Origin: an uncultured Candidatus Saccharibacteria bacterium
Lineage (GTDB): Bacteria; Patescibacteriota; Minisyncoccia; Phycocordibacterales; DATDWN01
Direction: 5' to 3'
Assembly: GCA_964426735.1 (NCBI GenBank)
Contig: CAYRRP010000003.1
Location: 77,378 to 141,377, forward strand
DNA: 64,000 bases
Shown: one piece after another, positions 1-64,000 of the stretch
Layout: each line of letters starts with the position of its first letter
How positions within the stretch are numbered: position 1 is the stretch's first letter
Notes under the pieces: model-generated
What the model saw: only the letters and a program-made list of their open reading frames with translations
Told to the model about the DNA's origin: nothing
The model's database searches: none
Translations under genes and position numbers: made by a program

Positions 1-1075
1 CTTTCTCTCCTGTTGTTGAGTTATAGATATATGAACCTGATTCTACAGTACCTGAGTACACACGGAAGAATGTCAGCTGTCCTACGAATGGGTCTGTCTG
101 GAGTTTGAAGGCAAGCGCAGCAAACGGTTCTTCATCAGACGCTTTTCGAGTAATCTCATCACCGGTTACTGGATCTGTTCCATGTACTGGTGGAATATCG
201 AGTGGACAAGGGAGATAGTCTACCACTGCATCAAGTACGAGCTGTACACCTTTGTTTTTAAGTGCTGAACCAGTAAATACAGGGAAAAGTTTGTTTGCAA
301 TAACCGCTTTTCGAATCACCGCTTTCAATTCATCAATTGAAAATTCTTTTCCTTCGAGATATCCAGACATCATTGCATCATCAAACTCCACTGCTTTTTC
401 TACAAGCTCTGCTCGATATTTGGTTGCGTCTGCCATGTATTCAGCAGGAATTTCTGCTTCTCTAATAGAGTTACCCATATCACCTTCAAAGTAATATGCT
501 TTCATCTTCAAAAGATCGATTACCGCTTCAAAGTTTGATTCTTCTCCAATTGGAAGCTGCATTCGCACTGCGTTTTTGTTGAGTCGCTCTACGATTGATT
601 TAAATGATCGGTCAAACGATCCTCCTGTTCGGTCAAGTTTGTTGATGAAACAGATTCGAGGTACGTGATATTTATCAGCTTGTCGCCATACAGTCTCAGA
701 CTGAGGCTCCACACCTGCCACACCGTCAAATACTACCACTCCACCGTCAAGCACCTTCAATGATCGCTCCACCTCTACGGTAAAGTCCACGTGACCAGGA
801 GTGTCGATGATATTGAATCGCTGTTTCTTTGATGTATTCGTACCCATATATGTTGGATTCCAGAAACAGGTAATAGCCGCAGCAGTGATCGTAATACCAC
901 GCTCTTTTTCCTGTTCCATCCAGTCAGTGGTTGCTGCACCATCGTGCACCTCACCGATTTTGTGAGACATACCTGTGTAATACAGGATACGTTCTGATGT
1001 AGTAGTCTTACCTGCATCAATGTGAGCAATAATACCGAAGTTTCGTACTCTCTCGAGTGGATAATCGCGATTCAT
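1..1075 (-). CDS. fusA: elongation factor G, N-terminal 358 aa; the 3' end of the gene lies beyond the window edge
   Basis: Manual translation of the minus strand from ATG at 1075..1073 gives [35 protein letters not shown]...DTPGHVDFT...NKLDR, the canonical EF-G GTPase motifs. It lies downstream of rpsL-rpsG in the str-operon order. The ORF-track hits inside it (252..494 +, 775..1029 -) are wrong-frame. Confidence 0.9.
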
Positions 1076-1185
1076 ATATAAAATGATTAATGATTAAGTT
1101 GTACCTTATAAAAATCAACACGAAAAACCGTGAGATGATTTAATACCCCAAACTATATACTAAAAGTGCCCTGTGGGCAACTTAG

Positions 1186-1220
1186 TTGACATATATTTTG
1201 TACATGTTTAAATAGTCTTC
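1186..1220 (+). promoter_or_regulatory. sigma70-like promoter TTGACA-17nt-TAAATA, antisense to the str operon
   Basis: TTGACA at 1186-1191, a 17-nt spacer, TAAATA; it sits upstream of a GC-rich terminator-bounded region. Confidence 0.35.
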
Positions 1221-1226
1221 ATGCCT

Positions 1227-1505
1227 GTTCTTTCAACAACCACCCCCTCAGAGACAGTGTCTTTCGCTACAGACGAAGAAGCTTGGTACAATGGGAATCG
1301 CGTATTCATCGTCATGGAGGTAAGTCGCCGACTCAGACCCAACGAGCCCTCTTACAAAGTCCGCAAAGGACTCACCACCTTCACGGTCTCGCACAGCGAG
1401 CTCTCCCGGACAAGGCACTAGCACCTATTTCTCCAACCTCGCCTCCCCTTTACCGGGGAGGCGTCAACTTATACAAAAAGCACCCCGAGAAGGGTGTTTT
1501 TTTAT
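1227..1505 (+). ncRNA. candidate ~280-nt structured RNA in the rpsG-fusA spacer (unclassified)
   Basis: A 550-bp spacer lies between rpsG and fusA. Its central ~280 nt is GC-rich in an AT-rich genome. It is bounded by a consensus promoter and by a hairpin plus T7 terminator (1481-1503), and contains a second hairpin CTCCCC-TTTACC-GGGGAG. No RNase P, tmRNA or SRP signature motifs were found. The ORFs 1221..1421 and 1283..1513 have no recognisable similarity. Confidence 0.3.
1476..1504. terminator. bidirectional intrinsic terminator (CACCC-CGAGAA-GGGTG plus T7; A-run on the other side)
   Basis: A 5-bp GC stem is flanked by AAAAAG upstream and TTTTTTT downstream. Confidence 0.5.
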
Positions 1506-1630
1506 CTGGGTGAGGATTTTTGTTCGAGTTCGAAGGACGGAACTTTTCTCTTGACCAAGATGTAGATTGACTACTTCGCGGGAAAGAGAAAAGTGAGTAC
1601 CGAAGAAATCGGACAAAAAGACCAGCCAGA

Positions 1631-2101
1631 TTACCAGGCGAAGTGAGCAAACGCTTTGTTGGCTTCAGCCATCTTATGAGTGTTTTCTCGTTTCTTTACT
1701 GCTTCACCTTCATTTTTAGCTGCAAGCATGATTTCTTCCGCAAGCTTTTCTGCCATAGGAGAACCTTTTTTAGATCGAGCTGCTTCTACAATCCATTTCA
1801 TTGAAAGATAGTTTCGTCGCTCAGGTCGAACTTCTCGAGGGATTTGGTAGTTTGCACCTCCCACTCGTCGTGATCGTACTTCCATCAAAGGACCTGTGTT
1901 TTTGAGTGCTGTATCAAACACTTCCATAGGATCCTCTACCTTTGCCTTTTCTTTAATATTTTCGAGTGCACCGTATACGATACCTCGCGCAGTCTCCTTC
2001 TGACCTCGTTCCATTACATAGTTAATAAACTTAGAGATTTTCTCTGAGTTATATACGTGGTCGGGAGACACCATATTTCGATTTGTTACTTTTCGTCGCA
2101 T
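1631..2101 (-). CDS. rpsG: 30S ribosomal protein S7
   Basis: 156-aa ORF with typical S7 sequence (…GALENIKEKAKVEDPMEVFDTALKN…RVGGANYQIP…). Confidence 0.95.
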   Translation of the reverse strand: MRRKVTNRNMVSPDHVYNSEKISKFINYVMERGQKETARGIVYGALENIKEKAKVEDPMEVFDTALKNTGPLMEVRSRRVGGANYQIPREVRPERRNYLSMKWIVEAARSKKGSPMAEKLAEEIMLAAKNEGEAVKKRENTHKMAEANKAFAHFAW

Positions 2102-2181
2102 GTTTGTTTAGTCATTAGTCATTAGTTGATAGTCATGAGTTATTCTTCCTATGGACTGTCTACTATTGACTGTTATCTAGT

Positions 2182-2607
2182 TTATTTTTTAGCTGCTCCA
2201 CCTTTAGCTTTCTTAGCACCGTATCGACTTCGAGATTTACCTCGTTTGTCTACACCAGTCGCATCGAGTACACCTCGAACGATCTGATATCGAAGTCCTA
2301 CGTCTTTTACCTTTCCACCTCGGAGCATTACCACTGAGTGTTCCTGAAGTGTGTGACCCATACCTGGGATGTACGCAGTAACTTCCATACCGTTTGAAAG
2401 TCTTACTCGGGCAATCTTTCGAATCGCTGAGTTAGGCTTCTTTGGAGTCTTTGTGGTTACTTTTGTACAAACCCCTCGTTTAAAAGGTGATGAATAAAAA
2501 ATAGGTCGGTTCTTAAGTACGTTAAAACCGCGAGTAAGCGCAACAGAGCGCACTTTTCGCTTTACGTTTGAACGGCTTTTCTTTACTAATTGATTTATCG
2601 TTGACAT
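2182..2607 (-). CDS. rpsL: 30S ribosomal protein S12
   Basis: 141-aa [13 protein letters not shown]…PKKPNSA(I)RK…, the canonical S12. Confidence 0.95.
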
Positions 2608-2794
2608 TGACCGTTATCCTAATACATTTGTACTAATATTGCAAGCTGTGTGCTTCTGGTACGTCCATATTTGACGAACTCCTTTATTGGACTGCAAAAA
2701 ATAATTTCCACCGTACAACGAGTACGTCTACAATTATTTTTCTGGTCCGCCTCGGATTTCAATCAAATCTGAACATCCTCCGAGTTAAACTTAT

Positions 2795-2839
2795 ACAAAA
2801 AAAGCCTTGTGCAGGAGGGAGCAAAGCTCCCTCCCACAA
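2795..2839 (-). terminator. intrinsic terminator for the M50 protease gene
   Basis: A 14-bp stem with a 2-nt bulge (TTGTG-CA-GGAGGGAGC / GCTCCCTCC-CACAA, loop AAA) is followed on the minus strand by a U-run. Confidence 0.6.
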
Positions 2840-2915
2840 CAAGACATCGATTTTTTCCGACCTTTAAGGGTCAGGCCTCCCGCAATCGTAGTTAGGAGGC
2901 TATTATAACATACAT

Positions 2916-2974
2916 AACCGAAGAACCGAAGAACCGAAGAACCGAAGAACCGAAGAACCGAAGAACCGATGAAC
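2916..2974. repeat. tandem octamer microsatellite (AACCGAAG)x6 plus a degenerate 7th copy
   Basis: A perfect 8-nt tandem repeat between the M50 gene stop and its terminator. It creates the artefactual ORF 2791..2979 (GSSVLRFF repeats). Confidence 0.9.
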
Positions 2975-3050
2975 TGCACAGTGCAGACTGAGAGCTTCAG
3001 ATGAAGCTTTCTGCAAAGAATAGTACACCCCCCTCAAAATTTGTCAAGTG

Positions 3051-3671
3051 CTACATCCCTACTCCAGTAATCATCTTAAAAAAGAAACTTACCACCGGGG
3101 AAAGGAACTGAGACAAGAAAAACACAAAGAAAATGAGGATTGTGATACTGTAAGCTTCCATAGTAGTTCTGATATGTGCCATGTTGTAAGGCAAAAAGGC
3201 AAAAAGTATCTTTGATCCATCAAGTGGTGGGATAGGTACCAGGTTAAAACACGCAAGAACAAGGTTAATTATCGTGATAGTAGCTGATATATGAATAAAA
3301 TCACTCGATAGCGTCAAAATGCCAGTAGATGCAAGTCGGATAATAAGCCCGAAAAACACTGCAATACATATATTAATGAATGGCCCCGCAAAAGCGACAA
3401 TAGCTTCGCCCCATTTTTGATTCCTCAAGTTATAGGGATTAAACGGCACAGGCTTTGCCCAGCCGATGATGAATCCCCCAAGCTGATATGACAAGAATGG
3501 GAGAATCACAGACCCAAACCACTCTAAATGCTTAAGTGGATTGAGAGTGAGGCGTCCCTGGAAGCGAGCTGTATTGTCCCCTTGCAGATACGCTGCATAC
3601 CCATGAGCTACTTCATGGGCAACCACTGAAAACATTAGTATAAGTAATGAAAAGATAAAATCGATTTGCAT
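3051..3671 (-). CDS. site-2 protease family (peptidase M50) zinc metalloprotease, membrane
   Basis: HEVAHG (HExxH) sits in the first TM helix, the protein is polytopic and hydrophobic, and there is an LDG motif. Confidence 0.8.
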   Translation of the reverse strand: MQIDFIFSLLILMFSVVAHEVAHGYAAYLQGDNTARFQGRLTLNPLKHLEWFGSVILPFLSYQLGGFIIGWAKPVPFNPYNLRNQKWGEAIVAFAGPFINICIAVFFGLIIRLASTGILTLSSDFIHISATITIINLVLACFNLVPIPPLDGSKILFAFLPYNMAHIRTTMEAYSITILIFFVFFLSQFLSPVVSFFFKMITGVGM

Positions 3672-3711
3672 ATTGGTAAAATTATGCTACCATATTCCCA
3701 CATACAAATAT

Positions 3712-3954
3712 ATGGCTAAAGCATGTCCAATAACTAAAAAGAGTTCTCAGCTCCAGGGCGGATACTCAAACCGAACTCGTGCAACCAAGTTCAACCCAAC
3801 TGGTATCGTACGAAAATACGCAAATCTTCAGAAAAAGAAGATCTATATTCCTGAACTCAAAAAGAGTATCACTATGGAGCTCTCTACTCGAGCGATCAAG
3901 ACTATGCAGAAGAATGGCGTGTATGCGACCCTCAAAAAAGCTAACTTGGTGTAG
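3712..3954 (+). CDS. rpmB: 50S ribosomal protein L28
   Basis: MAKACPITKKSSQLQGGYSNRTRATKFNPTGIVRKYANLQKKKIYIPEL… matches the L28 family pattern (C..TGK…N.SH…KR.F.PNLQ). The start is taken at the internal Met, not the ORF-track 3673. Confidence 0.8.
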   Translation: MAKACPITKKSSQLQGGYSNRTRATKFNPTGIVRKYANLQKKKIYIPELKKSITMELSTRAIKTMQKNGVYATLKKANLV

Positions 3955-4112
3955 CAAATAACGGCTCTGGTCTTTTTCTCGCATCTCATCTTCTAAAATT
4001 GTAAAAATAATTCTCACCTGCGCACTCAGGCAGGTTCAAATTATTTTTAAATTTTATAAGCGACCTGCGCGAAAAATCCTCAAAGATTCTTTATATGATA
4101 TAATATGCGCAT

Positions 4113-4349
4113 ATGAAGGAAAATAAGGCAAAAGAACAAATATTTTCTGTAATCTACGAACCTGCACCAGAAGGTGGTTTTGTTGTGTCTGTACCGAGTC
4201 TACCTGGTTGTTACTCTGAAGGAGAGACTTTAGAAGAAGCTCAGAAAAATATCCAAGAAGCTATTGAACTCTATATTGAAAATTCAAAAGAAATCACCAA
4301 CTCCCATCATATAAATCCTATTATTGGCACTGTTTCGGTATATGCCTAA
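4113..4349 (+). CDS. hicB: HicB-family antitoxin
   Basis: …YEPAPEGGFVVSVPSLPGCYSEGETLEEAQKNIQEAIELY… is the HicB/UPF0150 signature. Confidence 0.8.
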   Translation: MKENKAKEQIFSVIYEPAPEGGFVVSVPSLPGCYSEGETLEEAQKNIQEAIELYIENSKEITNSHHINPIIGTVSVYA

Positions 4350-4548
4350 AATACCTCTTCTCACAGATAAAGAGATTATTAGTTTGATTGAAAAGCAAGG
4401 TTTCGTATTCCTCCGACAAAAAGGTAGTCATAAAATCTTTCGGAAAGAAGGAAAGAGTATTGTCGTACCTTGTCACAACAAACAGCTCAAACGAGGTCTT
4501 ACAGCAAAAATCTTAAAAGATGCAGGTATTGATCCGGAAAAACTCTGA
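4342..4548 (+). CDS. hicA: HicA-family mRNA interferase toxin
   Basis: …LIEKQGFVFLRQKGSHKIF…VVPCHNKQLKRGLTAKILKDAGI… is the HicA/YcfA signature. It overlaps the hicB stop by 8 nt. Confidence 0.8.
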   Translation: MPKIPLLTDKEIISLIEKQGFVFLRQKGSHKIFRKEGKSIVVPCHNKQLKRGLTAKILKDAGIDPEKL

Positions 4549-4555
4549 AAGCACG

Positions 4556-5431
4556 CTACTTTCTTATAAATCTTTTTCCATCTGACTCAAACACAATCGT
4601 CCCCTCATCCATCGTCACTAAAATCTCCACGTTGTTACTTTTTAAGGTCTCAAGTGTGGCTTGTTTTGGATGTCCGTATGAATTATCTTTTCCAGCAGAA
4701 ATAATCGCAACCTCCGGACTGACTGCTTTTACAAACTCATCTCCTGTTGATGTGTCTGAACCATGATGCGCCACCTTGAGTATATCGGCATCTACATACT
4801 CTTTATATTGGCTTACAATATACTGCTCTATATTTTTTGTCGTATCACCTGTCAACATAATAGACGTATCTTTATACACAAGTCGTGCAACAAGAGAACC
4901 TTCGTTATGTGACACATCTTCGACATCTCTATCAGGGAAGATAATATCAATATATGCACCTCCTCCAAGCAAAATCTTTTGCCCTGTTCGCCCAATCAAC
5001 ACAGGAATCTCTTGTTCTACAAGAATACGCTTAAATTCTTGATATATTGGATTATTGTCAGCTTTCACACCAGGCTCAAGGACTGCTTCAACATCGTACC
5101 GCGACAGAAGCGGTATAAAACCTTCAAAATGATCCCTATCAGGATTAGTTACGATAATCATGTCTATACTTCTATCAATCAGTGGCATTTGTGTAGCAAC
5201 TTCAGAGACAAGCGCACTGCCTGGTCCACCATCAATCACAACCTGATTGCCTGTCGGTGACTCAATAAAAATAGCATCACCTTGTCCTACATCAAGAAAT
5301 GCAACTCGAAGTGGACGTTCTCGTGTTTGAAATACAAAAAATAATACTGCAATTACACACACAAAAAGTGTAAAGAGTGTATATATTTTCCAATAGGTAT
5401 GGATATTTTCTTTAATCCAGTTTTTATTCAT
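4556..5431 (-). CDS. ComEC/Rec2-type metallo-beta-lactamase domain protein (stand-alone, N-terminal TM anchor)
   Basis: DVGQGDA and HHGSDTST(G) motifs typical of the ComEC C-terminal MBL domain. An N-terminal hydrophobic helix is present. Confidence 0.75.
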   Translation of the reverse strand: MNKNWIKENIHTYWKIYTLFTLFVCVIAVLFFVFQTRERPLRVAFLDVGQGDAIFIESPTGNQVVIDGGPGSALVSEVATQMPLIDRSIDMIIVTNPDRDHFEGFIPLLSRYDVEAVLEPGVKADNNPIYQEFKRILVEQEIPVLIGRTGQKILLGGGAYIDIIFPDRDVEDVSHNEGSLVARLVYKDTSIMLTGDTTKNIEQYIVSQYKEYVDADILKVAHHGSDTSTGDEFVKAVSPEVAIISAGKDNSYGHPKQATLETLKSNNVEILVTMDEGTIVFESDGKRFIRK

Positions 5432-5577
5432 AGCTATGATATAGTATAACAGTTCAATTAAATTACGGAATGAATCCTGTTAGAAATCACGGAAATCAAT
5501 ATAACGGGAAATAATATATTATTAGTTTAACTTTATAGGAAACATAAACCACTTTATGATTTCCTATTTCTAATGAG

Positions 5578-6171
5578 ATGAAAACATTTGAAGAAATGAA
5601 ATTTAATATCGGCGAGCTTATCGGTATTTCTACCGACTCAGTTACCGAACACCTCAAGCTCTACGCTGGATATGTAAAACATGCCAACCTTATCATTTCT
5701 AAAATCGAAGAAATGAGTAAAGATTCAGAAACAAATGCATATGCACTTGGCGAGCTTCAACGACGTTTTGGTTTTGAATTTGATGGTATGAGAAATCACG
5801 AATATTATTTCAAATCACTCGTTGGTGGTGCAACAGCAATCACCGAAGGTGGCGCGCTTCATACTGCAATCGTTGAAGAATTCGGTTCGTTTGATGCATG
5901 GTTTGCACGTTTTAAAGCAGTAGCACTCACTCGTGGTATTGGCTGGGCAATGCTCTACTACGATAAAACAACTGGACGACTTTTAAATGCATGGGTAGAC
6001 GAACAACACCTCGGACATCTCACCGGACTCTCACCTATTCTTGCGCTTGATGTATGGGAACATGCATTTGTACCTGACTACAAAGCATCTGGGAAAAAAG
6101 CATACGTTGAAGATTTTTTCAAAAATCTCAATTGGTCTGTGATTGAAGAAAATTTCAAAAACGCACAATAG
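5578..6171 (+). CDS. sod: Fe/Mn-family superoxide dismutase (divergent)
   Basis: C-terminal motif ALDVWEHAF (the DVWEHAYY signature carrying the Asp/His ligands), NHxxYF, and an N-terminal His in EHLKLY. Confidence 0.7.
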   Translation: MKTFEEMKFNIGELIGISTDSVTEHLKLYAGYVKHANLIISKIEEMSKDSETNAYALGELQRRFGFEFDGMRNHEYYFKSLVGGATAITEGGALHTAIVEEFGSFDAWFARFKAVALTRGIGWAMLYYDKTTGRLLNAWVDEQHLGHLTGLSPILALDVWEHAFVPDYKASGKKAYVEDFFKNLNWSVIEENFKNAQ

Positions 6172-6193
6172 TTGACTTGTGGCGTGTTTATAT

Positions 6194-6214
6194 ATAGTCT
6201 CTACTATAGACTAT
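6194..6214 (+). terminator. hairpin ATAGTCT-ctactat-AGACTAT followed by a T-rich tract, probable sod terminator
   Basis: A 7-bp stem lies 23 nt after the sod stop and is followed by ttttcattttt. Confidence 0.35.
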
Positions 6215-6520
6215 GCAGGATTTTCATTTTTACAACATCTTGCTCGAGTTTATGTTGAGAGGACCGGTAAATGTCGCAGCACCTTGTACACCTGTGGTCG
6301 ACCCTTTCTCGACTATCCTCGAGGATGCAGTCTCCGCAGTAAATACGTGCATCCAAAAAACCCCTCTTAACAAACAAGAAAAACAACATAACACATCCCG
6401 TCGACGAGCATTACGCGAAAGTCGAGGGAGGGTTTACAGAAAACTCTGACACATGATGTGTTGGAGTTTTTTCTTGCATATAGAAAATATTTTGATAGTG
6501 TGTAACAAGGAGTCACTACG

Positions 6521-6754
6521 ATGAAAGATAACGGTACTGAAGACTTAGAGATGTTCCCTGAAGATCTCGAGTCAGATATTTTCTCAATTATGGGCTACTT
6601 AGCTCAGGAGCTATCGCCACACACCACGCCTGAAGGATTGGTTGAGAATTGTGCACGCGCAACAGGTGTCAGCCCACACTTTGTTCGCGAACTTCTTGTG
6701 GATTGCAGACGTGAATTTTTTAGCAAACTGGTTGTAAAAACACAAGCACCTTAA
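6521..6754 (+). CDS. small acidic hypothetical protein (77 aa)
   Basis: A good RBS AAGGAG lies 7 nt upstream of the ATG. No recognised domain. Confidence 0.5.
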   Translation: MKDNGTEDLEMFPEDLESDIFSIMGYLAQELSPHTTPEGLVENCARATGVSPHFVRELLVDCRREFFSKLVVKTQAP

Positions 6755-8307
6755 TATCCCACAACCGAATCATCCCCTGAGCGTGGCTCCGCCACACTCA
6801 GGTTTTGTTTTTTATGAAAACGATAGAGAATGAAACCAAAAACTACATAACATACAACTAACCAAAACACAGGAATGTATGGTACATGAATATTTGCAAA
6901 CGGAAGTTTTGAAACACTTTCCGCAATAAATATATCCCACGAGAGAAGAAGATATGTTGGTATTCCTGGAATCAATCCCAAAAAACGTGAGACGAAGCCA
7001 GCTATCGCCGTACAGAAACCGAGAAGCATGGTCAGTGGTACAAATGGAAGTACGACAAAGTTTGCAGGAAATGCAAACACTCCAAAATTTCCAGACATGT
7101 ACACAATATATGGAAGCACAGAAAACTGAGCTCCCAGTGTGGTTGCAGACAATTCCCTTAGTCCATATTTTTCAGTAATAAAAGAAATATGTTTTAAAAC
7201 AATCGGTGCAACATACATCACACCAATAGTTGCTAACACAGATAGATGGAATGATGGATCATATAACAATATAAATGGATTCCACATAACCATCCCCCAT
7301 ACCGCAAGCAGTAGTGCACGTGACACATTGTACGTCTTATGGAATTGCTTCCCTAAAAGCGCAATACTCGCCATAATACCTGCGCGCACTGCTGAAGCTC
7401 CACTCCCTGCCATCAATACAAAAAATATAACACCAAAAAGTGATGCTCCAAATGCAAAACGTACTGACACATATTTCATTACCACCAAAATACTTTCAGC
7501 AACAACTGTAATGTTATACCCTGACAATACGATAATATGCGAAAGTCCTGCCGTCCTAAACTGATCTGTAATAGTTTTTGGTAATGCATCAGTCCCCAAC
7601 AAAATTCCCGCCAAAAGCCCTGCTTCCGGCTCAGGAACCACATTTCTGATTGACTCTACAAATCGACGCTTTAAACCAAAAAGTATCGTAAGGATACTCT
7701 TGCCCTCTTCTCCTATTTTCTTAATTGATGCAAAAGAGAGTGTGTGCGTAATAGAGTCTTTAAATAGATACATTTGATAATCAAACATTCTTCCATCATC
7801 CGCCTCGATGCGCCCAGGCACACGAAGTGTCCCCGTAGCCACGACATAATCACCGTACGAAAATTCTGGAAATGCATGTGTACTTAAAAGAACACGAGTA
7901 TCGACTTGTTTAGTGGTGCTCCCAAAAGAAACTTTATCTACACGAAGCATGACTTTCTGCTTTTCTCCATCGGAGACCGGCTCACGCACCACCACTCCAT
8001 GAAGGGCTATATTTTTTGATTCTTGTGTAGGTAGATTTTTTATATCAGGATAGGAAATCATAAACACACGCAGCTGACCGACACACAACCCAATAAAAAA
8101 TATAATCAAAAGATGGGAAACTTTTCGGACATCTTCTGTCTTGGAAAATTTTGCATACACACCAAGTACACCCGCACACAAGAAACACGCTACACACAAA
8201 GCAACAGAGAGATGTATGAATGAAACAGCAACCCCTACCAAACTGGAAATAAAAAACAGTAACATACTGTTACCGTTTCTTAAACTCACTGATAATATTC
8301 TGCTCAT
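6751..8307 (-). CDS. comEC: ComEC/Rec2 competence channel-domain protein (DUF4131 plus Competence domain, no MBL domain)
   Basis: Polytopic membrane protein with the GLSHIIVLSGYNITVV motif (cf. GLSHLLAISGLHV) and many TM helices. The MBL domain is encoded separately at 4556..5431. Confidence 0.8.
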   Translation of the reverse strand: MSRILSVSLRNGNSMLLFFISSLVGVAVSFIHLSVALCVACFLCAGVLGVYAKFSKTEDVRKVSHLLIIFFIGLCVGQLRVFMISYPDIKNLPTQESKNIALHGVVVREPVSDGEKQKVMLRVDKVSFGSTTKQVDTRVLLSTHAFPEFSYGDYVVATGTLRVPGRIEADDGRMFDYQMYLFKDSITHTLSFASIKKIGEEGKSILTILFGLKRRFVESIRNVVPEPEAGLLAGILLGTDALPKTITDQFRTAGLSHIIVLSGYNITVVAESILVVMKYVSVRFAFGASLFGVIFFVLMAGSGASAVRAGIMASIALLGKQFHKTYNVSRALLLAVWGMVMWNPFILLYDPSFHLSVLATIGVMYVAPIVLKHISFITEKYGLRELSATTLGAQFSVLPYIVYMSGNFGVFAFPANFVVLPFVPLTMLLGFCTAIAGFVSRFLGLIPGIPTYLLLSWDIFIAESVSKLPFANIHVPYIPVFWLVVCYVVFGFILYRFHKKQNLSVAEPRSGDDSVVGY

Positions 8308-8962
8308 CCTCTGTGCTCACTGATTTTTTGAATAACGCACCTGACACACCGTTTACACGCGCTTTACACTCGTCCCAAGTTCTGTGTACCTCAACTACTC
8401 CTTTGACACAACTGACATATGAATATGCGGGGTGTGATTTTTTTGACGCACTCTTTTTTTCTTTAGACTCGATTGAACTTTCAACCTGCTCCACATCGAC
8501 ATCATACTGGTCGAGACTTCCTTCATATAGTTCCACAGGATTGTTATCTGCATATGAGGTAGCGATCACATCACATCGTTCATTTGCAGGCACACCAGCA
8601 TGCCCAGAAACTTTTCGAAACAACACTTCACGAGACGTGATTACCTGATCAAGTGCTTCCCACAAATCTCTGTTTAATACATCATCTTTAGTTTTTGTTT
8701 TCCAATTATTTTTTTTCCATCCTTCAATCCAAGAAGTGATACCTGAAATAAGGTAACTTGAATCGGTGTGCACAATCACCTCATCTGCTTTTGTGTATGT
8801 GAGTGCTTCGAGTACCGCAGTGAGTTCCATTCTGTTGTTGGTCGTATTTCCTTCACGACCACCGAGTTCGGTTACACGCTCACCTTCTACAATAACCGCA
8901 CCCCATCCCCCAAGTCCCGGATTTCCTCGTGACGAACCGTCTGTAAAAATAATTGCTTTCAT
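8270..8962 (-). CDS. rnhA: ribonuclease HI with a C-terminal hybrid-binding-domain-like extension
   Basis: MKAIIFTDGSSRGNPGLGGWGAVI…NRMELTAVLEAL…HTDSSYL…GHAGVPANERCD is the RNase H fold. The C-terminal ~70 aa (…VEVHRTWDECKARVNGVSGALFKKSVSTEDEQ…) resembles the Cauli_VI/RNase H1 HBD. The start is taken at the internal Met. It overlaps the comEC start by 38 nt. Confidence 0.8.
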   Translation of the reverse strand: MKAIIFTDGSSRGNPGLGGWGAVIVEGERVTELGGREGNTTNNRMELTAVLEALTYTKADEVIVHTDSSYLISGITSWIEGWKKNNWKTKTKDDVLNRDLWEALDQVITSREVLFRKVSGHAGVPANERCDVIATSYADNNPVELYEGSLDQYDVDVEQVESSIESKEKKSASKKSHPAYSYVSCVKGVVEVHRTWDECKARVNGVSGALFKKSVSTEDEQNIISEFKKR

Positions 8963-9001
8963 AAAGTGTATTATAGCAGAGTTTAGATATGAAACAGCAT
9001 T

Positions 9002-9118
9002 CAGAAGTTGGTGAATATTATATTTAAGCCGTGTCTCGCAGGCTGACGAGCCGAGAGTCAGCGCTGGGCGAGCACGCACAGACAGCGACGGCGAAAAGAT
9101 AATATTCACCAACTTCTG
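9002..9118. repeat. 117-nt hairpin element: a 20-bp perfect AT-rich inverted repeat enclosing a 77-nt GC-rich core
   Basis: CAGAAGTTGGTGAATATTAT (9002-9021) is the exact reverse complement of 9099-9118. The core contains an internal hairpin GCTGAC-gagccgaga-GTCAGC. It lies between the recJ stop and the rnhA start. Confidence 0.7.
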
Positions 9119-9128
9119 TTTATATGCC

Positions 9129-10874
9129 CTACTCAATCACATCCACTATTCTCAACCGCAATTCAGGGAAGTTGCGAAACATCGACTTTTCTATGTGCGC
9201 AACCAGATTGATTTTCTGTCCCGCTTCCAGTGCAACACTGTATTTACTTGGGTCAGAAAAGAATCCAATTGCTTGGATAGTTTTACCATTCTTCTTGTGA
9301 AACGTAAGTTCAAGATGATTTTTTTCTTTTCCAAATTGTTTCAAACTGCTGATTACCACATCAGAAATCAGAAAAAGAGGCTTTGGATTGTCGATACCAT
9401 ATGGTGCAAGCTTCTCGACATGAGAATAGACATTCCAATCCACATCATCGATTGATATTTCTTTATCCACCACAACAGGTACTGGTTCACTTAGTTCATT
9501 ACGAAGCGCTTTAAATGAATCATTCAATTTTTTCTCAAGCTCATGAACTGTAGCAAGTGATACCGAAAATCCACCCGCACCCGCGTGTCCACCAAAATCA
9601 AGAAATGCATCTTTTGCATGTCCCATCAACTTCATAATATTTGTATCTCCACCTGCTCGACATGAACCTTTCAAAATCACATGTCCGTCTTCATCTTTCA
9701 TTTCTTCACCTGATCGTCCCCAGAGAAATACCGGGCGATTATGTTCATCACCAAATGAATTTGCAACCAGTCCAAGAAGTGATGGTTTCCATTTTGGATT
9801 ACCGAGCACTATCACATCACCGAGCACATCTTCTCGTTCAGAAATTATTTTTTTAATTTCTTTTACCATACTTGCCACCACTCCTTTGCGTTCATTATTG
9901 ATTGTATCTAAATGTTCTGCCATGATTCCTGCTTGTACCGGATCAGTTTCTCCAAGCATCAAAAATGCATCACGAGGGACACCCATGCGAGATGCGGCAT
10001 TGATACGCGGAGTGATCATAAAACCAATATCTTCTTCAGTGAGATGTGCTTGATTCATTTTTAAAATCTGACAGAGTTTTTGAAGACCTGGTCGTGGAGA
10101 CTTTCGCATCACATACAAACCATATGATGCGAGCACGCGGTTTTCTCCACGAAGTGGCACCATGTCAGATAATGTCGCGAGACCAACCATATCAAGAAGC
10201 CACTTCTCCCACCCTTCCACCACAGAATATCTTTTTTTAAATTCTTCATGTTGCAACAGTGCACACACAACTTTCCAAATCACTCCAGACCCACATAACA
10301 TTTTTTCTGGATACTGACATCCTGGTTGTTTTGGATTTATAATTGCATATGCACTTGGAAGTACTTCGTGTGGCAAGTGGTGGTCAGTAACAATCACATT
10401 CAGACCCTCTGAGTTTGCATACTCCACTTCACTTACATCTGCAATCCCACAATCAATAGTGATCACAAGCGTCACTCCATTTTTCTTAAAGAGATCAGTT
10501 GCATCATGACTCATACCGTACCCTTCATCATTTCGATGTGGAATATAAACCTCAAAATTTTCATAACCAATTTTTTTAAAAAAATCATTCATCACCACTG
10601 CACCAGGGATACCGTCTGCATCATAATCAGAAAAGATTCCAATCCGCTCCCCTGCTTCTAGCGCCCGAAGAATTCTCTCCACCGCTTTTCCCATATCTTT
10701 CAGCAGGTAGGGATCGTGAATGTCCCGATTGAAATCAGGAGCGATAAAAAGCTCTGCATCAGCATGTTCGGTAATTCCGCGAGCATGAAGAAGTTCTTGT
10801 AATATCGGATGATACGCTTTGAGATTTTCTCTGACTGCATCCACCAGCTTCTCCCGGACAACATAGTTTTTCAT
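9129..10874 (-). CDS. recJ: single-stranded-DNA-specific exonuclease RecJ
   Basis: DHH/DHHA1 family motifs (…SDYDADG…, …DHH…), 581 aa. Confidence 0.9.
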   Translation of the reverse strand: MKNYVVREKLVDAVRENLKAYHPILQELLHARGITEHADAELFIAPDFNRDIHDPYLLKDMGKAVERILRALEAGERIGIFSDYDADGIPGAVVMNDFFKKIGYENFEVYIPHRNDEGYGMSHDATDLFKKNGVTLVITIDCGIADVSEVEYANSEGLNVIVTDHHLPHEVLPSAYAIINPKQPGCQYPEKMLCGSGVIWKVVCALLQHEEFKKRYSVVEGWEKWLLDMVGLATLSDMVPLRGENRVLASYGLYVMRKSPRPGLQKLCQILKMNQAHLTEEDIGFMITPRINAASRMGVPRDAFLMLGETDPVQAGIMAEHLDTINNERKGVVASMVKEIKKIISEREDVLGDVIVLGNPKWKPSLLGLVANSFGDEHNRPVFLWGRSGEEMKDEDGHVILKGSCRAGGDTNIMKLMGHAKDAFLDFGGHAGAGGFSVSLATVHELEKKLNDSFKALRNELSEPVPVVVDKEISIDDVDWNVYSHVEKLAPYGIDNPKPLFLISDVVISSLKQFGKEKNHLELTFHKKNGKTIQAIGFFSDPSKYSVALEAGQKINLVAHIEKSMFRNFPELRLRIVDVIE

Positions 10875-10993
10875 TGGTTAATTTTAACACAGCAATACAA
10901 ACAACCTCATTGACACACCTCTTTTAAAAGTAGTATGCATACTTTGACATATAAATATAAATATGGTTAAATTAATTTCGGAGGATCTTTTAC

Positions 10994-11731
10994 ATGCCCA
11001 ACGAACTGGTGGTACGCGAGCAACTTGCACTTACGATTACCAACCCGAGAGTGGTCCATATAGCACACCACCTCAGATGGAAACCTGTCACCACTATTGC
11101 TCGCATCGAACGAGCACTGCCATCAATCCTGGAGCAACAGATTTATCTTGCTATTGCACCAATGGTTGGTGAATCCGGACTCCTTCCGGAATCCCTCGCC
11201 AAACTCCTCAGAATATTTCTAGGGTCAAAGGAGCTTCGACTTGAAGATTTGACACCTGGATACCCAACCCAAAAAAACTTCGATGAATTTATTGAGTTTC
11301 TCGGTGAGTGCATCACCATTCTCAAAGTGATCAAGCACGAATATATAACGCTTGGTTTAAGTATAAATGATGCGGCACTGATTGTGCTTCGTTATGGAAC
11401 AAATGACCCTGAACGTCTTATTGAGATGGTAGACAACAACCTCGAGCAACTATGCGAAGTTCTTGATATCAGCAACAACATTCCGTACGGAACTCGTATG
11501 CGAGTCTGTCTGAATGTTGTCATCACAAAAGTGATACCAGGAAATCAAAAGAGCGGTGCTCCCGATCTACTCGATTTTACTGATTTCATTGAAATGGATT
11601 CCGTCAGGCGTCACCATATTCGCAAATGTGTACACCAAGAAATTGATGACCATCTTGCTTGTGATTTCCAAACTCTGAGAGGATATGATTCTCTCAAAAT
11701 ACTAAAAGAAGAAGGGATTGGTATTCTATGA
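10994..11731 (+). CDS. hypothetical protein (245 aa) in a GC-elevated cassette
   Basis: A strong RBS GGAGGA lies 8 nt upstream. The coding GC is about 50% against roughly 38% in neighbouring genes. No recognisable domain. The stop overlaps the next start (ATGA). Confidence 0.6.
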   Translation: MPNELVVREQLALTITNPRVVHIAHHLRWKPVTTIARIERALPSILEQQIYLAIAPMVGESGLLPESLAKLLRIFLGSKELRLEDLTPGYPTQKNFDEFIEFLGECITILKVIKHEYITLGLSINDAALIVLRYGTNDPERLIEMVDNNLEQLCEVLDISNNIPYGTRMRVCLNVVITKVIPGNQKSGAPDLLDFTDFIEMDSVRRHHIRKCVHQEIDDHLACDFQTLRGYDSLKILKEEGIGIL

Positions 11732-12876
11732 GTGGTTTTCTCTCTGATTTAAAGATGTCTATTGCTAAGTCGCGAGAAGGTCCAAAACCATGGGGGGATG
11801 TTAATCCCCTCCTGCTTATAGGACTTTCCGACACCATTCTTAACCTTGGCCTTGATGAACAACAGCTACACGCCGTTGTGAAAAGCTATGGTAGGCAACT
11901 AACTGCTCAGGTACACCCTGATCGTCAGACGGTCAATATCTCTGACGAAATTCGAAAGCGAATCTTTGAAGGGTTTAATGCTATTGATGACTTTGGTCAC
12001 TTTCAGCTTGCCTTGAAAGAATTCCGATCCCTTCGTGCAGAAGATCGGCGGGAAAACAGAATACTTCACGAGGCGATATCTGCATTACAGCATCGTATTT
12101 CTTCCATAGAAGGCGATGCTTCAAAAATCAAGGAGGCAGCTCTCAAGCTCGAATCTGAAAAACAAGAGTTCTTACGCCTTAAGCGAGAGGAAAGCTTGAA
12201 ATTACCTGACCTTCAGAGATACTGCGAAGTTGCTAACAAAAGAATCGACGAACTAATCAAGCAAACCGAATCAACCCGAAAAACAGGTAATGCATGGAAG
12301 AGTCGTTTTTCAACAGCAATGAAATATATGCTGAATTTAGGCAACTTAAATCAACCTCATAAACTCTTTTTTGATGCACAATGGGTTGCAGTAGTCTCTT
12401 TGTGGCACCACGAAGGAAAACCTCTTACACCAGACGACATGATGTGGCGTCTCTTACTTGCACAAGACAAGGAGGTCTGTTCATTAGGTATCCCTTTAGA
12501 GACAATCATTGATCAGTGGCGGATAGCCAAAAGTCATTTTGGCAAACCAGAATTAACAGAATCAAAAAAGCTTCCGCTTTCACTGAGTATACTTAAACTA
12601 GACAAAGGGGTTCCGAGTCTGATATCTGGCGACAGCTTGACGGTGCATGGCGGTAAAGTTATAGGTTCGATTGATGGAAACAGCCACAAAATCACACGAG
12701 AGAACCTGTTTCAAAAGATGGATATTCTAGATATTCCTCGTCTGCTTACACCAACTATCGTACCGAACGGATTACTGGTATCTGTATCGGAACTTAAGGG
12801 AGTTAAAGCTTCTTGGAGTACCACTTGCCCTGGCTACAGGTTCCATACAAAGCGAATCATTGTGGCGGCGGGATAA
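11728..12876 (+). CDS. J-domain (DnaJ-like HPD motif) protein with a coiled-coil region and an uncharacterised C-terminal domain
   Basis: The N-terminal ~70 aa …LNLGLDEQQLHAVVKSYGRQLTAQVHPDRQ…ISDEIRKRIFEGFNAIDD fit the J-domain helix II/HPD/helix III pattern. It is translationally coupled to the upstream ORF and has elevated GC. Confidence 0.6.
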   Translation: MSGFLSDLKMSIAKSREGPKPWGDVNPLLLIGLSDTILNLGLDEQQLHAVVKSYGRQLTAQVHPDRQTVNISDEIRKRIFEGFNAIDDFGHFQLALKEFRSLRAEDRRENRILHEAISALQHRISSIEGDASKIKEAALKLESEKQEFLRLKREESLKLPDLQRYCEVANKRIDELIKQTESTRKTGNAWKSRFSTAMKYMLNLGNLNQPHKLFFDAQWVAVVSLWHHEGKPLTPDDMMWRLLLAQDKEVCSLGIPLETIIDQWRIAKSHFGKPELTESKKLPLSLSILKLDKGVPSLISGDSLTVHGGKVIGSIDGNSHKITRENLFQKMDILDIPRLLTPTIVPNGLLVSVSELKGVKASWSTTCPGYRFHTKRIIVAAG

Positions 12877-12881
12877 AATTC

Positions 12882-12926
12882 ACACACGTGAAGGATGTAA
12901 ATCCTCCACGTGTGTTTTGTTTTTTA
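12882..12926 (+). terminator. intrinsic terminator (9-bp stem ACACACGTG/CACGTGTGT with a structured loop, then a T-rich tail)
   Basis: A long hairpin is followed immediately by TTTTGTTTTTT. Confidence 0.7.
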
Positions 12927-12948
12927 CAAGTGATATACTTTTACTATT

Positions 12949-13314
12949 ATGAATATGAATGATTGTATATTTTGCAAAATAGTTCGTGGAGAAATTCCTT
13001 CATACAAGGTGTATGAGGATGAACATTTTTTCGCCTTTTTGGATATTCACCCACAGTCCCCAGGACATGTACAAGTGATTCCCAAAAAGCACCACAGGTG
13101 GGTGTGGCAAGTTCCTAATGCTGGCGAGTACTTTGAGGTGGTACGGAAAATAGCTCTCGCCCAACAAAAAGCATTTAATACAGACTGGATACTTTCAAAA
13201 ATTGTCGGTGATGAAGTAGAGCATGCTCACATCTGGGTGTTTCCAAATAATGAAGTCTCTGGCGACCCGAAAGATTTTGAAGGAAACGTAAAGAAATTAA
13301 AAGATTATATATAA
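12949..13314 (+). CDS. HIT-family (histidine triad) nucleotide hydrolase
   Basis: HAHIWVFP is the HxHxHxx triad; the N-terminus has CIFCKI. Confidence 0.85.
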   Translation: MNMNDCIFCKIVRGEIPSYKVYEDEHFFAFLDIHPQSPGHVQVIPKKHHRWVWQVPNAGEYFEVVRKIALAQQKAFNTDWILSKIVGDEVEHAHIWVFPNNEVSGDPKDFEGNVKKLKDYI

Positions 13315-13339
13315 AATGCTACCCTTTTGGGGTAGCATT
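13315..13339. terminator. hairpin AATGCTACCC-ttttg-GGGTAGCATT
   Basis: A 10-bp stem immediately after the HIT stop. The A-rich tract upstream gives a U-tail on the minus strand. Confidence 0.45.
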
Positions 13340-13489
13340 GCTGGTGGAATGGTGGAGAAAGTTGAGAAGTAACAAAAGAAGAAAGAAAAGGTACACACCC
13401 CAAACTATCCTTTTAGTGCTCTTGAAAGACCTTTCCTCTTGAGGAGTCATCTTATAGACTCTTTTTTGCCACTGTAAATCGTACATATT

Positions 13490-13807
13490 CTAGTCCTTAA
13501 TACCTTTTTCCATCTTCCAGATGGCACAGTTTTCTGGGGATCGTTCAAACTCAACCACCATCTCGACAACAGGTTGAGTCCCATCAGATGCCGGTGACTT
13601 AATACCTGTAATCCGCCAGAGTCGCTTTCCATCATCGAAAAAAAGAAAAACTAGGTTACGACCGACATTATGTTTCGTGGTGAGATTGGTATTTCCACAT
13701 GGTGACCAATCCATTTTTTCTCGTTTTTTTAGCTGGGCCGAATACCATACAGATTGAGCCAAAAATAATACAGCAGCAATAACAGCGAGCGGGCCAAAAG
13801 TTTTCAC
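13490..13807 (-). CDS. small membrane-anchored/secreted hypothetical protein
   Basis: N-terminal hydrophobic helix, 105 aa, no recognised domain. Confidence 0.4.
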   Translation of the reverse strand: MKTFGPLAVIAAVLFLAQSVWYSAQLKKREKMDWSPCGNTNLTTKHNVGRNLVFLFFDDGKRLWRITGIKSPASDGTQPVVEMVVEFERSPENCAIWKMEKGIKD

Positions 13808-13842
13808 AAGGTGCCTCCACAGCTAATATAATCACCCAGGAC

Positions 13843-14973
13843 TTACTTTGTCAAAGCATCAATTCCAGGCAGAGTTTCGTTGACCAAAAAGTCGAGCATT
13901 GCTCCACCTGCAGTAGATACAAACGAAAACTTATCCATCAATCCGAGCTTTTCGATGGATGCGAGTGTGTCCCCTCCTCCGACAATACTGGTCGCCTTAC
14001 TATCTGCAATAATCTGAGCAAGCTGTTCTGTCTTATCAAAAAATCCTGCTTCATAGTTCCCAAGTGGACCATTCCAAACGATCAGTGATGCTTTTTTTAC
14101 CAACTCTTCAAGATGCGCAATGGTCTTCGGCCCCACATCGCCAATATATTCATCAGCTTCTACCTGATGTGCATCCTTTAATGAAAGTGCTCCATTTTCT
14201 TTTTTAACCGTCACATCTACTGGTGCGACAAATTTTGGATTTAGCAACATATCACCGATACCAAAATCTCCCTCTGAAACAAGTGAAGTTCCCACCTCAA
14301 ACCCTTGTGTTTTATACACATTGTTTGCAAGTGCTCCCACTACTACCACATGATCTGCTTTATCCAAATATTTTTGTATCAATGGAAGTTTTGTATCAAA
14401 CTTCGCACCACCTAAGATAAAAAGAAATGGATGTGTCGGAGTAAATGCTTTCGAGAGATTTTCTACTTCATTTAAAAAGAGTGGTCCTACATATGAAGGC
14501 AAAAGCGATGGTATACCTACCACTGATGCGTGTTTTCGATGAGATACTGAAAAAGCATCGTTCACATACACATCACCATACTGAGCAAGTTTTTTTGCAA
14601 AAGATTCGTCATTTGCCTTTTCTCCTTCATCAGAACGAAGATTTTCAAGCATCACCACATCAGCGTCTTCCATATCAGCAATCATTTTAATCGTTTCAGC
14701 AGAAAAAAGATCTTTTGCAAATTGCACTTTCACAAAACCATTTAGATAATCAAACATTGGATACAAGCTCGTATTGCCTTTTGCCTCGGTATGAGCAAGA
14801 ATAATAATCTTTGCTTTCTTAAGACGAAGCATGTCGATAGTTGGAATCGCCTGATCAATACGATACGGATCAGCAACTTTCCCATCAACGATAGGTGTAT
14901 TTAAATCCAAACGAAGGAGTACGTGTTTTCCTGAAATATCTCCTGCATCTTCTATTGTCTGTAATGTTTTCAT
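13843..14973 (-). CDS. pgk: phosphoglycerate kinase
   Basis: 376 aa with PGK N- and C-domain motifs (…VLLRLDLNTP…, …GGGDTLA…AGGAMLDFL…). Confidence 0.9.
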   Translation of the reverse strand: MKTLQTIEDAGDISGKHVLLRLDLNTPIVDGKVADPYRIDQAIPTIDMLRLKKAKIIILAHTEAKGNTSLYPMFDYLNGFVKVQFAKDLFSAETIKMIADMEDADVVMLENLRSDEGEKANDESFAKKLAQYGDVYVNDAFSVSHRKHASVVGIPSLLPSYVGPLFLNEVENLSKAFTPTHPFLFILGGAKFDTKLPLIQKYLDKADHVVVVGALANNVYKTQGFEVGTSLVSEGDFGIGDMLLNPKFVAPVDVTVKKENGALSLKDAHQVEADEYIGDVGPKTIAHLEELVKKASLIVWNGPLGNYEAGFFDKTEQLAQIIADSKATSIVGGGDTLASIEKLGLMDKFSFVSTAGGAMLDFLVNETLPGIDALTK

Positions 14974-15053
14974 GGTAAATCAATTTTTGAGTAAAGATAC
15001 GAATTAAATACTTTTAACTTTCTTATTCGTAACTATGTGTATTATTCGTATAT

Positions 15054-15824
15054 TTATTTTATAAGGTCAACGTTATTGATAATGCCTACAAAATTTTCCA
15101 CTTTAAGAGACTCTCGACCAACCAAAAGTCCGTCAACATAACCTCTTTCGACAATTTCTCGTGCATTATCTGCTGTCACTGCGCCACCGTAGAGTACTTT
15201 TGGCAATGGAGCCATTGTGCCATACATTTCCTTAATACATTTCTGAATATATAACGACATTTCATGTACCTGGTGTGAATTCATCGCTTCTTTAGCGCCG
15301 ATAGCCCACACAGGCTCATATGCAATAACTACATCGGAAATAACACTCTTTGACACTCCCGCAAGACCTGATGCAAGCTGACTTTTAATTAACCCGAGGT
15401 ATTCTCCGTGTTCATCTCGAACTGACTCACCGATACATAATACAGGAATAAGCTTATTCTCAAGTGCTCGACTCACCTTTTTAGATACAGACGTGTCGCT
15501 TTCCCCACGAACTCGTCTTTCAGAATGCCCGATAATAACGTATGCAACTTTAAACTGAGAAAGATGTTGCGCTGAAACCTCACCTGTATATGACCCGGAT
15601 GTTTCTTCATGTATATTTTGTACACCCAACGCAACTTTTTTAGAGACCAATCCTTTAAGTTCAGAAACATATACAAATGGCGGACATACAACAACATCAG
15701 TATTTTTAGCTTTTACACTACCCTTTTTAATACCCTCAACTAACTTTTTAGCTTCCTTCGTGGTAAAAATATTCATTTTCCAATTACCAATAACAAGTTT
15801 TTTCTTTTTTAGTGCCATACGCAC
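15054..15824 (-). CDS. tpiA: triosephosphate isomerase
   Basis: GNWKMN, IIGHSERR and YEPVWAIG motifs. Confidence 0.95.
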   Translation of the reverse strand: MRMALKKKKLVIGNWKMNIFTTKEAKKLVEGIKKGSVKAKNTDVVVCPPFVYVSELKGLVSKKVALGVQNIHEETSGSYTGEVSAQHLSQFKVAYVIIGHSERRVRGESDTSVSKKVSRALENKLIPVLCIGESVRDEHGEYLGLIKSQLASGLAGVSKSVISDVVIAYEPVWAIGAKEAMNSHQVHEMSLYIQKCIKEMYGTMAPLPKVLYGGAVTADNAREIVERGYVDGLLVGRESLKVENFVGIINNVDLIK

Positions 15825-15829
15825 ATAAT

Positions 15830-15896
15830 ATCATAAAATACATAAGCATCACGAATGGACGTCCAACAAAAAAGTAGATGAAGTGATTTTACTGAT
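15830..15896. repeat. short member (copy D) of the conserved intergenic structured-element family
   Basis: It shares the 3' consensus AAAAGTAGATGAAGTGATTTTA with copies A, B and C. The outer stem is ATCATAAAAT / ATTTTAcTGAT, and the inner palindrome is GGACGTCC. Confidence 0.5.
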
Positions 15897-15897
15897 G

Positions 15898-17379
15898 TTA
15901 TCTTGTCTCTTCCCAAGAAATGATTTGGTATTGATCTGATGTCAATGGAAAACTCGGAGGCGGCCCGTACAATAAGTTGGCATCATAAATAATATCTCGA
16001 CTGTCGTATCCTGTACCGTCTGTGTATGCAAAACCGTATCGTAAACTACTTGCAATCATTCCGTACAGTGTCAATGAAGCTTTACTGTCATCCGAACATG
16101 ATGTTTCGTAATAATACCTTCCTGCACGTCCATTTTGTGCAACAAGTGCCGCATCTATACGAAGATTATTTGCTGAATACTGACCAACGTTTACGTTACC
16201 TTGCGATATAAGAGAGATTACATCTCGTCCATCATAATTTGTATATAATAAATTTGCATTGATTGTAATACTTGGTCGTGTTGCAGGGTTATCTGGGAAA
16301 CGTCCTACTGCAAGCGTCACACGAGCAGTATCAATCTGTCCATCTACCCACACATTATCTTCAAGGAAAATCAATCCATTCGAAGGAATCGCATAATTAC
16401 CGAGCAGTGTCTGCCCTCCTCCACCAGATGTTCGTATACTCCATGAACCCCACCCTGTTTGATTTTGCACATTAGAACAATTATTACCCACAGACTGAAG
16501 TGCAGTAACTCGATACAAATCAAACGTATCATTTGTTTTAAATACTACACGATACCCTTGATACCCTGATGCAGCAAAATATCTTCCTCCTGTTTGTGCA
16601 CCTGATTTAATTGACGCGAGATCAGTCGTCAATCCAACAAAATCAACCGCCGGAAGCGGAAATTGTCTACCTGATTCAAATACATCAGGTCGAGCAGGTA
16701 CACTATTTGGTGGTGCTTCGGCAGAACGAAACGTATCATTCACAGTACCACCTGGCAATGTTACGTGAGTATGCACTCCAAACTCATTGTTTCCTGAATG
16801 ATCAGGGTCATCATATACATCTCGCGAAGACGAAATAACGTTGTGAGCAAGTCCGTCAAAACGAATTCCACCGTTTGAGTGAATAGGGCCATAGACTTCA
16901 GTACCCTCTCCAAATCGAAGACTGTCATTGCTTACCACTGCATATTTTGCGAGAGATGGAATTGCAAAACGAGCAGTAATTGACCGCGCAACAGAAGGAT
17001 CATCGGTGATACGTCCAGTTGATTTTACAGTCACAATAGTAAACCCTGGTTGTGGTGGAGTAATCTCAAGAGTAAAGGAGCCAATCTGATTTCCATCTTT
17101 ATCATAAAATGGACGCACAGAAGGTGTGCTTGTACCAGTACCATCCTGATAGTCAGTCGGTGCATGTGCAAGATGCCATCGATAATAATCGACTCCAGAT
17201 TCTGCAATTTGAAGGGCTTGCTCTCTATACAATGCAAGACGTGACGCTTTAATATTTAATCCTGCCCAAGAAACCAGTCCTCCAATAATCACAACTGCAA
17301 TACTTCCAAACACAAGTGCTTGAACAAGAAGAGAACCTTTTTGTAGTTGGTATCCAGTAGTGGTGTGTATCTTTTTCAT
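15898..17379 (-). CDS. type IV pilus assembly protein, PilX-like (N-terminal PilX_N-type hydrophobic segment)
   Basis: N-terminus QKGSLLVQALVFGSIAVVIIGGLV. It is a large Gly/Thr/Asn-rich extracellular protein in a cluster with prepilins, pilC and pilB. Confidence 0.6.
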   Translation of the reverse strand: MKKIHTTTGYQLQKGSLLVQALVFGSIAVVIIGGLVSWAGLNIKASRLALYREQALQIAESGVDYYRWHLAHAPTDYQDGTGTSTPSVRPFYDKDGNQIGSFTLEITPPQPGFTIVTVKSTGRITDDPSVARSITARFAIPSLAKYAVVSNDSLRFGEGTEVYGPIHSNGGIRFDGLAHNVISSSRDVYDDPDHSGNNEFGVHTHVTLPGGTVNDTFRSAEAPPNSVPARPDVFESGRQFPLPAVDFVGLTTDLASIKSGAQTGGRYFAASGYQGYRVVFKTNDTFDLYRVTALQSVGNNCSNVQNQTGWGSWSIRTSGGGGQTLLGNYAIPSNGLIFLEDNVWVDGQIDTARVTLAVGRFPDNPATRPSITINANLLYTNYDGRDVISLISQGNVNVGQYSANNLRIDAALVAQNGRAGRYYYETSCSDDSKASLTLYGMIASSLRYGFAYTDGTGYDSRDIIYDANLLYGPPPSFPLTSDQYQIISWEETR

Positions 17380-17990
17380 AAATTATCTTTAAGATTACGC
17401 AGTGTTGCTGTGGTAGTCACTATAAGTGGTATTGGTGTTTTATTTGGATCTTTCTCAATAACCAACGTGATCTTTACCATGCGAATATTTGAAATCACTA
17501 CAGGTTGAGTAAGTGGTGATGTAGTTCCAGCAAATGTACTTGGATAATACGTAAACAAAGTTGTTGTTGCACTATTTGCAATATGCGAAACAACTGAAGA
17601 AACTTTTTCATTTGCCTCTACATATGCAAGTGGACTACCAGTTGGAGATAACTCTCCACGGCGAAGGGTTGTGCCGGACATAAAATACCGTATTCTTTCT
17701 TTATTCCCATCATTATTAATATCGCTATAAAAAGTTAACGCGGACGAACTTGCAACAGTTATAGGATATCCTCCAAGAGAAGATGGTGATGCTTCTCGCA
17801 ATTCAGCAACCATCTTTTTAATCACATGACGTGCATCAAGTTGTGCAGACAAACTATTTTGAGCAGAGAAATTTAAGGTAAAAATGTCACGCTGAAATGT
17901 TCCGACCGCAAGTGCAAGTAGGCCAATAATCGCAGAACTCACAACTATTTCAACAAGAGTGACACCTTGTGTATATTTCATATTATTCAC
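17376..17990 (-). CDS. prepilin-type N-terminal cleavage/methylation domain minor pilin
   Basis: N-terminus …TQGVTLVEIVVSSAIIGLLA. Confidence 0.75.
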   Translation of the reverse strand: MNNMKYTQGVTLVEIVVSSAIIGLLALAVGTFQRDIFTLNFSAQNSLSAQLDARHVIKKMVAELREASPSSLGGYPITVASSSALTFYSDINNDGNKERIRYFMSGTTLRRGELSPTGSPLAYVEANEKVSSVVSHIANSATTTLFTYYPSTFAGTTSPLTQPVVISNIRMVKITLVIEKDPNKTPIPLIVTTTATLRNLKDNL

Positions 17991-19782
17991 TTACCAGTAT
18001 AACATCTTGTAACTTCCAACTACTGTTAACAATGAGTGGAATCGTCTGAGTTTCATAACCTGTTTTAGTCACCCGAAGACTATATGTACCATCTGAAAGA
18101 CCTGTAAACACCACTTGACCTGGTGGAGTACATGAAGCGGTAAATGTAAATGCAATATCAGAAATATTCGGTGAACGACTCGTATCATCTGTATGGAGGT
18201 AGAGTTTGTATCTTAAATAACGTTTACCACTCGCCGATGAATGTATCGTACGGTTTGCAGTTGTGAAGTAGGTTGCATTTGTACCATCTGGCCCTACATA
18301 ATCCCATGTACCACCATCATCGTTTGTTGCAATCTGAAAACGTACAGCATTTGCACCCGTACTTGTCGCCTGATCCATCGGAGACCATACGATTTCTTGA
18401 AAATTTGAAACTCCGCCAGTATCAAAAGAAGATGATGTCAATGTTCCATCTGTTTGATACTGTCCGAGAATATATTTTAATGTTAAATCACCTGCTGGAT
18501 TATTGATTTCTATATTTCCATCACTACTTAAATACTGTGACATATTTGTTGATGTTGCTTGTCCTCCACCTGATGACCAGTTTGTTTGTACTAAAGAACC
18601 TTTACCGGTCACACGTGTTGCCAACACAGCACCACCAGAAGAAAGGAGTTCAACTGTAGCATCAGCAAGTGGTAGTGATGAAGCACTATCACGTACAGCC
18701 ACCAGTACTGTCTCTGGATCTTTTGGTGCAACAACAAGATCTACTTGTTGTGATGCGTCAGGGGAAAGCAAAAAAGAAATGAGAGGGTTTGCTCCAATCA
18801 AATCATACGTTCCTGATGTCATGGCGAGTGCGTAAGTATCCCACTCCATATTCGACAAAGAGACAGAACCTGAACCACCTGTTGAGTGACTCTGATCATA
18901 TTTAAGAATCACAGGGTTTGTTCCAATTGTTTTTGTGCCTGTTAAGGTGATTGGTATATTGGTTACTGTTGTACAGTTTGATGCGAAACTATTTACAGAT
19001 AATGTACTCAACTCATCAATAATAAAACTCTGCGCTGTTACTTGTTGCAACACCACGGTTGCATGAGGTTTGGTTGGGTTTGGGTTTGCAACCGTAATCG
19101 GATAGGTGCGTTCAGTAGAATACCCTGATTTAGTAACGGTAATTTCATATGCATTAATACCTGGAGGAGCGTCCACGATAGCGAGCAATCCATCATTATT
19201 GGTCACGTCATCAATCGAGATCGTACTTGTGGCACTATTGTTCTCTATATGCACACTTGCTTGTGGTACAGGATTGCCGTTTGCATCAAACACACGAATA
19301 AACAATGCTCCATTTGTTGATGCAGTTTCAAGACTTTTAGGAGCAACTCGTGATGTTACACTCACGGGTTTAAAATTACGACACAATACACATCCGATTT
19401 CTATTTCAACAACCTTAGAATCTGCGGGCGAAAGGTCATTTGGACTACCGCCAAGCGTTCCATCAAATGGATCATCAAAATTTCGTACTGTAGTCGTGGC
19501 GATAAATGTCGTCCCGTCTCGAACCAACGTCTGCACATGAGTCAACAAACCATCCGGAATACCTCCATCAATACCCACACTTGCATACGGAAGATTTTTT
19601 ACAATTTCCAACTGTTCGTTTGCCAAGTCGATAGCAGCAATCTTTTGTCGTGACACAGATACTGCTTGGTAAATAGAAGTATATGCATTGTATACACCAA
19701 CAATAATAATGGTAAACACAGAAACCCCCACCAGAAGCTCTATAAGCGTAAAACCTTTTTTATTTTTGATGTAATTTTGCAT
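17983..19782 (-). CDS. large type IV (pseudo)pilin with a prepilin N-terminus and a ~560-aa beta-rich C-terminal domain
   Basis: N-terminus KKGFTLIELLVGVSVFTIII is the classic class-III signal. The C-terminal domain is Thr/Ser/Gly-rich. Confidence 0.8.
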   Translation of the reverse strand: MQNYIKNKKGFTLIELLVGVSVFTIIIVGVYNAYTSIYQAVSVSRQKIAAIDLANEQLEIVKNLPYASVGIDGGIPDGLLTHVQTLVRDGTTFIATTTVRNFDDPFDGTLGGSPNDLSPADSKVVEIEIGCVLCRNFKPVSVTSRVAPKSLETASTNGALFIRVFDANGNPVPQASVHIENNSATSTISIDDVTNNDGLLAIVDAPPGINAYEITVTKSGYSTERTYPITVANPNPTKPHATVVLQQVTAQSFIIDELSTLSVNSFASNCTTVTNIPITLTGTKTIGTNPVILKYDQSHSTGGSGSVSLSNMEWDTYALAMTSGTYDLIGANPLISFLLSPDASQQVDLVVAPKDPETVLVAVRDSASSLPLADATVELLSSGGAVLATRVTGKGSLVQTNWSSGGGQATSTNMSQYLSSDGNIEINNPAGDLTLKYILGQYQTDGTLTSSSFDTGGVSNFQEIVWSPMDQATSTGANAVRFQIATNDDGGTWDYVGPDGTNATYFTTANRTIHSSASGKRYLRYKLYLHTDDTSRSPNISDIAFTFTASCTPPGQVVFTGLSDGTYSLRVTKTGYETQTIPLIVNSSWKLQDVILVSE

Positions 19783-19808
19783 TTTTATCTTCTCGAATAA
19801 TTACGAAC

Positions 19809-19921
19809 CAATAAAATTGCTTTAGGTGCGCGGCGCAAGAAGGTTTTGGAGCGAGCCTTACTTGTCGTAAGGCAAGTGGCAAAACTTGAATTGCAACAAA
19901 GCAGATGAAGTGATTTTATTG
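19809..19921. repeat. copy A of the conserved ~110-nt intergenic structured-element family
   Basis: Outer stem CAATAAAAT / ATTTTATTG. Inner stem GGTTTTG / CAAAACT. Central hairpin CCTTAC-ttgtc-GTAAGG. 3' consensus …GCAACAAAGCAGATGAAGTGATTTTA. Confidence 0.7.
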
Positions 19922-19930
19922 TGTTCGCGG

Positions 19931-21145
19931 TTAGATTGCATCAGCAAGACTATACGTAGGAGCAAGCATTGAAATAGCAAATATTCCCACCGCTGCACCG
20001 ATCACAATCATAAGCACAGGTTCAATCACAGAAGACATGTCTTTTGTCTTCTGATCTACTTCATCCTCATAAAACTGAGCTACTCCAACCAACATATCCC
20101 CTATTTTTCCTGTTTCCTCACCTACCGAAACCATTTCTCCTACGAAAATAGGGTAAAGATCTTCATGTTTTAAAAAGATTGCAGACATTAATTCTCCTTT
20201 CTGAATCACCTGCTCAATATTATCAAGCACAGCTTTATAATAGGTATTTTGAATAACCTCTTTTGTGACAGAAATAGCGACCACAATATCCACACCTGAG
20301 CTAATAAGTGACGAGAGTGTACGTGCGGTACGTGCCGAATTAACTTGTTTTACAATATCTCCAATCACGGGAGTATGTAATGCAACATAATCAGATAATC
20401 GTTTTCCTTTTGTTGTTCTTAATCCATAATATACACCTGCACACAAAGCAATTACTCCACCAATCATCACGAGAAAATAGTCTTTCATGATATCACTGAT
20501 ACCAATAATGATTCGTGTAGACAACGGGAGCTTAATACCGAGACCTTTAAACGTTTCTGTGAGTGTTGGAACCATGTATACCATCATCAATACACCGATC
20601 ACCGCCATCAGAGAAAAAATAACTGCAGGATACATCATTGCTCCTTTGATTTTCTTATTCAACTGATATGTCTTTTCCATCTGGTTTGAAATATTCTTGA
20701 GTGCAAGAATAAGGTTTCCAGATTCTTCACCTGCACGCACCATTGAAATAAACAAGGTTGAAAATACCTCTGGATAGGCCTTCATTGCTTCAGAGAGAGT
20801 AACACCTTTACTGATTTCTTCTTCAAGAGAGGTGAGGATTTTTTTAAACTGACCTTTTGACTGCCTGCCCATAATAGATATTGCTCGAGTAATCGGAAGT
20901 CCTGCCTCAATCATAGAAGAAAGATTTCGTGCAAACACGATCTTGTCATGAGTTTTTACTTTTCCTGAAAATGGCATCGAAAAAGATCCTGAGAAAAACT
21001 TTTGAGTATGTACTTCGGATGACGAAAGCACCTGTCCCCCTTCTTTTTTTATATCTCTATATAAAGAAAATTTATCGGGAGCTTCTTTTACTCCTTCATA
21101 TTCTTTACCTTCTGCATCAATTGCTTTGTATTTATATTGTGACAT
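19931..21145 (-). CDS. pilC: type IV pilus assembly inner-membrane platform protein PilC (GspF family)
   Basis: 404 aa with duplicated T2SSF domains and three TM regions. Confidence 0.9.
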   Translation of the reverse strand: MSQYKYKAIDAEGKEYEGVKEAPDKFSLYRDIKKEGGQVLSSSEVHTQKFFSGSFSMPFSGKVKTHDKIVFARNLSSMIEAGLPITRAISIMGRQSKGQFKKILTSLEEEISKGVTLSEAMKAYPEVFSTLFISMVRAGEESGNLILALKNISNQMEKTYQLNKKIKGAMMYPAVIFSLMAVIGVLMMVYMVPTLTETFKGLGIKLPLSTRIIIGISDIMKDYFLVMIGGVIALCAGVYYGLRTTKGKRLSDYVALHTPVIGDIVKQVNSARTARTLSSLISSGVDIVVAISVTKEVIQNTYYKAVLDNIEQVIQKGELMSAIFLKHEDLYPIFVGEMVSVGEETGKIGDMLVGVAQFYEDEVDQKTKDMSSVIEPVLMIVIGAAVGIFAISMLAPTYSLADAI

Positions 21146-21188
21146 ATATATTAAAACTGATGATTTACAAATTTGTAAATCATATTAT

Positions 21189-22940
21189 TTATTCTGAAAT
21201 TACACGAAGCACCTCTTCTATTGTAGTTGTACCTTGTACAGCCTGAAAAATACCATCTTCAATCATAGTGAGCATACCTTCTTTTTCTGCCTGTTTTTGT
21301 ATTTCATCTGCAGTTCCACCTTTCATAATAATTTCCTTAATCGCTGGTGATACTTTTAATATTTCATGGATACCTGCTCGTCCACCATATCCATCAGCAT
21401 CAGCAGTACCCTTCTTTGGTCTAAAGAATGGTATTTTTTCCCAATTATCACTTTTGCCAATTATTTTTTCAGCACGAAGTGCCTCGGCGATTTTATCAAG
21501 ATTTACCGACTTACCAAGAGTGTCGACTTCAGACTTTGTAAGAAAATATTTTTCTTTTGATTCTTCAGTTAACCGTCGCACCAAACGCTGCGCAATAATA
21601 ATATTGATAGTCGACACAAGCAAAAATGGCTCAACTTTCATATCGATAAGACGAGGAATAGCTCCTGCAGCACTGTTGGTGTGCAAGGTTGAGAGCACCA
21701 CGTGTCCTGTCAGTGATGCATTGATTGCTAGAGACGCTGTTTCATTATCTCGAATCTCTCCCACCATAATAATATCCGGGTCTTGTCGTACAAGTGTTCG
21801 AAGTCCTGAAGAAAACGTAAACCCTATTTCTGGACGAACCTGTGTCTGATTAATACGTTTCATCTGATATTCCACCGGGTCCTCGATAGTTGAGATGTTT
21901 ACATCAGGAGTATTGAGCATATCGAGAATAGTATAGAGAGTTGTAGTTTTACCAGATCCTGTAGGACCTGTAGTCAAAATCATTCCTGTTGTTGATTTGA
22001 TTGCTTTATGAATACGCTCAAGACCTTCTCCATGAAAATGAAGTTTCTCGAGAGTAAAGCCTGATACGGTTTCTCGAAGTAAACGCATTACGGTCTTTTC
22101 TCCATAATATGTCGGGAGTGTTGAGACACGAAAAGATACTTTCTCACCGTTCATATCAATCTTAAAACGACCATCTTGAGGAAGACGCTTTTCATCGAGC
22201 TTGAGACTTGCGAGCACTTTTATACGAGCACTAATAGACGGCGCAACATTTTTAGGTAGCACCATCGCATCATGAAGCAGACCATCAATACGGTATCGTA
22301 CCAAAAGCTCTGTTTCCATCGGCTCAATATGAATATCGGATGCATCTTGCAAGATTGCATGTTTCAAAAGCGTATCAACAATACGCACCACTGGCACATC
22401 ATCTGCCAATTTTTTCAAATCACTTTCTGAAACATCTTCCTCTAAATCCTCAACTTTTTTAAGAGAAAGGGCGTCCTTTTGAATCAGATCACCAAACTCA
22501 GCCTTCAAACTTTTTTGATACTGCAACAGTGCTGATTTCATTGATTCCCCATCAGTAAGACGTGGAAGAATTTTAAGACCTACCTTCTTTTTAACGAAAT
22601 CAATAGCTGTCAAATCTTCAGTATCAAGCATCGCTACCTCAAGTGCAGTGTCTGTTTTTTTGAATGCAACAATATTATGGTTGCGTGCGATAGGTTCTGG
22701 GATCAATGAGAGGACTTCAAAATCAAGTTTTTCACCCTTCAAGTCAACAAAGGGGATACCGAGAATATATGCTTGCATTCGACGAAGGTCATCTTCCGTT
22801 AGTTTACCTTTACTCACCAATATCTTCCCCAACCCTTCACCTGATTCTTCACCTTCTTTGGCCGCAGCAGTAACCTCAGCACGAGATACAAGACCTGAGT
22901 CAATAATGAAATCTTTAAGTTGTGTTTCTTCAATGTGCAT
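21189..22940 (-). CDS. pilB: type IV pilus assembly ATPase PilB (GspE family)
   Basis: Walker A TTGPTGSGKTTTLY, Asp/His boxes, and an N-terminal GSPII_E N domain. Confidence 0.95.
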   Translation of the reverse strand: MHIEETQLKDFIIDSGLVSRAEVTAAAKEGEESGEGLGKILVSKGKLTEDDLRRMQAYILGIPFVDLKGEKLDFEVLSLIPEPIARNHNIVAFKKTDTALEVAMLDTEDLTAIDFVKKKVGLKILPRLTDGESMKSALLQYQKSLKAEFGDLIQKDALSLKKVEDLEEDVSESDLKKLADDVPVVRIVDTLLKHAILQDASDIHIEPMETELLVRYRIDGLLHDAMVLPKNVAPSISARIKVLASLKLDEKRLPQDGRFKIDMNGEKVSFRVSTLPTYYGEKTVMRLLRETVSGFTLEKLHFHGEGLERIHKAIKSTTGMILTTGPTGSGKTTTLYTILDMLNTPDVNISTIEDPVEYQMKRINQTQVRPEIGFTFSSGLRTLVRQDPDIIMVGEIRDNETASLAINASLTGHVVLSTLHTNSAAGAIPRLIDMKVEPFLLVSTINIIIAQRLVRRLTEESKEKYFLTKSEVDTLGKSVNLDKIAEALRAEKIIGKSDNWEKIPFFRPKKGTADADGYGGRAGIHEILKVSPAIKEIIMKGGTADEIQKQAEKEGMLTMIEDGIFQAVQGTTTIEEVLRVISE

Positions 22941-22990
22941 AGGAAAGTAAAAAGTCCATAAAGTTGAAAGTCCTTAAAGTCGGAACTCAA
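22941..22990 (-). promoter_or_regulatory. pilB upstream region carrying phased GACTTT direct repeats
   Basis: The minus-strand reading is ccGACTTTaagGACTTTcaACTTTatgGACTTTTTACTTTcctATG, with repeats spaced 8-11 nt. It is the same repeat flavour as the dksA-like and comM promoter modules. Confidence 0.45.
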
Positions 22991-23057
22991 ACTTTGAATT
23001 ACATTTAGTATATCAAAAAAGTAGTTTTCTCTAGTGTAAAAATGTGTACAAGAAAAG

Positions 23058-23090
23058 CCGGCCTAACATCATTAAACCGGCTTTCAGATC
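23058..23090 (-). terminator. intrinsic terminator for the small membrane protein gene
   Basis: Stem AAGCCGG/CCGGCTT with a U-run on the minus strand. Confidence 0.5.
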
Positions 23091-23091
23091 T

Positions 23092-23382
23092 TCACCCCCA
23101 TCCAAATCCTTTGTGATTCATTAACCACAAACCTACCCCTAGAAAAATTAGCCCATCCAAGCATTTAAACCCAGTTGGCACATCAAGACCAAGTCGGTAT
23201 GCGGTCGCGGTTAGCCAAAGACAGGTGGCCACTTGGAATCCAACTTGCTGGTCGACAAAGTACACACAGACTATGGCAACCGCGGACAATAGAGCGCAGA
23301 GCTTTTCCTTCACATCTGCACCTTCTCTAAAGAAAAACCAACCCTGTAAAAACAAGGTAAAAAGCAGAACAATCTCAAGCAT
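23092..23382 (-). CDS. small integral membrane hypothetical protein (96 aa)
   Basis: Three predicted TM helices and no recognised domain. Confidence 0.45.
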   Translation of the reverse strand: MLEIVLLFTLFLQGWFFFREGADVKEKLCALLSAVAIVCVYFVDQQVGFQVATCLWLTATAYRLGLDVPTGFKCLDGLIFLGVGLWLMNHKGFGWG

Positions 23383-23426
23383 CGTAAGAACTCCTTCCTT
23401 ATATAACTATACATAATTAGGTTGAT

Positions 23427-23455
23427 TTGACAATTTTTACCACTACTGTATTATA
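23427..23455 (+). promoter_or_regulatory. sigma70-like promoter TTGACA-17-(TGt)ATTATA upstream of nusA
   Basis: A consensus -35, a 17-nt spacer, and an extended -10. Confidence 0.5.
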
Positions 23456-23473
23456 TATGTATCTGACAAGTCC

Positions 23474-23498
23474 GCCCGAAAGGCGGGCACGTTTTTTT
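23474..23498 (+). terminator. promoter-proximal hairpin GCCCG-aaagg-CGGGC plus T7 (possible attenuator in the nusA leader)
   Basis: A 5-bp GC stem with 7 U lies about 12 nt after the predicted TSS, and about 160 nt of leader remain before the nusA ATG. Confidence 0.4.
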
Positions 23499-23658
23499 AA
23501 AAAATTATCAACATTCCAATTAATCACAAGCGGTTCAGATACGCCAGATTTCGAGGCAAAATTTGAAAAATCGAGGAGTCATACTTAATAGTACAGTGAC
23601 GAGCATTTTTTAAATTTTAACAAAGAAAGCTGGCAGTATATGAGACGCGTAACATATT

Positions 23659-24870
23659 ATGTTTGATTTAAAAGTAATCCATTCAGTTTTAACACAACTC
23701 GAAGAAGAGCGAGGTATTCCTCAAGCAAAAATTATTGAGGCTATTGAGCTCGCACTCGCAACTGCATATAAAAAAGAATATGGCAAAAAAGGCCAGATTG
23801 TTCGCGCTAAATTTGATATAAACTCAGGTGCAGTTGAAATGTACCAAGTTAAAATCGTTGTTGATGAGTCAACAGTCGTTATGGAGCTTGCAGACGATGC
23901 TGATCTCCCAGAAGGCATGGAGCTCTACAACCCAGAACACCACATGTTACTCGCCGATGCCAAACTCATCAAAAAGGATGCGGTACTCGGTGAAGAAATA
24001 GTCTTTCCACTCGAAGATAAGGCTGATTATAGCCGTATCGCAGCACAAACCGCAAAACAGGTAATCATGCAGAAAATCCGTGAAGCAGAAAAAGTGTCTG
24101 TACTTGGTGAATACGGTAAACGAGAAGGTGAGATTGTCACTGGTACTGTACAACGTATTGAACGAGGAAATATCTTTGTCGACATGGGTCGTGCAACTGG
24201 TCTACTTTCATACGAAGAGCAAATCCCTGGAGAACGATATGGTCAAGGTGAACGTGTACGAGCATACATGTACAGAGTAGAAGACTCAGGAAAAGGTGTA
24301 TTTTTGCGACTTTCACGTTCACATCCAAAATTCCTCGAGAAACTCTTTGAAGCAGAAGCTCCAGAGCTTGCAACAGGTGCAGTCGTAGTAAAATCAATCG
24401 CACGTGAAGCAGGTTCACGAACCAAGATCGCTGTTGCTTCAACTGATGAACATATTGACCCTGTGGGTTCTATGGTAGGTCAGCGTGGAGTACGTGTGGC
24501 GACTGTAATGTCTGAGCTTGGTGGCGAAAAAATTGATATTATCGAATGGAATGCAGATGCGAAGAAATTTATCGAAGAAGCCCTCTCTCCTGCAAAAATC
24601 CTTTCGATTGAGATCAATGAAGCTGACAAGTCAGCTAAAGTAGCAGTATCTCCAGACCAACAGTCACTTGCTATCGGAAAAGGTGGACAAAATGTACGTT
24701 TGGCAGCAAAACTCACTGGTTGGAGAATCGACATCCAGTCAGATGGCTCTACAGAGCCATTAGTAAGCGCAAGTGCAGCTCCAGTAGAAGCAGTTGCTGA
24801 CTCAGATGAAGGTTTTGCAGATATCTCAAGCCTAAAAGCTGATGCTCAAGAGGCAGAGAAGCAAGATTAA
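23659..24870 (+). CDS. nusA: transcription termination/antitermination factor NusA
   Basis: 403 aa with NusA N-terminal, S1 and KH domains (…GERYGQGERVRAYMY…GSMVGQRGVRV…). Confidence 0.95.
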   Translation: MFDLKVIHSVLTQLEEERGIPQAKIIEAIELALATAYKKEYGKKGQIVRAKFDINSGAVEMYQVKIVVDESTVVMELADDADLPEGMELYNPEHHMLLADAKLIKKDAVLGEEIVFPLEDKADYSRIAAQTAKQVIMQKIREAEKVSVLGEYGKREGEIVTGTVQRIERGNIFVDMGRATGLLSYEEQIPGERYGQGERVRAYMYRVEDSGKGVFLRLSRSHPKFLEKLFEAEAPELATGAVVVKSIAREAGSRTKIAVASTDEHIDPVGSMVGQRGVRVATVMSELGGEKIDIIEWNADAKKFIEEALSPAKILSIEINEADKSAKVAVSPDQQSLAIGKGGQNVRLAAKLTGWRIDIQSDGSTEPLVSASAAPVEAVADSDEGFADISSLKADAQEAEKQD

Positions 24871-24892
24871 AGATTAAGGAATAACTCAAAAA

Positions 24893-24915
24893 ACCTCCCC
24901 TAAGGGAGGTTTTTG
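24893..24915 (+). terminator. intrinsic terminator CCTCCCC-taa-GGGAGG-TTTTT
   Basis: Hairpin plus U-run 23 nt after the nusA stop. Confidence 0.8.
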
Positions 24916-24973
24916 CATCAACTTATTTTTTCCTGTACTATTGACTATTATCTATTAACTAAAGACTACTCTC

Positions 24974-25483
24974 ATGAATTTAATCAAAGAAATCAGTGCG
25001 GGATCAGCCGAAGAGATGAATGTTATCGTCGAAATCCCTAAAGGCTCTAAAAATAAATACGAAATCGACAAAGAAACCGGTCTTATTGCCCTCGACCGAG
25101 TGATGCATACTTCTCAGGATATGCCCTTTGACTATGGTTTTGTACCTCAAACCCTCTGGGAAGACGGTGACCCGCTCGATGTAGTAATCCTCACTACATA
25201 CCCTCTCCATCCTGGTATTTTGGCTAAGGTTCGCCCTGTCGGTATGATGGATATGGTGGATGATGGTGAAAGTGATGTGAAAATCATCGCTGTACCAGTC
25301 AAAGACCCTCGTTTTTCTGAAATAAAAGACCTTTCTGACGTCAACAAACATACAATCAAGGAAATGGAGCACTACTTCACTACCTACAAGAAACTTCAGA
25401 ATAAAGAAGTTATAATCAAAGGTTTCGGCGACAAACAAGCAGCAATGGATGCATTCAACAAAGCGATCGCCGCATTCAAATAA
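24974..25483 (+). CDS. ppa: inorganic pyrophosphatase (family I)
   Basis: …YEIDKETG…DGDPLDVVIL… are family I PPase motifs. Confidence 0.9.
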   Translation: MNLIKEISAGSAEEMNVIVEIPKGSKNKYEIDKETGLIALDRVMHTSQDMPFDYGFVPQTLWEDGDPLDVVILTTYPLHPGILAKVRPVGMMDMVDDGESDVKIIAVPVKDPRFSEIKDLSDVNKHTIKEMEHYFTTYKKLQNKEVIIKGFGDKQAAMDAFNKAIAAFK

Positions 25484-25599
25484 TCACTTCATCACTAATC
25501 CCCAGAAAGACCTGTCTGTAAATATACAGCCAGGTCTTTTACTTATATAATATACAGATAGGTATATGTCGCATATATCTATCTAATCGTAATATACCA

Positions 25600-26361
25600 A
25601 TGAAAAAATACTTATATATATCAATCATAACCTGTGCTCTTGTCTGCGCACCATACGTGTACGCAGAAGATGGTACAACAGGAACAGCAGAAACCACTTC
25701 TGCTACCACACCGACAGGTGCACCAAAACCAAGACCACTCGCTCCTATACGAGAAGTTCGAAAAGAAATTCGAGAAGACCGTAAGGAAATGAATGAAGGG
25801 ATCAGAGAGGATAAAAAAGAGTTTAACGAACAAGTGCGTGAAGACAGAAAAGCACTTGCCTCAAGTACTGCCTCTACAACACCTGCAATGCGAAAAGAAT
25901 TTCGAGAAGGTGTAAAAGAAGATCGTAAAGAGCTTCGTGAAGAAAACAAAGATAAACGAGAAGAATTTCGTGAGGAAAACAAAGATAAACGAAAAAATGC
26001 TCGACTAGAAACTATGGTAACTATCGTAGTAAATCGTCTCAATGCAACAATTACTCGCCTTGAAAAACTTATTGAAAAGCTCGATATGCGTATCGCTAAG
26101 TTTAAAGAAAAAGGTGCTGATGTAACTACTGCAACAGCAGCTTCAACAGAAGCAAAAAATGCAATCGCAAATGCTAAAAGCAAAGTAAGTGGTATCACCG
26201 TACCGACAAGCTCAACTACCGCATCAAGTACTGCTGAAACAATCAAATCAACAGTTAAACTCGTGGAACAAGACCTCAAAATGGCTCGATCTGCTCTCGA
26301 AAAAGCATTAAAAAGTTTTAAAGGTTTAAGCTCTCAAGCAACAACCACACCAACTAATTAA
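25600..26361 (+). CDS. secreted low-complexity coiled-coil protein with R-E-D-R-K-E heptad-like repeats
   Basis: Signal peptide MKKYLYISIITCALVCAPYVYA, then repeated (K/R)E(I/F)REDRKE(M/L/F) units and a Thr/Ala-rich tail. Confidence 0.6.
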   Translation: MKKYLYISIITCALVCAPYVYAEDGTTGTAETTSATTPTGAPKPRPLAPIREVRKEIREDRKEMNEGIREDKKEFNEQVREDRKALASSTASTTPAMRKEFREGVKEDRKELREENKDKREEFREENKDKRKNARLETMVTIVVNRLNATITRLEKLIEKLDMRIAKFKEKGADVTTATAASTEAKNAIANAKSKVSGITVPTSSTTASSTAETIKSTVKLVEQDLKMARSALEKALKSFKGLSSQATTTPTN

Positions 26362-26369
26362 TAGTCTCT

Positions 26370-26693
26370 ATGGAAAACGAAACAACAAATCAATTTCAAG
26401 CACCACAAACACCTGCTGAACAGGCTCCGGTAACAATGGTGCCTGAAAAATCTTCAACTAGTGGTATCATCGGCACAATTATTATTATTGCCCTTATTAT
26501 CCTCGGTGGATTATATTTCTGGGGTAAACGTATCAGTACTCAACAAGAAACAGCATCCCTTATCAATCAAGAACAAGTTGCTGCTCAGGAAGCGGCGGCG
26601 ATCCAGGCGGTAAGTACAAGTGATGAGGTAGATACGCTTCAAGCAGAACTTGATGCAACCATCACCTCTGATCTTGGTGCCGAACTCGAATAG
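26370..26693 (+). CDS. small single-pass membrane protein (107 aa)
   Basis: Central TM segment GIIGTIIIIALIILGGLYFWG with acidic termini. Confidence 0.45.
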   Translation: MENETTNQFQAPQTPAEQAPVTMVPEKSSTSGIIGTIIIIALIILGGLYFWGKRISTQQETASLINQEQVAAQEAAAIQAVSTSDEVDTLQAELDATITSDLGAELE

Positions 26694-26721
26694 AGCACAA
26701 TCACTCTATAATACTTTTGTA

Positions 26722-26746
26722 AAAACCTCGTGTAACGAGGTTTTTA
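26722..26746 (+). terminator. intrinsic terminator AACCTCG-tgtaa-CGAGGTTTTT
   Basis: Hairpin plus U-run after the 26370..26693 gene. Confidence 0.75.
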
Positions 26747-26754
26747 CTTGCTTT

Positions 26755-26806
26755 ATTCGTAAAAATTCGTATCATTCGTATATTCGTTAATTCGTATATT
26801 TATAAC
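26755..26806 (+). promoter_or_regulatory. ATTCGTA heptamer array (5 copies) ending in the conserved TATTCGTATATTTAT box, tig promoter region
   Basis: ttATTCGTAaaaATTCGTAtcATTCGTAtATTCGTtaATTCGTATATTTATaactATG. The same module occurs upstream of 58441. Confidence 0.5.
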
Positions 26807-26807
26807 T

Positions 26808-27878
26808 ATGGCTAAAAAAGATTACACAAACATTGTAGTGCACAAACTCCCCCAACAAGAAGTAGAAATTACTGGTGAAATTACTGTAGAAAAAATGGAT
26901 TCGATGCGAAAAAAAGCAATCGAATCACTTAAGAAAGAAATCACTCTTCCTGGATTTCGAAAAGGTACTGCACCTGAAAACCTTGTAATACAGCAGATTG
27001 GTGAAGTGAAAATACTTGAGGAAGCAGGAGAGCTTGCACTCGGTGAAGTATATCCTGATATTCTCGAAGATGAGAAACTTGATCCTCTTGGTAAACCAGA
27101 GGTAACTATCACGAAGATTGGTGTTGGTAGTGCCCTTGGTTTTAAGATCAAAACAGCACTGATGCCTGAAGTGAAAATCGGTAATTATAAAAAAATCGCC
27201 CAGAAAGTCTATGCAAAAGAAGTAGCTGTAGAAGTCACAGATAAAGATATTGAGGACGTCATCCTCAATCTTCGAAAAAATGTTGCTCATGCAAAACTCC
27301 ATGAAGAAGGTGGATATGATGAACACGATCACTCTCACGGAGAAATCAAAGATGAAGATTTACCAGAAGTAAATGATGATTTCTTAAAACAGATTGGTGA
27401 GTTTGCATCAGTTGAAGATTTAAAAGAAAAAATAAAAGAAAATCTCCTTAAAGAAAAAACTTTTAAAGCAAAAGATAAAAAACGAACAGAAACACTTGAA
27501 GAAATTATTAATGCATCAACAATTGAAATTCCCCAGATCTTGATTGATGGAGAGCTTGATCGAATGAAAGCTCAGTTTGAGGATGATTTGGCACAATCAG
27601 GTATTACACTTACAAACTACCTCTCATACGCAAAGAAAACAGAGGACGACCTCAAGGCTGATTGGAAAGATACGGCAATCAAACGAGCAAAATCTCAAAT
27701 CATTCTTAATACTATTGCAAAAGAAGAGAGCATCACACCTGACGAAGCGATGATAAAAACGGAAATGGAAAAAATCCTCGCACACCACAAAGATGCAGAA
27801 CGTTTCCGTGTACGAATGTATGTGGAAACATTTCTCACCAATGATTTGGTGTTTAAGTTTCTTGAGGAGCAGAAATAG
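26808..27878 (+). CDS. tig: trigger factor (short form; no FKBP-type PPIase domain recognised)
   Basis: N-terminal ribosome-binding signature LPGFRKGTAP. It is 356 aa against about 430 for the canonical protein. clpP follows downstream. Confidence 0.75.
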   Translation: MAKKDYTNIVVHKLPQQEVEITGEITVEKMDSMRKKAIESLKKEITLPGFRKGTAPENLVIQQIGEVKILEEAGELALGEVYPDILEDEKLDPLGKPEVTITKIGVGSALGFKIKTALMPEVKIGNYKKIAQKVYAKEVAVEVTDKDIEDVILNLRKNVAHAKLHEEGGYDEHDHSHGEIKDEDLPEVNDDFLKQIGEFASVEDLKEKIKENLLKEKTFKAKDKKRTETLEEIINASTIEIPQILIDGELDRMKAQFEDDLAQSGITLTNYLSYAKKTEDDLKADWKDTAIKRAKSQIILNTIAKEESITPDEAMIKTEMEKILAHHKDAERFRVRMYVETFLTNDLVFKFLEEQK

Positions 27879-28091
27879 TTGACGAAAAAGTAAGAGTATC
27901 TTATTCTTAGTTTAGACTTGCTCCCGCAGAGTAAGACCGCTTGATTCAGGAGGTGAAGAGGAAGAGACGCAAAAATAGCGAGCCCCTATTGGACGTGGGG
28001 GTGAAAAAGCGAAGGATGTTATGAACCCTTCGCTTTTTATATTGACTTATTTTTACCACTCGAGTAACCCTGGAGCTTACTACCTTTTATA

Positions 28092-28799
28092 TTACATTCC
28101 CAAAAGCACAGCTCCAGCGATTGCTGCTGTCTCTGCTCGCAAAATACGAGGTCCAAGTGCAAACCCTGCAACATTGTATTGTCTAAAGAGTGCGATTTCT
28201 TCATCACTAAAACCTCCTTCTGGACCAATAAAATAAGCAAATGAATACTGGTTTGTGTGTGCAGATAGATATTGCTGTATCGGAGGAAACTCGGGATGAA
28301 AAAATATTTTTTCTTGAGGAAGCACACCACGTTCAAACAGTTTTGGTAGTGTAGTCAGTTCATGTACTGTGAGCAATTCCCCTCTTCCCGACTGTTCTGT
28401 TGCCTCTTGAACAATCTTTTGCAATCGCTCCATATTGAGTTTTTTCTTTTCACTTCGTTCACCAACAATAGGAACAATATGACTCACACCGAGCTCCACT
28501 GCTTTTTGTACCACCAATTCAACATTATCTTTTTTAATAAGCGAAAGGCATAGCCAAATATTTTTTATAGGCGCTGCGATTTCTTTTGTTTCAAGGATTG
28601 AAAGTTCTGCTTCAGACGGAGAAACTTTTGCAATCACTGCTCGACACTCAATACCTGAACCATCAAATACAATCACCTGACTTCCTACATTATATCGAAA
28701 GACCTTTCGCCATTGGTGAATCAGGTCTCTGTTAGAGATATGTATACTTTTTTCCTTTTCAACTATTTTTTCAGTTATATAAAATCGATGGAGTCTCAT
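28092..28799 (-). CDS. rsmE: 16S rRNA (uracil1498-N3)-methyltransferase RsmE
   Basis: MRLHRFY… start and C-terminal GPEGGFS…LGPRILRAETA motifs. The start is taken at the internal Met of the longer track ORF. Confidence 0.8.
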   Translation of the reverse strand: MRLHRFYITEKIVEKEKSIHISNRDLIHQWRKVFRYNVGSQVIVFDGSGIECRAVIAKVSPSEAELSILETKEIAAPIKNIWLCLSLIKKDNVELVVQKAVELGVSHIVPIVGERSEKKKLNMERLQKIVQEATEQSGRGELLTVHELTTLPKLFERGVLPQEKIFFHPEFPPIQQYLSAHTNQYSFAYFIGPEGGFSDEEIALFRQYNVAGFALGPRILRAETAAIAGAVLLGM

Positions 28800-28899
28800 A
28801 TACCAATATTGTGCAACAAAGAGTGTAAAAATGAAAGGTCTAGCATAATTCGTTTCTTTTGCTATAATAGTTAACACATTAACAATCAATATTGAATAT

Positions 28900-29475
28900 A
28901 TGAGCTATTTAGTACCAACAGTAATTGAAAAAACAAACATGGGTGAGCGAGCATACGATATCTACTCTCGCCTACTCAAAGACAATATTATCTTTTTAGG
29001 TGGGCCGATTGACGACACCGTTGCAAACCTCGTCATTGCCCAGCTTCTTTTCCTCCAGTCTGAGGATCCAAAAAAGGATATCTCTATTTATATCAACTCA
29101 CCAGGAGGGTCCGCTTCTGCTACGTTGGCGATGATTGACACAATGAATCATATTAAAAATGATGTTTCTACTGTATGTATCGGTATGGCCGCTTCAGGTG
29201 GTGCATGGATGCTCTCTGCAGGGACAAAAGGTAAACGTTTTGCACTTCCTAATGCTGAGATTATGATTCACCAGCCACTCGGAGGTGCTGAGGGTCAGGC
29301 TACCGATATTGAGATTCGAGCAAAACAAATCCTCAAACTCCGTGAAAACCTCACAAAAATCATGGCAAAAAATACTGGTCAAACTGTAGCAAAAGTGGCT
29401 CAAGACATTGACCGTGACTTCTGGATGAATTCTGAAGAAGCCAAAAAATACGGAATTATTGACAAAGTGTTGTAA
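28900..29475 (+). CDS. clpP: ATP-dependent Clp protease proteolytic subunit
   Basis: Catalytic Ser-His-Asp context, …[14 protein letters not shown]…IMIHQPLGG…. Confidence 0.95.
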
Positions 29476-29507
29476 TAAAATATAGTAATTACAGAAAGGG
29501 CATTTAT

Positions 29508-29717
29508 ATGGTAATCATCGTAGTTGTAGGTCATTTGGGTGAAGAAAAATTGTTCTACGCCAAAACAACAGAAGAGGCGGAAAACACTTTACTCTTAAAA
29601 GGTTTTACGCTCTCAACAAAAAATGAGTCGGTTTTTTGGGAAGACACCTATCGTGGATGCCGAGCGAAAATCAAAAGACCTGAGGCATCTATCCCGCACA
29701 TCTCGGATCTTTGTTAA
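29508..29717 (+). CDS. small hypothetical protein (69 aa) co-transcribed with clpP
   Basis: The ORF lies between the clpP stop and an intrinsic terminator. The RBS is weak and there is no similarity. Confidence 0.3.
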   Translation: MVIIVVVGHLGEEKLFYAKTTEEAENTLLLKGFTLSTKNESVFWEDTYRGCRAKIKRPEASIPHISDLC

Positions 29718-29718
29718 A

Positions 29719-29750
29719 CCACCACCGAATACCACGGGTGGTGGTTTTTC
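29719..29750 (+). terminator. intrinsic terminator CCACCACCG-aatacca-CGGGTGGTGG-TTTTT
   Basis: A 9-10-bp GC-rich stem plus U-run. Confidence 0.8.
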
Positions 29751-29927
29751 GGTTAAATTAGACAAAGTTAAGTAATTAATGTATCGTGTAAGTATTACCC
29801 ATTTAAATTTGTGTAACTGACTGCTCCACCACTACTGCCCTGACCGACAACCAGCAATTCCCCCTTGTACTGACACCATAAAACTTTTTTAGGCTTCCGT
29901 GTAAGGCAGTAAGTTACTGCGTATAAT

Positions 29928-31457
29928 ATGTCATTAAAAATAGTAGCAGCCCTTTTGGCTGGAGCATCCGTCATCGGACTTGCTTTAGGTTATTACCTAC
30001 GACTGATCATTTCTCTCGGAAAACGTGGCTCTATGGAGCTTGAGCTCAAACAAATGGAGCTTGCCGCAAAAGACCGTGAAAAAGAAATCATCGAAGGTGC
30101 AGAACAAAAAGCAGAAAAAATCCTTGAAGAAGCTCGAAGTGAAATAAAAGAGAAAGAAGAAAAAGCAAAGAAAACAGAGGAGCGTTTGATCAAAAAAGAA
30201 GAAATGCTCGACAAACGGCAGATCGATATCGACTCTGAAGTTGATATGATTAAGGAAAAGATTGCTGAAGTGAAAGAAGTGCGAGATAAGGCGGATAAAC
30301 TTAAAGAGGAACGCCAAAAAGAACTCGAGCGTGTCAGCAGACTTACTCCAGAGGAAGCAAAGAAGGAAATTCTTGAAAATACCGAACGTACATATGAGGC
30401 GGATATTTTGGCGCGTATGCAAAAGCTCGAACGCAATGGTGAGGAGCAACTTTTGAAGAAGGCTCAGGATATTCTCGCTACATCGATTCAACGTCTTGCA
30501 AACTCAGTAACCGCAGACATGCTCACTACAAACGTACCGATTCCTTCAGATGAAATCAAAGGAAAGATCATCGGTAAAGAGGGGCGAAATATCAAAGCGT
30601 TTGAACGTATGAGCGGTGTGGAAATTATCGTAGATGACACCCCAGGCTCTATTACCATCTCATCATTTGACCCTGTACGCCGACAAGTTGCGAAAGTAGC
30701 TTTGGAAAAACTCATCGCCGATGGACGTATTCAACCTGCAAAAATCGAGGAGATGATCCAAAAAGCTCAAGAAGATATCAATAAAATGATAAAAGAAAAA
30801 GGTGAAGAAGCGGTGTATGAGTGTGGAATTTTGAACCTTGATCCAAAAGTTGTTGCTATTCTTGGTCGTCTCCACTATAGAACAAGCTACGGACAAAACG
30901 TCCTTGCTCACTCAGTAGAGATGGCACATATTGCAGGAATGCTTGCAGAAGAGCTCGGTGCAAATGTACAAGTAGCGAAAGCTGGTGCACTCCTCCATGA
31001 CCTCGGAAAAGCACTCGACCACGAAGTAGCAGGAACTCATGTAGAAATCGGACGCCGAATCTTGCAGAAATTCAATGTTGATGAAGCGGTAATCAAGGCA
31101 ATGCAGGCACACCATGAAGAATACCCATATGAAACTATCGAATCTATTATCGTGCAGTGTGCTGACGCTATTTCAGGAAGCCGTCCTGGTGCTCGCCGAG
31201 ACTCAGTAGAAAACTACTTGAAACGACTCGCAGACCTCGAAGGTGTCGCAACATCATTTAAAGGTGTTGAGAAAGCATATGCACTTCAGGCAGGACGAGA
31301 AATCAGAATCTTTGTGACTCCACAAGAAGTGACTGACTTGGAAGCAAAGAAAATGGCTCGTGATATAGCGACTCGTATTGAAAATGAATTGAAATACCCA
31401 GGAGAAATAAAAGTAAACGTAATTCGCGAAAGCAGAACGATTGAATACGCCCGATAA
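29928..31457 (+). CDS. rny: ribonuclease Y
   Basis: N-terminal TM, a Lys/Glu-rich coiled coil, a KH domain (…IIGKEGRNIK…) and an HD domain (…LLHDLGKA…). Confidence 0.95.
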   Translation: MSLKIVAALLAGASVIGLALGYYLRLIISLGKRGSMELELKQMELAAKDREKEIIEGAEQKAEKILEEARSEIKEKEEKAKKTEERLIKKEEMLDKRQIDIDSEVDMIKEKIAEVKEVRDKADKLKEERQKELERVSRLTPEEAKKEILENTERTYEADILARMQKLERNGEEQLLKKAQDILATSIQRLANSVTADMLTTNVPIPSDEIKGKIIGKEGRNIKAFERMSGVEIIVDDTPGSITISSFDPVRRQVAKVALEKLIADGRIQPAKIEEMIQKAQEDINKMIKEKGEEAVYECGILNLDPKVVAILGRLHYRTSYGQNVLAHSVEMAHIAGMLAEELGANVQVAKAGALLHDLGKALDHEVAGTHVEIGRRILQKFNVDEAVIKAMQAHHEEYPYETIESIIVQCADAISGSRPGARRDSVENYLKRLADLEGVATSFKGVEKAYALQAGREIRIFVTPQEVTDLEAKKMARDIATRIENELKYPGEIKVNVIRESRTIEYAR

Positions 31458-31495
31458 TAGTTAACAGTAGACAGTCAATAGTCTTTAGTAAAAAC

Positions 31496-31523
31496 AAAAA
31501 ATCACCTTTCGGTGATTTTTTGT
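31496..31523 (+). terminator. intrinsic terminator ATCACC-tttc-GGTGAT-TTTTTT, nested inside an 11-bp inverted repeat (31466-31476 / 31534-31544)
   Basis: Hairpin plus U6. The flanking AGTAGACAGTC / GACTGTCTACT inverted repeat is exact. Confidence 0.75.
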
Positions 31524-31669
31524 TAATAACTTCGACTGTCTACTCATGACTTATGACTACACACTTCCTTGTCCGTCAACCCCTTGCACTCGAAAACCCT
31601 TGGTATATAATAGCTATATAGTAGATAGGGTGAGTCTTGAAAGATTACAAATTTAGTTTTACAACATCC

Positions 31670-31942
31670 ATGAATAAAGCATCATTGGTAGACGCAGTAT
31701 ATGCAGAGCTCGGTGGTACAAAAGTACAGGCTGAGAAAGTGGTTGATATTATTATCGACAACATTGTTGCTACTTTGAAAAAAGGTGGTGAAGTGTCTAT
31801 CGCGGGTCTTGGTATCTTTTCAACAAAAACTCGAGCGGCTCGACAGGCTCGAAACCCACGAACAGGTGAATCAATCTCTGTTCCTGCAATGAAAGTTCCT
31901 AAATTCCGCGCAGCTAAGGGTCTTAAGGACGCCGTAAAATAA
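31670..31942 (+). CDS. hup: DNA-binding protein HU
   Basis: MNKASLVDAV…GGEVSIAGLGIFSTKTRAARQARNPRTGESI… is the HU/IHF fold signature. The start is at the internal Met. Confidence 0.9.
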   Translation: MNKASLVDAVYAELGGTKVQAEKVVDIIIDNIVATLKKGGEVSIAGLGIFSTKTRAARQARNPRTGESISVPAMKVPKFRAAKGLKDAVK

Positions 31943-32097
31943 TAAAATCCATATTTGGTGAATTTCTTTGTTGCTTCACCTTTTTCTCTCCCGCGCAGTA
32001 CTCTTGTACAACTTGGTCAAGAAAAAGGTTTGTGCCTCAAACTTCACTCAAATCTGAAATTTTCTTACGTTTTATTCTCTAGAGAATATCAAAAAAC

Positions 32098-32122
32098 ACT
32101 CCAACCGGGGTGTTTTTTGATT
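32098..32122. terminator. bidirectional terminator (ACTCC-aacc-GGGGT flanked by an A-run and a T-run)
   Basis: aaaaaacACTCCaaccGGGGTgtttttt serves both strands. Confidence 0.5.
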
Positions 32123-32158
32123 ACAAAAAGCCCACCAACATGGCTCTTTGTTGGTGGG

Positions 32159-32512
32159 TTATACATTGTAATGTGCCCTGATGTCTGCGACTACTGTGTC
32201 TATGTACGACACTGGGTAATCCTGTCTGGTATTAACACAATAGACATACTCGACCACCAAAAACCACTGCCCTAGTTTTTTCTCAAGCGTGACCATGCAC
32301 AAACAGGTTGTTTTCCCATAGAGATACAGGGGAAATTTTTCACCTCTGTAAATACTCACGCCTCGCATGCCGCGCTGCGTCCAAAAATCATTCTCAAGAT
32401 CAAAAATGCAAAGCTCTTCATGGAGTTCGGATAGAGTATCATGGACAAAATTATTTTCTTCATGATTCTCTTTCCACCACGCCTCAATCCATTGCAATAT
32501 TCTGGACATCAA
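32159..32512 (-). CDS. hypothetical protein (117 aa), probably co-transcribed with the upstream amidotransferase
   Basis: Same orientation as the GATase gene, with a terminator just downstream. Preferred over the overlapping + strand ORF 31955..32275. Confidence 0.4.
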   Translation of the reverse strand: MMSRILQWIEAWWKENHEENNFVHDTLSELHEELCIFDLENDFWTQRGMRGVSIYRGEKFPLYLYGKTTCLCMVTLEKKLGQWFLVVEYVYCVNTRQDYPVSYIDTVVADIRAHYNV

Positions 32513-32545
32513 TCCTCCTTCTTCCAGACTACCATAGGTAAAAAA

Positions 32546-33094
32546 CTAATCAATAGAACTATTCAATATTTTCAAAAATAACTCATCCCCCTCAGATTCC
32601 TCAACAAAATTCTCCGGATGAAATTGAAAACCATATAGAGGTAAATTTTTATGTTTAATAATTTCAGGACCATCATTTGATATACCCAATACATCAAAAG
32701 TCTCTGGCAACATATCTACTACCCATCGATGACTCTCAAATACCCGTACTATCCCCTCTCCCAAACTTTTATCTAAAAGTCGAACTTCATACATTCCCTT
32801 TTTGTCCTGTGATAGTTCCTTTAGAGTACCTCCAAACGCAGTAACGATAAGTTCATACCCAAAACAAATCCCAATGACCGGAATTTTTGCATTTTTAATA
32901 AAATCTATTTCTTTTTTAAATATGTCCTCATTACCCACCAATTGATATTTACTTCCTCCCGACAAAATAACCACATCAAAATCTGTCGTATCTGTATCAA
33001 AATCAGCAAAAGAATGCACTATTTCTTTTCCAGGAATAAGTACTTTAAGTTTATTTAAAAGGGTTGTTCCATTGTCGATAAGTAAAATTTTCAT
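32546..33094 (-). CDS. class I glutamine amidotransferase-like protein
   Basis: GICFGYE (nucleophile Cys) and FQFHPE (His/Glu), a GATase1 fold with 182 aa. Confidence 0.75.
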   Translation of the reverse strand: MKILLIDNGTTLLNKLKVLIPGKEIVHSFADFDTDTTDFDVVILSGGSKYQLVGNEDIFKKEIDFIKNAKIPVIGICFGYELIVTAFGGTLKELSQDKKGMYEVRLLDKSLGEGIVRVFESHRWVVDMLPETFDVLGISNDGPEIIKHKNLPLYGFQFHPENFVEESEGDELFLKILNSSID

Positions 33095-33156
33095 GTGGTA
33101 AGTATACCAAATTATTTAGCCAAATTAGTAGGAAGAAAGTTAGAAATTTCCACTGG

Positions 33157-33301
33157 TGCGGGTGGGGAGAATCGGTCACGAGTAATTCTGGTTCCGTCGA
33201 ACCAGAATTCTCTCGACCCCGACTCGCGACCCACTCTGGTGAGCGGGTGCCCCCGCTCCGTCTTTCGATTCCCCATGCAAAGCTCTGCTTTGCTCACCCG
33301 C
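33157..33301 (-). ncRNA. GC-rich tRNA-like structured element (copy 1 of the tRNA-Gly-associated RNA motif)
   Basis: It begins GCGGGTG and ends CGATTCTCCCCACCCGCA, identical to the tRNA-Gly(TCC) acceptor 5' strand and last 18 nt. The core (GGGGAATCGAAAG…CGGAGCG…CGCGAG…GGGTCG…TGACCGATTC) is conserved with 37372..37496, and the stems are compensatory. Confidence 0.55.
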
Positions 33302-33347
33302 ACACATATCAAAAAACCGGCATAAAACCGGTTTTTTGATATGTGTG
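33301..33347. repeat. perfect 20-bp palindrome CACACATATCAAAAAACCGG-cataaaa-CCGGTTTTTTGATATGTGTG (bidirectional terminator-like)
   Basis: Exact inverted repeat between tRNA-Gly(TCC) and the tRNA-like element. Confidence 0.85.
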
Positions 33348-33416
33348 CGGGTGGGGAGAATCGAACTCCCGTATACTGCTTGGAAGGCAGTCATTCTACC
33401 ACTAAATTACACCCGC
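33346..33416 (-). tRNA. tRNA-Gly (anticodon TCC)
   Basis: GCGGGTG acceptor, anticodon arm ACTGC-CTTCCAA-GCAGT, T-arm GGGAG-TTCGATT-CTCCC, 71 nt. Confidence 0.9.
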
Positions 33417-33479
33417 GATTGAAATACTCTAGCAGAAAAACAAGTATTCGGCAATTAAAAATGTTATATACTTATACGT

Positions 33480-34607
33480 ATGCTCAGACATCTTTTTACA
33501 AAAATCATTCTTTTCCTTAGCCTGTCTTTCTTTATACACCCCAACCCGGTAGTTATTTCAAACATGCCCACACTTCCCCATTCCACAACCACATCAGAAG
33601 CGAAAGCAACTTCCACTCAATCTGCGATCACATCAACGCCGTCAACACCAAAAAAAGAAACAACAAAGCCAACTGGTACAAAAAATACCTCAAAAGTCAG
33701 CGAAACACAGTCTGTAGCATCATCCACTACTCCCGTAGTAGTCCCAGAACCAACTATTCCCTTTGAGACAATCAACGAAAATGCTCGTAAAGCAGTGGTA
33801 AATATTTTATGTACTGTACAAAACTCTAGCTCACTTTCGACGATTACTGGAAGCGGTATTGTTTTAAGTAGTGATGGTTTGATTTTGACCAACGCTCATG
33901 TAGCACAATATTTCCTCTTTAAAAACTTTAACAATCAAAAAGATTTTATCTCATGCGTAATCCGTACTGGAAACCCTGCCTACCCTACGTATACCGCAGA
34001 GCTCGCATACATTTCTCCACAATGGATAGCGGAACACAAAGGCGATATTGTCCTTGAGAGTCCAAAAGGTACCGGTGAATATGATTATGCTTTTTTACGT
34101 ATTACCGGAAAAACAGATGGCACTATAGCACCCACAACACTTCCGTTTATTCCCATAAATCTGATTGAATTTACAGAAATAGGTACACCAGCAGTACTCG
34201 TCTCATATCCTGCTGGTTTTCTCGGAGGGCAAAGTATTATTCAAAATCTGTATCAAAGTAGTGCAGTGATCAATGTTACTGATCGATTTACATTTGGTGA
34301 GAATACTGTAGACCGACTGTCTCTCGGAGGAAGTGTGGTGGCACAAAAAGGCTCTTCAGGAGGAGCTGTGGTAGATAGCAGAGGTACCCTCATTGGATTG
34401 ATTTCTATTAGCTCAGACGGAAATACCACGGGAGAACGAGACCTTAGTGCCATTACCCTCTCCTACATCAACCGCGATCTTATTAAAAATGCAAACACTA
34501 CTATTTCCTCTATCGCTTCGAATAGCGCTGTCTTTGCCGCAACATTTAATGAAAAATTAGCTCCTGGACTGACTAAAGCATTGAGTGATGTGATTTTGAA
34601 GAAATAA
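33480..34607 (+). CDS. secreted trypsin-like (S1C/HtrA-type) serine protease without a PDZ domain
   Basis: Signal/TM N-terminus and a Thr/Ser-rich linker. Catalytic motifs are TNAHV (His) and GSSGGAVVD (Ser). Confidence 0.75.
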   Translation: MLRHLFTKIILFLSLSFFIHPNPVVISNMPTLPHSTTTSEAKATSTQSAITSTPSTPKKETTKPTGTKNTSKVSETQSVASSTTPVVVPEPTIPFETINENARKAVVNILCTVQNSSSLSTITGSGIVLSSDGLILTNAHVAQYFLFKNFNNQKDFISCVIRTGNPAYPTYTAELAYISPQWIAEHKGDIVLESPKGTGEYDYAFLRITGKTDGTIAPTTLPFIPINLIEFTEIGTPAVLVSYPAGFLGGQSIIQNLYQSSAVINVTDRFTFGENTVDRLSLGGSVVAQKGSSGGAVVDSRGTLIGLISISSDGNTTGERDLSAITLSYINRDLIKNANTTISSIASNSAVFAATFNEKLAPGLTKALSDVILKK

Positions 34608-34632
34608 AAGGTATTGTTACAATATACAGATT

Positions 34633-35145
34633 ATGAAAAAAATCTGGAACTCTTTTTGGAATTGGTACGATAGTCACCCAACACTCACCCTTGGTATAAC
34701 CCTCGGGCTCTTTAGTTTACAAATTATTCACCTGATTTGGCTCTTAACTAGTGTTATTTGGACTAAAGCATTTGGTCACGCACTCTTTGCACCACATGAA
34801 GCTTTTGAGCGCATTCTTGTTCTTGTAGATTATACTGAAATACCAGCACTCATCAGTGCCTCTCTTGTATATATTGACGATTTACGTAAAAAAATAAGCC
34901 CAAAAGCTATCATGTACCTCATCTTCCTCAACACTCAATGGCTTCACCTTTTCTGGATCACTGATGAATATGTAGTAAGTCAATTTACACAAACTGTTCT
35001 TATCCCCTCATGGCTCGCATGGATTGCTATTCTTATAGACTATCTCGAACTTCCAGTGATACTTGATACGCTCAAAAAATTTATTTCATCGCTTCATAAA
35101 GGAGAAGTGAAGCAGGCTTTCCAAGCTATTTCTGAACGAGACTAG
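34633..35145 (+). CDS. integral membrane hypothetical protein (170 aa)
   Basis: Four predicted TM helices. It is Trp-rich and has no recognised domain. Confidence 0.45.
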   Translation: MKKIWNSFWNWYDSHPTLTLGITLGLFSLQIIHLIWLLTSVIWTKAFGHALFAPHEAFERILVLVDYTEIPALISASLVYIDDLRKKISPKAIMYLIFLNTQWLHLFWITDEYVVSQFTQTVLIPSWLAWIAILIDYLELPVILDTLKKFISSLHKGEVKQAFQAISERD

Positions 35146-35202
35146 TTACCCTAAAACATTCTTCCTGAAGAATGTTCGGGCGAACATTTTAGTAAAAATG
35201 TT

Positions 35203-35499
35203 TTAGCCGGCTTTTTCAGCAGCAATTTGTAACACCATATCAAAATTATCTTCTTTTTGTGCTTTATTCGCTCGTGTAAAACCACACTTTTCACATACTT
35301 GAATAATATTGTATTCACTCCCCTTCTTTTGTATTTCCGTTGGACGCATCAGTCCTCCACATGTTTCCGCTCGATCACCTGGGTCAATATCAACATGTTT
35401 AGACCACAAACACTGTGGGCAATGATTCGTAAAACCATTCCCTACCACAGTTTCTCCGCAGTGTTCACAGACAAAATCTTCAATAGTTCGTTTGAACAT
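35203..35499 (-). CDS. RNHCP-domain zinc-ribbon protein
   Basis: TNHCPQCLWSKHVD is the RNHCP signature, and CEHCGE/CEKCG are additional Cys pairs. Confidence 0.7.
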   Translation of the reverse strand: MFKRTIEDFVCEHCGETVVGNGFTNHCPQCLWSKHVDIDPGDRAETCGGLMRPTEIQKKGSEYNIIQVCEKCGFTRANKAQKEDNFDMVLQIAAEKAG

Positions 35500-35539
35500 A
35501 CACCATGTATAGTAACACAATCAATCCAAAAAAAGCCCC

Positions 35540-36109
35540 TCACAAGGAGGGGACTTCTAGTGTCTGTACATCAAATGAAAGTGGATGTCCTGCAGGTGTA
35601 GAAAACACCGCACAGGGAACTGCCAGAAATTGATAGCTGCGCATTGGCGTGTAAACGGGGTCAGAATAAGCATGGTTAAATAAAACAACATAACGCACCT
35701 TTTCATAATCTACTTCCCTACCTACACCAACAGAAGATTGCATGAACTTTTTTTCCGCTTGATTAATCCATGTAGGAAAACTGATAGCAGTTCCTACATG
35801 AAAACCAATAACATCAAAAAGGAAGTATGGAACCGGATAGTTTGCTAAAAATGAGTCAAGTACATGATTTAGCATCCTTCCTTGAAACATCTCGACAGCA
35901 CGCTCTTTGGTGATAATTTTTGGACAATCTGATGTGAAGTATTCAGAAAAACCATTCTGATACAAACCTCTCAACAGTTTCACGTCACCCGAACACAAAA
36001 CAATCTTCAATGAACTCCTCGGTGGATCCTCTAAAACTTTTTTCCAATTTACATACATCATCACAACACCTCCTCGTCTAAATACTAAACTTATTGAATT
36101 AATTGTCAA
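35540..36109 (-). CDS. hypothetical protein (probable start at the internal MMYVNWKK)
   Basis: ORF with no recognised motif. Confidence 0.4.
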   Translation of the reverse strand: MTINSISLVFRRGGVVMMYVNWKKVLEDPPRSSLKIVLCSGDVKLLRGLYQNGFSEYFTSDCPKIITKERAVEMFQGRMLNHVLDSFLANYPVPYFLFDVIGFHVGTAISFPTWINQAEKKFMQSSVGVGREVDYEKVRYVVLFNHAYSDPVYTPMRSYQFLAVPCAVFSTPAGHPLSFDVQTLEVPSL

Positions 36110-36153
36110 AATTGTAATTTAGCACTTTTATGTTACACTAGTTGAGTATTATA

Positions 36154-36226
36154 CGGGGTGTGGTGTAACGGCTAACATGCTTGATTTGGGATCAAGTGAC
36201 TCCGGGTTCGAATCCCGGCACCCCGA
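36154..36226 (+). tRNA. tRNA-Pro (anticodon TGG)
   Basis: CGGGGTG/CACCCCG acceptor, anticodon loop TTTGGGA, T-arm CCGGG-TTCGAAT-CCCGG. Confidence 0.9.
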
Positions 36227-36247
36227 CAATAGATTTTCTAAATACAC

Positions 36248-36673
36248 CTAAAGTATTATATCTTCCAGCATCTTTACCCTACATACTCGTTTTTCTTGAT
36301 CCACATACACCGTAGCTACATCAAACTGCCACTCCGTATCATCTGAGACATTTTTATCAAGCAAATACGACTGTATAGTCCGAGCAAGCCTCTGGAGTTT
36401 CCATGGGTGCATATTATCCTCTGGCCGATACCTATTATTCGTTTCACGTGGCACATCTTCAAACTTTCTCGATACACTCTTCACCTCAACAAAGTGAATT
36501 TTTTTGTCCTTTATAGCTACCACATCCAATTCTCCCCACTTTTTTAAATAGTTACGATCAGTCACCTTAAAACCTTTTCTCTTAAGATACGTACACACCG
36601 CTTCTTCCCCAATTGCACCCAATATCTGTTTTTGGGTTTTAGTATGAACCTTCAATGCAGCTTTTTCTCTCAT
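36248..36673 (-). CDS. yraN: YraN-family (UPF0102) predicted endonuclease
   Basis: …ILGAIGEEAVCTYLKRKGFKV…GELDVVA…IHFVEVKS… The start is at the internal Met MREKAAL. Confidence 0.75.
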   Translation of the reverse strand: MREKAALKVHTKTQKQILGAIGEEAVCTYLKRKGFKVTDRNYLKKWGELDVVAIKDKKIHFVEVKSVSRKFEDVPRETNNRYRPEDNMHPWKLQRLARTIQSYLLDKNVSDDTEWQFDVATVYVDQEKRVCRVKMLEDIIL

Positions 36674-36718
36674 ACATATATAGTATACAAGCTTAATCCT
36701 TTCACGTGTAACTATATT

Positions 36719-36740
36719 ATATGTTACATATGTAACATAT
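36719..36740. promoter_or_regulatory. perfect 22-nt palindrome ATATGTTACAT|ATGTAACATAT upstream of yraN (candidate operator)
   Basis: Exact dyad symmetry 46-67 nt upstream of the yraN start. Confidence 0.5.
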
Positions 36741-37027
36741 AATATTTGAGTAGGTACAGGAGGATTCGTAGTATAAAGTACACAATTTCCTTTGTATAAA
36801 GCCATTTTTGGAGACTTTTGGACACAAAGTCTTATACTTTGAAGCCTGTCAAAGACTGTCTCTAATACACATGTCCACAGACTTATCCACAGTTTTCAAC
36901 ATATTTTGTGTAAAACTGACTTTAATTTAAAGACTTTGTCCCACAGAATAGGGGTTTAATGGAGACAGTCCGTGATCAAATAGACAAAACTTGGCAAAAG
37001 CTAGAAAAAAGGTATGATACATATATT

Positions 37028-37101
37028 GCACCCGTAGCTCAATTGGATAGAGTATTTGTCTTCGGAACAAAGGGTTGCAGGTTCGAGTCCTGCCGGGTGC
37101 A
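37028..37101 (+). tRNA. tRNA-Arg (anticodon TCG)
   Basis: GCACCCG/CGGGTGC acceptor, anticodon loop CTTCGGA, T-arm GCAGG-TTCGAGT-CCTGC. Confidence 0.9.
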
Positions 37102-37107
37102 CACGAC

Positions 37108-37136
37108 AAAAAATCCCAACTGCTTGGGATTTTTTG
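37108..37136 (+). terminator. intrinsic terminator ATCCCAA-ctgc-TTGGGAT-TTTTT
   Basis: Hairpin plus U-run immediately after tRNA-Arg. Confidence 0.7.
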
Positions 37137-37296
37137 CTACGTGTGCACAACGGAGACATGTTTTTTCAGCAGAAAAAAAGGTCGAGTTGTGGACCGAAGG
37201 AAATTTCAATTCGACGGAATTGAAATTATCCGAAGTGTACAAGACAAAACCCTATGTATTTGAATTTCTCCCCACTTTGTGTAAAATGAAGGGGAA

Positions 37297-37367
37297 GCGG
37301 CTATGGTTTAGTGGTAGAACACGTCCTTGCCAAGGATGAGATTCGGGTTCGATTCCCGGTAGCCGCA
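37297..37367 (+). tRNA. tRNA-Gly (anticodon GCC)
   Basis: GCGGCTA/TAGCCGC acceptor, anticodon loop TTGCCAA, T-arm CGGG-TTCGATT-CCCG. Confidence 0.9.
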
Positions 37368-37371
37368 CAGA

Positions 37372-37496
37372 AAAATCGGAGATTTTTATCCGGGAATCGA
37401 AAGCCGGAGCGAGGGTTCCCGTCAGCAGACGGGACCGCGAGGCCGGGTCGGGAAATTTTACGAGTGGCGACGAGTAAAATATTCCTGACCGATTCC
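37372..37496 (+). ncRNA. GC-rich structured element (copy 2 of the tRNA-Gly-associated RNA motif) in the cca leader
   Basis: Small hairpin AAAATC-gga-GATTTT, then CCGGGAATCGAAAGCCGGAGCG…TCCCGTC-agca-GACGGGA…CGCGAG…GGGTCG…variable hairpin…TGACCGATTCC. It aligns with 33157..33301 (-) and shows compensatory stem changes. Confidence 0.55.
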
Positions 37497-37545
37497 AGTG
37501 CCCATACTCATAAATAAGGCCTCCAAAAGCCTTAAAATCACTCAT

Positions 37546-39018
37546 ATGAATACAAACTTCACTATCCCTGTCGAAGTGTCACGTGTAACACAAACCCTCG
37601 AAAATGCCGGTTTTGAGGCTTTTTTGGTTGGTGGATGTGTACGAGATCTTATCCTCAACAAAAAACCAAAAGATTGGGATGTTACTACCAACGCAACACC
37701 TGAGCAAATCATTGCTTTGTTTCCACATACCTTTTACGAAAACAACTTTGGAACAGTTGGTGTTGTTTCAGATGAAACAGAAGATGACACTCTTAAAACT
37801 ATTGAAGTTACGCCATACCGTCTTGAATCAGAGTATTCTGACAATCGACGCCCAGACGCTGTTACTTTTTCACAAAATCTCACAGATGACTTAAGGCGAC
37901 GCGACTTCACCATTAACGCCCTTGCATACTCAGTATCTAAAGGACAACTCACTGATGTCTTTAATGGACAAGCTGATATTTCTGCTCAAACTATACAAAC
38001 AGTAGGGAATGCGGTCGAAAGACTCACTGAAGATGCCCTTCGTATCATGCGAGCAGTGCGGTTTCATGTGGAACTTGGCTTTATCCTTTCACGTGAAACG
38101 GAAAAAGCGGTACTTGAACACGGTCATTTACTACAAAACATCTCAAAGGAACGCATTCGTGACGAATTTACAAAGATTATTATGTCTCCGCAGCCAATGA
38201 ATGGCTTACTCATGCTGAAAAAGCTGAATTTACTTCAGTATATTGTACCAGAACTGGAAAAAACTATTGGGGTAGAGCAGAACCGGGCACATTCATACGA
38301 TGTATGGGAACATTTACTTCGAAGCCTCCAGACTGCAGCAGATAAGAACTGGCCTCTTGATATTAGACTTACCGCTTTATTTCACGATATTTCAAAACCT
38401 GAGACACGTCGATGGGGAAAAGAGCAGAATACGTGGACATTTTACGGTCATGAAGTAGTTGGTTCACGTGTAACACGGAAAATACTTACTGATTTGCGAT
38501 ATCCGAATAAACTAATTGATAAAGTGGTGACAATGGTGCGATGGCATATGTTTTTTTCTGACACAGAACAGATAAGCCTCTCTGCGGTCCGTAGAATGAT
38601 CGTAAATGTTGGACGAGAGAATATCTGGGATTTGATGAATGTACGCATCTGCGACCGTGTAGGAACTGGTAGACCCAAAGAAGATCCGTACCGCCTCCGC
38701 AAATACCATGCAATGATAGAGGAGGCTCTTCGTGACCCGATTACTGTAGGAATGTTGAAAATAGATGGTAAACGTTTAATCGATGTTACACAGGGAACAC
38801 CTGGTCCTAAAATAGGGTATACACTTCATGCATTACTCGAAGAGGTACTCGAAGATCCAACTAAAAACACTGTGGAATATTTAGAAAAACGCTCTGTTGA
38901 GCTCTATACTATGGATGAGATCGAATTAAAAAAGCTCGGTGAACAAGGTAAACAAACGAAAGAAGAAATAGATCAGCAGGAAATCTCAAAAATTCGTAAA
39001 GGACACAAAGTAAAGTAG
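37546..39018 (+). CDS. cca: CCA-adding tRNA nucleotidyltransferase (Pol-beta head plus HD domain)
   Basis: …GFEAFLVGGCVRDLIL…DWDV… head domain and an HD-domain C-terminus. The start is taken at MNTNFTIP, not the track start 37498. Confidence 0.85.
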   Translation: MNTNFTIPVEVSRVTQTLENAGFEAFLVGGCVRDLILNKKPKDWDVTTNATPEQIIALFPHTFYENNFGTVGVVSDETEDDTLKTIEVTPYRLESEYSDNRRPDAVTFSQNLTDDLRRRDFTINALAYSVSKGQLTDVFNGQADISAQTIQTVGNAVERLTEDALRIMRAVRFHVELGFILSRETEKAVLEHGHLLQNISKERIRDEFTKIIMSPQPMNGLLMLKKLNLLQYIVPELEKTIGVEQNRAHSYDVWEHLLRSLQTAADKNWPLDIRLTALFHDISKPETRRWGKEQNTWTFYGHEVVGSRVTRKILTDLRYPNKLIDKVVTMVRWHMFFSDTEQISLSAVRRMIVNVGRENIWDLMNVRICDRVGTGRPKEDPYRLRKYHAMIEEALRDPITVGMLKIDGKRLIDVTQGTPGPKIGYTLHALLEEVLEDPTKNTVEYLEKRSVELYTMDEIELKKLGEQGKQTKEEIDQQEISKIRKGHKVK

Positions 39019-39028
39019 TTCTGCAAAT

Positions 39029-39141
39029 AAGTTAAACTGCTTCAGATGCTAGGCGCGAGAGAATTTGTGAGTGAGTTGTACTTGTCGTACGGTGAGCGAA
39101 CAAATTTGAATCGCAACAACGCAGATGGAGTAATTTAACTT
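39029..39141. repeat. copy B of the conserved ~110-nt intergenic structured-element family
   Basis: Outer stem AAGTTAAA / TTTAACTT. Inner stem AATTTGT / ACAAATT. Central hairpin TTGTAC-ttgtc-GTACGG with G-U pairs. 3' consensus …GCAACAACGCAGATGGAGTAATTTA. Confidence 0.7.
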
Positions 39142-39497
39142 ATTTAACAACAAAAAACCGCCCAAGGTGGCGTCATTTGTCGCAAAGACGGCTCACGGGC
39201 GGCTAAAGAAGTATTTCCCAGCAAGAATAAGGATTTGATAAATATCTCAATCTTAAAATATATAGTAGATAGTGTAGATATGTATATCTCTTGTCCTATC
39301 GAACCAAGAAACCTTCATGGGGGAGAACCTGCAGATTCTCAAATGTACAAACGCACAACTTTATGTGTAAAGAACTTTAAACGACAGAATTGTTTGTTTC
39401 TTTTTTGATGAAACTCTCGATCCTGTTCTGGAGTAACTATATCAGACAGATAAAAGTCATGTAAAGGACTATGCTGTGGATAACTTTGTCTTATTAA

Positions 39498-40268
39498 TTA
39501 TATAGCAATGTCCAATTGAAGAGGACAGTGGTCTGACCCTAAAATATCATTGTGTATAGTCATATTTTTCACATTTGAAAGAAGTGATGTGTCAACAAAA
39601 AAATAATCGATTCTCCATCCAACATTTCTACTTCGTGCAAATGTTTTCATATCCCAGTATGTGTATATATCTTTTGCATCAGGATTTTTTTCTCTCCATA
39701 CATCAACAAAATTATTTTGCACCACTTCATCAATCCATGCTCGTTCGATAGGGAGGAAGCCTGTATTTTTCTCATTTTCTTTTGGTCGAGCAAGATCAAC
39801 AGCGGTATGTGCAGTATTTACATCTCCACAGAAAATCACCTTCATACCTTTTTTACGAAGCTTAAGAATAAACACAAGAAAGTGTTTATAAAACTCGAGT
39901 TTATATGCAAGACGCTCTGGACCACCTCCTCCGTTAGGGAAATAGCAGTTCAGTAACACAAATTCATCAAAATACGCAACGATGAGACGCCCTTCTTGAT
40001 CCATTTCGGGAATACCCATACCATACTCGACTTTATTTGGTTCAATCTTTGAGTAAATAGCGACACCGCTGTACCCCTTACGTGTTTTTGAGGAATTAAA
40101 ATATGAAAAATACCCTAAAGGAGAGCGTACTTCATCTGGAAGTTGATGTGATTCTGATTTAGTTTCCTGTATACAAAAAATATCCGGACTTTGGTCAATA
40201 AGCCACTGAAACGCACCTTTTTTAAAAGATGCCCGTGCACCATTTACATTCCATGAGATTATTTTCAT
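39498..40268 (-). CDS. exoA: exodeoxyribonuclease III (AP endonuclease)
   Basis: MKIISWNVNG…CIQETK… is the EEP-family ExoIII/Xth signature. Confidence 0.9.
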   Translation of the reverse strand: MKIISWNVNGARASFKKGAFQWLIDQSPDIFCIQETKSESHQLPDEVRSPLGYFSYFNSSKTRKGYSGVAIYSKIEPNKVEYGMGIPEMDQEGRLIVAYFDEFVLLNCYFPNGGGGPERLAYKLEFYKHFLVFILKLRKKGMKVIFCGDVNTAHTAVDLARPKENEKNTGFLPIERAWIDEVVQNNFVDVWREKNPDAKDIYTYWDMKTFARSRNVGWRIDYFFVDTSLLSNVKNMTIHNDILGSDHCPLQLDIAI

Positions 40269-40296
40269 TACTAAAAGATATTACCACACCTTGAAT

Positions 40297-40416
40297 GAAG
40301 AAGTTAAATTGCTCCAGATGCTAGGCGCGAGAAAATTTATGAGTGAACCGTACTTGTAGTACGGTGAATGAATAAATTTGAATCGTAACAACGCAGATGG
40401 AGTAATTTACTTCTTT
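40297..40416. repeat. copy C of the conserved ~110-nt intergenic structured-element family
   Basis: About 85% identical to copy B. Outer stem GAAGAAGTTAAATT / AATTTAcTTCTT. Inner stem AATTTAT / ATAAATT. Central hairpin CCGTAC-ttgta-GTACGG. Its 3' arm overlaps the xerC-like stop. Confidence 0.7.
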
Positions 40417-41393
40417 CCGTGAAATTTCTTGTGAATGTCACGCAGGTGCTTGTCGGTTACGTGTGTATAAATCTGGGTCGTAATAATGCTCGAATGACCC
40501 AACAAAGCCTGAACTGAGCGAATATCTGCTCCGTTTGAAAGTAAATCAGTCGCAAAGAGATGACGCATGGTGTGCGGTGTTACACGTTTTGAAATACCTG
40601 CTTTGATTGCATATTGTTTGATGATGCGCTCTATTGTCCGTTTGGTCAGGGGACTTGCTTCTTTACTAGTAATTTCTCGCCCTACCTGCACAAAAAGAGC
40701 ATCATTCATATCTTTACGGAGAGACAAGTACGCCTTGAGACAATTTTTTGCAGTATCTGAAAGAAATACTACTCGCACCTTTCCTCCTTTTCCTCGAATA
40801 GAAAGTTCATCGGAAGTCAGATCAATATCAGACGTGAGGGAACAGAGCTCAGAAACACGCAAACCTGTTGAAAATAATAATTCGAGAATTGCTTTGTCAC
40901 GAACTGTCTTCAAATCACTACCTTTAGGAGCATCGAGAAGGCGAGCGAGCTCATTTTCTGTAATAAGATCAAGAAGACGCTCTCCAGTTTTTGCAAGGTC
41001 GATACGCTCAGGCGCAAGAGAAGTGACACCTTCTCGAGCAAGAAACTTGAGAAACGCCCGGAGTGCAATCAGGTGATAGTTTTGAGTTTTTTTAGAAAGA
41101 GTATTTTTTTTGGCTTTATCAAGTCCTGAAAGTTGTCTGTTGAGCCACAAACGAAACTCTCGTACCACCATATCGGTGATATCTCCTGGTTTTGAAGCTT
41201 TTGTTTGCTCAAGAAAGCGTACAAGGTAATGTAAATAGTTTTGCCGAGTCTGGATAGATCGCCCTCTTTCTATTTCAAGATAGTTGAGAAAATCACGAAG
41301 AAAACGCCCTAAGGGGGTTTTCGGTATTCTTTCTTCTTCTGTCAAAGCAGGTTTGCGTTTAGACGTCTCTTTTTTAATCTTTTCCTCTGCCAT
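40407..41393 (-). CDS. tyrosine site-specific recombinase (XerC/XerD family)
   Basis: C-terminal catalytic motifs …HTMRHLFATDLL…LLGHSSIITTQIYTHV…. Confidence 0.85.
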   Translation of the reverse strand: MAEEKIKKETSKRKPALTEEERIPKTPLGRFLRDFLNYLEIERGRSIQTRQNYLHYLVRFLEQTKASKPGDITDMVVREFRLWLNRQLSGLDKAKKNTLSKKTQNYHLIALRAFLKFLAREGVTSLAPERIDLAKTGERLLDLITENELARLLDAPKGSDLKTVRDKAILELLFSTGLRVSELCSLTSDIDLTSDELSIRGKGGKVRVVFLSDTAKNCLKAYLSLRKDMNDALFVQVGREITSKEASPLTKRTIERIIKQYAIKAGISKRVTPHTMRHLFATDLLSNGADIRSVQALLGHSSIITTQIYTHVTDKHLRDIHKKFHGKK

Positions 41394-41492
41394 TTGTATA
41401 ATTCTAACATAGCTTCACGTCGCACAATAACAGAACAATCGCGCGCTAAAGCACTTGCATTATGGTTTTATTTGTGATATCTTATAAAAACA

Positions 41493-41759
41493 ATGTTAAC
41501 CAAGACAAAAAAGGCAAAAGTTATCGATACCGTGAAAATTCACGATACAGACACTGGATCTCCAGAGGTTCAGATTTCTATACTCTCAAAACGAATCGAC
41601 GAGCTTGCTTCACACCTCAAGAAAAACAATAAAGATAACCACTCACGACGTGGACTTCTCCAGATGGTGGCTGACCGAAAAGCTCACATGAAATACCTCG
41701 AGAAGAAATCTCCAAAACGATACGCTTCACTCATCAAAAAACTCGGTTTGAAAAAATAG
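41493..41759 (+). CDS. rpsO: 30S ribosomal protein S15
   Basis: 88 aa, …TGSPEVQISIL…HLKKN.KD.HSRRGLL.MV..R… is the S15 signature. Confidence 0.9.
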   Translation: MLTKTKKAKVIDTVKIHDTDTGSPEVQISILSKRIDELASHLKKNNKDNHSRRGLLQMVADRKAHMKYLEKKSPKRYASLIKKLGLKK

Positions 41760-41858
41760 CAAACAGAAAAACTACCCGAAAGGGTATTTTTCTTATGCTA
41801 TACTTAGTATGTTCCATTTTTTCATAAAGCATTGCAATTAATTTTTTAATACAAAAAC

Positions 41859-42455
41859 ATGTCAGTCATTAAACATAAAAATCAACGAGTCGGTATCTTC
41901 ATCGACACCCAAAATCTTTATCACACCGCTAAAAACCTCTATGGTTGCAAAGTAAATTTTGACCAAGTGGTCAAAGACGGTCTTGCAGGACGTTCTCTTA
42001 TCCGTGCTGTGGCATATGTCATCACCACTGAAGCAGGAGATGAAAAGGGTTTTTTTGATGCGCTTGAAAAAGTAGGTATCGAAACAAAAACAAAAAATCT
42101 CCAAATTTTCTCTGGCGGAGCAAAGAAAGGGGACTGGGATGTAGGGATGGCGGTAGATGCTATCAAGCTTGCACCAAAGCTTGATGCGGTAATCCTTGTT
42201 ACCGGAGACGGGGATTTTGTACCACTTGCAGAGTATCTCCGTACAAACCAAGGTTGTCAGGTAGAAGCAATCTCTTTTGGAAAATCTTCATCTTCAAAAC
42301 TTATTGAAGCTGTGGATGACTTTATCGATCTCGACACAAACCCAGCAAAATACCTGATCGGATATCGATCGAGACGACCTCATGCTCGAAATTTTCGTAA
42401 ACAATCCAGAGTAGACCAGGCGCCAGATCAATCAGTTGACAATCAGACTGAATAA
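41859..42455 (+). CDS. NYN-domain (LabA-like) protein
   Basis: …VGIFIDTQNLYH…AVILVTGDGDFVPL… is the PIN-like NYN signature. Confidence 0.75.
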   Translation: MSVIKHKNQRVGIFIDTQNLYHTAKNLYGCKVNFDQVVKDGLAGRSLIRAVAYVITTEAGDEKGFFDALEKVGIETKTKNLQIFSGGAKKGDWDVGMAVDAIKLAPKLDAVILVTGDGDFVPLAEYLRTNQGCQVEAISFGKSSSSKLIEAVDDFIDLDTNPAKYLIGYRSRRPHARNFRKQSRVDQAPDQSVDNQTE

Positions 42456-42698
42456 TTCTATTCTAAGAACAGAGTCTTGTGTGTACTTCCGCATCCCCCC
42501 GACACATAAGAACACCTCATGAGGGGCCATAGGGCGGAGCCCCTCCTGCACTTATTCATATATTGTTTTTTAGACTGTCTCTATCTTCTCCAGTGGTGGA
42601 AATGTATCGAGATAGTCCTTATGAGGATCCATGCTCTGCACAGCATTGTATTGATCCTCTTTTTTTATATACAGAAATACTGATATACTTATATACAA

Positions 42699-43649
42699 AT
42701 GCCCCCTCTCCCTGACAACAAAAAAAATAGTTTGCAGTCTGTGGTTGACACGATTCAATCACAAATAAGCTCTTCTTCTAAAAACCAGCCGACACCGGGA
42801 TACATTCCAAACCCTCAATTAAAATCACTGCGAACATTTCAAGGTGATGTGCAGGAACATATCGAAACAAAAAAAGAAACAATAGCCACCATCGCACTAG
42901 CTGAACAGAAGAAGAAAATTGAACATAATGAACCTACATACACCGAACGCCCAACGCATTCTTTTACTGCAGGTATTTTGGTTACCATTAGTATTATTTT
43001 TCTTGCAGTAGGCGGAATGATTATAGGGGGAATATATTTTTTTAAAACCACCGCCGAACCCACCTCTTCTCTTACTACTGAACAAACAATAATCACATAC
43101 ACTGATAAAAAAGATGTTGTTCTTCCTGGAATAACACATGAATATTTGGCAGCAGCACTACGGAATGAAAAAACATCATTTACTACAGAAGTAGATCGTA
43201 TTCTCCATACAACTTTTTCATATGGAACAAGCAGTCTCACCACAACTGAGCTGATACCTCTTATCGCACCAAACGCGGGAGATGCATTGCAAAGAAATAT
43301 CACTTCTGTGATGGTTGGTGTCTACTCATATGACACTCATGAGGTATTTTTCTTATTACGTCCCGATGATTTTGGTATTGTATATTCTGGAATGTTGAAT
43401 TGGGAAAGTGCACTTGGAAATGATATGGCTGATTTTTTCCCAGCACTACAAAACCATCTCATCACAAACCCTTCAATCTTTACTGACGAAACATATAAAA
43501 ACAAAGATGTACGTGTAATCAAAGATACAAATGGAAATGTTGTTCTTCTGTATGGATTTATTGATAAAAACACACTCGTGATCACTGCTAATGAGAAAAT
43601 ATTTGAAGCTATTTTGAATCGCTACCTACAAAGTAAACTCTCTCGCTAG
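42699..43649 (+). CDS. membrane-anchored hypothetical protein (316 aa)
   Basis: Single TM (ILVTISIIFLAVGGMIIGGIYFF) and no recognised domain. Confidence 0.45.
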   Translation: MPPLPDNKKNSLQSVVDTIQSQISSSSKNQPTPGYIPNPQLKSLRTFQGDVQEHIETKKETIATIALAEQKKKIEHNEPTYTERPTHSFTAGILVTISIIFLAVGGMIIGGIYFFKTTAEPTSSLTTEQTIITYTDKKDVVLPGITHEYLAAALRNEKTSFTTEVDRILHTTFSYGTSSLTTTELIPLIAPNAGDALQRNITSVMVGVYSYDTHEVFFLLRPDDFGIVYSGMLNWESALGNDMADFFPALQNHLITNPSIFTDETYKNKDVRVIKDTNGNVVLLYGFIDKNTLVITANEKIFEAILNRYLQSKLSR

Positions 43650-43695
43650 TAAAAATTTATCAAGTTCGCAATGTTGAATGTACATACTTGATATA

Positions 43696-43749
43696 TTTCT
43701 GACTTGATAGGCTTTTGACTTGATGGACTTGATGGACTATCATGTACAT
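43696..43749 (+). promoter_or_regulatory. promoter module 1 with GACTTGAT(A/G)G direct repeats (TTGACT-17-TATCAT); the ATG follows directly
   Basis: tttctGACTTGATAGgcttttGACTTGATGGACTTGATGGACTatcatgtacatATG. It is near-identical in layout to 44147..44201. Confidence 0.5.
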
Positions 43750-44109
43750 ATGATTAATACTGAATATTTTAAAGAAAAACTTGAGGCAGAATTAAAAACC
43801 GTCGAGGCTGAATTGCATACAGTGGGAAGAAAAAACCCATCAAACCCTTTGGATTGGGAAGCAAAAGAGGGTGAAATGAACACCGATACTGCAGAGGAAG
43901 CTGAAGTTGCAGAAGGTATTGAAGAGTATGAAAATAACTCAGCAATCTTGAAGCAACTAGAAATTCGATATAATGAAATAAAAGACGCTCTCGCAAAGAT
44001 AGATATGGGTACATATGGTATCTGTGAAGTTTCTGGCTTGCCGATTGAAGAAGATAGACTTGAAGCCAACCCCGCAGCACGCACCTGCAAAGCTCACATG
44101 AATTCATAA
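43750..44109 (+). CDS. DksA/TraR-family C4-type zinc-finger-like protein
   Basis: C-terminus …GICEVSGLPIEEDRLEANPAARTCKAH resembles the DksA/TraR zinc-finger region, preceded by a coiled coil. The start is assigned by alignment of the two promoter modules. Confidence 0.55.
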   Translation: MINTEYFKEKLEAELKTVEAELHTVGRKNPSNPLDWEAKEGEMNTDTAEEAEVAEGIEEYENNSAILKQLEIRYNEIKDALAKIDMGTYGICEVSGLPIEEDRLEANPAARTCKAHMNS

Positions 44110-44146
44110 CCACAAACCCATCAGAGCTACTGTAAATACGAAAAGC

Positions 44147-44201
44147 ATTTCTGACTTGATAGACTTTGGACTTTATAGACTTGATGGACTAAAATAGACA
44201 T
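44147..44201 (+). promoter_or_regulatory. promoter module 2 (duplicate of module 1) directly abutting the comM start codon
   Basis: tttctGACTTGATAGactttgGACTTTatagACTTGATGGACTaaaatagacatATG; -10 TAAAAT ends 9 nt before the ATG, so the mRNA would be near-leaderless. Confidence 0.5.
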
Positions 44202-45758
44202 ATGTCTATTTCTCAAATATACAGCGCTCAGACAAACCTCCTCGATGCCTCCATAGTGACTATAGAAGTGGACCTCTCAAAGGGGCTCCACTCTTTTTCT
44301 ATAGTAGGACTTGCAGGGAAAGCGGTGGATGAAGCAAAAGACCGCGTATCTTCTGCAATTAAAAATACCGGTTTTACTTCACCAAAAAGTAAAAACCAAA
44401 AAGTTGTTGTATCACTTGCTCCCGCTGATATCAAAAAAGAAGGACCTGCATTTGATCTCGGTATTGCTGTCGGATATTTGTGTGCCTCAGGAGACATTCA
44501 AGCGGATATGAAGAAGACTGTGTGTATTGGTGAACTTTCACTCGATGGAAGTATTCGAAAAGTGAAGGGTATTATCCCGATGATTATCGAGGCTCGAAAA
44601 AGAGGTTTTACTGATTGTATTATTCCAAAAGAAAATAGTATTGAGGCATCAGTGATACCTGACATCACCATATATCCCGCAGAAACATTACGTGAAGTGA
44701 TTGGTCATATTCACACAAACCCTCATGGAGAAAAATGGCCTGGAATAGAAAGTACTCCTATACCAACTCTTGAAATACACACTCCTGAAATCCACCTCGC
44801 GCACAATGATGTCGATATGCAGGATGTCGCGGGACAAGAGGTAGCAAAGCGCGCACTCGAAATAGCGGCGGCAGGTGGACATAATATTATTATGTATGGC
44901 CCACCAGGAACAGGAAAAACGATGCTCGCTAAAGCATGCAAAGGATTACTTCCTGAACTTTCTTTTGATGATATGCTCGAAGTTACATCGATTCACTCAC
45001 TTCACAATGGAGGAGGGGATTTGATAACCGCTGCACCGTTTCGTGCACCACACCATACTGCATCATATGTATCAGTGGTCGGAGGTGGTTCAAGCCCACG
45101 ACCAGGAGAAGTAACTCTGGCGCACAAAGGAGTACTTTTTTTGGATGAGATGCCCGAGTTTAGTACACAAGTACTCGAAACACTTCGTGAACCACTCGAA
45201 GAAAAGAAGGTGCGTATCAGTCGAGCAAAAGGAAGTGTAGTATACCCTGCACAATTTATCCTCGTGGGAGCAATGAATCCGTGTCCCTGTGGATACTATG
45301 GAGTGAAGGGAAAGGAATGTATTTGTTCACCGATTCATATTCAAAAATACAAACGAAAACTTTCGGGACCAATCGCTGATCGTATTGATATATGGGTTGA
45401 AGTAAATACAGTCGAACACTCAGAGCTTACAAAAAAGGGGACAGGTGAAACAACGGCCGATATTAAAAAACGTGTTCAAGCAGCTCGAAATATCCAAAAA
45501 AATCGATATATCGAAAAAGGAATCAGTCTCAACAGCGAACTCTCCGGCAAACAGCTTGTTGAAATGATTCACCTCTCTCCTGAAGCAAAAGGAATACTGG
45601 AAGCATCAGCAAAAAAGTTTGATATTTCAGCACGTGCATATCATCGAATCATCAAAACCGCACAAACAATTGCCGACCTTGCAGAAAGTGTACATATCCA
45701 ACCAGAGCATATTCTCGAAGCATTACAATATCGCCCAAAAGCGTATCAGATTATTTAA
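44202..45758 (+). CDS. comM: YifB/ComM-family Mg-chelatase-like AAA+ ATPase
   Basis: N-terminal Lon-like domain, Walker A GPPGTGKT, and a C-terminal Mg_chelatase_C region. Confidence 0.9.
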   Translation: MSISQIYSAQTNLLDASIVTIEVDLSKGLHSFSIVGLAGKAVDEAKDRVSSAIKNTGFTSPKSKNQKVVVSLAPADIKKEGPAFDLGIAVGYLCASGDIQADMKKTVCIGELSLDGSIRKVKGIIPMIIEARKRGFTDCIIPKENSIEASVIPDITIYPAETLREVIGHIHTNPHGEKWPGIESTPIPTLEIHTPEIHLAHNDVDMQDVAGQEVAKRALEIAAAGGHNIIMYGPPGTGKTMLAKACKGLLPELSFDDMLEVTSIHSLHNGGGDLITAAPFRAPHHTASYVSVVGGGSSPRPGEVTLAHKGVLFLDEMPEFSTQVLETLREPLEEKKVRISRAKGSVVYPAQFILVGAMNPCPCGYYGVKGKECICSPIHIQKYKRKLSGPIADRIDIWVEVNTVEHSELTKKGTGETTADIKKRVQAARNIQKNRYIEKGISLNSELSGKQLVEMIHLSPEAKGILEASAKKFDISARAYHRIIKTAQTIADLAESVHIQPEHILEALQYRPKAYQII

Positions 45759-45796
45759 ATTGATACTGGATTAAAAGATTAAGGATTAAAGGAAAA

Positions 45797-45823
45797 GGCG
45801 CATCCACAGGATGCGCCTCTTTA
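45797..45823. terminator. bidirectional intrinsic terminator GGCGCATCC-acag-GGATGCGCC
   Basis: A 9-bp GC stem between convergent genes, with T-rich flanks. Confidence 0.7.
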
Positions 45824-45837
45824 GAACACATAATCTG

Positions 45838-46131
45838 TCAGCCAGCAGGGAAGTAGCGAGCAAGTACAGCACCCACTGTCACACAGGTCATGTATATCCC
45901 CACAAACCCAGGAACCCCTAAGGTAATCTTCCATTTCTGGAGACCTTGAGAATAGTTATGGTAAGTGACAAGCACTCCCAACATCTGGTTGAAAGCCAAC
46001 ATCAAAAGCAAAACAAACACCGCTCCGAGAACATTGGCAGATGTTAGTGGTATGGAAAAAAAGACCCATGCCCCTAAAACAACAATAACCCACAGCACAA
46101 CCGAGATCTGATAGAACCGAGATACTTTCAT
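45838..46131 (-). CDS. small integral membrane hypothetical protein (97 aa)
   Basis: Three TM helices. Confidence 0.4.
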   Translation of the reverse strand: MKVSRFYQISVVLWVIVVLGAWVFFSIPLTSANVLGAVFVLLLMLAFNQMLGVLVTYHNYSQGLQKWKITLGVPGFVGIYMTCVTVGAVLARYFPAG

Positions 46132-46327
46132 TGGTTACTCCTAAGTAACATTATACAATAATTATGTAAATTAAGCAATAAAAATGTTTTTGGCTTTTAA
46201 AAGTATAAAACTTTCACAATTTCGCCAAGGTCGCTTATGAAATTTTAAAATATTCCTCACCTTACAACGAGTAAGGTTCGTCATATTTTAAAATTTCAGA
46301 AGATGAGATTGGTGAAATTTGGAAGTT

Positions 46328-47506
46328 TTAGAATGGGTTTCGGGCACCTCGTACTTCGAAATGGAGATGAGTCCCCGTCGACTTTCCTGTCGATCCCATG
46401 TTTCCAATTACCTGACCTTGAGATACATTTTGCCCTACTGAGACTTGCACACCTGAAAGGTGAGCATAGAGGGTTTGTGTACCATTTCCATGTTTAATAA
46501 CCACATACGAACCGTATCCTCCATTGTACCCACTACTTTTAGCAACAATCACTTCTCCATCTGCAGCAGCAAGAATATCTGAACCAAAATGAGAAACGAG
46601 GTCAACACCATTGTGTCCATGTATACCCTGACTCTTCACTCCACCCACAATCGGACGAATATAATATCCACTATATGAAGGTGCAGAAAGATACTGTTGA
46701 ACTTTCTTCACAGATGTTGATGTGGTTGTTTTTGTCGTAGAATGCCCAGAGAACATTTCTCCATCAGGGATAATAACAACATCACCCACTGAAAGTTTTT
46801 CACCGGCAGTAAGATCATTAAACTGAGTGATTTCTTCAAGATCCCCACTGTATTTCTTGGCGATAGATTGTAGCGTATCTCCTTTTTTAACCACATGACG
46901 TACTCCAGAAACAGGAAGAATAACCAATCGATCACCAGGGGATACTGTATTTCCTGAAATATCGTTTGACCATACAATTGTATTTGTTGTCACATTAAAC
47001 ATCTTGGCGATTCCAGAAAGAGTGTCTCCTTTTCGTACCACATAAATAGTAATCTGATCTGACGACAGATGATCTTTTGCTGTTGCAGCAACACCAGAAG
47101 TCTCAGCAAGCAATGATGAGTCATCAACAATAGCAATATCACCACCACCAAGAGGTTGGTTTGATGGTGCAGTAGCCGCTTGAAGTAAAGCCATATTTTG
47201 TGAATTTTGGACAAATTCAACATCAGCCGATGCATCTTTAAACATACCAAACACAAAAGATCTGATCCCTGCAGAGGCAACAAAAGGGATAGCGATAAGC
47301 AGACATGCAAAAATAAACTTTGTGAAAAGTTTTATTATAGATTCTTTGTCCGCACCCTTATCGTATGACCCAACTCGACTTCTCCGTACTTTACGGACTG
47401 TCTTGTTTTTTAGACCATTTTGATGAGGAGCTTCTTGTGAGTTTCCCCTAATACGCGTTATGTTAGTTTCAATTCTGCATTTCTGTAAATGGCTCTGTTG
47501 AGCCAT
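46328..47506 (-). CDS. LysM-domain peptidoglycan DD-metalloendopeptidase (peptidase M23)
   Basis: Two LysM repeats (GDTLSGIAKMF, GDTLQSIAKKY) and M23 motifs HGHNGVD…HLHFEV. Confidence 0.85.
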   Translation of the reverse strand: MAQQSHLQKCRIETNITRIRGNSQEAPHQNGLKNKTVRKVRRSRVGSYDKGADKESIIKLFTKFIFACLLIAIPFVASAGIRSFVFGMFKDASADVEFVQNSQNMALLQAATAPSNQPLGGGDIAIVDDSSLLAETSGVAATAKDHLSSDQITIYVVRKGDTLSGIAKMFNVTTNTIVWSNDISGNTVSPGDRLVILPVSGVRHVVKKGDTLQSIAKKYSGDLEEITQFNDLTAGEKLSVGDVVIIPDGEMFSGHSTTKTTTSTSVKKVQQYLSAPSYSGYYIRPIVGGVKSQGIHGHNGVDLVSHFGSDILAAADGEVIVAKSSGYNGGYGSYVVIKHGNGTQTLYAHLSGVQVSVGQNVSQGQVIGNMGSTGKSTGTHLHFEVRGARNPF

Positions 47507-47587
47507 TTTTTACGACTGTATTTCTGAAGAACTTCTTAAGTATACCTAAAGGGATACATCGGTCAACTAGACCTATCCACACAAACT

Positions 47588-49585
47588 ATGGTCAGACTTT
47601 ATGATATAGTAAGCCCCATGGACGCAACGAAAGACTACCTTTCAGGATTGAATGCTAAACAAAAATCTGCGGTACTTACCACAGAAGGCCCGGTACTTAT
47701 CGTAGCAGGCGCAGGAGCAGGGAAAACCAAGACTATAACTCACAGAATACTCCATCTTATAAAAAACGGGGTACACCCCCACAATATTCTCGCGATTACG
47801 TTTACAAATAAAGCAGGAAAGGAAATGCGTGAGCGAGTGGAGCATTTACTTGCCGCTGACCCTATGCTCCGTGCCCAGCACCACAATGCAGCACCTTTTG
47901 TGAGCACGTTCCACTCACTCGGGGTATTTATCATCAAACAATGGGCTGACCGATTGGGACTTCCGAGACATTTTGGTATTTTTGATAAAACAGATTCAAA
48001 AAAAGCACTGAAAAAGGCACTCGAATCACTGAATGTAGAACCAAAAGAACATCTCGATAAAGTAGCAAGTATTATCTCTCGAGAAAAAGGACTTGGAGTA
48101 TCGTACCAAGAATTTGCTTCACGTCAGAGTTATGATTTTACATCTGATATCACTGCTCGTGCATGGAATATATATGAATCAACACTCAAGAAAGAAAAAG
48201 CTCTCGATTTTGATGACCTGCTTCTCAAATCACTCGAACTTCTTGAACAACACCTTGACATACGTACGTATTATCAAAACCTGTGGCACTATGTACATAT
48301 TGATGAATACCAAGATACAAATAAAGTACAAAATAAAATTGCCGAACTGATCTCTGAAAAACATCGTAATATTTGTGTAGTAGGGGATACAGATCAAAAT
48401 ATTTATAGTTGGCGAGGAGCTGAGATCAAGAACATGCTCTCGTTTGAAAAAAAATATACTGATGCTCACGTCATACTGCTTGAGCAAAATTATCGTTCAA
48501 CAAAAATGATTTTGGATGTTGCAAATGATATTATTTCAAAAAATAAATGGCGTATTCCCAAAAAACTTTTCACTGAAAACACCAAAGGGGAAAAGGTGAG
48601 TGTGTATGAAGCATTCAATGAAGTAGACGAGGCTCATTTCATAGCACAAAAAAGTAAAGAGTTAATCGACCAAGGAACATCATCAGATGAAATCGCTGTT
48701 CTTTTTCGCGCGAACTTCCAATCACGAATCCTTGAAGAAGCATTTCTCGCATATGGAGTGTCGTACCAAATGCTTGGGACAAAATTCTTTGAACGTAAAG
48801 AAATTAAAGATATGCTTTCGTATATTAAATCCGCACTCAACCCAGAAAGTAGTATTGATTTGGCACGCATTATCAATGTGCCGCCACGTGGTATTGGTAA
48901 AGTCACACTTGATAAAATAGAAGCTGGCGAATTTGATTCTCTTCCCACTAAAACTCAGGAAAAAATAAGATTATTTAAAGAAATGCTTGCTCGTATTAAA
49001 GATTTTATCCTGAGTCATAAAACCTCCGAATCAATTCGTTTTATTGTGGAAATTTCAGGAATAGCGAAAGCGTACACAGAAGGAAATGACGAGGATCAGG
49101 AACGTCTCGAAAACATTATGGAGCTTGTCACACTTGCAACAGGATATGATGAATTACTTCCAGAAGAAGGTATCGAGATGCTCCTTACTGATGCTGCGCT
49201 TGTATCGGATCAAGACTCTCTTAAAAAAGAAACTTCTGGGGTTAAACTTATGACTGTCCACTCATCCAAAGGACTTGAATTTGATACTGTGTTCATTTCA
49301 GGTATGGAGGAAGGTTTATTTCCTCATCAACGCCTTGGCGAAAAGAAAAAAGAAGGTGAGGATAGCGAAGAAGAACGACGCCTCTTTTATGTAGCAGTCA
49401 CCCGTGCTCGAAAAAAACTCTATCTCACACTCGCTCAAATGCGTACGATTTTTGGAAACAAACAGATTAACACCCCATCTCATTTTATCGGAGATATCAA
49501 TGAAGATTTTCTTGATCATGAAAAGAAAAGTATGCTGGGGCCTATGGGTAATGCAGGCGGGAAGTATTTTAGTATTGATTTCTAG
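47588..49585 (+). CDS. pcrA: ATP-dependent DNA helicase PcrA/UvrD
   Basis: Walker A AGAGAGKT, and UvrD-family motifs throughout the 665 aa. Confidence 0.9.
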   Translation: MVRLYDIVSPMDATKDYLSGLNAKQKSAVLTTEGPVLIVAGAGAGKTKTITHRILHLIKNGVHPHNILAITFTNKAGKEMRERVEHLLAADPMLRAQHHNAAPFVSTFHSLGVFIIKQWADRLGLPRHFGIFDKTDSKKALKKALESLNVEPKEHLDKVASIISREKGLGVSYQEFASRQSYDFTSDITARAWNIYESTLKKEKALDFDDLLLKSLELLEQHLDIRTYYQNLWHYVHIDEYQDTNKVQNKIAELISEKHRNICVVGDTDQNIYSWRGAEIKNMLSFEKKYTDAHVILLEQNYRSTKMILDVANDIISKNKWRIPKKLFTENTKGEKVSVYEAFNEVDEAHFIAQKSKELIDQGTSSDEIAVLFRANFQSRILEEAFLAYGVSYQMLGTKFFERKEIKDMLSYIKSALNPESSIDLARIINVPPRGIGKVTLDKIEAGEFDSLPTKTQEKIRLFKEMLARIKDFILSHKTSESIRFIVEISGIAKAYTEGNDEDQERLENIMELVTLATGYDELLPEEGIEMLLTDAALVSDQDSLKKETSGVKLMTVHSSKGLEFDTVFISGMEEGLFPHQRLGEKKKEGEDSEEERRLFYVAVTRARKKLYLTLAQMRTIFGNKQINTPSHFIGDINEDFLDHEKKSMLGPMGNAGGKYFSIDF

Positions 49586-49664
49586 TCTACCTAGAAATTT
49601 TCTCAGATTAAGAACTCTCAAAAACTCATTCGCCAAGCTATGTATGCTGTGTTAGATTAAACTT

Positions 49665-50450
49665 ATGAAAGCTAAAAAGTCACTCGGGCAACATTTCCTC
49701 ACTTCAGAAGCAGCGGTGCATCATATAGTCACCGCATCAGGTGCTAAAAAAGGAGATACGATCCTTGAAATTGGCCCCGGGAAAGGTGTGCTCACTAAGG
49801 CATTACTCGCTACTGGTGCATCTGTCGCAGTGGTAGAAAAAGATGATCGCATGGTACCAGTTTTGTCGGAGACTTTTGTACAAGAAATCAAAGATGGTCA
49901 ACTCACTATTATTCATGGAGATATCTTAACAACCAACATTGAAAAGATACTAAGTGAACCATACTCTGTTGTGGCAAATATTCCGTATTACATTACAGGG
50001 GAAATAATGCGTCTCTTTTTGGAACACAACCACCAACCAAAAAGTATGACATTACTTGTTCAAAAAGAAGTTGCGGAGCGTATTGTTGCTCGCGACAAAA
50101 AAGAAAGTGTACTTTCACTTTCAGTAAAAGCATTTGGCGCACCATCTCTTATATCGGTAGTAAAAAAGGGATCATTTTTTCCAATACCAAACGTTGATTC
50201 TGCCATTATTCATATCGCAGATATTTCGCGAACAAAACTTGGCACAGTATCACCTGAACATTTTTTCGCTGTGGTGAAAACAGGTCTTGCGCATAAGCGA
50301 AAAATTCTTATTTCAAATCTGAAGGACTTATACACAAAAGACACGCTTTCACGTGTCTTTGCAGAACTTTCTTTATCTGAAGATGTACGGGGAGAAGACC
50401 TTGATGTTTCTACATGGATCAACCTTTCCCGTATACTCCAACAGTATTAA
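49665..50450 (+). CDS. rsmA: 16S rRNA (adenine1518/1519-N6)-dimethyltransferase
   Basis: KSLGQHFL…ILEIGPGKGVLT… is the KsgA signature. Confidence 0.9.
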   Translation: MKAKKSLGQHFLTSEAAVHHIVTASGAKKGDTILEIGPGKGVLTKALLATGASVAVVEKDDRMVPVLSETFVQEIKDGQLTIIHGDILTTNIEKILSEPYSVVANIPYYITGEIMRLFLEHNHQPKSMTLLVQKEVAERIVARDKKESVLSLSVKAFGAPSLISVVKKGSFFPIPNVDSAIIHIADISRTKLGTVSPEHFFAVVKTGLAHKRKILISNLKDLYTKDTLSRVFAELSLSEDVRGEDLDVSTWINLSRILQQY

Positions 50451-51745
50451 TTGCAAGGTTTTGTCAATGCATCCCAATCATAGTATGCATTGTTGAATGA
50501 TCCGAAAAGGTTTGCATACTCTGTGTTTCCTCCTGCTGTTCCCGGGAGAGATTGTAAATAATTAAACTTTCCTTGATTTTGCCGATTGAGGTCAAGCGCA
50601 TTTGTTGCTGTAAATGAGAAAAGTGGGGGAACATAATACGGATCACTCGGAGTACTGTATGCAAGATTGTTTAACGTAACAGTCCATGTGTTATCGCTGT
50701 TTTTCTTAAACATATATACATATTTACCATTCTTCATACCTGATCGTGGGGCAGAACATGATGAGGTTGAAGTTTGTGTGGTGGTTACTATTGCTGAAGC
50801 AGGCACAATACATGCTGAATTTAGGTATGCTCGAGTTTTTTCTCCCACTACGCCAGTACCTTGAGTAAGTCCGAGGATACTGAGTATTTCAGTTGCATGC
50901 GCCTCCTGGAATCTTTTCACTGCAGTCATTACTGTAGAGTCAAACGTTGATGTAGTTTGATTTAAAAACCCACCCTGCTTAAGCGCATAACTCAATGCAA
51001 ACACATCGTTTCCAGAATTACCAAAAGACAGGTTGTTAGAAAAAGAGTAACACTGAGAGTTTGAGGTTATGTTTATATTTGTTCCGTTTGTTTCCGAAGA
51101 AGTTGCTCTTCTTGTCACAAAACTCCCAATATCAATACCGTATGTATTTTTATACGTATTCACCAAATTAGCATAGAGAGAATTTAATGCGCTTAATAAT
51201 GCAGAAGATGCTCGCGTTGTTACATCTGCTGCAGAAGATTCTTGGTTTTTTGTTGAGCCAACAGAAGATGCTGGCACAGGAAGAGCGCCCTCTGGAGCAG
51301 TACACGTATATGCACCATTTACATAATATGGTGCTTTGCCTCCACACTGAGCAAATGCTTTTCCATAAGCAAGTTCTGTTTTTAAAATATCCCAACCAGG
51401 ATTTACACTCTGGATAATAGCATTTGAACCTGGTGCAGCTGTAAACCCAGCAAGTAAATACGCACCATGTCCTGTAGAACCATTGACTGTACATACTCCA
51501 TTAAGAATATAGTCTTTCCCTGATGTAGGGTCGACAAATCCTGCAAGACCAAGTTGTTCCACCTTACAACTCATATCATACCCAAGCGCCTCTCCCTGAG
51601 CTATAGCTTTATTAACACAATCTTGTGCTGCTACTGGATCTGTACGTATCTCACCTGTACAAGTGCCTGTTGTACTTTGTGCATTAGATAAAGATGGTGC
51701 ACACATCCATACCATTAAAAAACCAAAAAGAAGTATTTTTTTCAT
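50447..51745 (-). CDS. secreted Cys-rich protein with a peptidoglycan-binding (PG_binding_1-like) domain
   Basis: Signal peptide MKKILLFGFLMVWMCAPSLS. …ALKQGGFLNQ…TVMTAVKRFQEAH…GVVGEKTRAYL matches the PG-binding repeat pattern. Confidence 0.55.
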   Translation of the reverse strand: MKKILLFGFLMVWMCAPSLSNAQSTTGTCTGEIRTDPVAAQDCVNKAIAQGEALGYDMSCKVEQLGLAGFVDPTSGKDYILNGVCTVNGSTGHGAYLLAGFTAAPGSNAIIQSVNPGWDILKTELAYGKAFAQCGGKAPYYVNGAYTCTAPEGALPVPASSVGSTKNQESSAADVTTRASSALLSALNSLYANLVNTYKNTYGIDIGSFVTRRATSSETNGTNINITSNSQCYSFSNNLSFGNSGNDVFALSYALKQGGFLNQTTSTFDSTVMTAVKRFQEAHATEILSILGLTQGTGVVGEKTRAYLNSACIVPASAIVTTTQTSTSSCSAPRSGMKNGKYVYMFKKNSDNTWTVTLNNLAYSTPSDPYYVPPLFSFTATNALDLNRQNQGKFNYLQSLPGTAGGNTEYANLFGSFNNAYYDWDALTKPCN

Positions 51746-51802
51746 AATTTCTGTGAATAATAATTACTGTTGATTATACCACTGTGTTATACTAAAAACA
51801 CC

Positions 51803-52723
51803 ATGACACATCAAAAAGTGTTAGTAACTCTCATTCTATGTGCAGGTCTTATTACCTCTGTTTTCCTTATATCAAAAACAGAAAAATCTAATGAAAAGAG
51901 TGTAAAAAATGATTCTACTCAACAAAACATAAACCTTTTAGCTACAATTGATAAAAAAGCTGATTCTGATACTGACGGAGATGGTTTAAAGGATTGGGAG
52001 GAAAGTCTGATTAACACCAACCCTCAACTCAAAGATACTGATGATGATGGTACGTCAGACGGAGATGAAGTGGTTCAAAACCGAGATCCTCGAAAAAAAG
52101 CTCCAAATGACAAAAATATCACTCAAAACACAATAACAGAATCCACCTTAACAGATGAAACTCTTACCGAAAGGGTGTCGAGAGACTTTTTTAGTCGATA
52201 TTTAATCGCAAAACAACAAAACATAGATATTACGCCGGAGGAAGCATCTGTGATTGCACAACAAGTAGTCGCAAATATTCCAGGCACTATTGAGGTAAAA
52301 GCATACGGAATAAAAGATATTGTGATTACACCTAACAACTCAGAACAAAGCAGGCTTGCATATGCAAAACAAATGAGTGACATATTGGTTAATAACTCAC
52401 CTCAATTCACAGAAAATAGCTTGGAAATTGTCGGGCGTATCATACAAAACCCTACCGAAAACGACAAAAAGAAACTTGCAACTATCCTCGCAAGCTATAA
52501 AACAATTCTTTCTAAGACGCTTGCGATAGCTGTACCAAGTACAGTTGTACCTGAGCACCTTGTATATATCAACACATTATCTTCAATTTATTCAAACTTG
52601 GCTGAAATAGAGCAAATGACGGTTGATCCAATCAAAGGATATGTAGCATACTCACATTATTCCAATTTTCTCATCAAAATATCAATTGCATTTGAAAATC
52701 TCAAGAAAGCTTCAGGTGTCTAG
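51803..52723 (+). CDS. membrane-anchored protein with thrombospondin-type-3-like DxDxDG calcium-binding repeats
   Basis: DSDTDGDGLKDWEE and DTDDDGTSDGDEV repeats. N-terminal TM. The start is taken at MTHQKV. Confidence 0.5.
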   Translation: MTHQKVLVTLILCAGLITSVFLISKTEKSNEKSVKNDSTQQNINLLATIDKKADSDTDGDGLKDWEESLINTNPQLKDTDDDGTSDGDEVVQNRDPRKKAPNDKNITQNTITESTLTDETLTERVSRDFFSRYLIAKQQNIDITPEEASVIAQQVVANIPGTIEVKAYGIKDIVITPNNSEQSRLAYAKQMSDILVNNSPQFTENSLEIVGRIIQNPTENDKKKLATILASYKTILSKTLAIAVPSTVVPEHLVYINTLSSIYSNLAEIEQMTVDPIKGYVAYSHYSNFLIKISIAFENLKKASGV

Positions 52724-52800
52724 TACGGGTGTAATTGTTTTCAACAGATAAGAGACTAGAGGGGTAGCACCATACCTCACTCGTACTATATACTATATAT

Positions 52801-54114
52801 ATGTTGTACCCCTCATTTTTCTCAAAAAAAGTACTGTCAAGTGTTTTAATGCTCTGCCTCATATTACCCTTTGGTTTTCTCTTTAATCCAACAACAGCAA
52901 ATGCCCAATGGGTAGTATGGGATCCAGGTAATAATGCAACTGCAGTAGCAGGATGGGCATCAATGATCCCAAACACAACTGCAAACGTAATTAACACAGT
53001 CAAAGAACAAGGTCTTGATGCAATCGGGTATATTATTGCAAAGGCAGTATTAAGTAAAATGACTGCATCCACTGTAAACTGGATTAACACAGGCTTTCAA
53101 GGTAACCCAAGTTTCCTTACAGACCCCGAGAGATTTTTTGGAAATATTGGAGACCAAGTCGCTACTCAGTATTTATTAGGAGCAAATTCTCCATTAAACC
53201 AACTCTGTAGCCCTTTTAAAGCAGAGGTGCGTCTTGCATTGGTTAAAAACTATCTTCAAGAAAACACTTTTCAGTCACAATGTACCTTTTCTGCAATCGG
53301 GGCAAATTTTGAAAGTTTTACCCGAGACTTTACTCAAGGAGGGTGGGATGCTTGGTTTACCATGACCCAGCAAGATCAAAACAACCCCTATGGTGCATAT
53401 CTACAAGCAAAACAACAGCTTTCATTACAAATTGGAACTCAACAAAATAAATATCAAACACAAGTTGCAAATGGTAATGGCTTTCTTTCTTATGAACGTT
53501 GCCGTCGGGACTACATACCTCCGGCAAATGTTGCAAATAGACAATGTATAAAATATGAACCTCTTACTGTAGGAGGAGGAGAGCCAAAGTGTCTGGCATA
53601 CGAGATAGCTGATCCGAATGGTCTTGGTTATGATGACTGCCCTGCATCAGAAAAAGAAGTAGTGACCCCAGGAAGTGTAATCAATGAACAACTTGGTAAA
53701 GCTCTTGGTTCGAGTTTTGCCCAACTCGAAGCTGCAGATGAGCTTAATGAAATTGTAAATGCACTGATGGTACAACTTGTGAATAAAACATTTAGTAGTA
53801 TAGGAAATGGTCTTCGTGGTTTGAGCTCTTCAAATTCTACAAATACAAAAAGTGCAACTCAACAACTCCAAGATGCTGTTAATACTTCCAGCTCTGAACT
53901 TGGATTAGATACAGTAGTAACTACAACACAAGCACTACAGAATGCAGCTAATACAATCCCTACAGAATTTCAACCTGGATCAACTTCCCAAACTCCTGAC
54001 CCTGCAGCAATACAAAGGGCAGTAGATGAAGAGACTGAACGTTTTAGACAGCAATACTGCGCCCAAAATCCAGCAAATTGTCCCTCAAATACAAACGGTA
54101 ACGAAAATCCTTAG
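52801..54114 (+). CDS. secreted hypothetical protein (437 aa), first gene of the type IV secretion-like cluster
   Basis: Signal peptide and a Gln/Asn/Thr-rich C-terminus. No recognised domain. Confidence 0.5.
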   Translation: MLYPSFFSKKVLSSVLMLCLILPFGFLFNPTTANAQWVVWDPGNNATAVAGWASMIPNTTANVINTVKEQGLDAIGYIIAKAVLSKMTASTVNWINTGFQGNPSFLTDPERFFGNIGDQVATQYLLGANSPLNQLCSPFKAEVRLALVKNYLQENTFQSQCTFSAIGANFESFTRDFTQGGWDAWFTMTQQDQNNPYGAYLQAKQQLSLQIGTQQNKYQTQVANGNGFLSYERCRRDYIPPANVANRQCIKYEPLTVGGGEPKCLAYEIADPNGLGYDDCPASEKEVVTPGSVINEQLGKALGSSFAQLEAADELNEIVNALMVQLVNKTFSSIGNGLRGLSSSNSTNTKSATQQLQDAVNTSSSELGLDTVVTTTQALQNAANTIPTEFQPGSTSQTPDPAAIQRAVDEETERFRQQYCAQNPANCPSNTNGNENP

Positions 54115-54120
54115 TATTCC

Positions 54121-64000: not shown

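Follow-up and report, generated by a model that had tools for sequence, protein, structure and literature searches.

In class C (type III) J proteins (PF00226), helix II, the HPD loop and helix III are in register with those of DnaJ. These proteins have neither the G/F region, nor the zinc finger, nor the C-terminal domains of DnaJ, and a specialised non-J region is presumed to give them specificity for a client or a location. Protein B, the product of the second gene of the pair described here, resembles this class in all these respects. Nevertheless, it departs from it as follows: (i) its J domain scores below the Pfam gathering score; (ii) its N-terminal NPL motif is invariant, and an 'EFR.L..EDR.E' segment is conserved after the J domain; (iii) an upstream gene, A, is its obligate partner; and (iv) the HPD motif is degenerate in some lineages of its family. 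The hallmarks of class A and B DnaJ proteins or of CbpA, i.e., the zinc finger and the DnaJ C-terminal beta-sandwich, are not found in B: no member of its family matches the DnaJ_C or zinc-finger domains of Pfam, and a search by regular expression found no CxxCxGxG zinc-finger repeats.

The Escherichia coli cbpA-cbpM pair is the established precedent for a J protein which is co-transcribed with its modulator. Like the pair studied here, it is a two-gene operon that codes for a basic J protein and a small, acidic, dedicated partner, but the analogy is functional only: A is not a CbpM homolog, B lacks the C-terminal domains of CbpA, and the order of the genes is reversed. Another parallel is the HscB (Jac1)-IscU-HscA system, in which the non-J helical part of a short, specialised J protein takes up one dedicated client and passes it on to Hsp70. 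In any case, B gave no Pfam match to the HSCB_C three-helix bundle, and its neighbours are not isc genes. Finally, in Pam18/Pam16 (Tim14/Tim16), J folds without an HPD act as binding or regulatory modules, a situation comparable to the H-x-D variants found in the B family. Unlike the present pair, the Pam18/Pam16 system is eukaryotic and mitochondrial and both partners are J folds, whereas A is not.

The locus, located in the window (the whole stretch of 64,000 nucleotides that was analysed), is a real two-gene operon, whose features are collected in Table 1. Both open reading frames and their 4-nt overlap are present as the sequence-only reading had described them, and the tight translational coupling proposed there agrees with the situation in related genomes, where the overlap is usually 1 or 4 nt.

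Table 1. Features of the A/B operon, with coordinates in the window.
Feature	Position	Strand	Description
Promoter	10944..10972	+	-35 TTGACA (10944-10949), 17-nt spacer, extended -10 TG-G-TTAAAT (10964-10972)
Shine-Dalgarno sequence GGAGGA	10980..10985	+	8 nt 5' of the ATG of gene A
Gene A	10994..11731	+	245 aa, acidic (pI 5.5), soluble, all-alpha; uncharacterised family
Start/stop overlap ATGA	11728..11731	+	4 nt, from A to B; translational coupling
Gene B	11728..12876	+	382 aa, basic class-C-type J-domain protein; family median pI 9.4
Divergent J domain and family-specific extension	11803..12054	+	Residues 26-109; PDB profile search, hhalign
HPD tripeptide codons CAC CCT GAT	11914..11922	+	Residues 63-65 (H63-P64-D65)
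Long helical hairpin / coiled coil	11992..12342	+	Residues 89-205; helices 89-154 and 162-205 in the AF2 model
C-terminal alpha/beta domain	12343..12873	+	Residues 206-382, about 175 aa; fold unmatched
Intrinsic terminator	12882..12926	+	15-bp stem (12882-12915), then T-run TTTTGTTTTTT

A promoter and a ribosome-binding site of the operon's own had also been claimed, and both are present and conserved in the related genomes L024 and L025. Since promoter-like sites are not above chance in the region (4 observed vs. 5.2 expected), the support for the promoter comes from the conservation of the whole element in these two relatives and not from its match to the consensus. A second TTGACA, at 10910, lies inside a 26-nt insertion specific to the window. 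At the Shine-Dalgarno sequence, GGAGGATCTTTTACATG is identical in the window, L024 and L025. The terminator is as strong as had been supposed: its hairpin has a dG of -22.3 kcal/mol (z = -5.6) and 0 of 200 shuffles fold equally well. Heat-shock control of the pair through CIRCE was searched for and discarded, as the window contains no CIRCE element.

Judged by its sequence, B carries a genuine, divergent J domain. When the PDB was searched with a profile of the N-terminal domain of the B family (profile A7), more than 55 J-domain chains were matched and nothing else (best E 9e-7), with the HPD of B aligned on the HPD of those chains. A comparison by hhalign between the B family profile and residues 1-76 of E. 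coli DnaJ gave a probability of 94.9% (E 4e-8); the PDB profile result is independent of the DnaJ sequence used in that comparison. Helix II, loop and helix III are in register with DnaJ and, within helix II, the PDB profile alignment places residue 53 of B (K in the window copy) on DnaJ R22 and the invariant R56 on DnaJ K26. The region consists of the invariant NPL motif, putative helices I-IV and, then, a conserved 'F..AL.EFR.L..EDR.E' segment; all the invariant columns of a 21-sequence alignment of B fall within residues 4-109. The sequence-only reading had spoken of a clear J domain: the HPD and the J homology stand at the level of family profiles, but "clear" does not, because the domain is detectable only with such profiles. 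In fact, Pfam DnaJ does not match the window protein even at E<=1, and the 9 of 13 family members which it does match all stay below its gathering threshold of 27.8 bits (best 17-25 bits, a score reached by most of the members with HPD).

Of 48 family members, 43 have the HPD tripeptide, at overall identities down to 28%; in the window's own subfamily (28-50% overall identity), it is followed by R in 43 of 44 members. Two distant lineages, L021 and L022, have it again. That HPD survives such low identity indicates that, in this subfamily, the motif that activates Hsp70 is under purifying selection. Other variants (HED, HSD, HDD, HTD, HEQ) take its place in 6 of 21 genomes, and in 5 of 7 distant lineages. 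With HPD at one end and HED, HSD, HDD and HEQ at the other, nature offers a ready-made set in which functional J domains can be compared with J-like ones.

The rest of B corresponds to the coiled coil and the uncharacterised C-terminal domain that had been predicted. The coiled-coil region obtained only coiled-coil noise matches in Pfam and the PDB, and its noise matches include SMC-, ZapB- and filament-like ones. The C-terminal domain is variable between genomes and absent in some of them. The short variants are not frameshift artefacts, as tblastn revealed no C-terminal remnants in any frame.

Protein A, acidic and all-helical, belongs to a new, uncharacterised family (116 clusters) without matches in sequence or fold. 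The earlier statement that it has no recognisable domain is borne out by the following searches: (i) Pfam, with 28 close and 85 diverse members, yielded only scattered single-member noise (HTH families, Fes1, Rep3_N); (ii) NCBIfam yielded no match; and (iii) when the PDB was searched with A profiles, nothing came up apart from designed helical repeats and the PAK CRIB motif, with E>0.01. A nucleotide exchange factor of the Fes1/HspBP1 type was considered and rejected, since that match (E 0.31) occurs in the window copy only, i.e., in 1 of 28 members, and has no structural support. Alignments of diverse A proteins show no conserved stretches of 7-10 residues.

The co-occurrence of both genes, proposed earlier as a check, is strict: in each of the 21 distinct genomes examined, whose loci were collected by direct contig lookups, a B-type gene in the same orientation comes immediately after A. 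Compared with the window copy, identity is 44-56% for A, 42-53% for the J domain of B and 24-37% for the rest of B; A and the J domain of B are the two constrained parts, while the remainder of B drifts. The pair stays intact across lineages in which the A proteins are no more than about 20-30% identical. The net charges of the two proteins are opposite (pI 5.3 for A vs. 9.4 for B), which would fit with a complex.

The pair is inherited vertically and is confined to Patescibacteria (CPR bacteria of the Minisyncoccota type). The site that it occupies is shared by the window, L024 and L025. In L024, more than 15 kb of housekeeping genes are collinear around it, at a B identity of only 53%; A is 75% identical in that comparison, a value inside the 61-86% shown by the core genes on either side. 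This collinearity, together with the core-like divergence of A, the ordinary codon usage and the conserved promoter and ribosome-binding site, argues for a vertical, housekeeping character. Housekeeping genes surround the pair in every genome sampled, and adjacent or near-adjacent genes include those for RecJ, RmuC (three genomes), DnaB (two), RecR (two), ParB, the delta subunit of DNA polymerase III (HolA) and RuvB; FtsW and ParB adjoin the pair in two genomes. A PemK toxin gene is found near one distant locus.

On balance, we consider it somewhat probable that A and B constitute a vertically inherited module with a housekeeping role, consisting of a dedicated class-C DnaK co-chaperone and its partner. 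In such a module, A and B, whose translation is coupled, would form a complex; the J domain of B, where its HPD is intact, would dock on DnaK-ATP and trigger ATP hydrolysis; and Hsp70 would thereby be directed onto A, the putative client, or onto the binding target of A. No DnaK gene was found in the sequences examined. The process served would be a housekeeping one, possibly DNA replication or recombination in view of the recurrent neighbours, which lean weakly towards a cellular link to DNA transactions. A more ambitious version, which we hold to be improbable as a whole, is that the pair represents a CPR-specific, obligate two-component class of Hsp70 co-chaperones, in which A, with its new fold, is the specificity subunit that steers DnaK to an assembly for DNA replication, recombination or segregation, and the J domain has become, in some lineages, a non-activating J-like regulator.

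Among the alternatives, a pair of the CbpA/CbpM kind seems unlikely, albeit the least so: A would be an operon-encoded modulator that binds the J domain and blocks or gates the access of this domain to DnaK, and B a basic, possibly nucleic-acid-associated protein. It would account for A and the J domain being the co-conserved parts, for the opposite charges of the partners, and for the NPL motif, the H and the post-J segment being kept even where HPD is lost, as a J-like domain conserved without HPD suggests a second, conserved binding partner. Besides, the PDB J-domain matches of profile A7 include the complex 3ucs. Against it, A shows no similarity to CbpM or to any MerR-like family, the partner gene comes first, and the C-terminal domains of CbpA/DnaJ are missing from B.

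It is doubtful, to a greater degree, that the pair is an Hsp70-independent scaffold, in which the degenerate J fold would be an interaction module only, like that of J-like proteins of the Pam16/Tim16 type, and both proteins would work without DnaK, for instance as a coiled-coil structural or segregation factor. The HPD substitutions in the distant lineages, the sub-threshold Pfam scores of every member, the SMC-, ZapB- and filament-like noise of the coiled coil and the FtsW and ParB neighbours are all compatible with such a factor. Nevertheless, a near-invariant HPD-R in the window's subfamily at 28-50% identity, with HPD again in L021 and L022, is difficult to account for unless Hsp70 activation is under selection, and the basic residues of helix II are retained as well.

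The sequence-only reading favoured a horizontally acquired module, perhaps a defence or abortive-infection-like one, on the basis of the tight coupling of the genes and a GC content of about 46-52% against about 38% in the flanks. The measured values are 43.4% for gene A, 43.2% for gene B and 43.3% for the pair, compared with 39.3% for the window; 51.7% is reached only in the first ~200 nt of gene A. As the per-gene mean in the window is 39.7 +/- 2.7%, the pair stands at a z of about +1.4. The codon-usage and GC3 comparison which had been recommended gives a mildly high GC3 (0.39 and 0.38 for A and B, where the mean is 0.31 +/- 0.06; z between +1.3 and +1.4; 6th and 7th among 58) and an ordinary codon-usage distance (ranks 17 and 28 of 58 genes). 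The GC of the pair tracks that of the host, from 38% to 60% across genomes, and the offset of +3-4 points recurs in a second genome; hence, it is a property of the A/B genes and not a trace of un-ameliorated foreign DNA. Consequently, a large GC shift as a sign of transfer was ruled out, as was a genomic island, given the z of the GC, the codon ranks, the absence of boundaries and the shared site in L024 and L025. Neither an integrase nor, within 20 kb of the pair, a tRNA was found, and the only flanking repeats are chance ones.

As for defence, no significant match of either protein to a defence model was obtained in PADLOC-DB (the sole match, to MkoC with an E of 0.019, covers the coiled coil and is noise), and PHROGs, IMG/VR, BFVD and the phage and plasmid collections contain no homologs of the pair, so a known anti-phage defence system was ruled out. 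Synteny, divergence and GC data essentially describe core-like homologs with ordinary GC, the outcome that the sequence-only reading had itself named as contrary to its proposal. The idea of an accessory or defence module gained by horizontal transfer (an effector that targets chaperones, or an abortive-infection or toxin-antitoxin-like system) is therefore largely refuted and very improbable, even considering the GC raised by 4 points, the autonomous operon with its own promoter and terminator, the uncharacterised nature of both proteins and the PemK gene mentioned above, in view of the core-gene synteny kept at 53-75% protein identity, the recurrent GC offset, the ordinary codon usage, the database nulls, the absence of island marks and the housekeeping neighbours. 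In practical terms, the outcome for a genome scan is negative: the locus is neither a mobile nor a defence cassette.

Returning to the dedicated co-chaperone and its partner, CPR/Patescibacteria have very small genomes and keep the pair across lineages, so it probably does something needed. If A is the client or the specificity subunit, the pair would open a direct experimental way into a chaperone-dependent process peculiar to this lineage, hardly any of whose members is in culture. The system was rightly called uncharacterised: the literature search found no paper on this gene pair or on J-domain proteins in CPR, and the A family has no sequence or fold match. Existing annotations of B homologs are limited to names: P0048 (MBA3733266.1) is a 'J domain-containing protein' at NCBI, and P0061 carries the JGI label 'CbpA', which reflects its J domain only.

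The upstream gene (A) and the downstream J-domain gene (B) are co-transcribed, translationally coupled and form an obligate pair. A is directly followed by a same-strand B-type gene in 21/21 genomes examined: (i) 14 close-family genomes (the window and the related contigs or genomes L001, L003, L005, L008-L015, L024 and L025); and (ii) seven distant ones reached via remote relatives of A (L016, L017, L019, L021, L022, L023 and L026). The genes overlap by ATGA in the window, and a 1- or 4-nt start/stop overlap is the usual junction across genomes; the tight coupling proposed by the sequence-only reading is thus borne out. In L026, the C-terminal extension of the called A ORF runs about 200 nt past the true start of B, the NPL...HEQ region of B lies upstream of its called start and RuvB is the next gene downstream, which reflects either an unusually long overlap or mis-called genes.

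The 119-bp intergenic region upstream of A is common to the divergent recJ gene. Consensus scanning alone provides no promoter evidence, since 4 promoter-like sites were found vs 5.2 expected, and no CIRCE operator is present. Nevertheless, the element TTGACA(10944)-N17-TG-G-TTAAAT plus GGAGGATCTTTTACATG is conserved nearly base for base in two related genomes (proteins 53-82% identical); another TTGACA, at 10910, lies inside a 26-nt insertion present only in the window. Since the overlap, the GGAGGA, the conserved promoter element and the hairpin are all present, the operon anatomy first described (ORFs, overlap, RBS, promoter and terminator) is real.

Coordinates of the features in the window and in related contigs or genomes carrying the pair
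Feature	Sequence	Position	Strand	Details
Gene A	window	10994..11731	+	245 aa
Gene B	window	11728..12876	+	382 aa
GGAGGA	window	10980-10985		8 nt before the ATG of A
Terminator hairpin	window	12882-12915		15-bp stem then T-run; -22.3 kcal/mol, z = -5.6
C-terminal tail of A	window	11644-11728		residues ~218-245
ComEC gene	window	6751-8307
RNase H gene	window	8270-9136	-	288-aa TTG-start ORF
HIT-PGK stretch	window	13315-13842		~530 bp
Doubtful ORF	window	13490-13807	-	105 aa
Type IV pilus-like cluster	window	15898-22940	-
Type IV pilus-like cluster	L017	201-4020
Type IV pilus-like cluster	L024	10534-15152
Composition-outlier ORFs	window	32159-32512; 35257-35601; 36959-37339
tRNA-Gly	window	33345-33416
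tRNA-Pro	window	36154-36227
tRNA-Arg	window	37028-37102
tRNA-Gly	window	37297-37368
Short B variant	L009	1305-2201		J domain + coiled coil only
Short B variant	L010	8723-9556		J domain + coiled coil only
Short B variant	L012	8741-9541		J domain + coiled coil only
Short B variant	L019	5722-6546		J domain + coiled coil only; 274 aa
Locus with B protein P0009	L005	3627-4837
Locus with B protein P0009	L006	3678-5078
PemK-family gene and small ORF	L022	3469-4145
Called A ORF	L026	3921-4889		322 aa
B with NPL...HEQ region	L026	~4690-6390

Judging from family profiles, B is a J-domain protein, though a divergent one. The window copy has no Pfam DnaJ match even at E<=1; PF00226 is matched below threshold by 9/13 family members (best E 1.3e-4), and HPD-bearing members, one distant included, score 17-25 bits vs a cutoff of 27.8. 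Against the PDB, the full-length family profile gives only weak J-domain matches (E 0.2-2) among coiled-coil noise. When the profile is built from just the ~120 N-terminal residues of 14 diverse partners, it matches J domains only (>55 chains). The best match is E. coli DnaJ 1bqz (E 9e-7), with helix II, HPD and helix III aligned in register; hhalign against residues 1-76 of E. coli DnaJ gives 94.9% probability. Residue 53 of B (K in the window copy) aligns with R22 of DnaJ, and the invariant R56 with K26; the basic face of helix II is thus partly retained. Database names concur: one homolog is an NCBI 'J domain-containing protein' (MBA3733266.1), another is called 'CbpA' at JGI. Of the 'clear J domain' reported earlier, the homology stands and the clearness does not.

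The AF2 model of B (pLDDT 77.8) predicts, from N- to C-terminus, a helical domain, a long hairpin of helices (residues 89-205) and an alpha/beta domain (pLDDT around 88). Because B lacks a G/F region, a zinc finger and the C-terminal domains of DnaJ and of HscB, it counts as a class-C-type J-protein; it has the homology and the HPD of J-domain proteins, although it stays below the formal Pfam threshold, and orthology to DnaJ, CbpA or HscB is rejected. All invariant columns of a 21-sequence alignment fall within residues 4-109. Identity to the window copy is 44-56% for A, 42-53% for the J domain of B and 24-37% for the remainder of B: A and the J domain are conserved alike, and the other parts of B drift. 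At least three genomes (L009, L010 and L012) have a B of 266-298 aa that lacks the C-terminal domain, with no frameshift remnants of it, and the L019 partner is similarly short; elsewhere, B reaches 427-461 aa. Hence, the pair can do without the C-terminal domain in its core function.

At the sequence level, B carries a bona fide J domain whose HPD is under purifying selection. This tripeptide is nearly invariant in the subfamily of the window and present in 43/48 of all partners. Only 2/7 distant partners keep it; the other five read HED (L016 and L023), HSD (L017), HDD (L019) and HEQ (L026), one closer genome (L003) reads HTD, and all these variants are still paired with an A homolog. In a 14-partner alignment excluding L026, the invariant positions are an 'NPL' motif before helix I and the H and D of the motif; L026 lacks the D. 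Since stimulation of the Hsp70 ATPase requires HPD, B of the window is probably an active J-protein and some of its relatives are J-like, for which Pam18/Pam16 provide a precedent (without homology to A). The persistence of the domain despite HPD loss therefore suggests a second conserved role, most simply the binding of A.

Protein A is, by every family search made, genuinely without a recognised family, in agreement with the earlier 'no recognisable domain'. It has 29 close homologs, and an exhaustive profile search recovered 116 clusters (50% identity), 92 of them at E<=1e-10, with lengths of about 200-280 aa throughout. Pfam, NCBIfam and PHROGs contain no family that matches it, and sequence searches of the PDB give no relative. 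The family median pI is 5.3 (acidic) for A and 9.4 (basic) for B, and neither contains a transmembrane-like segment. The C-terminal tail of A is predicted to be disordered (pLDDT below 50); even so, its sequence is conserved in the close family ('R.YDSL..LKEEGI(I/L)' at the very end), though not in distant relatives, and the tail may act as a short linear motif that binds B or DnaK.

The two genes strictly co-occur, A is co-conserved with the J domain, and the net charges of the two proteins are complementary. A and B would form a complex in which B recruits DnaK to A or to the ligand of A. The Hsp70 partner is assumed, because no DnaK, DnaJ or GrpE gene lies within the window and related-locus sequences examined. 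In a variant of this mechanism, A might gate the J domain as CbpM does with CbpA; taken as a unit, the pair has its closest bacterial analogue in cbpA-cbpM, but this shares no homology with A. A role in DNA transactions is a weak lead: RecJ, RmuC, DnaB (two genomes), RecR (two), ParB, DNA pol III delta subunit and RuvB are adjacent or near-adjacent; in three genomes, RmuC immediately precedes the pair in the same orientation. By a rough, post hoc and partly non-independent count, this class makes up about 6/26 immediately adjacent identifiable genes, vs an assumed background of 5-7%. No literature on this pair was found, and the most fitting description is that of a lineage-specific J-protein obligately paired with a protein lacking a known fold. 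A specialised J-protein in a CPR genome is unsurprising; what merits a targeted experiment is its strict association with a fold-orphan protein, together with the HPD degeneration series, a possible J vs J-like comparison set.

The sequence-only reading had also proposed a GC-elevated, horizontally acquired, possibly defence-type cassette, and here it fails. The GC jump was wrong in size and meaning: A has 43.4% and B 43.2%, vs 39.3% for the window, and a value of 51.7% is confined to the first ~200 nt of A. Among 58 non-overlapping ORFs of the window, the pair has a GC z of +1.4 and a GC3 z of +1.3 to +1.4 (ranks 6 and 7), and its codon-usage distance from pooled genes is unremarkable (17th and 28th). 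In L024, the syntenic block is ~5 GC points lower overall and the pair again lies 3-4 points above its neighbours; across genomes, its GC (38% to 60%) tracks the host. This slight offset is intrinsic to the genes and is no sign of recent import. L024 (a Minisyncoccota MAG, GCA_054605875.1) shares with the window, over >15 kb, the identical order metallo-beta-lactamase fold, SOD, ComEC, RNase H, RecJ, A, B, HIT, PGK, TPI, three pseudopilin-like genes and PilC, and the orthologs are 61-86% identical in the flanking genes, with A at 75% and B at 53%; in L025, the shared segment is A-B-HIT-PGK-TPI. At the window pair, there is no tRNA within 20 kb, integrase or meaningful flanking repeat. PADLOC, PHROGs, IMG/VR, BFVD and phage and plasmid collections give no match to the pair. 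More distant genomes have different housekeeping neighbours, which fits the rearrangement expected over long divergence; nothing indicates mobility. Close-family patterns match only 9/185,579 species-representative genomes, all of them MAGs of Patescibacteria type, which makes the close family both rare and clade-restricted.

Several minor observations concern the surroundings. The strongest GC3 and codon-usage outliers of the window are three short ORFs near a tRNA cluster, one of which (36959-37339) directly overlaps tRNA genes; they are probably not real genes. The HIT-PGK gap is only 30-35 bp in L024 and L025, so the longer stretch in the window is a window-specific insertion; it holds only a doubtful ORF with a hydrophobic N-terminus and no Pfam match. 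L005 and L006 encode an identical B protein, yet the sequence just before the pair differs: one contig has DnaB there (466 aa, minus strand), the other two small unannotated ORFs (109 and 186 aa). Strain-level rearrangement, interruption of dnaB or a difference in assembly could each explain this. Just downstream of A/B in L022, a single distant genome, a PemK-family toxin gene is preceded by a small ORF, and the two likely form a toxin-antitoxin pair; this proximity, not seen elsewhere, is probably coincidental. The RNase H gene encodes a C-terminal hybrid-binding domain (Cauli_VI / RNase H1 N-terminal type) and its listed ORF overlaps ComEC; since the L024 ortholog has 229 aa, the true start is probably an internal ATG ('MKAIIFTDGSS'). 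Besides PilC (T2SSF) and a 583-aa ORF, possibly the assembly ATPase, the type IV pilus-like cluster encodes a 493-aa protein, an N_methyl pseudopilin (204 aa) and an N_methyl + CarboxypepD_reg pilin (599 aa). The same set of three pseudopilin genes occurs in L017, immediately upstream of the distant pair. The cluster and ComEC between them lend the region a DNA-uptake 'flavour'.

Follow-up and report, generated by a model that had tools for sequence, protein, structure and literature searches.

Hairpin repeats of ~120 bases make up a large and apparently undescribed family that spans the ultra-small Patescibacteria (CPR). The window, by which we mean the whole 64,000-nt stretch of DNA analyzed here, holds at least 10 copies, or roughly one per 6-8 genes (Table 1). 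Across the superfamily, the copies are imperfect palindromes of 110 to 135 nt, and every one of them is intergenic. We give about an even chance to the reading that these palindromes are mobile but non-autonomous, comparable to a MITE or REPIN, and strongly targeted to gene ends. A preliminary description of this DNA had named four copies (A to D in Table 1), all in the same absolute orientation, and we found all four where it had placed them. Its count of at least four was an understatement, however, as six further copies are present. The shared orientation holds for the four it listed but not overall: three more copies lie on the - strand, and the one at the HU gene indicates that orientation follows the abutting gene, not the strand of the chromosome.

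Table 1. Copies of the hairpin repeat in the window, with their gene neighborhoods and the state of the site elsewhere (L-numbers are loci of relatives or CPR genomes used for comparison)
Copy	Position	Strand	Score (bits)	Sequence and fold	Neighboring genes	Other genomes
A, full-length class-1 hairpin	19806-19926	+	113.4	3' conserved block 19895-19916; -48.4 kcal/mol	Between the start of a pilin-like gene (17983-19782, -) and the stop of pilC/T2SSF (19931-21145, -); antisense to both	Orthologues present in L005 and L022
B, full-length class 1	39025-39145	+	121.1	3' block 39115-39136	Begins a few nt past the cca stop (37546-39018, +)	Present in L071; absent from L070 and L072
C, full-length class 1	40297-40416	+	118.5	3' block 40387-40408; -51.3 kcal/mol	3' outer arm takes in the stop and last codons of the XerC-like integrase (40407-41393, -); 5' end 27 nt from the exoA start	Absent from L070, L071, and L072
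D, remnant (3' block and outer stem only)	15828-15898	+	17	3' block 15868-15889	Adjoins the stop of a 493-aa gene (15898-17379, -)	L074 full-length (125.6 bits); L076 empty
Divergent copy	1501-1634	+	32.7	Lower stem GGATTTTTG...CAAAAAGACC	3' arm adjoins the rpsG stop (S7, 1631-2101, -)	L034 occupied at the same site
Class-2 copy	2653-2784	-	63.5	Lower stem CAGATTTG...CAAATATGG	Sense, ~50 nt upstream of rpsL (S12, 2182-2607, -)	
Class-3 copy	3965-4084	-	16.9 (weak score)	GGTCGCTTAT...AGAAGATGAGAT; -36.3 kcal/mol, z -5.7	3' arm adjoins the rpmB stop (L28, 3712-3954, +)	Orthologous site occupied in L009; interior almost that of the pilC-site copy of L076
Divergent copy	23524-23654	+	40.1		Sense; ends a few nt upstream of the nusA start (23659-24870, +)	Orthologous-position copy in L041, 1123-1255
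Class-2-like copy	31938-32068	-	40.3		3' arm adjoins the HU gene stop (31670-31942, +)	
Class-3 copy	46203-46333	+	35.4 vs 32.3, strand ambiguous by model alone	Strand assigned from similarity to L062 5118-5248	3' arm adjoins the stop of the LysM/M23 peptidase gene (46328-47506, -)	Orthologous site occupied in L035

A covariance model of the family gave ~70 further matches in 361 kb (50 loci from CPR genomes). In metagenome contigs it added 30 new copies, and in 136 kb of control loci it matched nothing; members score 100 to 138 bits. A 22-mer search returned 66 matches, 44 to 46 of them true copies, and the hosts of these are CPR bacteria or unclassified MAGs, with the sole exception of one MAG labeled Nitrospiraceae (taxon labels are unreliable for some MAGs). 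The family divides into discrete subfamilies (class 1, class 2, class 3, and other divergent ones), some of them near-identical in distant genomes, and copies may be dense, with four in 8 kb at locus L020 and three in 3 kb at L068. In keeping with the preliminary description, which recognized no known repeat family in it, the family matches nothing in Rfam; it is likewise without a match among phages and plasmids and corresponds to no known ribozyme family. Over the whole window, Rfam 15 at its gathering threshold returned four tRNAs and nothing else, and over 38950-40500, which takes in copies B and C, a search at E values up to 10 returned only a chance match to MIR821.

Each copy forms a single long imperfect hairpin in which two 22-nt blocks, 5' AAATTGCTTTAGATGC and 3' GCAGATGAAGTRATTT, pair as the lower stem. 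The blocks are imperfect inverted repeats, near-invariant in 44 copies, and thus supply the conserved terminal inverted repeats generic to MITEs. Outside them lies a variable, locus-specific outer stem of ~12 bp. Inside them, invariant, purine-rich internal loops (AGNUG/AGAUG and GAGGC/AACAAAG) are separated by variable, compensating stems that lead up to a GUAC...GUAC apical hairpin, which is 7 bp long and has a 5-nt loop that varies. The 3' block AACAAMGCAGATGRAGTRATTT occurs four times in the window at ≤3 mismatches, against 0.01 occurrences expected by chance. Copies A, B, and C each fold as one hairpin (-44 to -51 kcal/mol, z -5.6 to -10.4). Taken by itself, copy D, a 5'-truncated remnant, folds weakly (z -1.3). 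The string GAGCCGUA...UACGGU had pointed to domain 5 of group II introns, a 34-nt structure with an AGC triad, a bulge, and a GNRA loop. We rejected this candidate, as the Rfam search of 38950-40500 at E values up to 10 gave no match to it and the apical hairpin has the dimensions stated above.

Pairing is as previously drawn in the outer stems, the inner 7-bp stem, and the central hairpin. The 5' block had been misaligned as GCT(A/T)GG(T/C)GCG; the true block is AAATTGCTTYAGNTGC(G/T)AGGCG. The strong covariation of the family was borne out as well: 93.7% of cells are paired, compared with 72.7% in shuffles and 36 to 47% when partners are slid, and 393 cells are changed on both sides, compared with 123 ± 10 in shuffles. 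The covariation score is 0.58, against 0.10 to 0.15 for slid controls, and compensatory changes are seen at 26 of 41 pairs. Pairing also bears on the ATG-RAG-TRA start-stop mini-ORF of the earlier account, which might be translated as a ribosome-stalling or leader-peptide element. Its triplets are indeed found in all class-1 copies, an argument that is partly circular because they were in the search pattern. The same bases, however, are paired within the conserved lower stem, where they make up its 3' side and covary with the 5' side (columns 113-119); they are preceded by no Shine-Dalgarno sequence, are missing from the divergent subfamilies, and lie on a strand that is antisense to local transcription in ~80% of copies. 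The mini-ORF is incidental, and a leader peptide, an idea left without support, is barely credible.

The strand that folds is the + strand of the preliminary description. On it, G-U cells outnumber A-C cells by 186 to 24 (66 to 24 without the four fixed G-U columns), 71% of loop bases are purines, and the fold is more stable than that of the complement in 43 of 43 copies (means of -51.3 vs -37.2 kcal/mol). Folding of the complement is nonetheless strong (-30 to -36 kcal/mol, z -4 to -8.6). No U-tract follows the complete hairpin on either strand, the 10 nt past it holding a mean of 3.3 T on the + strand and 3.5 on the complement.

In 61 of 79 copies, the 3' arm lies -16 to +13 nt from a convergent stop codon, which often falls inside the arm itself, while the 5' side lies 6 to 340 nt from the next gene; 21 of 27 new metagenome copies replicate this gene-end placement. 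This places the folding strand antisense to the abutted gene in ~80% of copies, where it therefore cannot be the sense-strand leader, processing module, or termination module of the abutted mRNA that had been proposed. The 3' end of the folding strand is pinned to a co-directional start instead in 13 copies, and the nusA start-type copies keep their position across 58% protein identity. The copies are dispersed, and the genes that flank them are syntenic housekeeping genes (e.g., those for r-proteins, pilC, tpiA, nusA, and cca).

The reverse complement of the element could nevertheless be a host cis-element in the mRNA of the abutted gene that protects the 3' end, serves for RNase III-type processing between cistrons, or slows ribosomes as they terminate; E. 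coli REP sequences within 15 nt of a stop codon are reported to slow ribosomes in this manner. Such a role would suit a hairpin that starts at or inside the stop codon in most copies, whose complement folds as strongly as we have described, whose abutted genes include highly expressed ones (S7, L28, S15, and HU), and whose sites are filled across deep divergence. We nonetheless consider it unlikely, as all signs of selection on pairing, namely the G-U excess and the greater stability, are on the other strand, the loops are pyrimidine-rich in the mRNA sense, there is no U-tract, and close relatives lack the element or carry a plain terminator.

If the + strand is itself transcribed and acts as RNA, the elements could be small structured antisense RNAs or a one-way transcription barrier that halts antisense transcription precisely where a gene ends, e.g., transcription that starts when the promoter of the next gene fires divergently. 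In the nusA and rpsL leaders, where the hairpin is in sense, it could be an attenuator or a structure sequestering the ribosome-binding site. The G-U pairs, purine-rich loops, and higher stability are all on the right strand for this explanation, and the pinning of its 3' end to a gene boundary, whether convergent stop or co-directional start, fits as well, as do the position-conserved nusA copies and the plain terminator found after S15 in relatives without the element. Copy B, which we term the window's one sense-orientation exception, lies just past the cca stop and hence in the cca 3' UTR, where it is necessarily transcribed this way round. We found no conserved promoter at a fixed distance upstream of the copies, however, and the 5' end is often just 6 to 50 nt from the next start codon, which leaves little room for a promoter of the element's own. 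The full hairpin has no U-tract after it, a terminator scan of 38800-40700 flagged neither B nor C, and a barrier could do without the invariant 22-nt blocks. The presence and absence of copies among close relatives also speak against an indispensable role, and the explanation seems to us rather unlikely.

The preliminary description had posed a functional RNA as an alternative to a MITE, a dichotomy that is not borne out by comparison with relatives, where copies are gained, lost, and swapped like mobile DNA (the direction of these events is not polarized by phylogeny). Three relatives with exoA identities of 76 to 89% are without copy C, and one of the three has B. The D site exists in full-length, truncated, and empty states, and at the pilC 3' site each of four relatives has a different subfamily. 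In the S15-NYN spacer, the copies of L032 and L035 are antisense and that of L071 is sense; the window and L072 have no copy there, a plain terminator taking its place. Sites B, C, and D and the S15-NYN spacer thus show the filled and empty states generic to MITEs. The variable middle of B is 87 to 90% identical to copies in other species-level genomes, one of which (L013) shares only 56% identity in an orthologous protein; as some MAG labels are unreliable, horizontal spread rests mainly on that 56% comparison. Several sites are occupied in genomes that share just 48 to 65% protein identity.

No pair of 5' and 3' blocks lies between 260 nt (~0.3 kb) and 4 kb apart, as in an autonomous partner, in ~0.5 Mb of loci, and the extra ORFs beside copies are mutually unrelated and not repeated. 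A Pfam scan of 10 of the ~75 window proteins identified no transposase, and neither a partner IS with the same ends nor a target-site duplication was found. The junctions of the copies are palindromic (TAAA...TTTA), so that direct and inverted repeats are indistinguishable; at site B, the filled and empty states reveal no duplication.

The integrase end GGAAAGAAGTAA exists in L070, which has no element, yet it forms one outer arm of copy C. A plain terminator in the window (33299-33349) has a 27-bp stem that takes in a tRNA 3' end, a palindrome at the D site of L075 takes in 15 coding nt, and the outer stems of L032 and L035 differ by paired indels. As the terminator and the L075 palindrome show, these genomes also make perfect palindromes at ordinary terminators through copying of the gene end. 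Such copying would yield compensatory-looking changes without selection on RNA, so covariation alone is weak evidence here. One might go further and ascribe the whole family to DNA-level upkeep, that is, to intrastrand template switching or quasi-palindrome correction at gene-end hairpins, with no sequence-specific function and with covariation as a mutational by-product. The long perfect palindromes that swallow upstream gene ends, the paired indels, and the arm of C, an inverted copy of a pre-existing coding end, are what such a process would leave. It fails, however, on the 22-nt blocks and non-Watson-Crick loops that are invariant across the radiation, on the fixed G-U positions and one-strand G-U excess, and on the discrete subfamilies common to distant genomes and the arm-specific attachment to stop codons, and we regard it as improbable.

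Among known systems, REP/REPIN sequences (with RAYT, the Y1/HUH transposases, and with SMAG of Stenotrophomonas as an example) share with our family strand-specific folding, long vertical persistence, and division into subfamilies. They too are extragenic and lie at gene 3' ends, often a few nt from the stop codon or supplying it, and a REPIN is similarly a ~100-nt hairpin with conserved ends and a variable middle. REPINs make no target-site duplication, and none was found for the present elements. The present elements differ in having no 5' GTAG at their ends and blocks that are not small self-palindromes (by inspection of the alignment), in their distribution across a radiation instead of one genus, in their antisense folding strand, and in their conserved purine-rich internal loops. 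We take the REPIN architecture of a hairpin with conserved ends as an analogy only. The REP/REPIN properties given here follow in part the review PMC2229807.

ERIC (IRU), a 127-bp enterobacterial MITE with orientation-dependent effects in mRNA (PMC2229807), is a whole-element imperfect intergenic hairpin of similar size, and an E. coli copy shares the short strings GTGAGCGAAC and CAAC..GCAG.ATG with our family. That copy scores 11.1 bits against the family model, far below the 100 to 138 bits of members; the hosts differ, and the insertion site of ERIC is TA, with both orientations possible. Correia/NEMIS, RUP, BOX, RPE, and YPAL, the last of which targets regions of dyad symmetry (PMC2229807), resemble the present family in being short, noncoding, and AT-rich, with inverted ends, RNA-hairpin folds, and filled and empty sites. 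Each of them, however, is confined to a genus or family, usually with TA ends and duplications or with a partner IS, and for none is there a report of attachment by one arm to convergent stops or of compensatory change this deep. Intrinsic (bidirectional) terminators share the position directly after the stop and the A-rich and T-rich bases flanking the stem; we rejected them as an identity for the family because there is no U-tract, the element is four to five times longer and has invariant internal loops, and B and C went unflagged.

Integron attC sites invite a closer comparison, as they too are imperfect hairpins at or over the stop of the preceding ORF that fold antisense to it, with a variable middle, a conserved base, and conserved unpaired bases. 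Were the elements attC-like, a tyrosine recombinase would move gene cassettes between folded bottom-strand hairpins, and the copy-dense loci L020 and L068 would fit. In alignment A2, however, inspection showed that the 5' arm lacks GTT and that the base of the hairpin lacks RYYYAAC/GTTRRRY core sites. The neighbors are syntenic housekeeping genes, differences in gene content between relatives are not bounded by elements, no array lies beside an integrase with attI, and the XerC-like gene next to C is syntenic in relatives without C. This origin is very improbable.

The mobile-repeat reading accommodates these observations as follows. The repeats would be copied into the 3' boundary of genes as non-autonomous elements, with the conserved blocks and loops recognized by an enzyme that acts in trans on one single strand in its folded state, be it ssDNA or RNA. 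Snap-back or intrastrand template switching, at or after insertion, would produce the outer stem as an inverted copy of the gene end. Antisense copies may predominate because the mRNA then bears the weaker complement, in which A-C mismatches concentrated in the lower stem would let ribosomes reach the stop codon and transcription run on into the next gene. Against this reading stand the null searches for a transposase, partner IS, and target-site duplication; the occupancy of sites at 48 to 65% protein identity, which together with the deep covariation looks more like long-term function than a selfish repeat; and the fact that the antisense position of the folding strand is explained by the inferred selection argument alone.

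A possible, though clearly less probable, alternative is that the elements are not selfish DNA but a structured nucleic-acid signal of a new class, confined to Patescibacteria. The conserved scaffold would be read on the strand opposite the gene, whether in antisense RNA or in folded template-strand DNA. To a lineage-specific protein, it would flag the nusA and rpsL leaders and the 3' boundaries of a large share of genes. Should this prove true, the signal might shield genes from antisense transcription or guide a transposase-free, copy-choice rewriting of gene-end hairpins.

All four copies of the palindromic repeat in the preliminary description (A to D) were recovered where it had placed them, and the window contains four occurrences of their 22-nt 3' block, AACAAMGCAGATGRAGTRATTT, at three or fewer mismatches, against 0.01 expected from shuffles. 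Folding bore out the outer stems, the inner stem, and the central hairpin that had been drawn; the shared 5' block had been misaligned, and the block that is truly conserved is AAATTGCTTYAGNTGC(G/T)AGGCG. Copies A, B, and C each fold as one continuous imperfect hairpin of ~120 nt (−48.4, −44.2, and −51.3 kcal/mol, respectively; z of −5.6 to −10.4), and their reverse complements adopt the same fold far more weakly (−30.8, −29.6, and −36.0 kcal/mol). Copy D by itself yields a nonsignificant fold (z of −1.3). The four listed copies are real, and the family is bigger than was noted, as the window holds at least 10 copies by R1, a covariance model of the element that we built from 44 copies.

A degenerate 22-mer scan across one genome per GTDB species returned 66 stretches, ~45 of which carry the whole element with the 5' block 90 to 100 nt upstream; the other matches are chance occurrences in coding DNA of the form AAAAAAG.AGATG, and R1 did not confirm the one match in viral contigs. 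The element-bearing stretches come from metagenome-assembled genomes (MAGs) of Saccharibacteria, Paceibacteria, Nomurabacteria, Kaiserbacteria, and Zambryskiibacteria, from unclassified "bacterium" bins, and from one MAG labelled Nitrospiraceae. R1 recovered ~70 copies in 361 kb of loci from Patescibacteria (CPR), at up to 4 per 8 kb, 30 copies not previously seen in metagenome contigs, and none in 136 kb of chance-hit loci. The element is a large family restricted to Patescibacteria, the radiation to which the window itself belongs, since the homologues of its proteins carry the names Parcubacteria, Minisyncoccota, or Zambryskibacteria in their source records. The Nitrospiraceae-labelled contig (CAYPOT010000080.1) contains three family copies, and because its genes are orthologous to those of a Parcubacteria locus (L020), it is probably misbinned.

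Several lower-stem subfamilies are discernible, each of which is seen again in different genomes. Class 1 is the type originally described, and the lower stems of classes 2, 3, and 4 are CAGATTTG...CAAATATGG, GGTCGCTTAT...AGAAGATGAGAT, and GGATTTTTG...CAAAAAGACC, respectively; a GAGGC/AACAAAG internal loop is common to classes 1, 2, and 4. Three copies from different MAGs share the same extra apical segment of ~60 nt (...ATGTCYTTCGYCTGCTGRCT...ACATCTTCG...CTCTTCGCT...), which looks like a second small repeat nested in the first.

Coordinates of the repeat copies and of the associated features
Feature	Sequence	Position	Strand
Copy A	window	19806-19926	+
Copy B	window	39025-39145	+
Copy C	window	40297-40416	+
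Copy D	window	15828-15898	+
Further copy	window	3965	−
Further copy	window	31938	−
Candidate noncoding RNA gene	window	39150-39465	−
Palindrome overlapping a tRNA gene	window	33299-33349	−
tRNA gene	window	33346-33416	
Long hairpin adjoining the recJ stop	window	9000-9120	+
Nested palindrome 3' of a 509-aa gene	window	31466-31545	+
TACGAAT-unit repeat at the copy B site	L070	3820-3930	
Perfect palindrome at the copy D site	L075	8366-8423	
Copy with extra apical segment	L018	1282-1423	
Copy with extra apical segment	L053	5983-6129	
Copy with extra apical segment	L068	7413-7596	

RNAalifold predicted 41 pairs, 26 of which show compensatory double changes. Within the named structure, 93.7% of cells form a standard pair, compared with 72.7% in 500 shuffles and 36 to 47% when the partners were slid; cells changed on both sides number 393 (123 ± 10 in the shuffles and 75 to 142 with slid partners), and the covariation score is 0.58 (0.19 and 0.10 to 0.15). 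Arm-against-arm correction of a palindrome at the DNA level would likewise yield "compensatory" changes, so a folded single strand is better supported by the G-U asymmetry and by the invariance of the loops. There are 186 G-U cells against 24 A-C cells (66 against 24 once the four fixed G-U columns are removed), the excess holds in 29 sequences and is reversed in 5, and 71% of unpaired positions are purines. When the outer stem is included, the + strand is the more stable in 43 of 43 copies (means of −51.3 versus −37.2 kcal/mol). The fold is strand specific, and we regard palindrome maintenance purely at the DNA level as improbable. Covariation outside Watson-Crick rules (G/U at column 33 with A/C at column 107) and the tandem G-A appositions are jointly suggestive of a structured surface for recognition. 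We rejected mutation bias as the source of the G-U excess, reasoning that deamination of an exposed coding or lagging-template strand would predict the opposite asymmetry.

The collections searched contained no match to this structure, which the original description had not recognized either. Searches against Rfam 15 returned only tRNAs across the whole window at gathering scores and nothing in the B-C region at E values up to 10, blastn of copy B against 50,697 phage records and 72,556 plasmids found nothing, and literature searches turned up no described CPR repeat, RNA motif, or terminator element of this type. Membership in ERIC, which we had suspected, was rejected because a real Escherichia coli ERIC copy scores 11.1 bits with R1, compared with 100 to 138 bits for members; ERIC is an analogue of the element, not a member. 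Inspection of the conserved loops revealed no 3-nt bulge beside the tandem G-A pairs, as a K-turn reading would need, and there is no U-tract after the complete hairpin on either strand, which sets aside a canonical terminator. An autonomous element was likewise rejected, since ~0.5 Mb of loci yielded no distant pairs of blocks and the extra open reading frames beside copies are not repeated. REP/REPIN and ERIC-type repeats are the closest in working, and the membership tests that we applied placed the element in no named family. It differs from these repeats in its range, which is the whole radiation, in its deeper compensatory change, in its invariant purine-rich loops, and in its antisense attachment to stop codons. 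We file it among bacterial structured palindromic repeats.

That attachment emerged from simple gene calls made around 79 copies. In 66 of them the 3' side faces the stop codon of an opposite-strand gene, and 61 of those 66 have it at −16 to +13 nt relative to the base of the hairpin. The stop falls 0 to 18 nt past the conserved 3' block, mostly within the outer stem, and some dozen copies have it overlapping the ATTT(T)A with which the element itself ends. Spacing on the 5' side is loose, ranging from 6 to 340 nt to the start of the next gene or from 5 to 412 nt to a stop. The pattern was replicated in the new metagenome copies (stop at −13 to +3 nt in 21 of the 27 with a 3'-side gene call), and independent gene calls on a contig with an identical exoA protein place copy C antisense, between the integrase gene and exoA. 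Copies in the window abut rpsG, rpmB, hup, pilC, the pilin-like gene, an M23 peptidase gene, and the XerC-like gene. All copies are intergenic, and we give almost no credence to the three-codon mini-ORF as a functional feature. The stops abutted by 32 class-1 copies are TAG (13), TAA (16), and TGA (3); the TAG count seems high for AT-rich genomes.

The uniform orientation originally reported holds only for the four listed copies; elsewhere in the window two copies on the − strand abut + strand genes, and orientation is thus set by the gene and not by the replichore. Replication direction was also rejected as a cause on the grounds that GC skew shows no switch in the window and tracks gene orientation. 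Copy B is an exception, being sense oriented a few nucleotides 3' of the cca stop; two similarly placed copies from metagenomes are its likely orthologues. In a further 13 "start-type" copies the 3' arm ends beside a co-directional start codon. Those in the window form the leaders of nusA and rpsL, and a positional orthologue of the nusA copy occurs where protein identity is 58%. An RNA made from the antisense strand, or a one-way barrier to transcription, would fit the folding strand, the pinning to gene boundaries, and the nusA and rpsL leader copies; the 90 nt upstream of 43 copies contain no conserved or positional promoter signal and there is no U-tract, and we consider this explanation unlikely. 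An element acting at the 3' end of the mRNA in the sense orientation is contradicted by the strand evidence and is somewhat less likely still. More broadly, that the repeat constitutes a new kind of gene-boundary signal is a tentative possibility.

Syntenic loci of relatives, recovered via exoA and the pilin-like protein, reveal turnover. Copy C is missing from relatives at 89%, 86%, and 76% exoA identity, and among these three only the 86% relative has copy B. In the closest relative (L070, 89%), an unrelated TACGAAT-unit repeat around the palindrome CTACGAATGAATTCATTCGTAG sits in place of copy B. The copy D site holds a full-length copy in L074 (125.6 bits), which makes copy D of the window a 5'-truncated remnant; it is empty in L076, with a 22-nt spacer, and in L075 it carries a different, perfect palindrome, GGAAACTCGGTAATTAAAAAAACCAGCGCATGCGCTGGTTTTTTTAATTACCGAGTTTCC, the 3' arm of which is the upstream gene's last 15 coding nucleotides plus its stop. 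The site after pilC is filled in all relatives by copies of differing classes (1 in the window, 4 in L074, 2 in L075, and 3/4 in L076), and the S15-NYN spacer harbors antisense class-1 copies in L032 and L035, a sense copy beside the NYN start in L071, and, in the window and L072, only a plain terminator. Copies in three further species-level genomes match the "variable" middle of copy B at 90%, 87%, and 84% identity, although one of these genomes (L013) has a pilin-like orthologue just 56% identical, and the middles of copies B and C, from the same genome, are 84% identical, level with the cross-species matches. Several sites are still occupied across 48 to 65% protein identity. The element behaves as mobile or recombining DNA.

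Between copy B and the exoA stop lies a stretch of ~300 nt that is conserved in L070, L071, and L072. On its − strand it has a promoter-like site (TTTACA-18-TATAGT with TG; 10 of 12 matches), and it ends in a terminator-like hairpin (GCCGCCC...GGGCGGTTTTTT), features that make it a candidate noncoding RNA gene. Rfam gave no match to it at E values up to 10, and ARAGORN was negative for a tmRNA in the region.

The outer stem is locus specific and extends a median of 12 bp past the conserved blocks. At site C, one outer arm is formed by the last codons and stop of the integrase gene (GGA AAG AAG TAA), and this gene end is unchanged in L070, which lacks the element; from this it follows that GAAGAAGTTA, the opposite arm, duplicates the gene end in inverted form. 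Ordinary terminators are built in a like manner, as is the L075 palindrome at the copy D site. The palindrome overlapping a tRNA gene (27 bp, perfect, −50.3 kcal/mol) surrounds the terminator core AAAAAACCGG...CCGGTTTTTT; the final bases of the tRNA gene form its 5' arm, and their inverted copy forms its 3' arm. Paired indels in both outer arms distinguish L032 from L035. At site B, in contrast, the empty site lacks the unit in its entirety, outer stem included, and shows no target duplication. We infer that a general process in these genomes extends gene-end palindromes outwards, and such growth could proceed by snap-back or intrastrand template switching. The hairpin at the recJ stop is of a different kind and scores only 25.8 bits with R1; its interior is G+C rich and bears no relation to the family, and the outer stem that encloses it is perfect over 20 bp (CAGAAGTTGGTGAATATTAT / ATAATATTCACCAACTTCTG). 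Beyond the 509-aa gene, another nested gene-end palindrome consists of a terminator core (ACAAAAAATCACC-TTTC-GGTGATTTTTTGT) within a second outer stem (GTAGACAGTC / GACTGTCTAC).

Our preferred reading, in which we place about even confidence, is that the element is a nonautonomous palindromic repeat that is mobile and akin to MITEs and REPINs. Its mobility and structure are matters of observation. The conserved blocks and loops would be recognized, presumably by a trans-acting enzyme, on one folded single strand serving as an intermediate, and the repeat would target the 3' boundaries of genes. The outer stem may originate from the gene ends themselves. Copies would persist mainly in the orientation that gives the mRNA the weaker complement, with selection perhaps acting through the A-C mismatches of that complement, which fall in the lower stem that a terminating ribosome must open. 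The main weaknesses of the mobile-repeat reading are that we found no transposase or partner element and that tolerance alone does not explain the arm-specific attachment to stop codons. Very little credence attaches to attC-like sites.

A large part of bacterial diversity belongs to the Patescibacteria, whose ~1-Mb genomes are generally viewed as streamlined, with little mobile DNA. R1 is a sensitive marker of their contigs, as the flagging here of a Nitrospiraceae-binned contig illustrates, and it can also account for assembly breaks and sharpen the annotation of gene ends. The attachment of one arm to stop codons and the antisense fold lead to concrete predictions that are open to test. A structured repeat present at roughly one gene in six to eight, and having 22-nt blocks kept across the radiation, would indicate an unrecognized process in Patescibacteria, possibly a new mechanism of mobilization without an obvious transposase or a new gene-boundary signal.

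Follow-up and report, generated by a model that had tools for sequence, protein, structure and literature searches.

The window analysed here, a stretch of 64,000 nucleotides from a Parcubacteria/Zambryskibacteria-like genome, possesses repeated GACTT modules upstream of pilB, a dksA-like gene and comM. We consider it rather probable that these modules are solo arms of a small selfish cassette family which were co-opted as portable promoters. One module would represent one cassette arm of ~40 bp with five GACTT-type units, and a complete cassette, as seen in close relatives, would be composed of an inverted arm, a PF05635 gene and a second arm. The window would thus hold three orphan arms and one decayed arm. 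The initial annotation had located the modules correctly, while its interpretation is only partly supported.

GACTT modules of the window

The repeats before the three genes are real and were found at the positions given earlier. The modules at the dksA-like gene (M1) and at comM (M2), described as near-identical, are both 58 nt long and ~86% identical. The pilB upstream region contains the same kind of repeat in the form of an intact pentad on the minus strand. The features are listed in Table 1.

Table 1. Positions of GACTT arrays, associated promoter-like sites and genes in the window
Feature	Position	Strand	Remarks
pilB, T2SSE ATPase, first gene of pilB-pilC-pilin-like operon	21189..22940	-	Pfam PF00437, PF05157
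Left-arm-type GACTT pentad abutting pilB ATG (22940)	22941..22985	-	units 22981, 22972, 22965, 22956, 22949; spacing 9-7-9-7
Opposite-orientation units (GAACT, AACTT) beside pilB pentad	22983..22996	+	read from sequence
Extended -10 TGATATACT upstream of pilB cassette slot	23007..23015	-	invariant in 5/5 aligned relatives irrespective of the cassette in the slot
Degenerate GACTT arm upstream of HU promoter -35	31530..31575 (about)	+	GACTG/GACTT/GACTA/CACTT, spacings 14, 7, 7
GACTT cluster near tRNA-Arg	36880..36936	+	spacings 38 and 14 nt; pentad architecture absent
tRNA promoter-like site TTGGCA-16-TATGAT	36991-37018		promoter-like match
M1, right-arm-type GACTT pentad with putative built-in promoter	43695..43752	+	58 nt; ends in ATG of dksA-like gene
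M1 units	GACTT 43701, GGCTT 43710, GACTT 43717, GACTT 43726, GACTA 43735	+	spacing 9-7-9-9
Sigma-70-like promoter within M1, TTGACT-17-TATCAT	43715..43743	+	promoter scan, 10/12 matches
dksA/traR-type zinc-finger gene, 119 aa	43750..44109	+	Pfam PF01258, E 1e-08
M2, right-arm-type GACTT pentad with putative built-in promoter	44147..44204	+	ends in comM ATG
M2 units	GACTT 44153, 44162, 44169, 44178, GACTA 44187	+	spacing 9-7-9-9
Sigma-70-like promoter within M2, TGGACT-17-TAAAAT	44167..44195	+	promoter scan, 9/12 matches
comM/yifB, Mg-chelatase-like AAA+ ATPase, 518 aa	44202..45758	+	Pfam PF01078, PF13541, PF13335

All three intact modules of the window are composed of five GACTT-type units spaced by 9-7-9-7 or 9-7-9-9 bp. 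Phasing at about one helical turn had been proposed; the measured spacing alternates between 9 and 7 bp with a mean of 8.2 (n=32 intervals), and every intact array has five units. Nine intact arrays from four genomes follow the pattern 9-7-9-(7|9) with five units each, exceptions being single 8- and 9-nt deviations in the arrays of one relative (L170). The cores are conserved and the spacers variable, and all of the ten arrays aligned were in register. Five clusters of at least three GACTT within 60 nt are present in the window against 0.27 expected from Markov shuffles, a ~20-fold excess. The word itself shows no enrichment (74+47 occurrences versus ~65+73 expected). A strict triple-GACTT pattern had 6 matches in 0.30 Mb from the clade, whereas 1.76 Mb from elsewhere gave a single match, which falls within a coding region.

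Elsewhere in the window a perfect repeat array, CTTCGGTT x7.4, is present at 2916-2974. The existence of such an array, together with the frequent phase variation of pilus genes in other bacteria, could hint that the GACTT arrays are slippage-prone repeats for phase-variable expression. The GACTT units are, however, imperfect, and all intact copies in the four genomes have exactly five of them, so that the length is constant. The unit also looks like TTGACT, which would suit chance or generic -35-like sequence, and a general -35 preference of the organism had been offered as a fallback. Against this, the clusters lie well above expectation, the word is not enriched and does not mark the promoters of this genome in general, and the array is absent from all other start regions in the window, which disagrees with a generic promoter motif. 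Slippage, chance and generic promoter sequence are together very improbable explanations.

A degenerate copy, which had not been listed earlier, is situated at the HU gene (identified by PF00216). The GACTT pair near tRNA-Arg (36918, 36932) was rejected as a member of the family, being without the pentad architecture and upstream of the tRNA promoter-like site. The ORF at 36959-37339 is probably spurious because it overlaps two tRNA genes.

PF05635 cassettes and the homology of their arms

Only two loci were found to hold a complete cassette with GACTT flanks. In L170 a 115-aa PF05635 gene lies between pgk and the HIT gene with inverted pentads on both sides, which overwrite the last codons of both neighbours; this insert is absent from three relatives (L172, L173 and L174). 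In another Zambryskibacteria species (L177-L186) the PF05635 gene, 72% identical, is situated between ftsE and ftsX and flanked by inverted arrays of the same kind. The GACTT-flanked genes of L170 and L177 are above the Pfam threshold for PF05635, also named S23p or "23S rRNA intervening-sequence protein". Proteins of this family are four-helix bundles which assemble into homopentamers. Neither a transposase nor a target-site duplication was evident at the cassettes.

The modules of the window resemble the arms of these cassettes. M1 aligned in register with the arms flanking the PF05635 genes of L170 and L177. M2 shares 86% identity with the right arm of L177 and 84% with that of L170, values comparable to that between M1 and M2, and the pilB arm is 77% identical to the left arm of L170. 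The right arm of L177, upstream of ftsX, has an M2-like layout, TGGACT-17-TAGAAT, facing ftsX. We infer that the arms of the window were orphaned from cassettes of this kind. The small number of complete cassettes and the lack of a PF05635 gene in the window and the 10 kb beyond it speak against this.

In the complete cassettes the two arms are predicted to pair strongly with each other, with -46 kcal/mol (z -8.8) and -30.6 kcal/mol (z -5.5), and would form a long duplex around the ORF, similar to the Coxiella intervening sequence that RNase III excises (PMC4990558). The arrays might act as RNA, either as leader elements for an RNA-binding protein or, in the manner of rRNA intervening sequences, as stems processed by RNase III. 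Transcription of the pilB arm is expected from its position downstream of the conserved extended -10, and no terminator was found between dksA and M2. But an orphan arm lacks a second arm to pair with, and in folding predictions the orphan arms do no better than shuffles (z +0.62, -0.42, +0.22). Arms are found facing with and against transcription, and also upstream of promoters, as at HU in L170 and in the upstream array of L187. A role at the RNA level is thus quite unlikely.

Inverted flanking arrays of ~4-6 short repeats are not confined to the GACTT family, as they were found at 15 of 20 PF05635 loci from diverse sources versus 1 of 3000 random controls, the motif differing locus by locus. 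Arm sizes over 18 diverse loci cluster at four (14 arms) and five units (12 arms). This hints, tentatively, that arms are putative binding sites of the S23p/PF05635 pentamer, five repeats matching five subunits, a possibility which extends the orphan-arm explanation and agrees with it. Both PDB relatives contain five chains per entry, Xanthomonas campestris S23p forms a toroid of five identical subunits (PMC4990558), and the related Avd is a positively charged pentameric barrel which binds an RNA element (bioRxiv 10.1101/2023.10.23.563531; PMC10053308). Also in favour, the upstream arrays of L187 and L189 adjoin or overlap the promoter-like -35 of the ORF itself, the usual site of an autoregulatory operator. 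On the other side, S23p of Coxiella was reported as probably not expressed (PMC4990558), and by the counting rule used here four-unit arms are as common as five-unit ones. The 7/9-bp alternation also fits poorly with a symmetric ring bound to double-stranded DNA, and no PF05635 gene was seen in 74 kb of this genome (the window and 10 kb beyond). If the pentamer did bind, orphan arms would put pilB, dksA and comM under the control of the element's protein.

Resemblance to known elements

Short direct repeats also form the operators of ribbon-helix-helix proteins (omega heptads, the 8-bp met boxes of MetJ) and the 11 GAG/UAG RNA repeats bound by the TRAP ring. The GACTT arrays are likewise sub-helically spaced and overlap putative promoters, and one subunit per repeat could be imagined. 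This is an analogy and not membership, as no such gene is associated here and the spacing alternates between 7 and 9 bp. The accessory protein Avd of diversity-generating retroelements (DGRs) shares a fold family with PF05635 and is a basic pentameric nucleic-acid-binding barrel; but neither a reverse transcriptase nor template or variable repeats occur near the cassettes, and flanks of short repeats are not a DGR feature.

MITE-like elements such as the Correia elements of Neisseria are small, non-autonomous and bounded by inverted repeats, donate outward promoters and vary in presence between strains. The present cassettes are similarly bounded by inverted repeats, situated next to genes, strain-variable and appear to donate promoter elements. 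Unlike in those elements, their arms repeat a 5-nt core in tandem and are not unique inverted repeats, and complete copies carry a non-transposase ORF, a transposase or target duplication not having been identified.

In gene content the cassettes resemble the 23S rRNA intervening sequences of Leptospira, Coxiella and Xanthomonas, which contain a PF05635 ORF between inverted repeats and are regarded as selfish, horizontally moving elements. In Coxiella, 3-4 GACAGAT heptamers in tandem directly precede the S23p ORF of the element (PMC4990558). The cassettes described here differ in lying between protein-coding genes (pgk/HIT, ftsE/ftsX) and not in helix 25 or 45 of 23S rRNA, and in having defined five-unit arrays as arms. 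Arms that lack the ORF are also found, joined to start codons as putative promoters, and the window contains orphan arms only. M1 and M2 match the description of putative mobile promoters, near-identical promoter segments before non-homologous genes of one genome by which transcription is rewired (Matus-Garcia et al. 2012, PMC3488235; PMC3575422), except that the propagated promoter would here be traceable to an arm of a specific cassette family, with hexamers made from the element's own repeats.

Putative promoters and distribution of arms among relatives

In the two right-type arms, M1 and M2, the repeats themselves would supply a sigma-70-type promoter that faces outward, with unit 3 giving the -35 and unit 5 (GACTA) plus four bases giving the -10. 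In M1 the -35 TTGACT coincides with unit 3 and the -10 TATCAT with unit 5 followed by TCAT. The modules are thus shared and promoter-like, as had been claimed, and the ATG lies at the same offset at both genes. The distance of 9 nt after the -10 needs correction, as the better hexamers of the promoter scan, TATCAT in M1 and TAAAAT in M2, stop 6 nt before the ATG (43750 and 44202). With this spacing the dksA-like gene and comM would give leaderless mRNAs; the fixed offset is consistent with the near-leaderless transcripts suggested earlier, the transcription start being deduced from sequence. A TANNNT peak 6-7 nt before start codons is the norm of this genome, this gap being the mode, and a Shine-Dalgarno-like sequence precedes only 5 of 61 genes. 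The promoter activity of M1 and M2 is predicted from consensus matches, and such sites show no excess in the scanned region (2 found versus 1.9 expected in shuffles), which counts against the promoter reading.

The pilB arm is of the left type. The promoter scan detected no sigma-70 site in this pentad, which has no usable -10 of its own. The extended -10 TGATATACT is probably the resident pilB promoter, judged from its conservation, and with it the pentad would fall in a ~60-nt leader. Placed between this promoter and the ATG, the arm may serve as leader or operator DNA. It is 94% identical to the copy of L172 although third-codon identity of pilB is only 57%, which points to present-day function or recent transfer and not to inert debris. 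The short run of opposite-orientation units is possibly a remnant of the partner arm; at the matching place in L170, AAAGTGC-AAAGTC abuts the pilB pentad. Downstream of pilB, PilC and an N_methyl protein are encoded (Pfam).

Among relatives, GACTT pentads alternate with an unrelated TTCGTA palindrome in the pilB and HU slots. The HU slot has intact pentads in L170 and L171 and the palindrome in L172, while two strains with identical PilB protein have a GACTT pentad in one pilB slot and a TACGAAT/ATTCGTA palindrome in the other. Homologous recombination between strains could have caused such swaps.

This distribution bears on the claim that the repeats are a tandem operator read by one specific regulator (of the response-regulator or competence-factor type) linking type IV pilus, DNA-uptake and DksA-like functions. 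The three intact pentads of this genome do precede pilB, the dksA-like gene and comM, their cores are conserved with variable spacers, and the pilB copy is far better conserved than synonymous sites between two genomes. Nevertheless, four relatives with 79-91% identical ComM have no GACTT repeats at dksA or comM, and a strain with identical PilB has the unrelated cassette in its pilB slot. Pentads are also found at the HU gene, around the PF05635 gene and overwriting the 3' ends of pgk and the HIT gene, and M1 and M2 are full-length duplicates, not sites evolved independently. A scan of 40 window ORFs revealed no regulator gene, the DNA-binding candidates being only HU and a HicB-like antitoxin. 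A common operator is therefore unlikely.

For the dksA-comM region, orphan arms acting as promoters are the preferred explanation. The gene order hyp316-dksA-comM is conserved in relatives. In the four repeat-free ones the dksA promoter is plain, and comM follows dksA by 4-18 nt in three, the fourth having a 155-nt gap without GACTT. In the present genome, the arms would have displaced the ordinary promoter of the dksA-comM operon, and comM would have gained a separate promoter.

Architecture and promoter layout of the GACTT arrays

The contents of the three repeat regions reported by the initial annotation upstream of pilB, a dksA-like gene and comM were all present as described. The modules preceding the dksA-like gene (M1) and comM (M2) are both 58 nt long and about 86% identical, including the terminal ACATATG. 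All the intact arrays of the window and its relatives possess five units each, with 9-7-9-7 or 9-7-9-9 as the standard spacing. The G-A-C-T-T core of the units is nearly invariant and the 2- and 4-nt spacers are variable. Unit spacing is 7 or 9 bp and averages 8.2 bp, which does not correspond to a helical turn; on this ground the suggested helical phasing and response-regulator-style repeats of 10-11 bp were rejected. The GACTT word itself is not enriched in the window (74 + 47 copies against about 65 + 73 expected), while same-strand clusters of at least three copies within 60 nt are (5 observed against 0.27 expected), which argues against a generic -35 preference of the organism or chance as the source of the signal. 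The five-unit architecture is absent from the cluster near tRNA-Arg, which has a promoter-like site elsewhere, and from a three-copy cluster within the pilB coding sequence.

Two known repeat types were considered and rejected. A simple-sequence contingency locus does not agree with imperfect units numbering five in every intact copy. TIGR arrays are characterized by two alternating 8-12-nt repeats, 9-nt spacers, 36-nt units and an adjoining Nop-domain Tas gene; the modules have a 5-nt core, 2-4 nt spacers and five units, and the scanned ORFs adjoining them gave no Nop domain match.

A Shine-Dalgarno-like sequence precedes only 5 of 61 genes and TANNNT hexamers peak 6-7 nt upstream of the start codons, so leaderless-looking starts are the rule in this genome and not peculiar to the modules. 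A promoter scan predicted one sigma-70-type promoter each in M1 and M2, and both show the leaderless layout (16-18 bp spacer, -10 about 6-7 nt before the start codon). No sigma-70 site was found in the pilB module by the same scan. The idea of leaderless promoter modules fits the hexamer layout of M1 and M2 but does not extend to pilB. As sigma-70-like sites were no more numerous in the 660 nt scanned than in shuffles, the argument for promoters rests on their position and on conservation in L177, from another Zambryskibacteria species, and not on their number. We infer the promoter function of M1 and M2 from consensus matches.

Features of the window and of related loci. L162, L164, L166 and L168 are relatives with 79-91% identical ComM, L170-L174 relatives compared at pilB, L175 the sequence continuing beyond the window and L008 a distant Parcubacteria locus; spacing is given between successive units.
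Feature	Position	Strand	Sequence or spacing	Context
T2SSE PilB ATPase gene	window 21189-22940	minus		Pfam; then PilC and pilin-like protein
dksA/traR zinc-finger protein gene	window 43750-44109			Pfam
ComM/YifB gene	window 44202-45758			Pfam
M1	window 43695-43752		9,7,9,9	
M2	window 44147-44204		9,7,9,9	
Predicted M1 promoter	window 43715-43743		TTGACT-17-TATCAT	6 nt to ATG
Predicted M2 promoter	window 44167-44195		TGGACT-17-TAAAAT	6 nt to ATG
pilB extended -10	window 23015-23007	minus	TGATATACT	upstream of pilB
pilB arrays	window; L172		9,7,9,7	
pilB array	L170		9,7,8,7	
HU-upstream arrays	L170; L171		9,7,9,7	
Arm 5' of PF05635 gene (reverse complement)	L170		9,9,9,7	
Arm 3' of PF05635 gene	L170		9,7,9,9	
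Flanking array	L097		GAAGGCW	PF05635 gene
Flanking array	L082		ATTTTCA	PF05635 gene
Flanking array	L187		TCAACGT x5, both sides	PF05635 gene
Flanking array	L189		TAGCTTT x5, both sides	PF05635 gene
Flanking array	L197		CGTTAC, spacing 7/8/9	PF05635 gene
Flanking array	L198		GGCAG	PF05635 gene
Flanking array	L204		GAGTG	PF05635 gene
Flanking array	L208		AGTTG	PF05635 gene
Flanking array	L209		GTAGT	PF05635 gene
Hybrid array	L188 ~300-390		ACGTTGA units into TCAACGT units	between two tandem PF05635 genes
Palindrome	window 26755-26800		TACGAAT/ATTCGTA	upstream of tig
Palindrome	window 58322-58430		TACGAAT/ATTCGTA	upstream of TraG/VirB4-like ATPase gene
Palindrome	window 15025-15050		TACGAAT/ATTCGTA	upstream of pgk
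Palindromes	L175 8540-8620; L166 4140-4235		TACGAAT/ATTCGTA	
Palindromes	L171; L173		TACGAAT/ATTCGTA	upstream of pilB
Palindrome	L172		TACGAAT/ATTCGTA	upstream of HU
Palindromes	L173		TACGAAT/ATTCGTA	upstream of nusA and pgk
Heptads	window 57635-57660, 45749-45793, 1082-1097; L008 841-866		TTAATC(N)	
Heptads	L175 13147-13213		TTAATC(N), inverted pair	between ruvC and yebC
Heptads	L170; L172; L173		TTAATC(N)	upstream of ppa
Heptads	window 60245-60287; L175 8264-8289		WATCTCW (GAGAT/ATCTC), 4 copies each	
Heptads	window 2108-2144	minus	TGACTAA, ~5 copies	between rpsL and rpsG
Heptads	window 24937-24961		ACTATTA-type	upstream of inorganic pyrophosphatase gene
Heptads	L008		TTGACAn, direct and inverted sets	upstream of rpsO and NYN gene
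8-mer array	window 2916-2974	minus	CTTCGGTT x7.4 (98% matches)	immediately upstream of TATAAT
Two hairpins and T-run	window 2815-2905		~90 nt	after 8-mer array, upstream of rpsL
Non-coding region	window 39150-39420; L166 4245-4530		~270 nt	in window, between CCA-adding enzyme and exo/endonuclease-phosphatase genes
DnaA-box-like site	window 36860-36945		TTATCCACA (perfect), three (T)CCACAG repeats	between UPF0102 gene and tRNA-Arg
dnaA-dnaN region	L175 5504-6844			~1.5-3 kb past window 3' end
ORF, probably spurious	window 36959-37339			overlaps two tRNA genes
tRNA-Arg promoter-like site	window 36991-37018			
UvrD-like helicase gene with intein-splicing domain	L164 11574-14627; L165 4171-7224			one relative

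Orthologous loci and other repeats in relatives

The closest ComM and PilB homologues bore the labels Zambryskibacteria, Minisyncoccota, Paceibacterota or Parcubacteria. Scanning genome and metagenome collections with ComM yielded distant relatives only (at most 57% identity), and the close ones were found via protein search plus contig look-ups. The gene order rpsO-NYN-hypothetical-dksA-comM is kept in all four relatives with 79-91% identical ComM. In these, dksA has a plain TTGCCG/TACAAT-type leaderless promoter from which GACTT repeats are absent, and the gap between dksA and comM is 4-18 nt in three relatives and 155 nt, again without repeats, in the fourth. The UvrD-like helicase of one relative has 1017 aa, including an intein-splicing domain, and that of the window 665 aa.

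Upstream of pilB, an extended -10 is invariant in all five relatives compared, and a replaceable slot of 60-95 nt lies between it and the ATG. A GACTT pentad, i.e. a five-unit array, occupies this slot in the window as well as in L170 and L172. In L171 and L173 the slot is taken by an unrelated palindromic TACGAAT/ATTCGTA cassette, of which L174 has only remnants. The PilB protein of L171 is exactly identical to that of L170, yet their slot cassettes differ. Similarly, upstream of the HU gene L170 and L171 have a pentad, L172 has a TTCGTA palindrome, and the pentad of the window is decayed. The pilB genes of the window and L172 agree at 57% of third-codon positions and their pentads are 94% identical; the pilB arm is either constrained or recently exchanged.

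The initial annotation had proposed a regulon of pilus and competence genes. The motif is not retained upstream of the orthologous targets, being missing at dksA and comM in four relatives and replaced at pilB in two, nor is it confined to or enriched at related functions, as relatives also have it upstream of the HU gene, around a PF05635 gene and across the 3' ends of the pgk and HIT genes. A regulator search with Pfam among 40 window ORFs gave no match to a dedicated transcription-factor family, and candidates for DNA binding were limited to HU and a HicB-like antitoxin. A ribbon-helix-helix (omega/MetJ-like) binder was rejected as no such gene was present among these 40 ORFs; repeat readers of the ribbon-helix-helix or TRAP type serve as functional analogies only. 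Comparison of these sequences with those of the relatives rules out a conserved regulon, and the apparent connection of pilus with competence genes is peculiar to this one genome.

Several other repeat families were observed. The TACGAAT/ATTCGTA palindromes represent a second cassette family with arms of 3-5 units, which fill the pilB and HU slots held by GACTT pentads in other strains. They usually end ...ATTCGTAT(A/G)TTTA just before an ATG and form long hairpins (z -5.4 for L171), and no ORF was seen inside them. Arrays of TTAATC(N) heptads, direct or inverted, form a third family and lie close to the starts or ends of several genes; upstream of the inorganic pyrophosphatase gene they are found in relatives where the window has ACTATTA-type heptads. 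The two WATCTCW arrays lie in opposite orientations about 7.8 kb apart, spanning the dnaA region, and one is directly upstream of an 81-aa ORF. Only 15% of the window is non-coding, yet all 9 of its regions in which a 5-mer occurs at least four times within 50 nt fall between genes; in this genome, intergenic DNA is generally marked by short-period repeat arrays. The near-perfect CTTCGGTT array is perfect enough to slip, and the hairpin region next to it may represent a small RNA or leader missing from the annotation. The non-coding region next to the CCA-adding enzyme gene, seemingly conserved by eye in L166 (ComM 84% identical), may be an unrecognised RNA gene. Rfam recovered only four tRNAs in the window and had no match at two other non-coding regions; the CTTCGGTT array with its hairpin region gave none even at E <=1, and the region shared with L166 none.

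PF05635 genes and their flanking arrays

Complete cassettes of the GACTT type, in which inverted arms flank a gene of the PF05635 family (S23p, "23S rRNA intervening-sequence protein"), were found at two loci. In L170, inverted pentads lie on either side of a 115-aa PF05635 gene that has been inserted between pgk and a HIT gene, and the final codons of both neighbouring genes are overwritten by the arms; this insert is missing from three relatives (L172, L173 and L174). In another Zambryskibacteria species (L177-L186), a PF05635 gene 72% identical to that of L170 is positioned between ftsE and ftsX and flanked by the same type of inverted arrays. The right arm, which terminates in ...GACTTTGGACTTTATGGACTTTATGGACTAGAAT, stops 12 nt short of the ftsX ATG and has the TGGACT-17-TA(A/G)AAT layout seen in M2. 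All ten aligned arrays are in register. M2 is 86% and 84% identical to the right arms of L177 and L170, respectively, a level that matches the identity between M1 and M2, and the pilB arm is closest to the left arm of L170 (77% identical). The two arms within a cassette pair strongly (-46 kcal/mol, z -8.8; -30.6 kcal/mol, z -5.5), and the orphan arms have no predicted RNA structure (z +0.62, -0.42, +0.22).

The strict triple-GACTT pattern occurred 6 times in 0.30 Mb of clade DNA against once, within coding DNA, in 1.76 Mb of other genomes. A strict triple in the Firmicute-labelled L004 was rejected as a family member and considered as chance because it sits in coding DNA on the opposite strand. 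The pattern TTGACTTGATGGACTT...GACTT had no match in viral contigs, and module-like DNA in phages and plasmids was limited to chance-level matches (E >=0.03). No PF05635 gene was detected by tblastn or the family HMM in the 74 kb of this genome comprising the window and L175, and neither target duplications nor a transposase were found with the GACTT cassettes or arms.

Inverted flanking arrays of about 4-6 short repeats, mostly heptads, were found at PF05635 genes in general, with a motif that differs per locus. Under a single counting rule (at least four units upstream and at least three reverse-complement units downstream), 15 of 20 PF05635 loci from diverse sources (L170, L177, L097, L082, L187, L189 and L194-L211) passed, against 1 of 3000 random 350-nt intervals. 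Arms mostly contain 4 (14 arms) or 5 units (12 arms). In L097 and L082, distant ComM-flank loci, the PF05635 genes directly adjoin comM in distant bacteria; other loci were taken from IMG/VR contigs. A single-protein query found no PF05635 relatives in viral contigs; alignment-based queries did. All six hand-checked proteins passed the Pfam gathering threshold for PF05635. In L188, two tandem PF05635 genes share the hybrid array between them, which suggests that such cassettes can stack.

We know of no function assigned to S23p/PF05635 since its discovery within rRNA intervening sequences. Its PDB relatives 2gsc and 2rld have five chains each. The S23p of Xanthomonas campestris is a homopentameric toroid, and the Coxiella intervening sequence is a selfish element with inverted repeats in which 3-4 GACAGAT heptamers in tandem immediately precede the S23p ORF (PMC4990558). 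Avd of diversity-generating retroelements, a member of the same fold family, is a basic pentameric RNA-binding barrel (bioRxiv 10.1101/2023.10.23.563531; PMC10053308). Apart from the Coxiella heptamers, no description of the flanking-array rule was found in the searchable literature.

Probable orphan arms and their possible role

The modules of the window are best read as orphan arms of the PF05635 cassette family. M1 and M2 would be right-type arms, the repeats of which serve also as -35 and -10; by doubling in this way they would act as portable outward-facing promoters, positioned for leaderless transcription. In this genome they would have replaced the ancestral dksA promoter and separated comM from dksA. 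The pilB arm would be a left-type arm without a -10, located within the leader that follows the resident promoter.

Among known systems, classical rRNA intervening sequences come closest, with the ORF family, inverted repeats and heptamers in common. They differ in location: the modules and complete cassettes are found between protein-coding genes, and there is no rRNA in the window, so identity with a classical 23S rRNA intervening sequence, which sits in a 23S rRNA helix and is excised by RNase III, was rejected. The description of mobile promoters (PMC3488235) fits the duplication of M1 and M2, and Correia-type MITEs are analogous to the modules in function only.

The S23p pentamer is the obvious candidate for binding the arms, a putative role which we regard as possible rather than probable. 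Inverted arrays with a locus-specific motif, together with a pentameric protein, offer a specific hypothesis of binding and may help to explain how the elements move. We tentatively propose, with more doubt than confidence, that PF05635 proteins are sequence-specific nucleic-acid-binding pentamers, each reading the inverted array of about five repeats that flanks its own gene, where the repeats would be both element ends and operators, and orphan arms would place an element-controlled layer over host genes. For this genome, the tempting inference of a regulon gives way to wholesale promoter swapping by short repeat-arm cassettes, and such swaps at pilus and competence genes can occur between close strains of these reduced, uncultivated bacteria. 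If the proposal is true, orphan arms across Parcubacteria would represent a fast-evolving, element-controlled regulatory layer over pilB, comM, dksA and the HU gene.

Follow-up and report, generated by a model that had tools for sequence, protein, structure and literature searches.

The two GC-rich elements that follow tRNA-Gly genes in a 64,000-nucleotide stretch of an uncultured Candidatus Saccharibacteria genome (hereafter, the window) are selected structured RNAs and belong to a large RNA family absent from Rfam. The invariable partner of these RNAs is an upstream tRNA or tmRNA gene, which can be of any kind and is not specifically that of tRNA-Gly. The family is not described in the sources searched. 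Our tentative reading, held at somewhat less than even confidence, is that the element may be a 3'-trailer RNA module alternating between a self-closed junction and the capture of the 3' half of its own tRNA.

Organization of the Elements in the Window

Both elements are present where the sequence-only reading had placed them. Copy 1 covers 33301-33157 of the minus strand, extending to 33154 once an encoded CCA is counted, and copy 2 occupies 37372-37496 on the plus strand (Table 1). A local GC maximum is observed at each copy (0.61 vs. ~0.35-0.4 in the neighbourhood), and the 19-nt block GGAATCGAAAGNCGGAGCG occurs exactly twice in the 64 kb, for an expectation of 0.03. Folding compared with shuffled sequences gives z = -7.3 for copy 1 and -3.9 for copy 2. 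As had been claimed, three hairpins keep their pairing between the two copies while differing in sequence. The covariance model R1 assigns 87.4 bits to copy 1 (E 8.5e-21) and 88.5 bits to copy 2 over 37393-37496 (E 4.2e-21). The tRNA-Gly genes upstream, in the same orientation, were confirmed with ARAGORN, and the genes named in the earlier reading do follow the two copies (GATase class I and a PolyA_pol/HD CCA-adding-type enzyme).

Table 1. Coordinates of the three elements, their parts, and neighbouring genes in the window.
Feature	Position	Strand	Basis or remark
tRNA-Gly(TCC)	33345..33416	-	ARAGORN; Rfam tRNA, 73.7 bits
Near-perfect palindrome	33295..33353	-	Sequence; folds as one long hairpin
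Arm a of copy 1, GTGCGGGTG	33303-33295	-	Inverted copy of flank and acceptor strand
P0 mini-hairpin of copy 1, CAAAGC-AGA-GCTTTG	33278..33292	-	Sequence, fold
Core of copy 1	33168..33272	-	Model R1, MFE, covariation
P1 3' strand and tail of copy 1, CGATTCTCCCCACCCGCA	33154..33174	-	Sequence comparison with tRNA
Class I glutamine amidotransferase gene	32546..33094	-	60 nt downstream of copy 1; context, outside the element
tRNA-Arg(TCG)	37028..37102	+	ARAGORN; Rfam; followed by the degenerate third element
tRNA-Arg palindrome	37096..37148	+	Sequence, fold
Copy 3, degenerate variant	37143..37240	+	R1 with filters off: 14.5 bits, E 0.0024 within 1.5 kb
tRNA-Gly(GCC)	37297..37368	+	ARAGORN; Rfam
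P0 mini-hairpin of copy 2, AAAAATC-GGA-GATTTTT	37371..37387	+	Sequence, fold
Arm b, CCGGGAATCGAA, and core of copy 2	37390..37496	+	Model R1
CCA-adding-type nucleotidyltransferase gene	37546..39018	+	50 nt downstream of copy 2; context only

In copy 1, the 3' half of tRNA-Gly(TCC) (T54 at 33365, C56 at 33363, A73 at 33346) is copied in both inverted and direct orientation. The palindrome is made up, in order, of the tRNA acceptor 3' strand with 8 nt of flank, a terminator-like hairpin (A6-CCGG/CCGG-T6), and the inverted flank and acceptor strand. P0, with linkers AG and CAT on its sides, divides the antisense arm at the boundary between tRNA positions 65 and 66. The core is then composed of the P1 5' strand GGAATCG (antisense of the T-loop), J1/2 (G)AAAG, P2 with its GGA/GA internal loop, the P3 hairpin, the P4 hairpin with its base GGGTC...TGACC, and the P1 3' strand CGATTCT. 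CGATTCTCCCCACCCGCA repeats tRNA positions 56-73 exactly (18 nt, or 19 nt counting the next base, C); CCA follows the tail, where the tRNA gene itself has CAC. The ends proposed earlier for copy 1 need one correction. The element does start with GCGGGTG (tRNA positions 1-7) and end with the last 18 nt of the tRNA plus CCA, but its 5' strand, rather than copying that of the tRNA, is the tRNA 3' strand in reverse complement.

Copy 2 is devoid of arm a. Its arm b is perfectly complementary to TTCGATTCCCGG in tRNA-Gly(GCC) (37348-37359). The P1 3' strand, CGATTCC, corresponds to 37490-37496; the tail repeat is absent past those 7 nt, and no second copy of the tRNA-Gly(GCC) 3' end is found anywhere in the window. 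Copy 3 has neither P1 nor a tail. In the palindrome associated with it, the terminator-like hairpin A6TCCCAA-CTGC-TTGGGAT6 separates the 3' end and flank of tRNA-Arg from the inverted copy CGTGTGCAC; copy 3 itself is made of AACGGAGAC, hairpin P3 (loop AGCA), GTCGAGTT, and hairpin P4 (loop GACG), in that order. The same P1-less architecture is also found after tRNA-Lys in loci L096, L007, and L041.

A Large RNA Family With a Covarying Core

Relatives were gathered by a pattern scan and a covariance model. More than 120 were found, almost all in Patescibacteria MAGs, with 124 matches in 100 loci; homologs with covariation thus exist in related Patescibacteria. Comparison with Rfam 15 yielded no matching family for either window copy, even at E<=10, in agreement with the earlier failure to recognize a known family. 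Across 118 relatives, 93.7% of the cells are paired, vs. 73.9% in shuffles and 32-47% in slid controls, and 22 of the 25 pairs show changes on both sides. An N:N' pair in P2 takes all four Watson-Crick types (CG 49, AU 36, GC 22, UA 8), and compensatory changes are abundant in P4. The resulting core is a three-way junction (P1, P2/P3, P4) with ~25 invariant junction and internal-loop nucleotides. P0 is found in 44 of 77 copies; it is mostly 9 bp long, sits at the 64/65 or 65/66 junction, and is flanked in most copies by the conserved linkers A and GU.

A small three-way junction with invariant junction nucleotides and variable peripheral stems, present in many copies with a patchy distribution like several bacterial self-cleaving classes, might be a new self-cleaving or self-processing ribozyme of tRNA trailers. 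Its T-loop-derived P1 would be the substrate helix, and cleavage would cut the trailer or free the tail. We regard this as improbable. The ribozyme families of Rfam 15 give no match even at E<=10, the junction linkers (4, 2, and 0 nt) are incompatible with a hammerhead core, and canonical and P1-less copies do not place the core at the same point of the tRNA sequence, which leaves no fixed cleavage site.

Linkage to tRNA and tmRNA Genes

Seventy-eight of the 103 strong matches are located 20-88 nt (median 58) past a same-strand tRNA or tmRNA, and 8 further strong matches lie at locus edges. The partners are of 27 kinds, 26 anticodon species plus tmRNA, and many copies have tRNA genes on both sides or belong to tandem arrays. 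What the window shows, a tRNA-Gly before and a protein gene after each copy, is a special case of a general tRNA/tmRNA rule: the upstream linkage is conserved, whereas the association with tRNA-Gly as such and that with cca or the amidotransferase are not.

The sequence-only reading had raised the possibility of cis-regulatory RNAs in the 5' leaders of the amidotransferase gene and cca, the position before cca being considered suggestive; such riboswitch-like leaders would control these two genes. The window copies do lie 50-60 nt before same-strand genes, with no strong terminator in between. However, no downstream or neighbouring protein family is enriched across ~100 loci (the maximum is 7 loci, all for housekeeping genes), and many copies have terminators or other tRNA genes next. 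Moreover, in relatives with a cca product 86-94% identical, tRNA-Gly(GCC) directly precedes cca and the element is absent. The link to cca is local synteny in this lineage, and control of downstream genes, largely refuted by the context survey, is now very hard to credit.

Complementarity to the Preceding tRNA

The T-stem and acceptor 3' strands of the preceding tRNA recur in the 5' arm as their Watson-Crick reverse complement, which extends from the T-loop to position 74 and often into the flank; the arm is often split at 64/65 by the 9-bp P0. P1 is formed by the antisense T-loop paired to a short direct T-loop copy, and it follows the local T-loop (GGATTCG with TTCGAATCC, GGACTCG with TTCGAGTCC). 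In about half of the copies, the direct copy is extended into a full repeat of the tRNA 3' end (tail), and in about half there is no direct repeat beyond 6-8 nt.

Pairing of the arm with the last 22 nt of the tRNA averages -28 kcal/mol vs. -18.8 with its own tail, and in 68 of 76 copies the more favourable duplex is the one with the tRNA. Where these two partners diverge in sequence, it is the tRNA base that the arm matches (26 tRNA only, 10 both). At G.U or mismatch positions of acceptor stems, 16 cases show an arm complementary to the 3' strand and 4 an arm identical to the 5' strand. The helix runs on into the flank in 39 of the 54 copies having their acceptor 3' strand paired by the arm. 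In an unbiased sample, pairing of the tRNA 3' end with downstream sequence averages -18.3 kcal/mol for tRNAs with an element, vs. -12.3 for those without and -12.2 for the control. Interior positions of arm:tRNA helices show 18 G.U pairs vs. 6 A.C mismatches, an excess that points to pairing of the sense strand.

The "tRNA-like" idea put forward earlier holds in that arm plus tail can form an acceptor/T-like helix. An aminoacylation mimic was, on the other hand, ruled out by the strict complementarity of the arm. With tRNA-Ala, the arm sets an A opposite U70 in place of the G3.U70 pair of the tRNA, and it pairs the discriminator as well. A stable small RNA resembling a tRNA top half, or a processing signal, is a rather unlikely alternative. 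The helix would then be recognized by RNase P, RNase Z, and the CCA-adding enzyme; a ~150-170-nt RNA would be released, or the ends of neighbouring transcripts would be set, and the core would have a function in trans. Copy 1 suits this model, with a 7-bp acceptor stem identical to that of tRNA-Gly(TCC), a hairpin set between linkers of 2 and then 3 nt, and after these a T-like stem and an encoded CCA. P0 also lies at the acceptor/T boundary, with its linkers conserved in most copies. Plant mitochondrial t-elements, reported to be tRNA-like processing signals (PMC1920247), offer a precedent. In t-elements, mascRNA, and the tRNA-like domain of tmRNA, as in the element, the two ends of a non-tRNA RNA come together in an acceptor/T-like coaxial helix, and copy 1 even encodes CCA. 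The element differs from them in that its helix strictly complements the 3' strand of a neighbouring tRNA, including discriminator and T-loop, in that many copies have no 3' strand, and in its ~90-nt junction domain at the T-loop position. Against the model, the tail is missing in about half of the copies, making the helix impossible there, and P1-less variants exist. In addition, the arm also pairs positions 73-74, leaving no free discriminator, Watson-Crick pairs replace identity pairs such as G3.U70, and the T-loop is fully paired so that an elbow cannot form.

Patchy Distribution and Possible Mobility

Among 219 tRNAs of related metagenome loci, 12% have a detectable copy. Occupancy is patchy, and close relatives show empty sites. 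Such a distribution could reflect a protein-less mobile or integrative mini-element targeting tRNA and tmRNA genes, which we consider unlikely. A small single-stranded intermediate, either circular or a hairpin and made of DNA or of RNA that is copied into DNA, would carry a copy of the tRNA 3' end paired to its inverse. By recombining with the T-loop region of the tRNA gene, in the manner of islands and phages, it would leave the arrangement S-spacer-S'-core-S; the core would be kept because the intermediate must fold. Several features favour this route. In 56 of 105 copies, C56 is the first base of a direct repeat of the tRNA 3' end, typically 18-22 nt long, both tRNA and tmRNA genes are targeted, whole units form tandem arrays in L039, L027, and L004, and some loci carry 2-5 copies per 8 kb. 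Cores 93-98% identical are found behind different tRNAs and in different genomes, the arm is strictly complementary with a perfect palindrome through the flank, and CC(A) after the discriminator is commoner in tails (9/32) than in genes (3/32). However, no integrase, transposase, or reverse transcriptase is found among 150 neighbouring or 498 clustered ORFs, and the viral contigs searched contain zero matches. A T-loop crossover accompanying a switch of tRNA would produce a chimeric, dead tRNA, yet intact tRNAs of 26 anticodon species are occupied. The arms are target-derived and not constant, hence not transposase-type terminal repeats, and about half of the copies are without the long direct repeat. 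Finally, the orthologous copies of UBA910 and L054 are retained and their structure is kept by compensatory changes, behaviour that would not be expected of dead insertions.

Relationships With Known Systems

The combination of a junction core with an arm antisense to the 3' end of the preceding tRNA has no close described counterpart. Islands and prophages reportedly integrate in tRNA and tmRNA genes by means of tyrosine integrases, with the T-loop as a sublocation. Their attachment-site repeats resemble the present ones by the direct repeat of the tRNA 3' end from the T-loop, the use of both tRNA and tmRNA genes, the intact upstream tRNA, and tandem accretion. In contrast, the whole insert here is 100-250 nt without integrase or cargo, it includes an inverted copy of the same tRNA segment and a covarying RNA core, and the repeat is missing in half of the copies. 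CTX-phi and other IMEX elements reportedly use a folded single-stranded attP made from two inverted site copies. There too, sense and antisense target copies ~100 nt apart can fold into a target-mimicking duplex, but the target is dif and the enzyme XerCD, whereas here the target is a tRNA 3' end, with no attached phage genome and no matches in viral contigs. Self-splicing tRNA introns of the same phylum are likewise selfish-looking, protein-less, patchy structured RNAs tied to tRNA genes, with guide-like pairing to flanking tRNA sequence. They sit in the anticodon loop and interrupt the tRNA, whereas the element follows an intact tRNA, is half their size, and has no Intron_gpI match in Rfam.

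The rtT repeats of the E. coli tyrT operon (RtT RNA, Rfam RF00391) give an RNA released during tRNA processing. Their units also lie downstream of a tRNA gene, each ending in a copy of the tRNA 3' end, but they do not match the element in sequence or structure (no Rfam match), are not known to have an antisense arm or a conserved junction core, and are known from a single locus in enterobacteria. T-box riboswitches are, like the element, structured RNAs reading a specific tRNA by base pairing with two alternative folds. They are located in mRNA leaders and pair in trans with a folded tRNA, at its anticodon and over 4 nt of its NCCA end; the element is complementary to ~20 nt of the tRNA 3' half, is located in the trailer of that very tRNA, and has no T-box match in Rfam.

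A Possible Switch in tRNA 3' Trailers

For the trailer switch that we tentatively favour, we infer transcription of the module with its tRNA by read-through, switching between two mutually exclusive states, and an effect on the tRNA. In the self-closed state, the arm would pair with its own P1 3' strand and tail, the junction would form, and the tRNA would be free. In the fold-back state, the arm would invade the acceptor and T stems with the paired flank as a toehold, and the tRNA 3' half would be captured; the tail, if present, could stand in for it in the cloverleaf. Both states look selected, since the P1 3' strand is retained in tail-less copies and arm a is retained where the tRNA is the sole partner (e.g., L046, -39 kcal/mol). 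When whole tRNA-plus-element transcripts are folded, the predicted MFE structure is that of the fold-back state. This state may not form in cells, since the nearest-neighbour model takes no account of the tertiary structure of the tRNA or of folding during transcription. For copy 1, the predicted fold pairs the tRNA 5' strand with the tail (z = -11.9). A T-run follows a hairpin in 53 of 78 spacers, and much transcription may therefore stop ahead of the element.

The switch gives no account of how each copy gained its arm, and the palindromes, long and perfect and with loops that can be as short as 2-8 nt, have the look of copying at the DNA level and not of selection at the RNA level. The patchy presence and empty sites argue against an important host function and fit a selfish element. 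Under the switch reading, the conserved junction would be the putative site where a protein or ligand sets the balance between the two states, and this balance would decide whether the read-through precursor is matured, processed elsewhere, or discarded.

The Window Copies and Their tRNA Genes

Two GC-rich structured elements put forward by the sequence-only reading, copies 1 and 2, are present where it placed them. The GGAATCGAAAGNCGGAGCG block occurs twice in the window (vs. 0.03 occurrences expected), and both copies coincide with a local GC maximum of 0.61 for a background of 0.35-0.4. Compared with dinucleotide shuffles, copy 1 folds at -81.6 kcal/mol (z = -7.3) and copy 2 at -56.1 kcal/mol (z = -3.9). 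Pairwise alignment makes the conserved blocks visible and shows, as had been described, three hairpins that differ in sequence between the copies and retain their pairing. A tRNA-Gly is indeed found directly 5′ of each copy by ARAGORN and Rfam. The genes on the 3′ side are those that had been named, a class I glutamine amidotransferase and a PolyA_pol/HD nucleotidyltransferase of the CCA-adding type.

The core of the element is made up of the helices P1, P2/P3, and P4. The arm, located 5′ of P1, is antisense to the 3′ half of the tRNA (arm a, acceptor portion; arm b, 12-nt portion in copy 2) and may be split by a hairpin, P0. The tail is a direct repeat of the tRNA 3′ end after P1.

Coordinates of the elements, tRNA genes, and associated signals in the window
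Feature	Position	Strand	Remarks
Copy 1	33157-33301	-	Behind tRNA-Gly(TCC)
Palindrome of copy 1	33295-33353		Flank complementarity continuing into a terminator-like hairpin
tRNA-Gly(TCC)	33345-33416	-	ARAGORN, Rfam
Promoter match	36991-37018	+	Sigma-70-like; directly 5′ of tRNA-Arg
Palindrome before copy 3	37096-37148
Copy 3	37143-37240	+	Degenerate, without P1 or tail; behind tRNA-Arg(TCG)
Promoter match	37260-37287	+	Sigma-70-like; directly 5′ of tRNA-Gly(GCC)
tRNA-Gly(GCC)	37297-37368	+	ARAGORN, Rfam
Copy 2	37372-37496	+	Behind tRNA-Gly(GCC)

A family member lies behind three of the four tRNA genes of the window. Copy 1 carries a tail identical to positions 56-73 of its tRNA (19 nt counting the next base), followed by CCA where the tRNA gene has CAC; its arm plus the palindrome pair 20 of 22 nt of the tRNA 3′ part. 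Copy 2 has arm b alone, a perfect 12-nt complement of its tRNA, and a 7-nt P1 strand alone in place of the tail. Another copy of the tRNA-Gly(GCC) 3′ end, the marker of a large island, was sought across the 64-kb window and none was found. In copy 3, the tRNA 3′ end, a terminator-like hairpin, and the inverted copy run straight into a diverged P2/P3/P4. Because promoter matches precede both tRNA-Arg and tRNA-Gly(GCC), each of these two tRNAs may form its own transcription unit with its element.

A Conserved Three-Way Junction

The three-way junction is supported both by RNAalifold and by R1, a covariance model built from 54 aligned cores (alignment A2). In P1, GGAAUC(G) is paired with (C)GAUUCC, and J1/2 reads (G)AAAG. 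P2 consists of GNC/GN′C and GCG/CGC, with an internal loop GGA/GA where tandem G.A pairs are possible, and is capped by P3, whose length is very variable. P4 is reached by a 2-nt linker; its conserved base is GGGUC/UGACC, in which one G.U pair is invariant, and its stem varies and often ends in a GACG or AGCA tetraloop. In an alignment of 118 sequences (A3), standard pairs fill 93.7% of the cells, vs. 73.9% after shuffling and 32-47% with slid partners. Both sides have changed at 22 of the 25 pairs, and the N:N′ pair is found as CG (49), AU (36), GC (22), and UA (8). This pairing bears out the earlier claim of a selected structure with compensatory changes and with covarying homologs. Judged by these substitutions, the core is a selected single-strand structure, and the selected strand is the tRNA-sense strand because G.U pairs are frequent and A.C mismatches are rare.

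Several variants of the core were encountered. A form lacking P1 and tail occurs after tRNA-Lys in several genomes, with a hairpin of tRNA 3′ end and arm leading to AG-P2-P4. At nine loci (L011, L042, L056, L068, L087, L094, L102, L104, and L107), the P1 3′ strand contains an additional hairpin that separates A58 from U59 in the T-loop copy (GACCGA-AAGYGGUAAUCCRCGG-UUCC), and the three-way junction therefore becomes a four-way junction. Besides, close relatives carry behind tRNA-Arg(TCG) a similar antisense arm, a P0, a GGAATCGAA strand, and a GATTCC tail around a different, two-hairpin core to which R1 is blind (L125:850-1000, also L120 and L121). The true family is probably much bigger than R1 reveals.

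Known RNA Families

None of the 4227 models of Rfam 15, which include riboswitches, ribozymes, tmRNA, RNase P, SRP, 6S, YrlA, RtT, and T-box, reaches its gathering threshold in either element when the whole window is searched, in line with the failure of the sequence-only reading to name a family; the only threshold matches in the window are the four tRNAs. At E ≤ 10, the matches in the two regions are the tRNAs, look-alike hairpins lying over the palindrome, and mir-877, a single chance match below threshold that overlaps the core (19.7 bits for a cutoff of 47, E 0.3). ARAGORN finds neither tmRNA nor permuted tmRNA in the window, and a weak tmRNA_permuted match (18.7 bits) is just the tRNA T-arm plus the palindrome. 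A group I intron requires a P3-P9 core and an interrupted tRNA; here the upstream tRNAs are complete, there is no Intron_gpI match, and the core is only about 100 nt long.

Could the core cleave itself? No known self-cleaving class gives an Rfam match at E ≤ 10. With linkers of 4, 2, and 0 nt, the junction departs from a hammerhead core, and by-eye comparison with hammerhead, HDV, and other ribozyme cores finds disagreement in linker lengths and sequences. That the element is a new self-cleaving ribozyme is considered highly improbable.

Spread of the Family

An exact-pattern scan of a collection of species-representative genomes returned at least 119 loci. About 16 of these are chance matches in coding DNA of unrelated phyla, and the remaining ones are intergenic, in MAGs labeled Patescibacteria, Parcubacteria, Paceibacterota, Saccharibacteria, and candidate classes thereof. 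Real, high-scoring copies are also found in six loci with titles of Elusimicrobia, Bdellovibrionales, or Gammaproteobacteria (L027, L053, L031, L049, L039, and L099). Either their labels or bins are wrong, or the family extends past Patescibacteria. Three pattern scans of viral contigs gave no match.

The covariance-model search that had been proposed yields 124 matches when run on the first 100 loci, where 8 kb often contain 2-5 copies. R1 gives the window copies scores of 88.5 and 87.4 bits and, with default filters, no other match in the window; both show the features that define the family, a three-way junction and a same-strand tRNA or tmRNA upstream with a complementary arm. A loose regular expression for divergent cores 3′ of tRNAs was unspecific (20 downstream, 13 upstream, 10 antisense).

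Genomic Context

Context was surveyed with ARAGORN for 103 strong matches. Among them, 78 start 20-88 nt (median 58) behind a same-strand tRNA or tmRNA, the partners comprising 26 anticodon species plus tmRNA. The other matches lie at locus edges (8), behind another copy (3), 130-400 nt downstream of a tRNA (4), or without detected tRNA within 400 nt (10). Arms and tails of the last group look tRNA-derived (for example, L002:2633-2710, L026:426-587, L060:2184-2280, and L081:6581-6674), and four of the ten are within about 250 nt of a locus edge, where the tRNA could be cut off. Away from edges, the partner may have been lost, or may be a tRNA with an intron, of a kind overlooked by standard tools (compare PMC13011429).

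Adjoining ORFs are ordinary housekeeping genes, with no family present at more than 7 loci. The recurrent families of 150 neighboring ORFs include no integrase, transposase, or reverse transcriptase (Phage_integrase and RVT included), and no neighbor-gene cluster is enriched. Many copies stand between tRNA genes or are followed by terminators. The neighbor that stays constant is the tRNA or tmRNA gene upstream of the element rather than any protein gene. Accordingly, one half of the context anticipated by the sequence-only reading, the upstream tRNA, is conserved (tRNA or tmRNA), whereas cca and the amidotransferase do not recur downstream. The idea of a leader of these two genes does not generalize, because there is no recurrent neighbor family and because of the tRNA-gene and terminator settings. 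A leader riboswitch acting on the downstream gene is contradicted by this survey and is hardly credible.

Complementarity to the Upstream tRNA

GGAAUCGAA, the 5′ strand of P1, is antisense to the T-loop TTCGATTCC. It becomes GGATTCG or GGACTCG where the neighboring tRNA carries TTCGAATCC or TTCGAGTCC, and the 3′ strand follows. The arm, 5′ of P1, matches the T-stem and acceptor 3′ strands in reverse complement as far as positions 73-74, and its pairing with the last 22 nt of the tRNA averages -28 kcal/mol. Of 77 copies, 44 have the arm split by P0, which has linkers A and GU and lies at tRNA position 64/65 or 65/66; it has 9 bp in 32 of these and a CUGC loop in 16. In 56 of 105 copies, the tail repeats the tRNA 3′ end exactly and in direct orientation, typically for 18-22 nt from C56, and where tail and tRNA disagree, the arm fits the tRNA.

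The element had been proposed to start with a copy of the tRNA 5′ acceptor strand. At acceptor-stem G.U and mismatch positions, 16 cases show the arm as Watson-Crick partner of the 3′ strand and 4 show it identical to the 5′ strand; in tRNA-Ala, for instance, an A of the arm faces U70. Because of this count, the arm is taken as an inverted copy of the tRNA 3′ end; the 5′-strand proposal is rejected, and with it a true tRNA paralogue. Nor does the element behave as an aminoacylatable or processed tRNA mimic: the arm also pairs positions 73-74, leaving no free discriminator, Watson-Crick pairs replace G.U identity pairs in 16 of 20 informative cases, and the 3′ strand is missing in about half of the copies. 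A processed small RNA resembling the top half of a tRNA, or a processing signal of this kind, would suit copy 1 and the position of P0 but fails for tail-less copies and on the identity-pair test, and we regard it as distinctly unlikely.

At many loci, complementarity extends across the flank as far as a terminator-like hairpin, and the resulting perfect palindromes measure up to about 40 bp. For 215 tRNAs sampled without bias from related metagenome loci, pairing of the tRNA 3′ end with downstream sequence averages -18.3 kcal/mol with an element, -12.3 without, and -12.2 in the control. Strong complementarity is confined to element-bearing tRNAs. Because element-free tRNAs equal the control, fold-back palindromes as a general tRNA-terminator trait of these genomes were discarded.

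In loci L001-L119, CCA is not encoded by the tRNA genes, in which CA(A/T) mostly comes after the discriminator. CC(A) follows the discriminator in 9 of 32 tails vs. 3 of 32 genes, an excess which hints that mature tRNA may be used as a template. Template-switch and reverse-transcription origins of arm and tail were also considered, and none covers all features. In MAG UBA910 (L038:3700-4060), the tail of the copy-1 orthologue deviates from its own tRNA and is followed by a terminator palindrome and the tail's inverted copy; this region resembles the end of a tRNA gene running in the opposite direction, as though two convergent tRNAs had one element in common.

Gain, Loss, and Exchange

In 80 related metagenome loci fetched with the CCA-enzyme protein of the window, R1 detects a copy behind 27 of 219 tRNAs (12%). 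In relatives with a cca product 86-94% identical to that of the window, no element separates tRNA-Gly(GCC) from cca, which comes directly after it, and UBA910 retains both window copies in unchanged arrangement with compensatory changes in P3 and P4. Cores 93-98% identical are found behind different tRNAs in different genomes (Pro vs. Arg, tmRNA vs. Cys), and whole units form tandem arrays. From this patchy occupancy, the empty site in relatives, the near-identical cores behind different tRNAs, and the arrays, it follows that the family is gained, lost, and exchanged, retained copies still being under structural selection. Head-to-tail units of tRNA 3′ end copy, spacer hairpin, arm, and core are seen at L039, L027, and L004 and at L020 and L081 (5 copies in 8 kb). 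When L020 is compared with L081, near-identical cores stand behind different tRNAs in one syntenic cluster, which suggests that cores are swapped between copies.

A mobile origin has to be weighed here. As in tRNA/tmRNA islands, a direct repeat flanks the insert (at least 12 nt in 56 of 105 copies); the insert, of 100-250 nt, does not hold the integrase and cargo of such islands. A MITE or small non-autonomous transposon was rejected: arms vary with each copy and match the 3′ end of the local tRNA and the complement of that end, and the repeat is 6 to 46 nt long vs. the short, fixed-length target duplication required. A protein-less integrative or mobile mini-element would account for a direct repeat that starts in the T-loop, for tRNA and tmRNA targets, and for arrays and patchiness, but not for repeat-less copies or for retargeting to 26 anticodon species without chimeric tRNAs, and no recombinase appears among the recurrent families of the neighboring ORFs. 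It is judged unlikely, though worth keeping in mind.

A Possible Two-State Module

In whole tRNA-plus-element transcripts, the predicted minimum free energy structure is a fold-back of the arm on the tRNA 3′ half. For copy 1, the tail is the predicted partner of the tRNA 5′ acceptor strand (-148.9 kcal/mol, z = -11.9). The helix runs into unstructured flank in 39 of 54 copies with an arm-paired acceptor 3′ strand. Both pairings seem to matter, because the P1 3′ strand is kept in tail-less copies and arm a where the tRNA is its sole possible partner.

We tentatively favor, at somewhat less than an even chance, a two-state module in the tRNA 3′ trailer, whose transcription, switching, and consequence for the tRNA we infer. 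In the self-closed state, the junction would be formed and the tRNA free; in the fold-back state, the tRNA 3′ half would be captured and the tail could stand in for it. The flank stretch paired beyond the acceptor strand would be a toehold for strand invasion, and the invariant junction would be the place of action of a protein or ligand.

A bolder and rather doubtful reading is that of a programmable, protein-free RNA device. Its core would be a ribozyme or sensor and its arm would be rewritten for each tRNA or tmRNA; acting on RNA, it would capture, swap, or re-join the tRNA 3′ half, the tail replacing the captured half, and might spread via an intermediate, RNA or single-stranded, for which the tRNA 3′ end is the template. 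If true, this would be a new kind of tRNA-directed RNA element, of a rank comparable to self-splicing introns.

Relation to Known Systems and Significance

Among known systems, those that come closest are att repeats of islands integrated at tRNA genes, the folded attP of CTX-phi, the E. coli tyrT rtT repeats, tRNA-like processing signals such as t-elements, T-boxes, and group I introns in Patescibacterial tRNA genes (PMC13011429). Each has one trait in common with the element and one defining feature that failed in the tests made here. No description of the element was found in the searchable literature, whose coverage is incomplete, so that an earlier description may exist elsewhere. We conclude that this tRNA-linked RNA element is real and widespread and apparently of a new kind.

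Much of bacterial diversity belongs to the Patescibacteria, whose RNA biology has hardly been explored. Here, an RNA fold that is deeply conserved and abundant (over 120 copies in a small sample) is tied to the most conserved genes of the cell, each copy carrying about 20 nt addressed to its own tRNA. The family accounts for duplicated tRNA 3′ ends that can be mistaken for island scars, and the covariance model can be used to annotate hundreds of intergenic regions that are now blank. Transcripts of about 250 nt are directly open to probing, processing, and cleavage assays. If the element is mobile, it would represent protein-less targeting of tRNA genes, with the target sequence copied in both orientations. 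If it gates tRNA maturation, it would provide RNA-level control of stable-RNA supply in hosts with minimal regulatory proteins.
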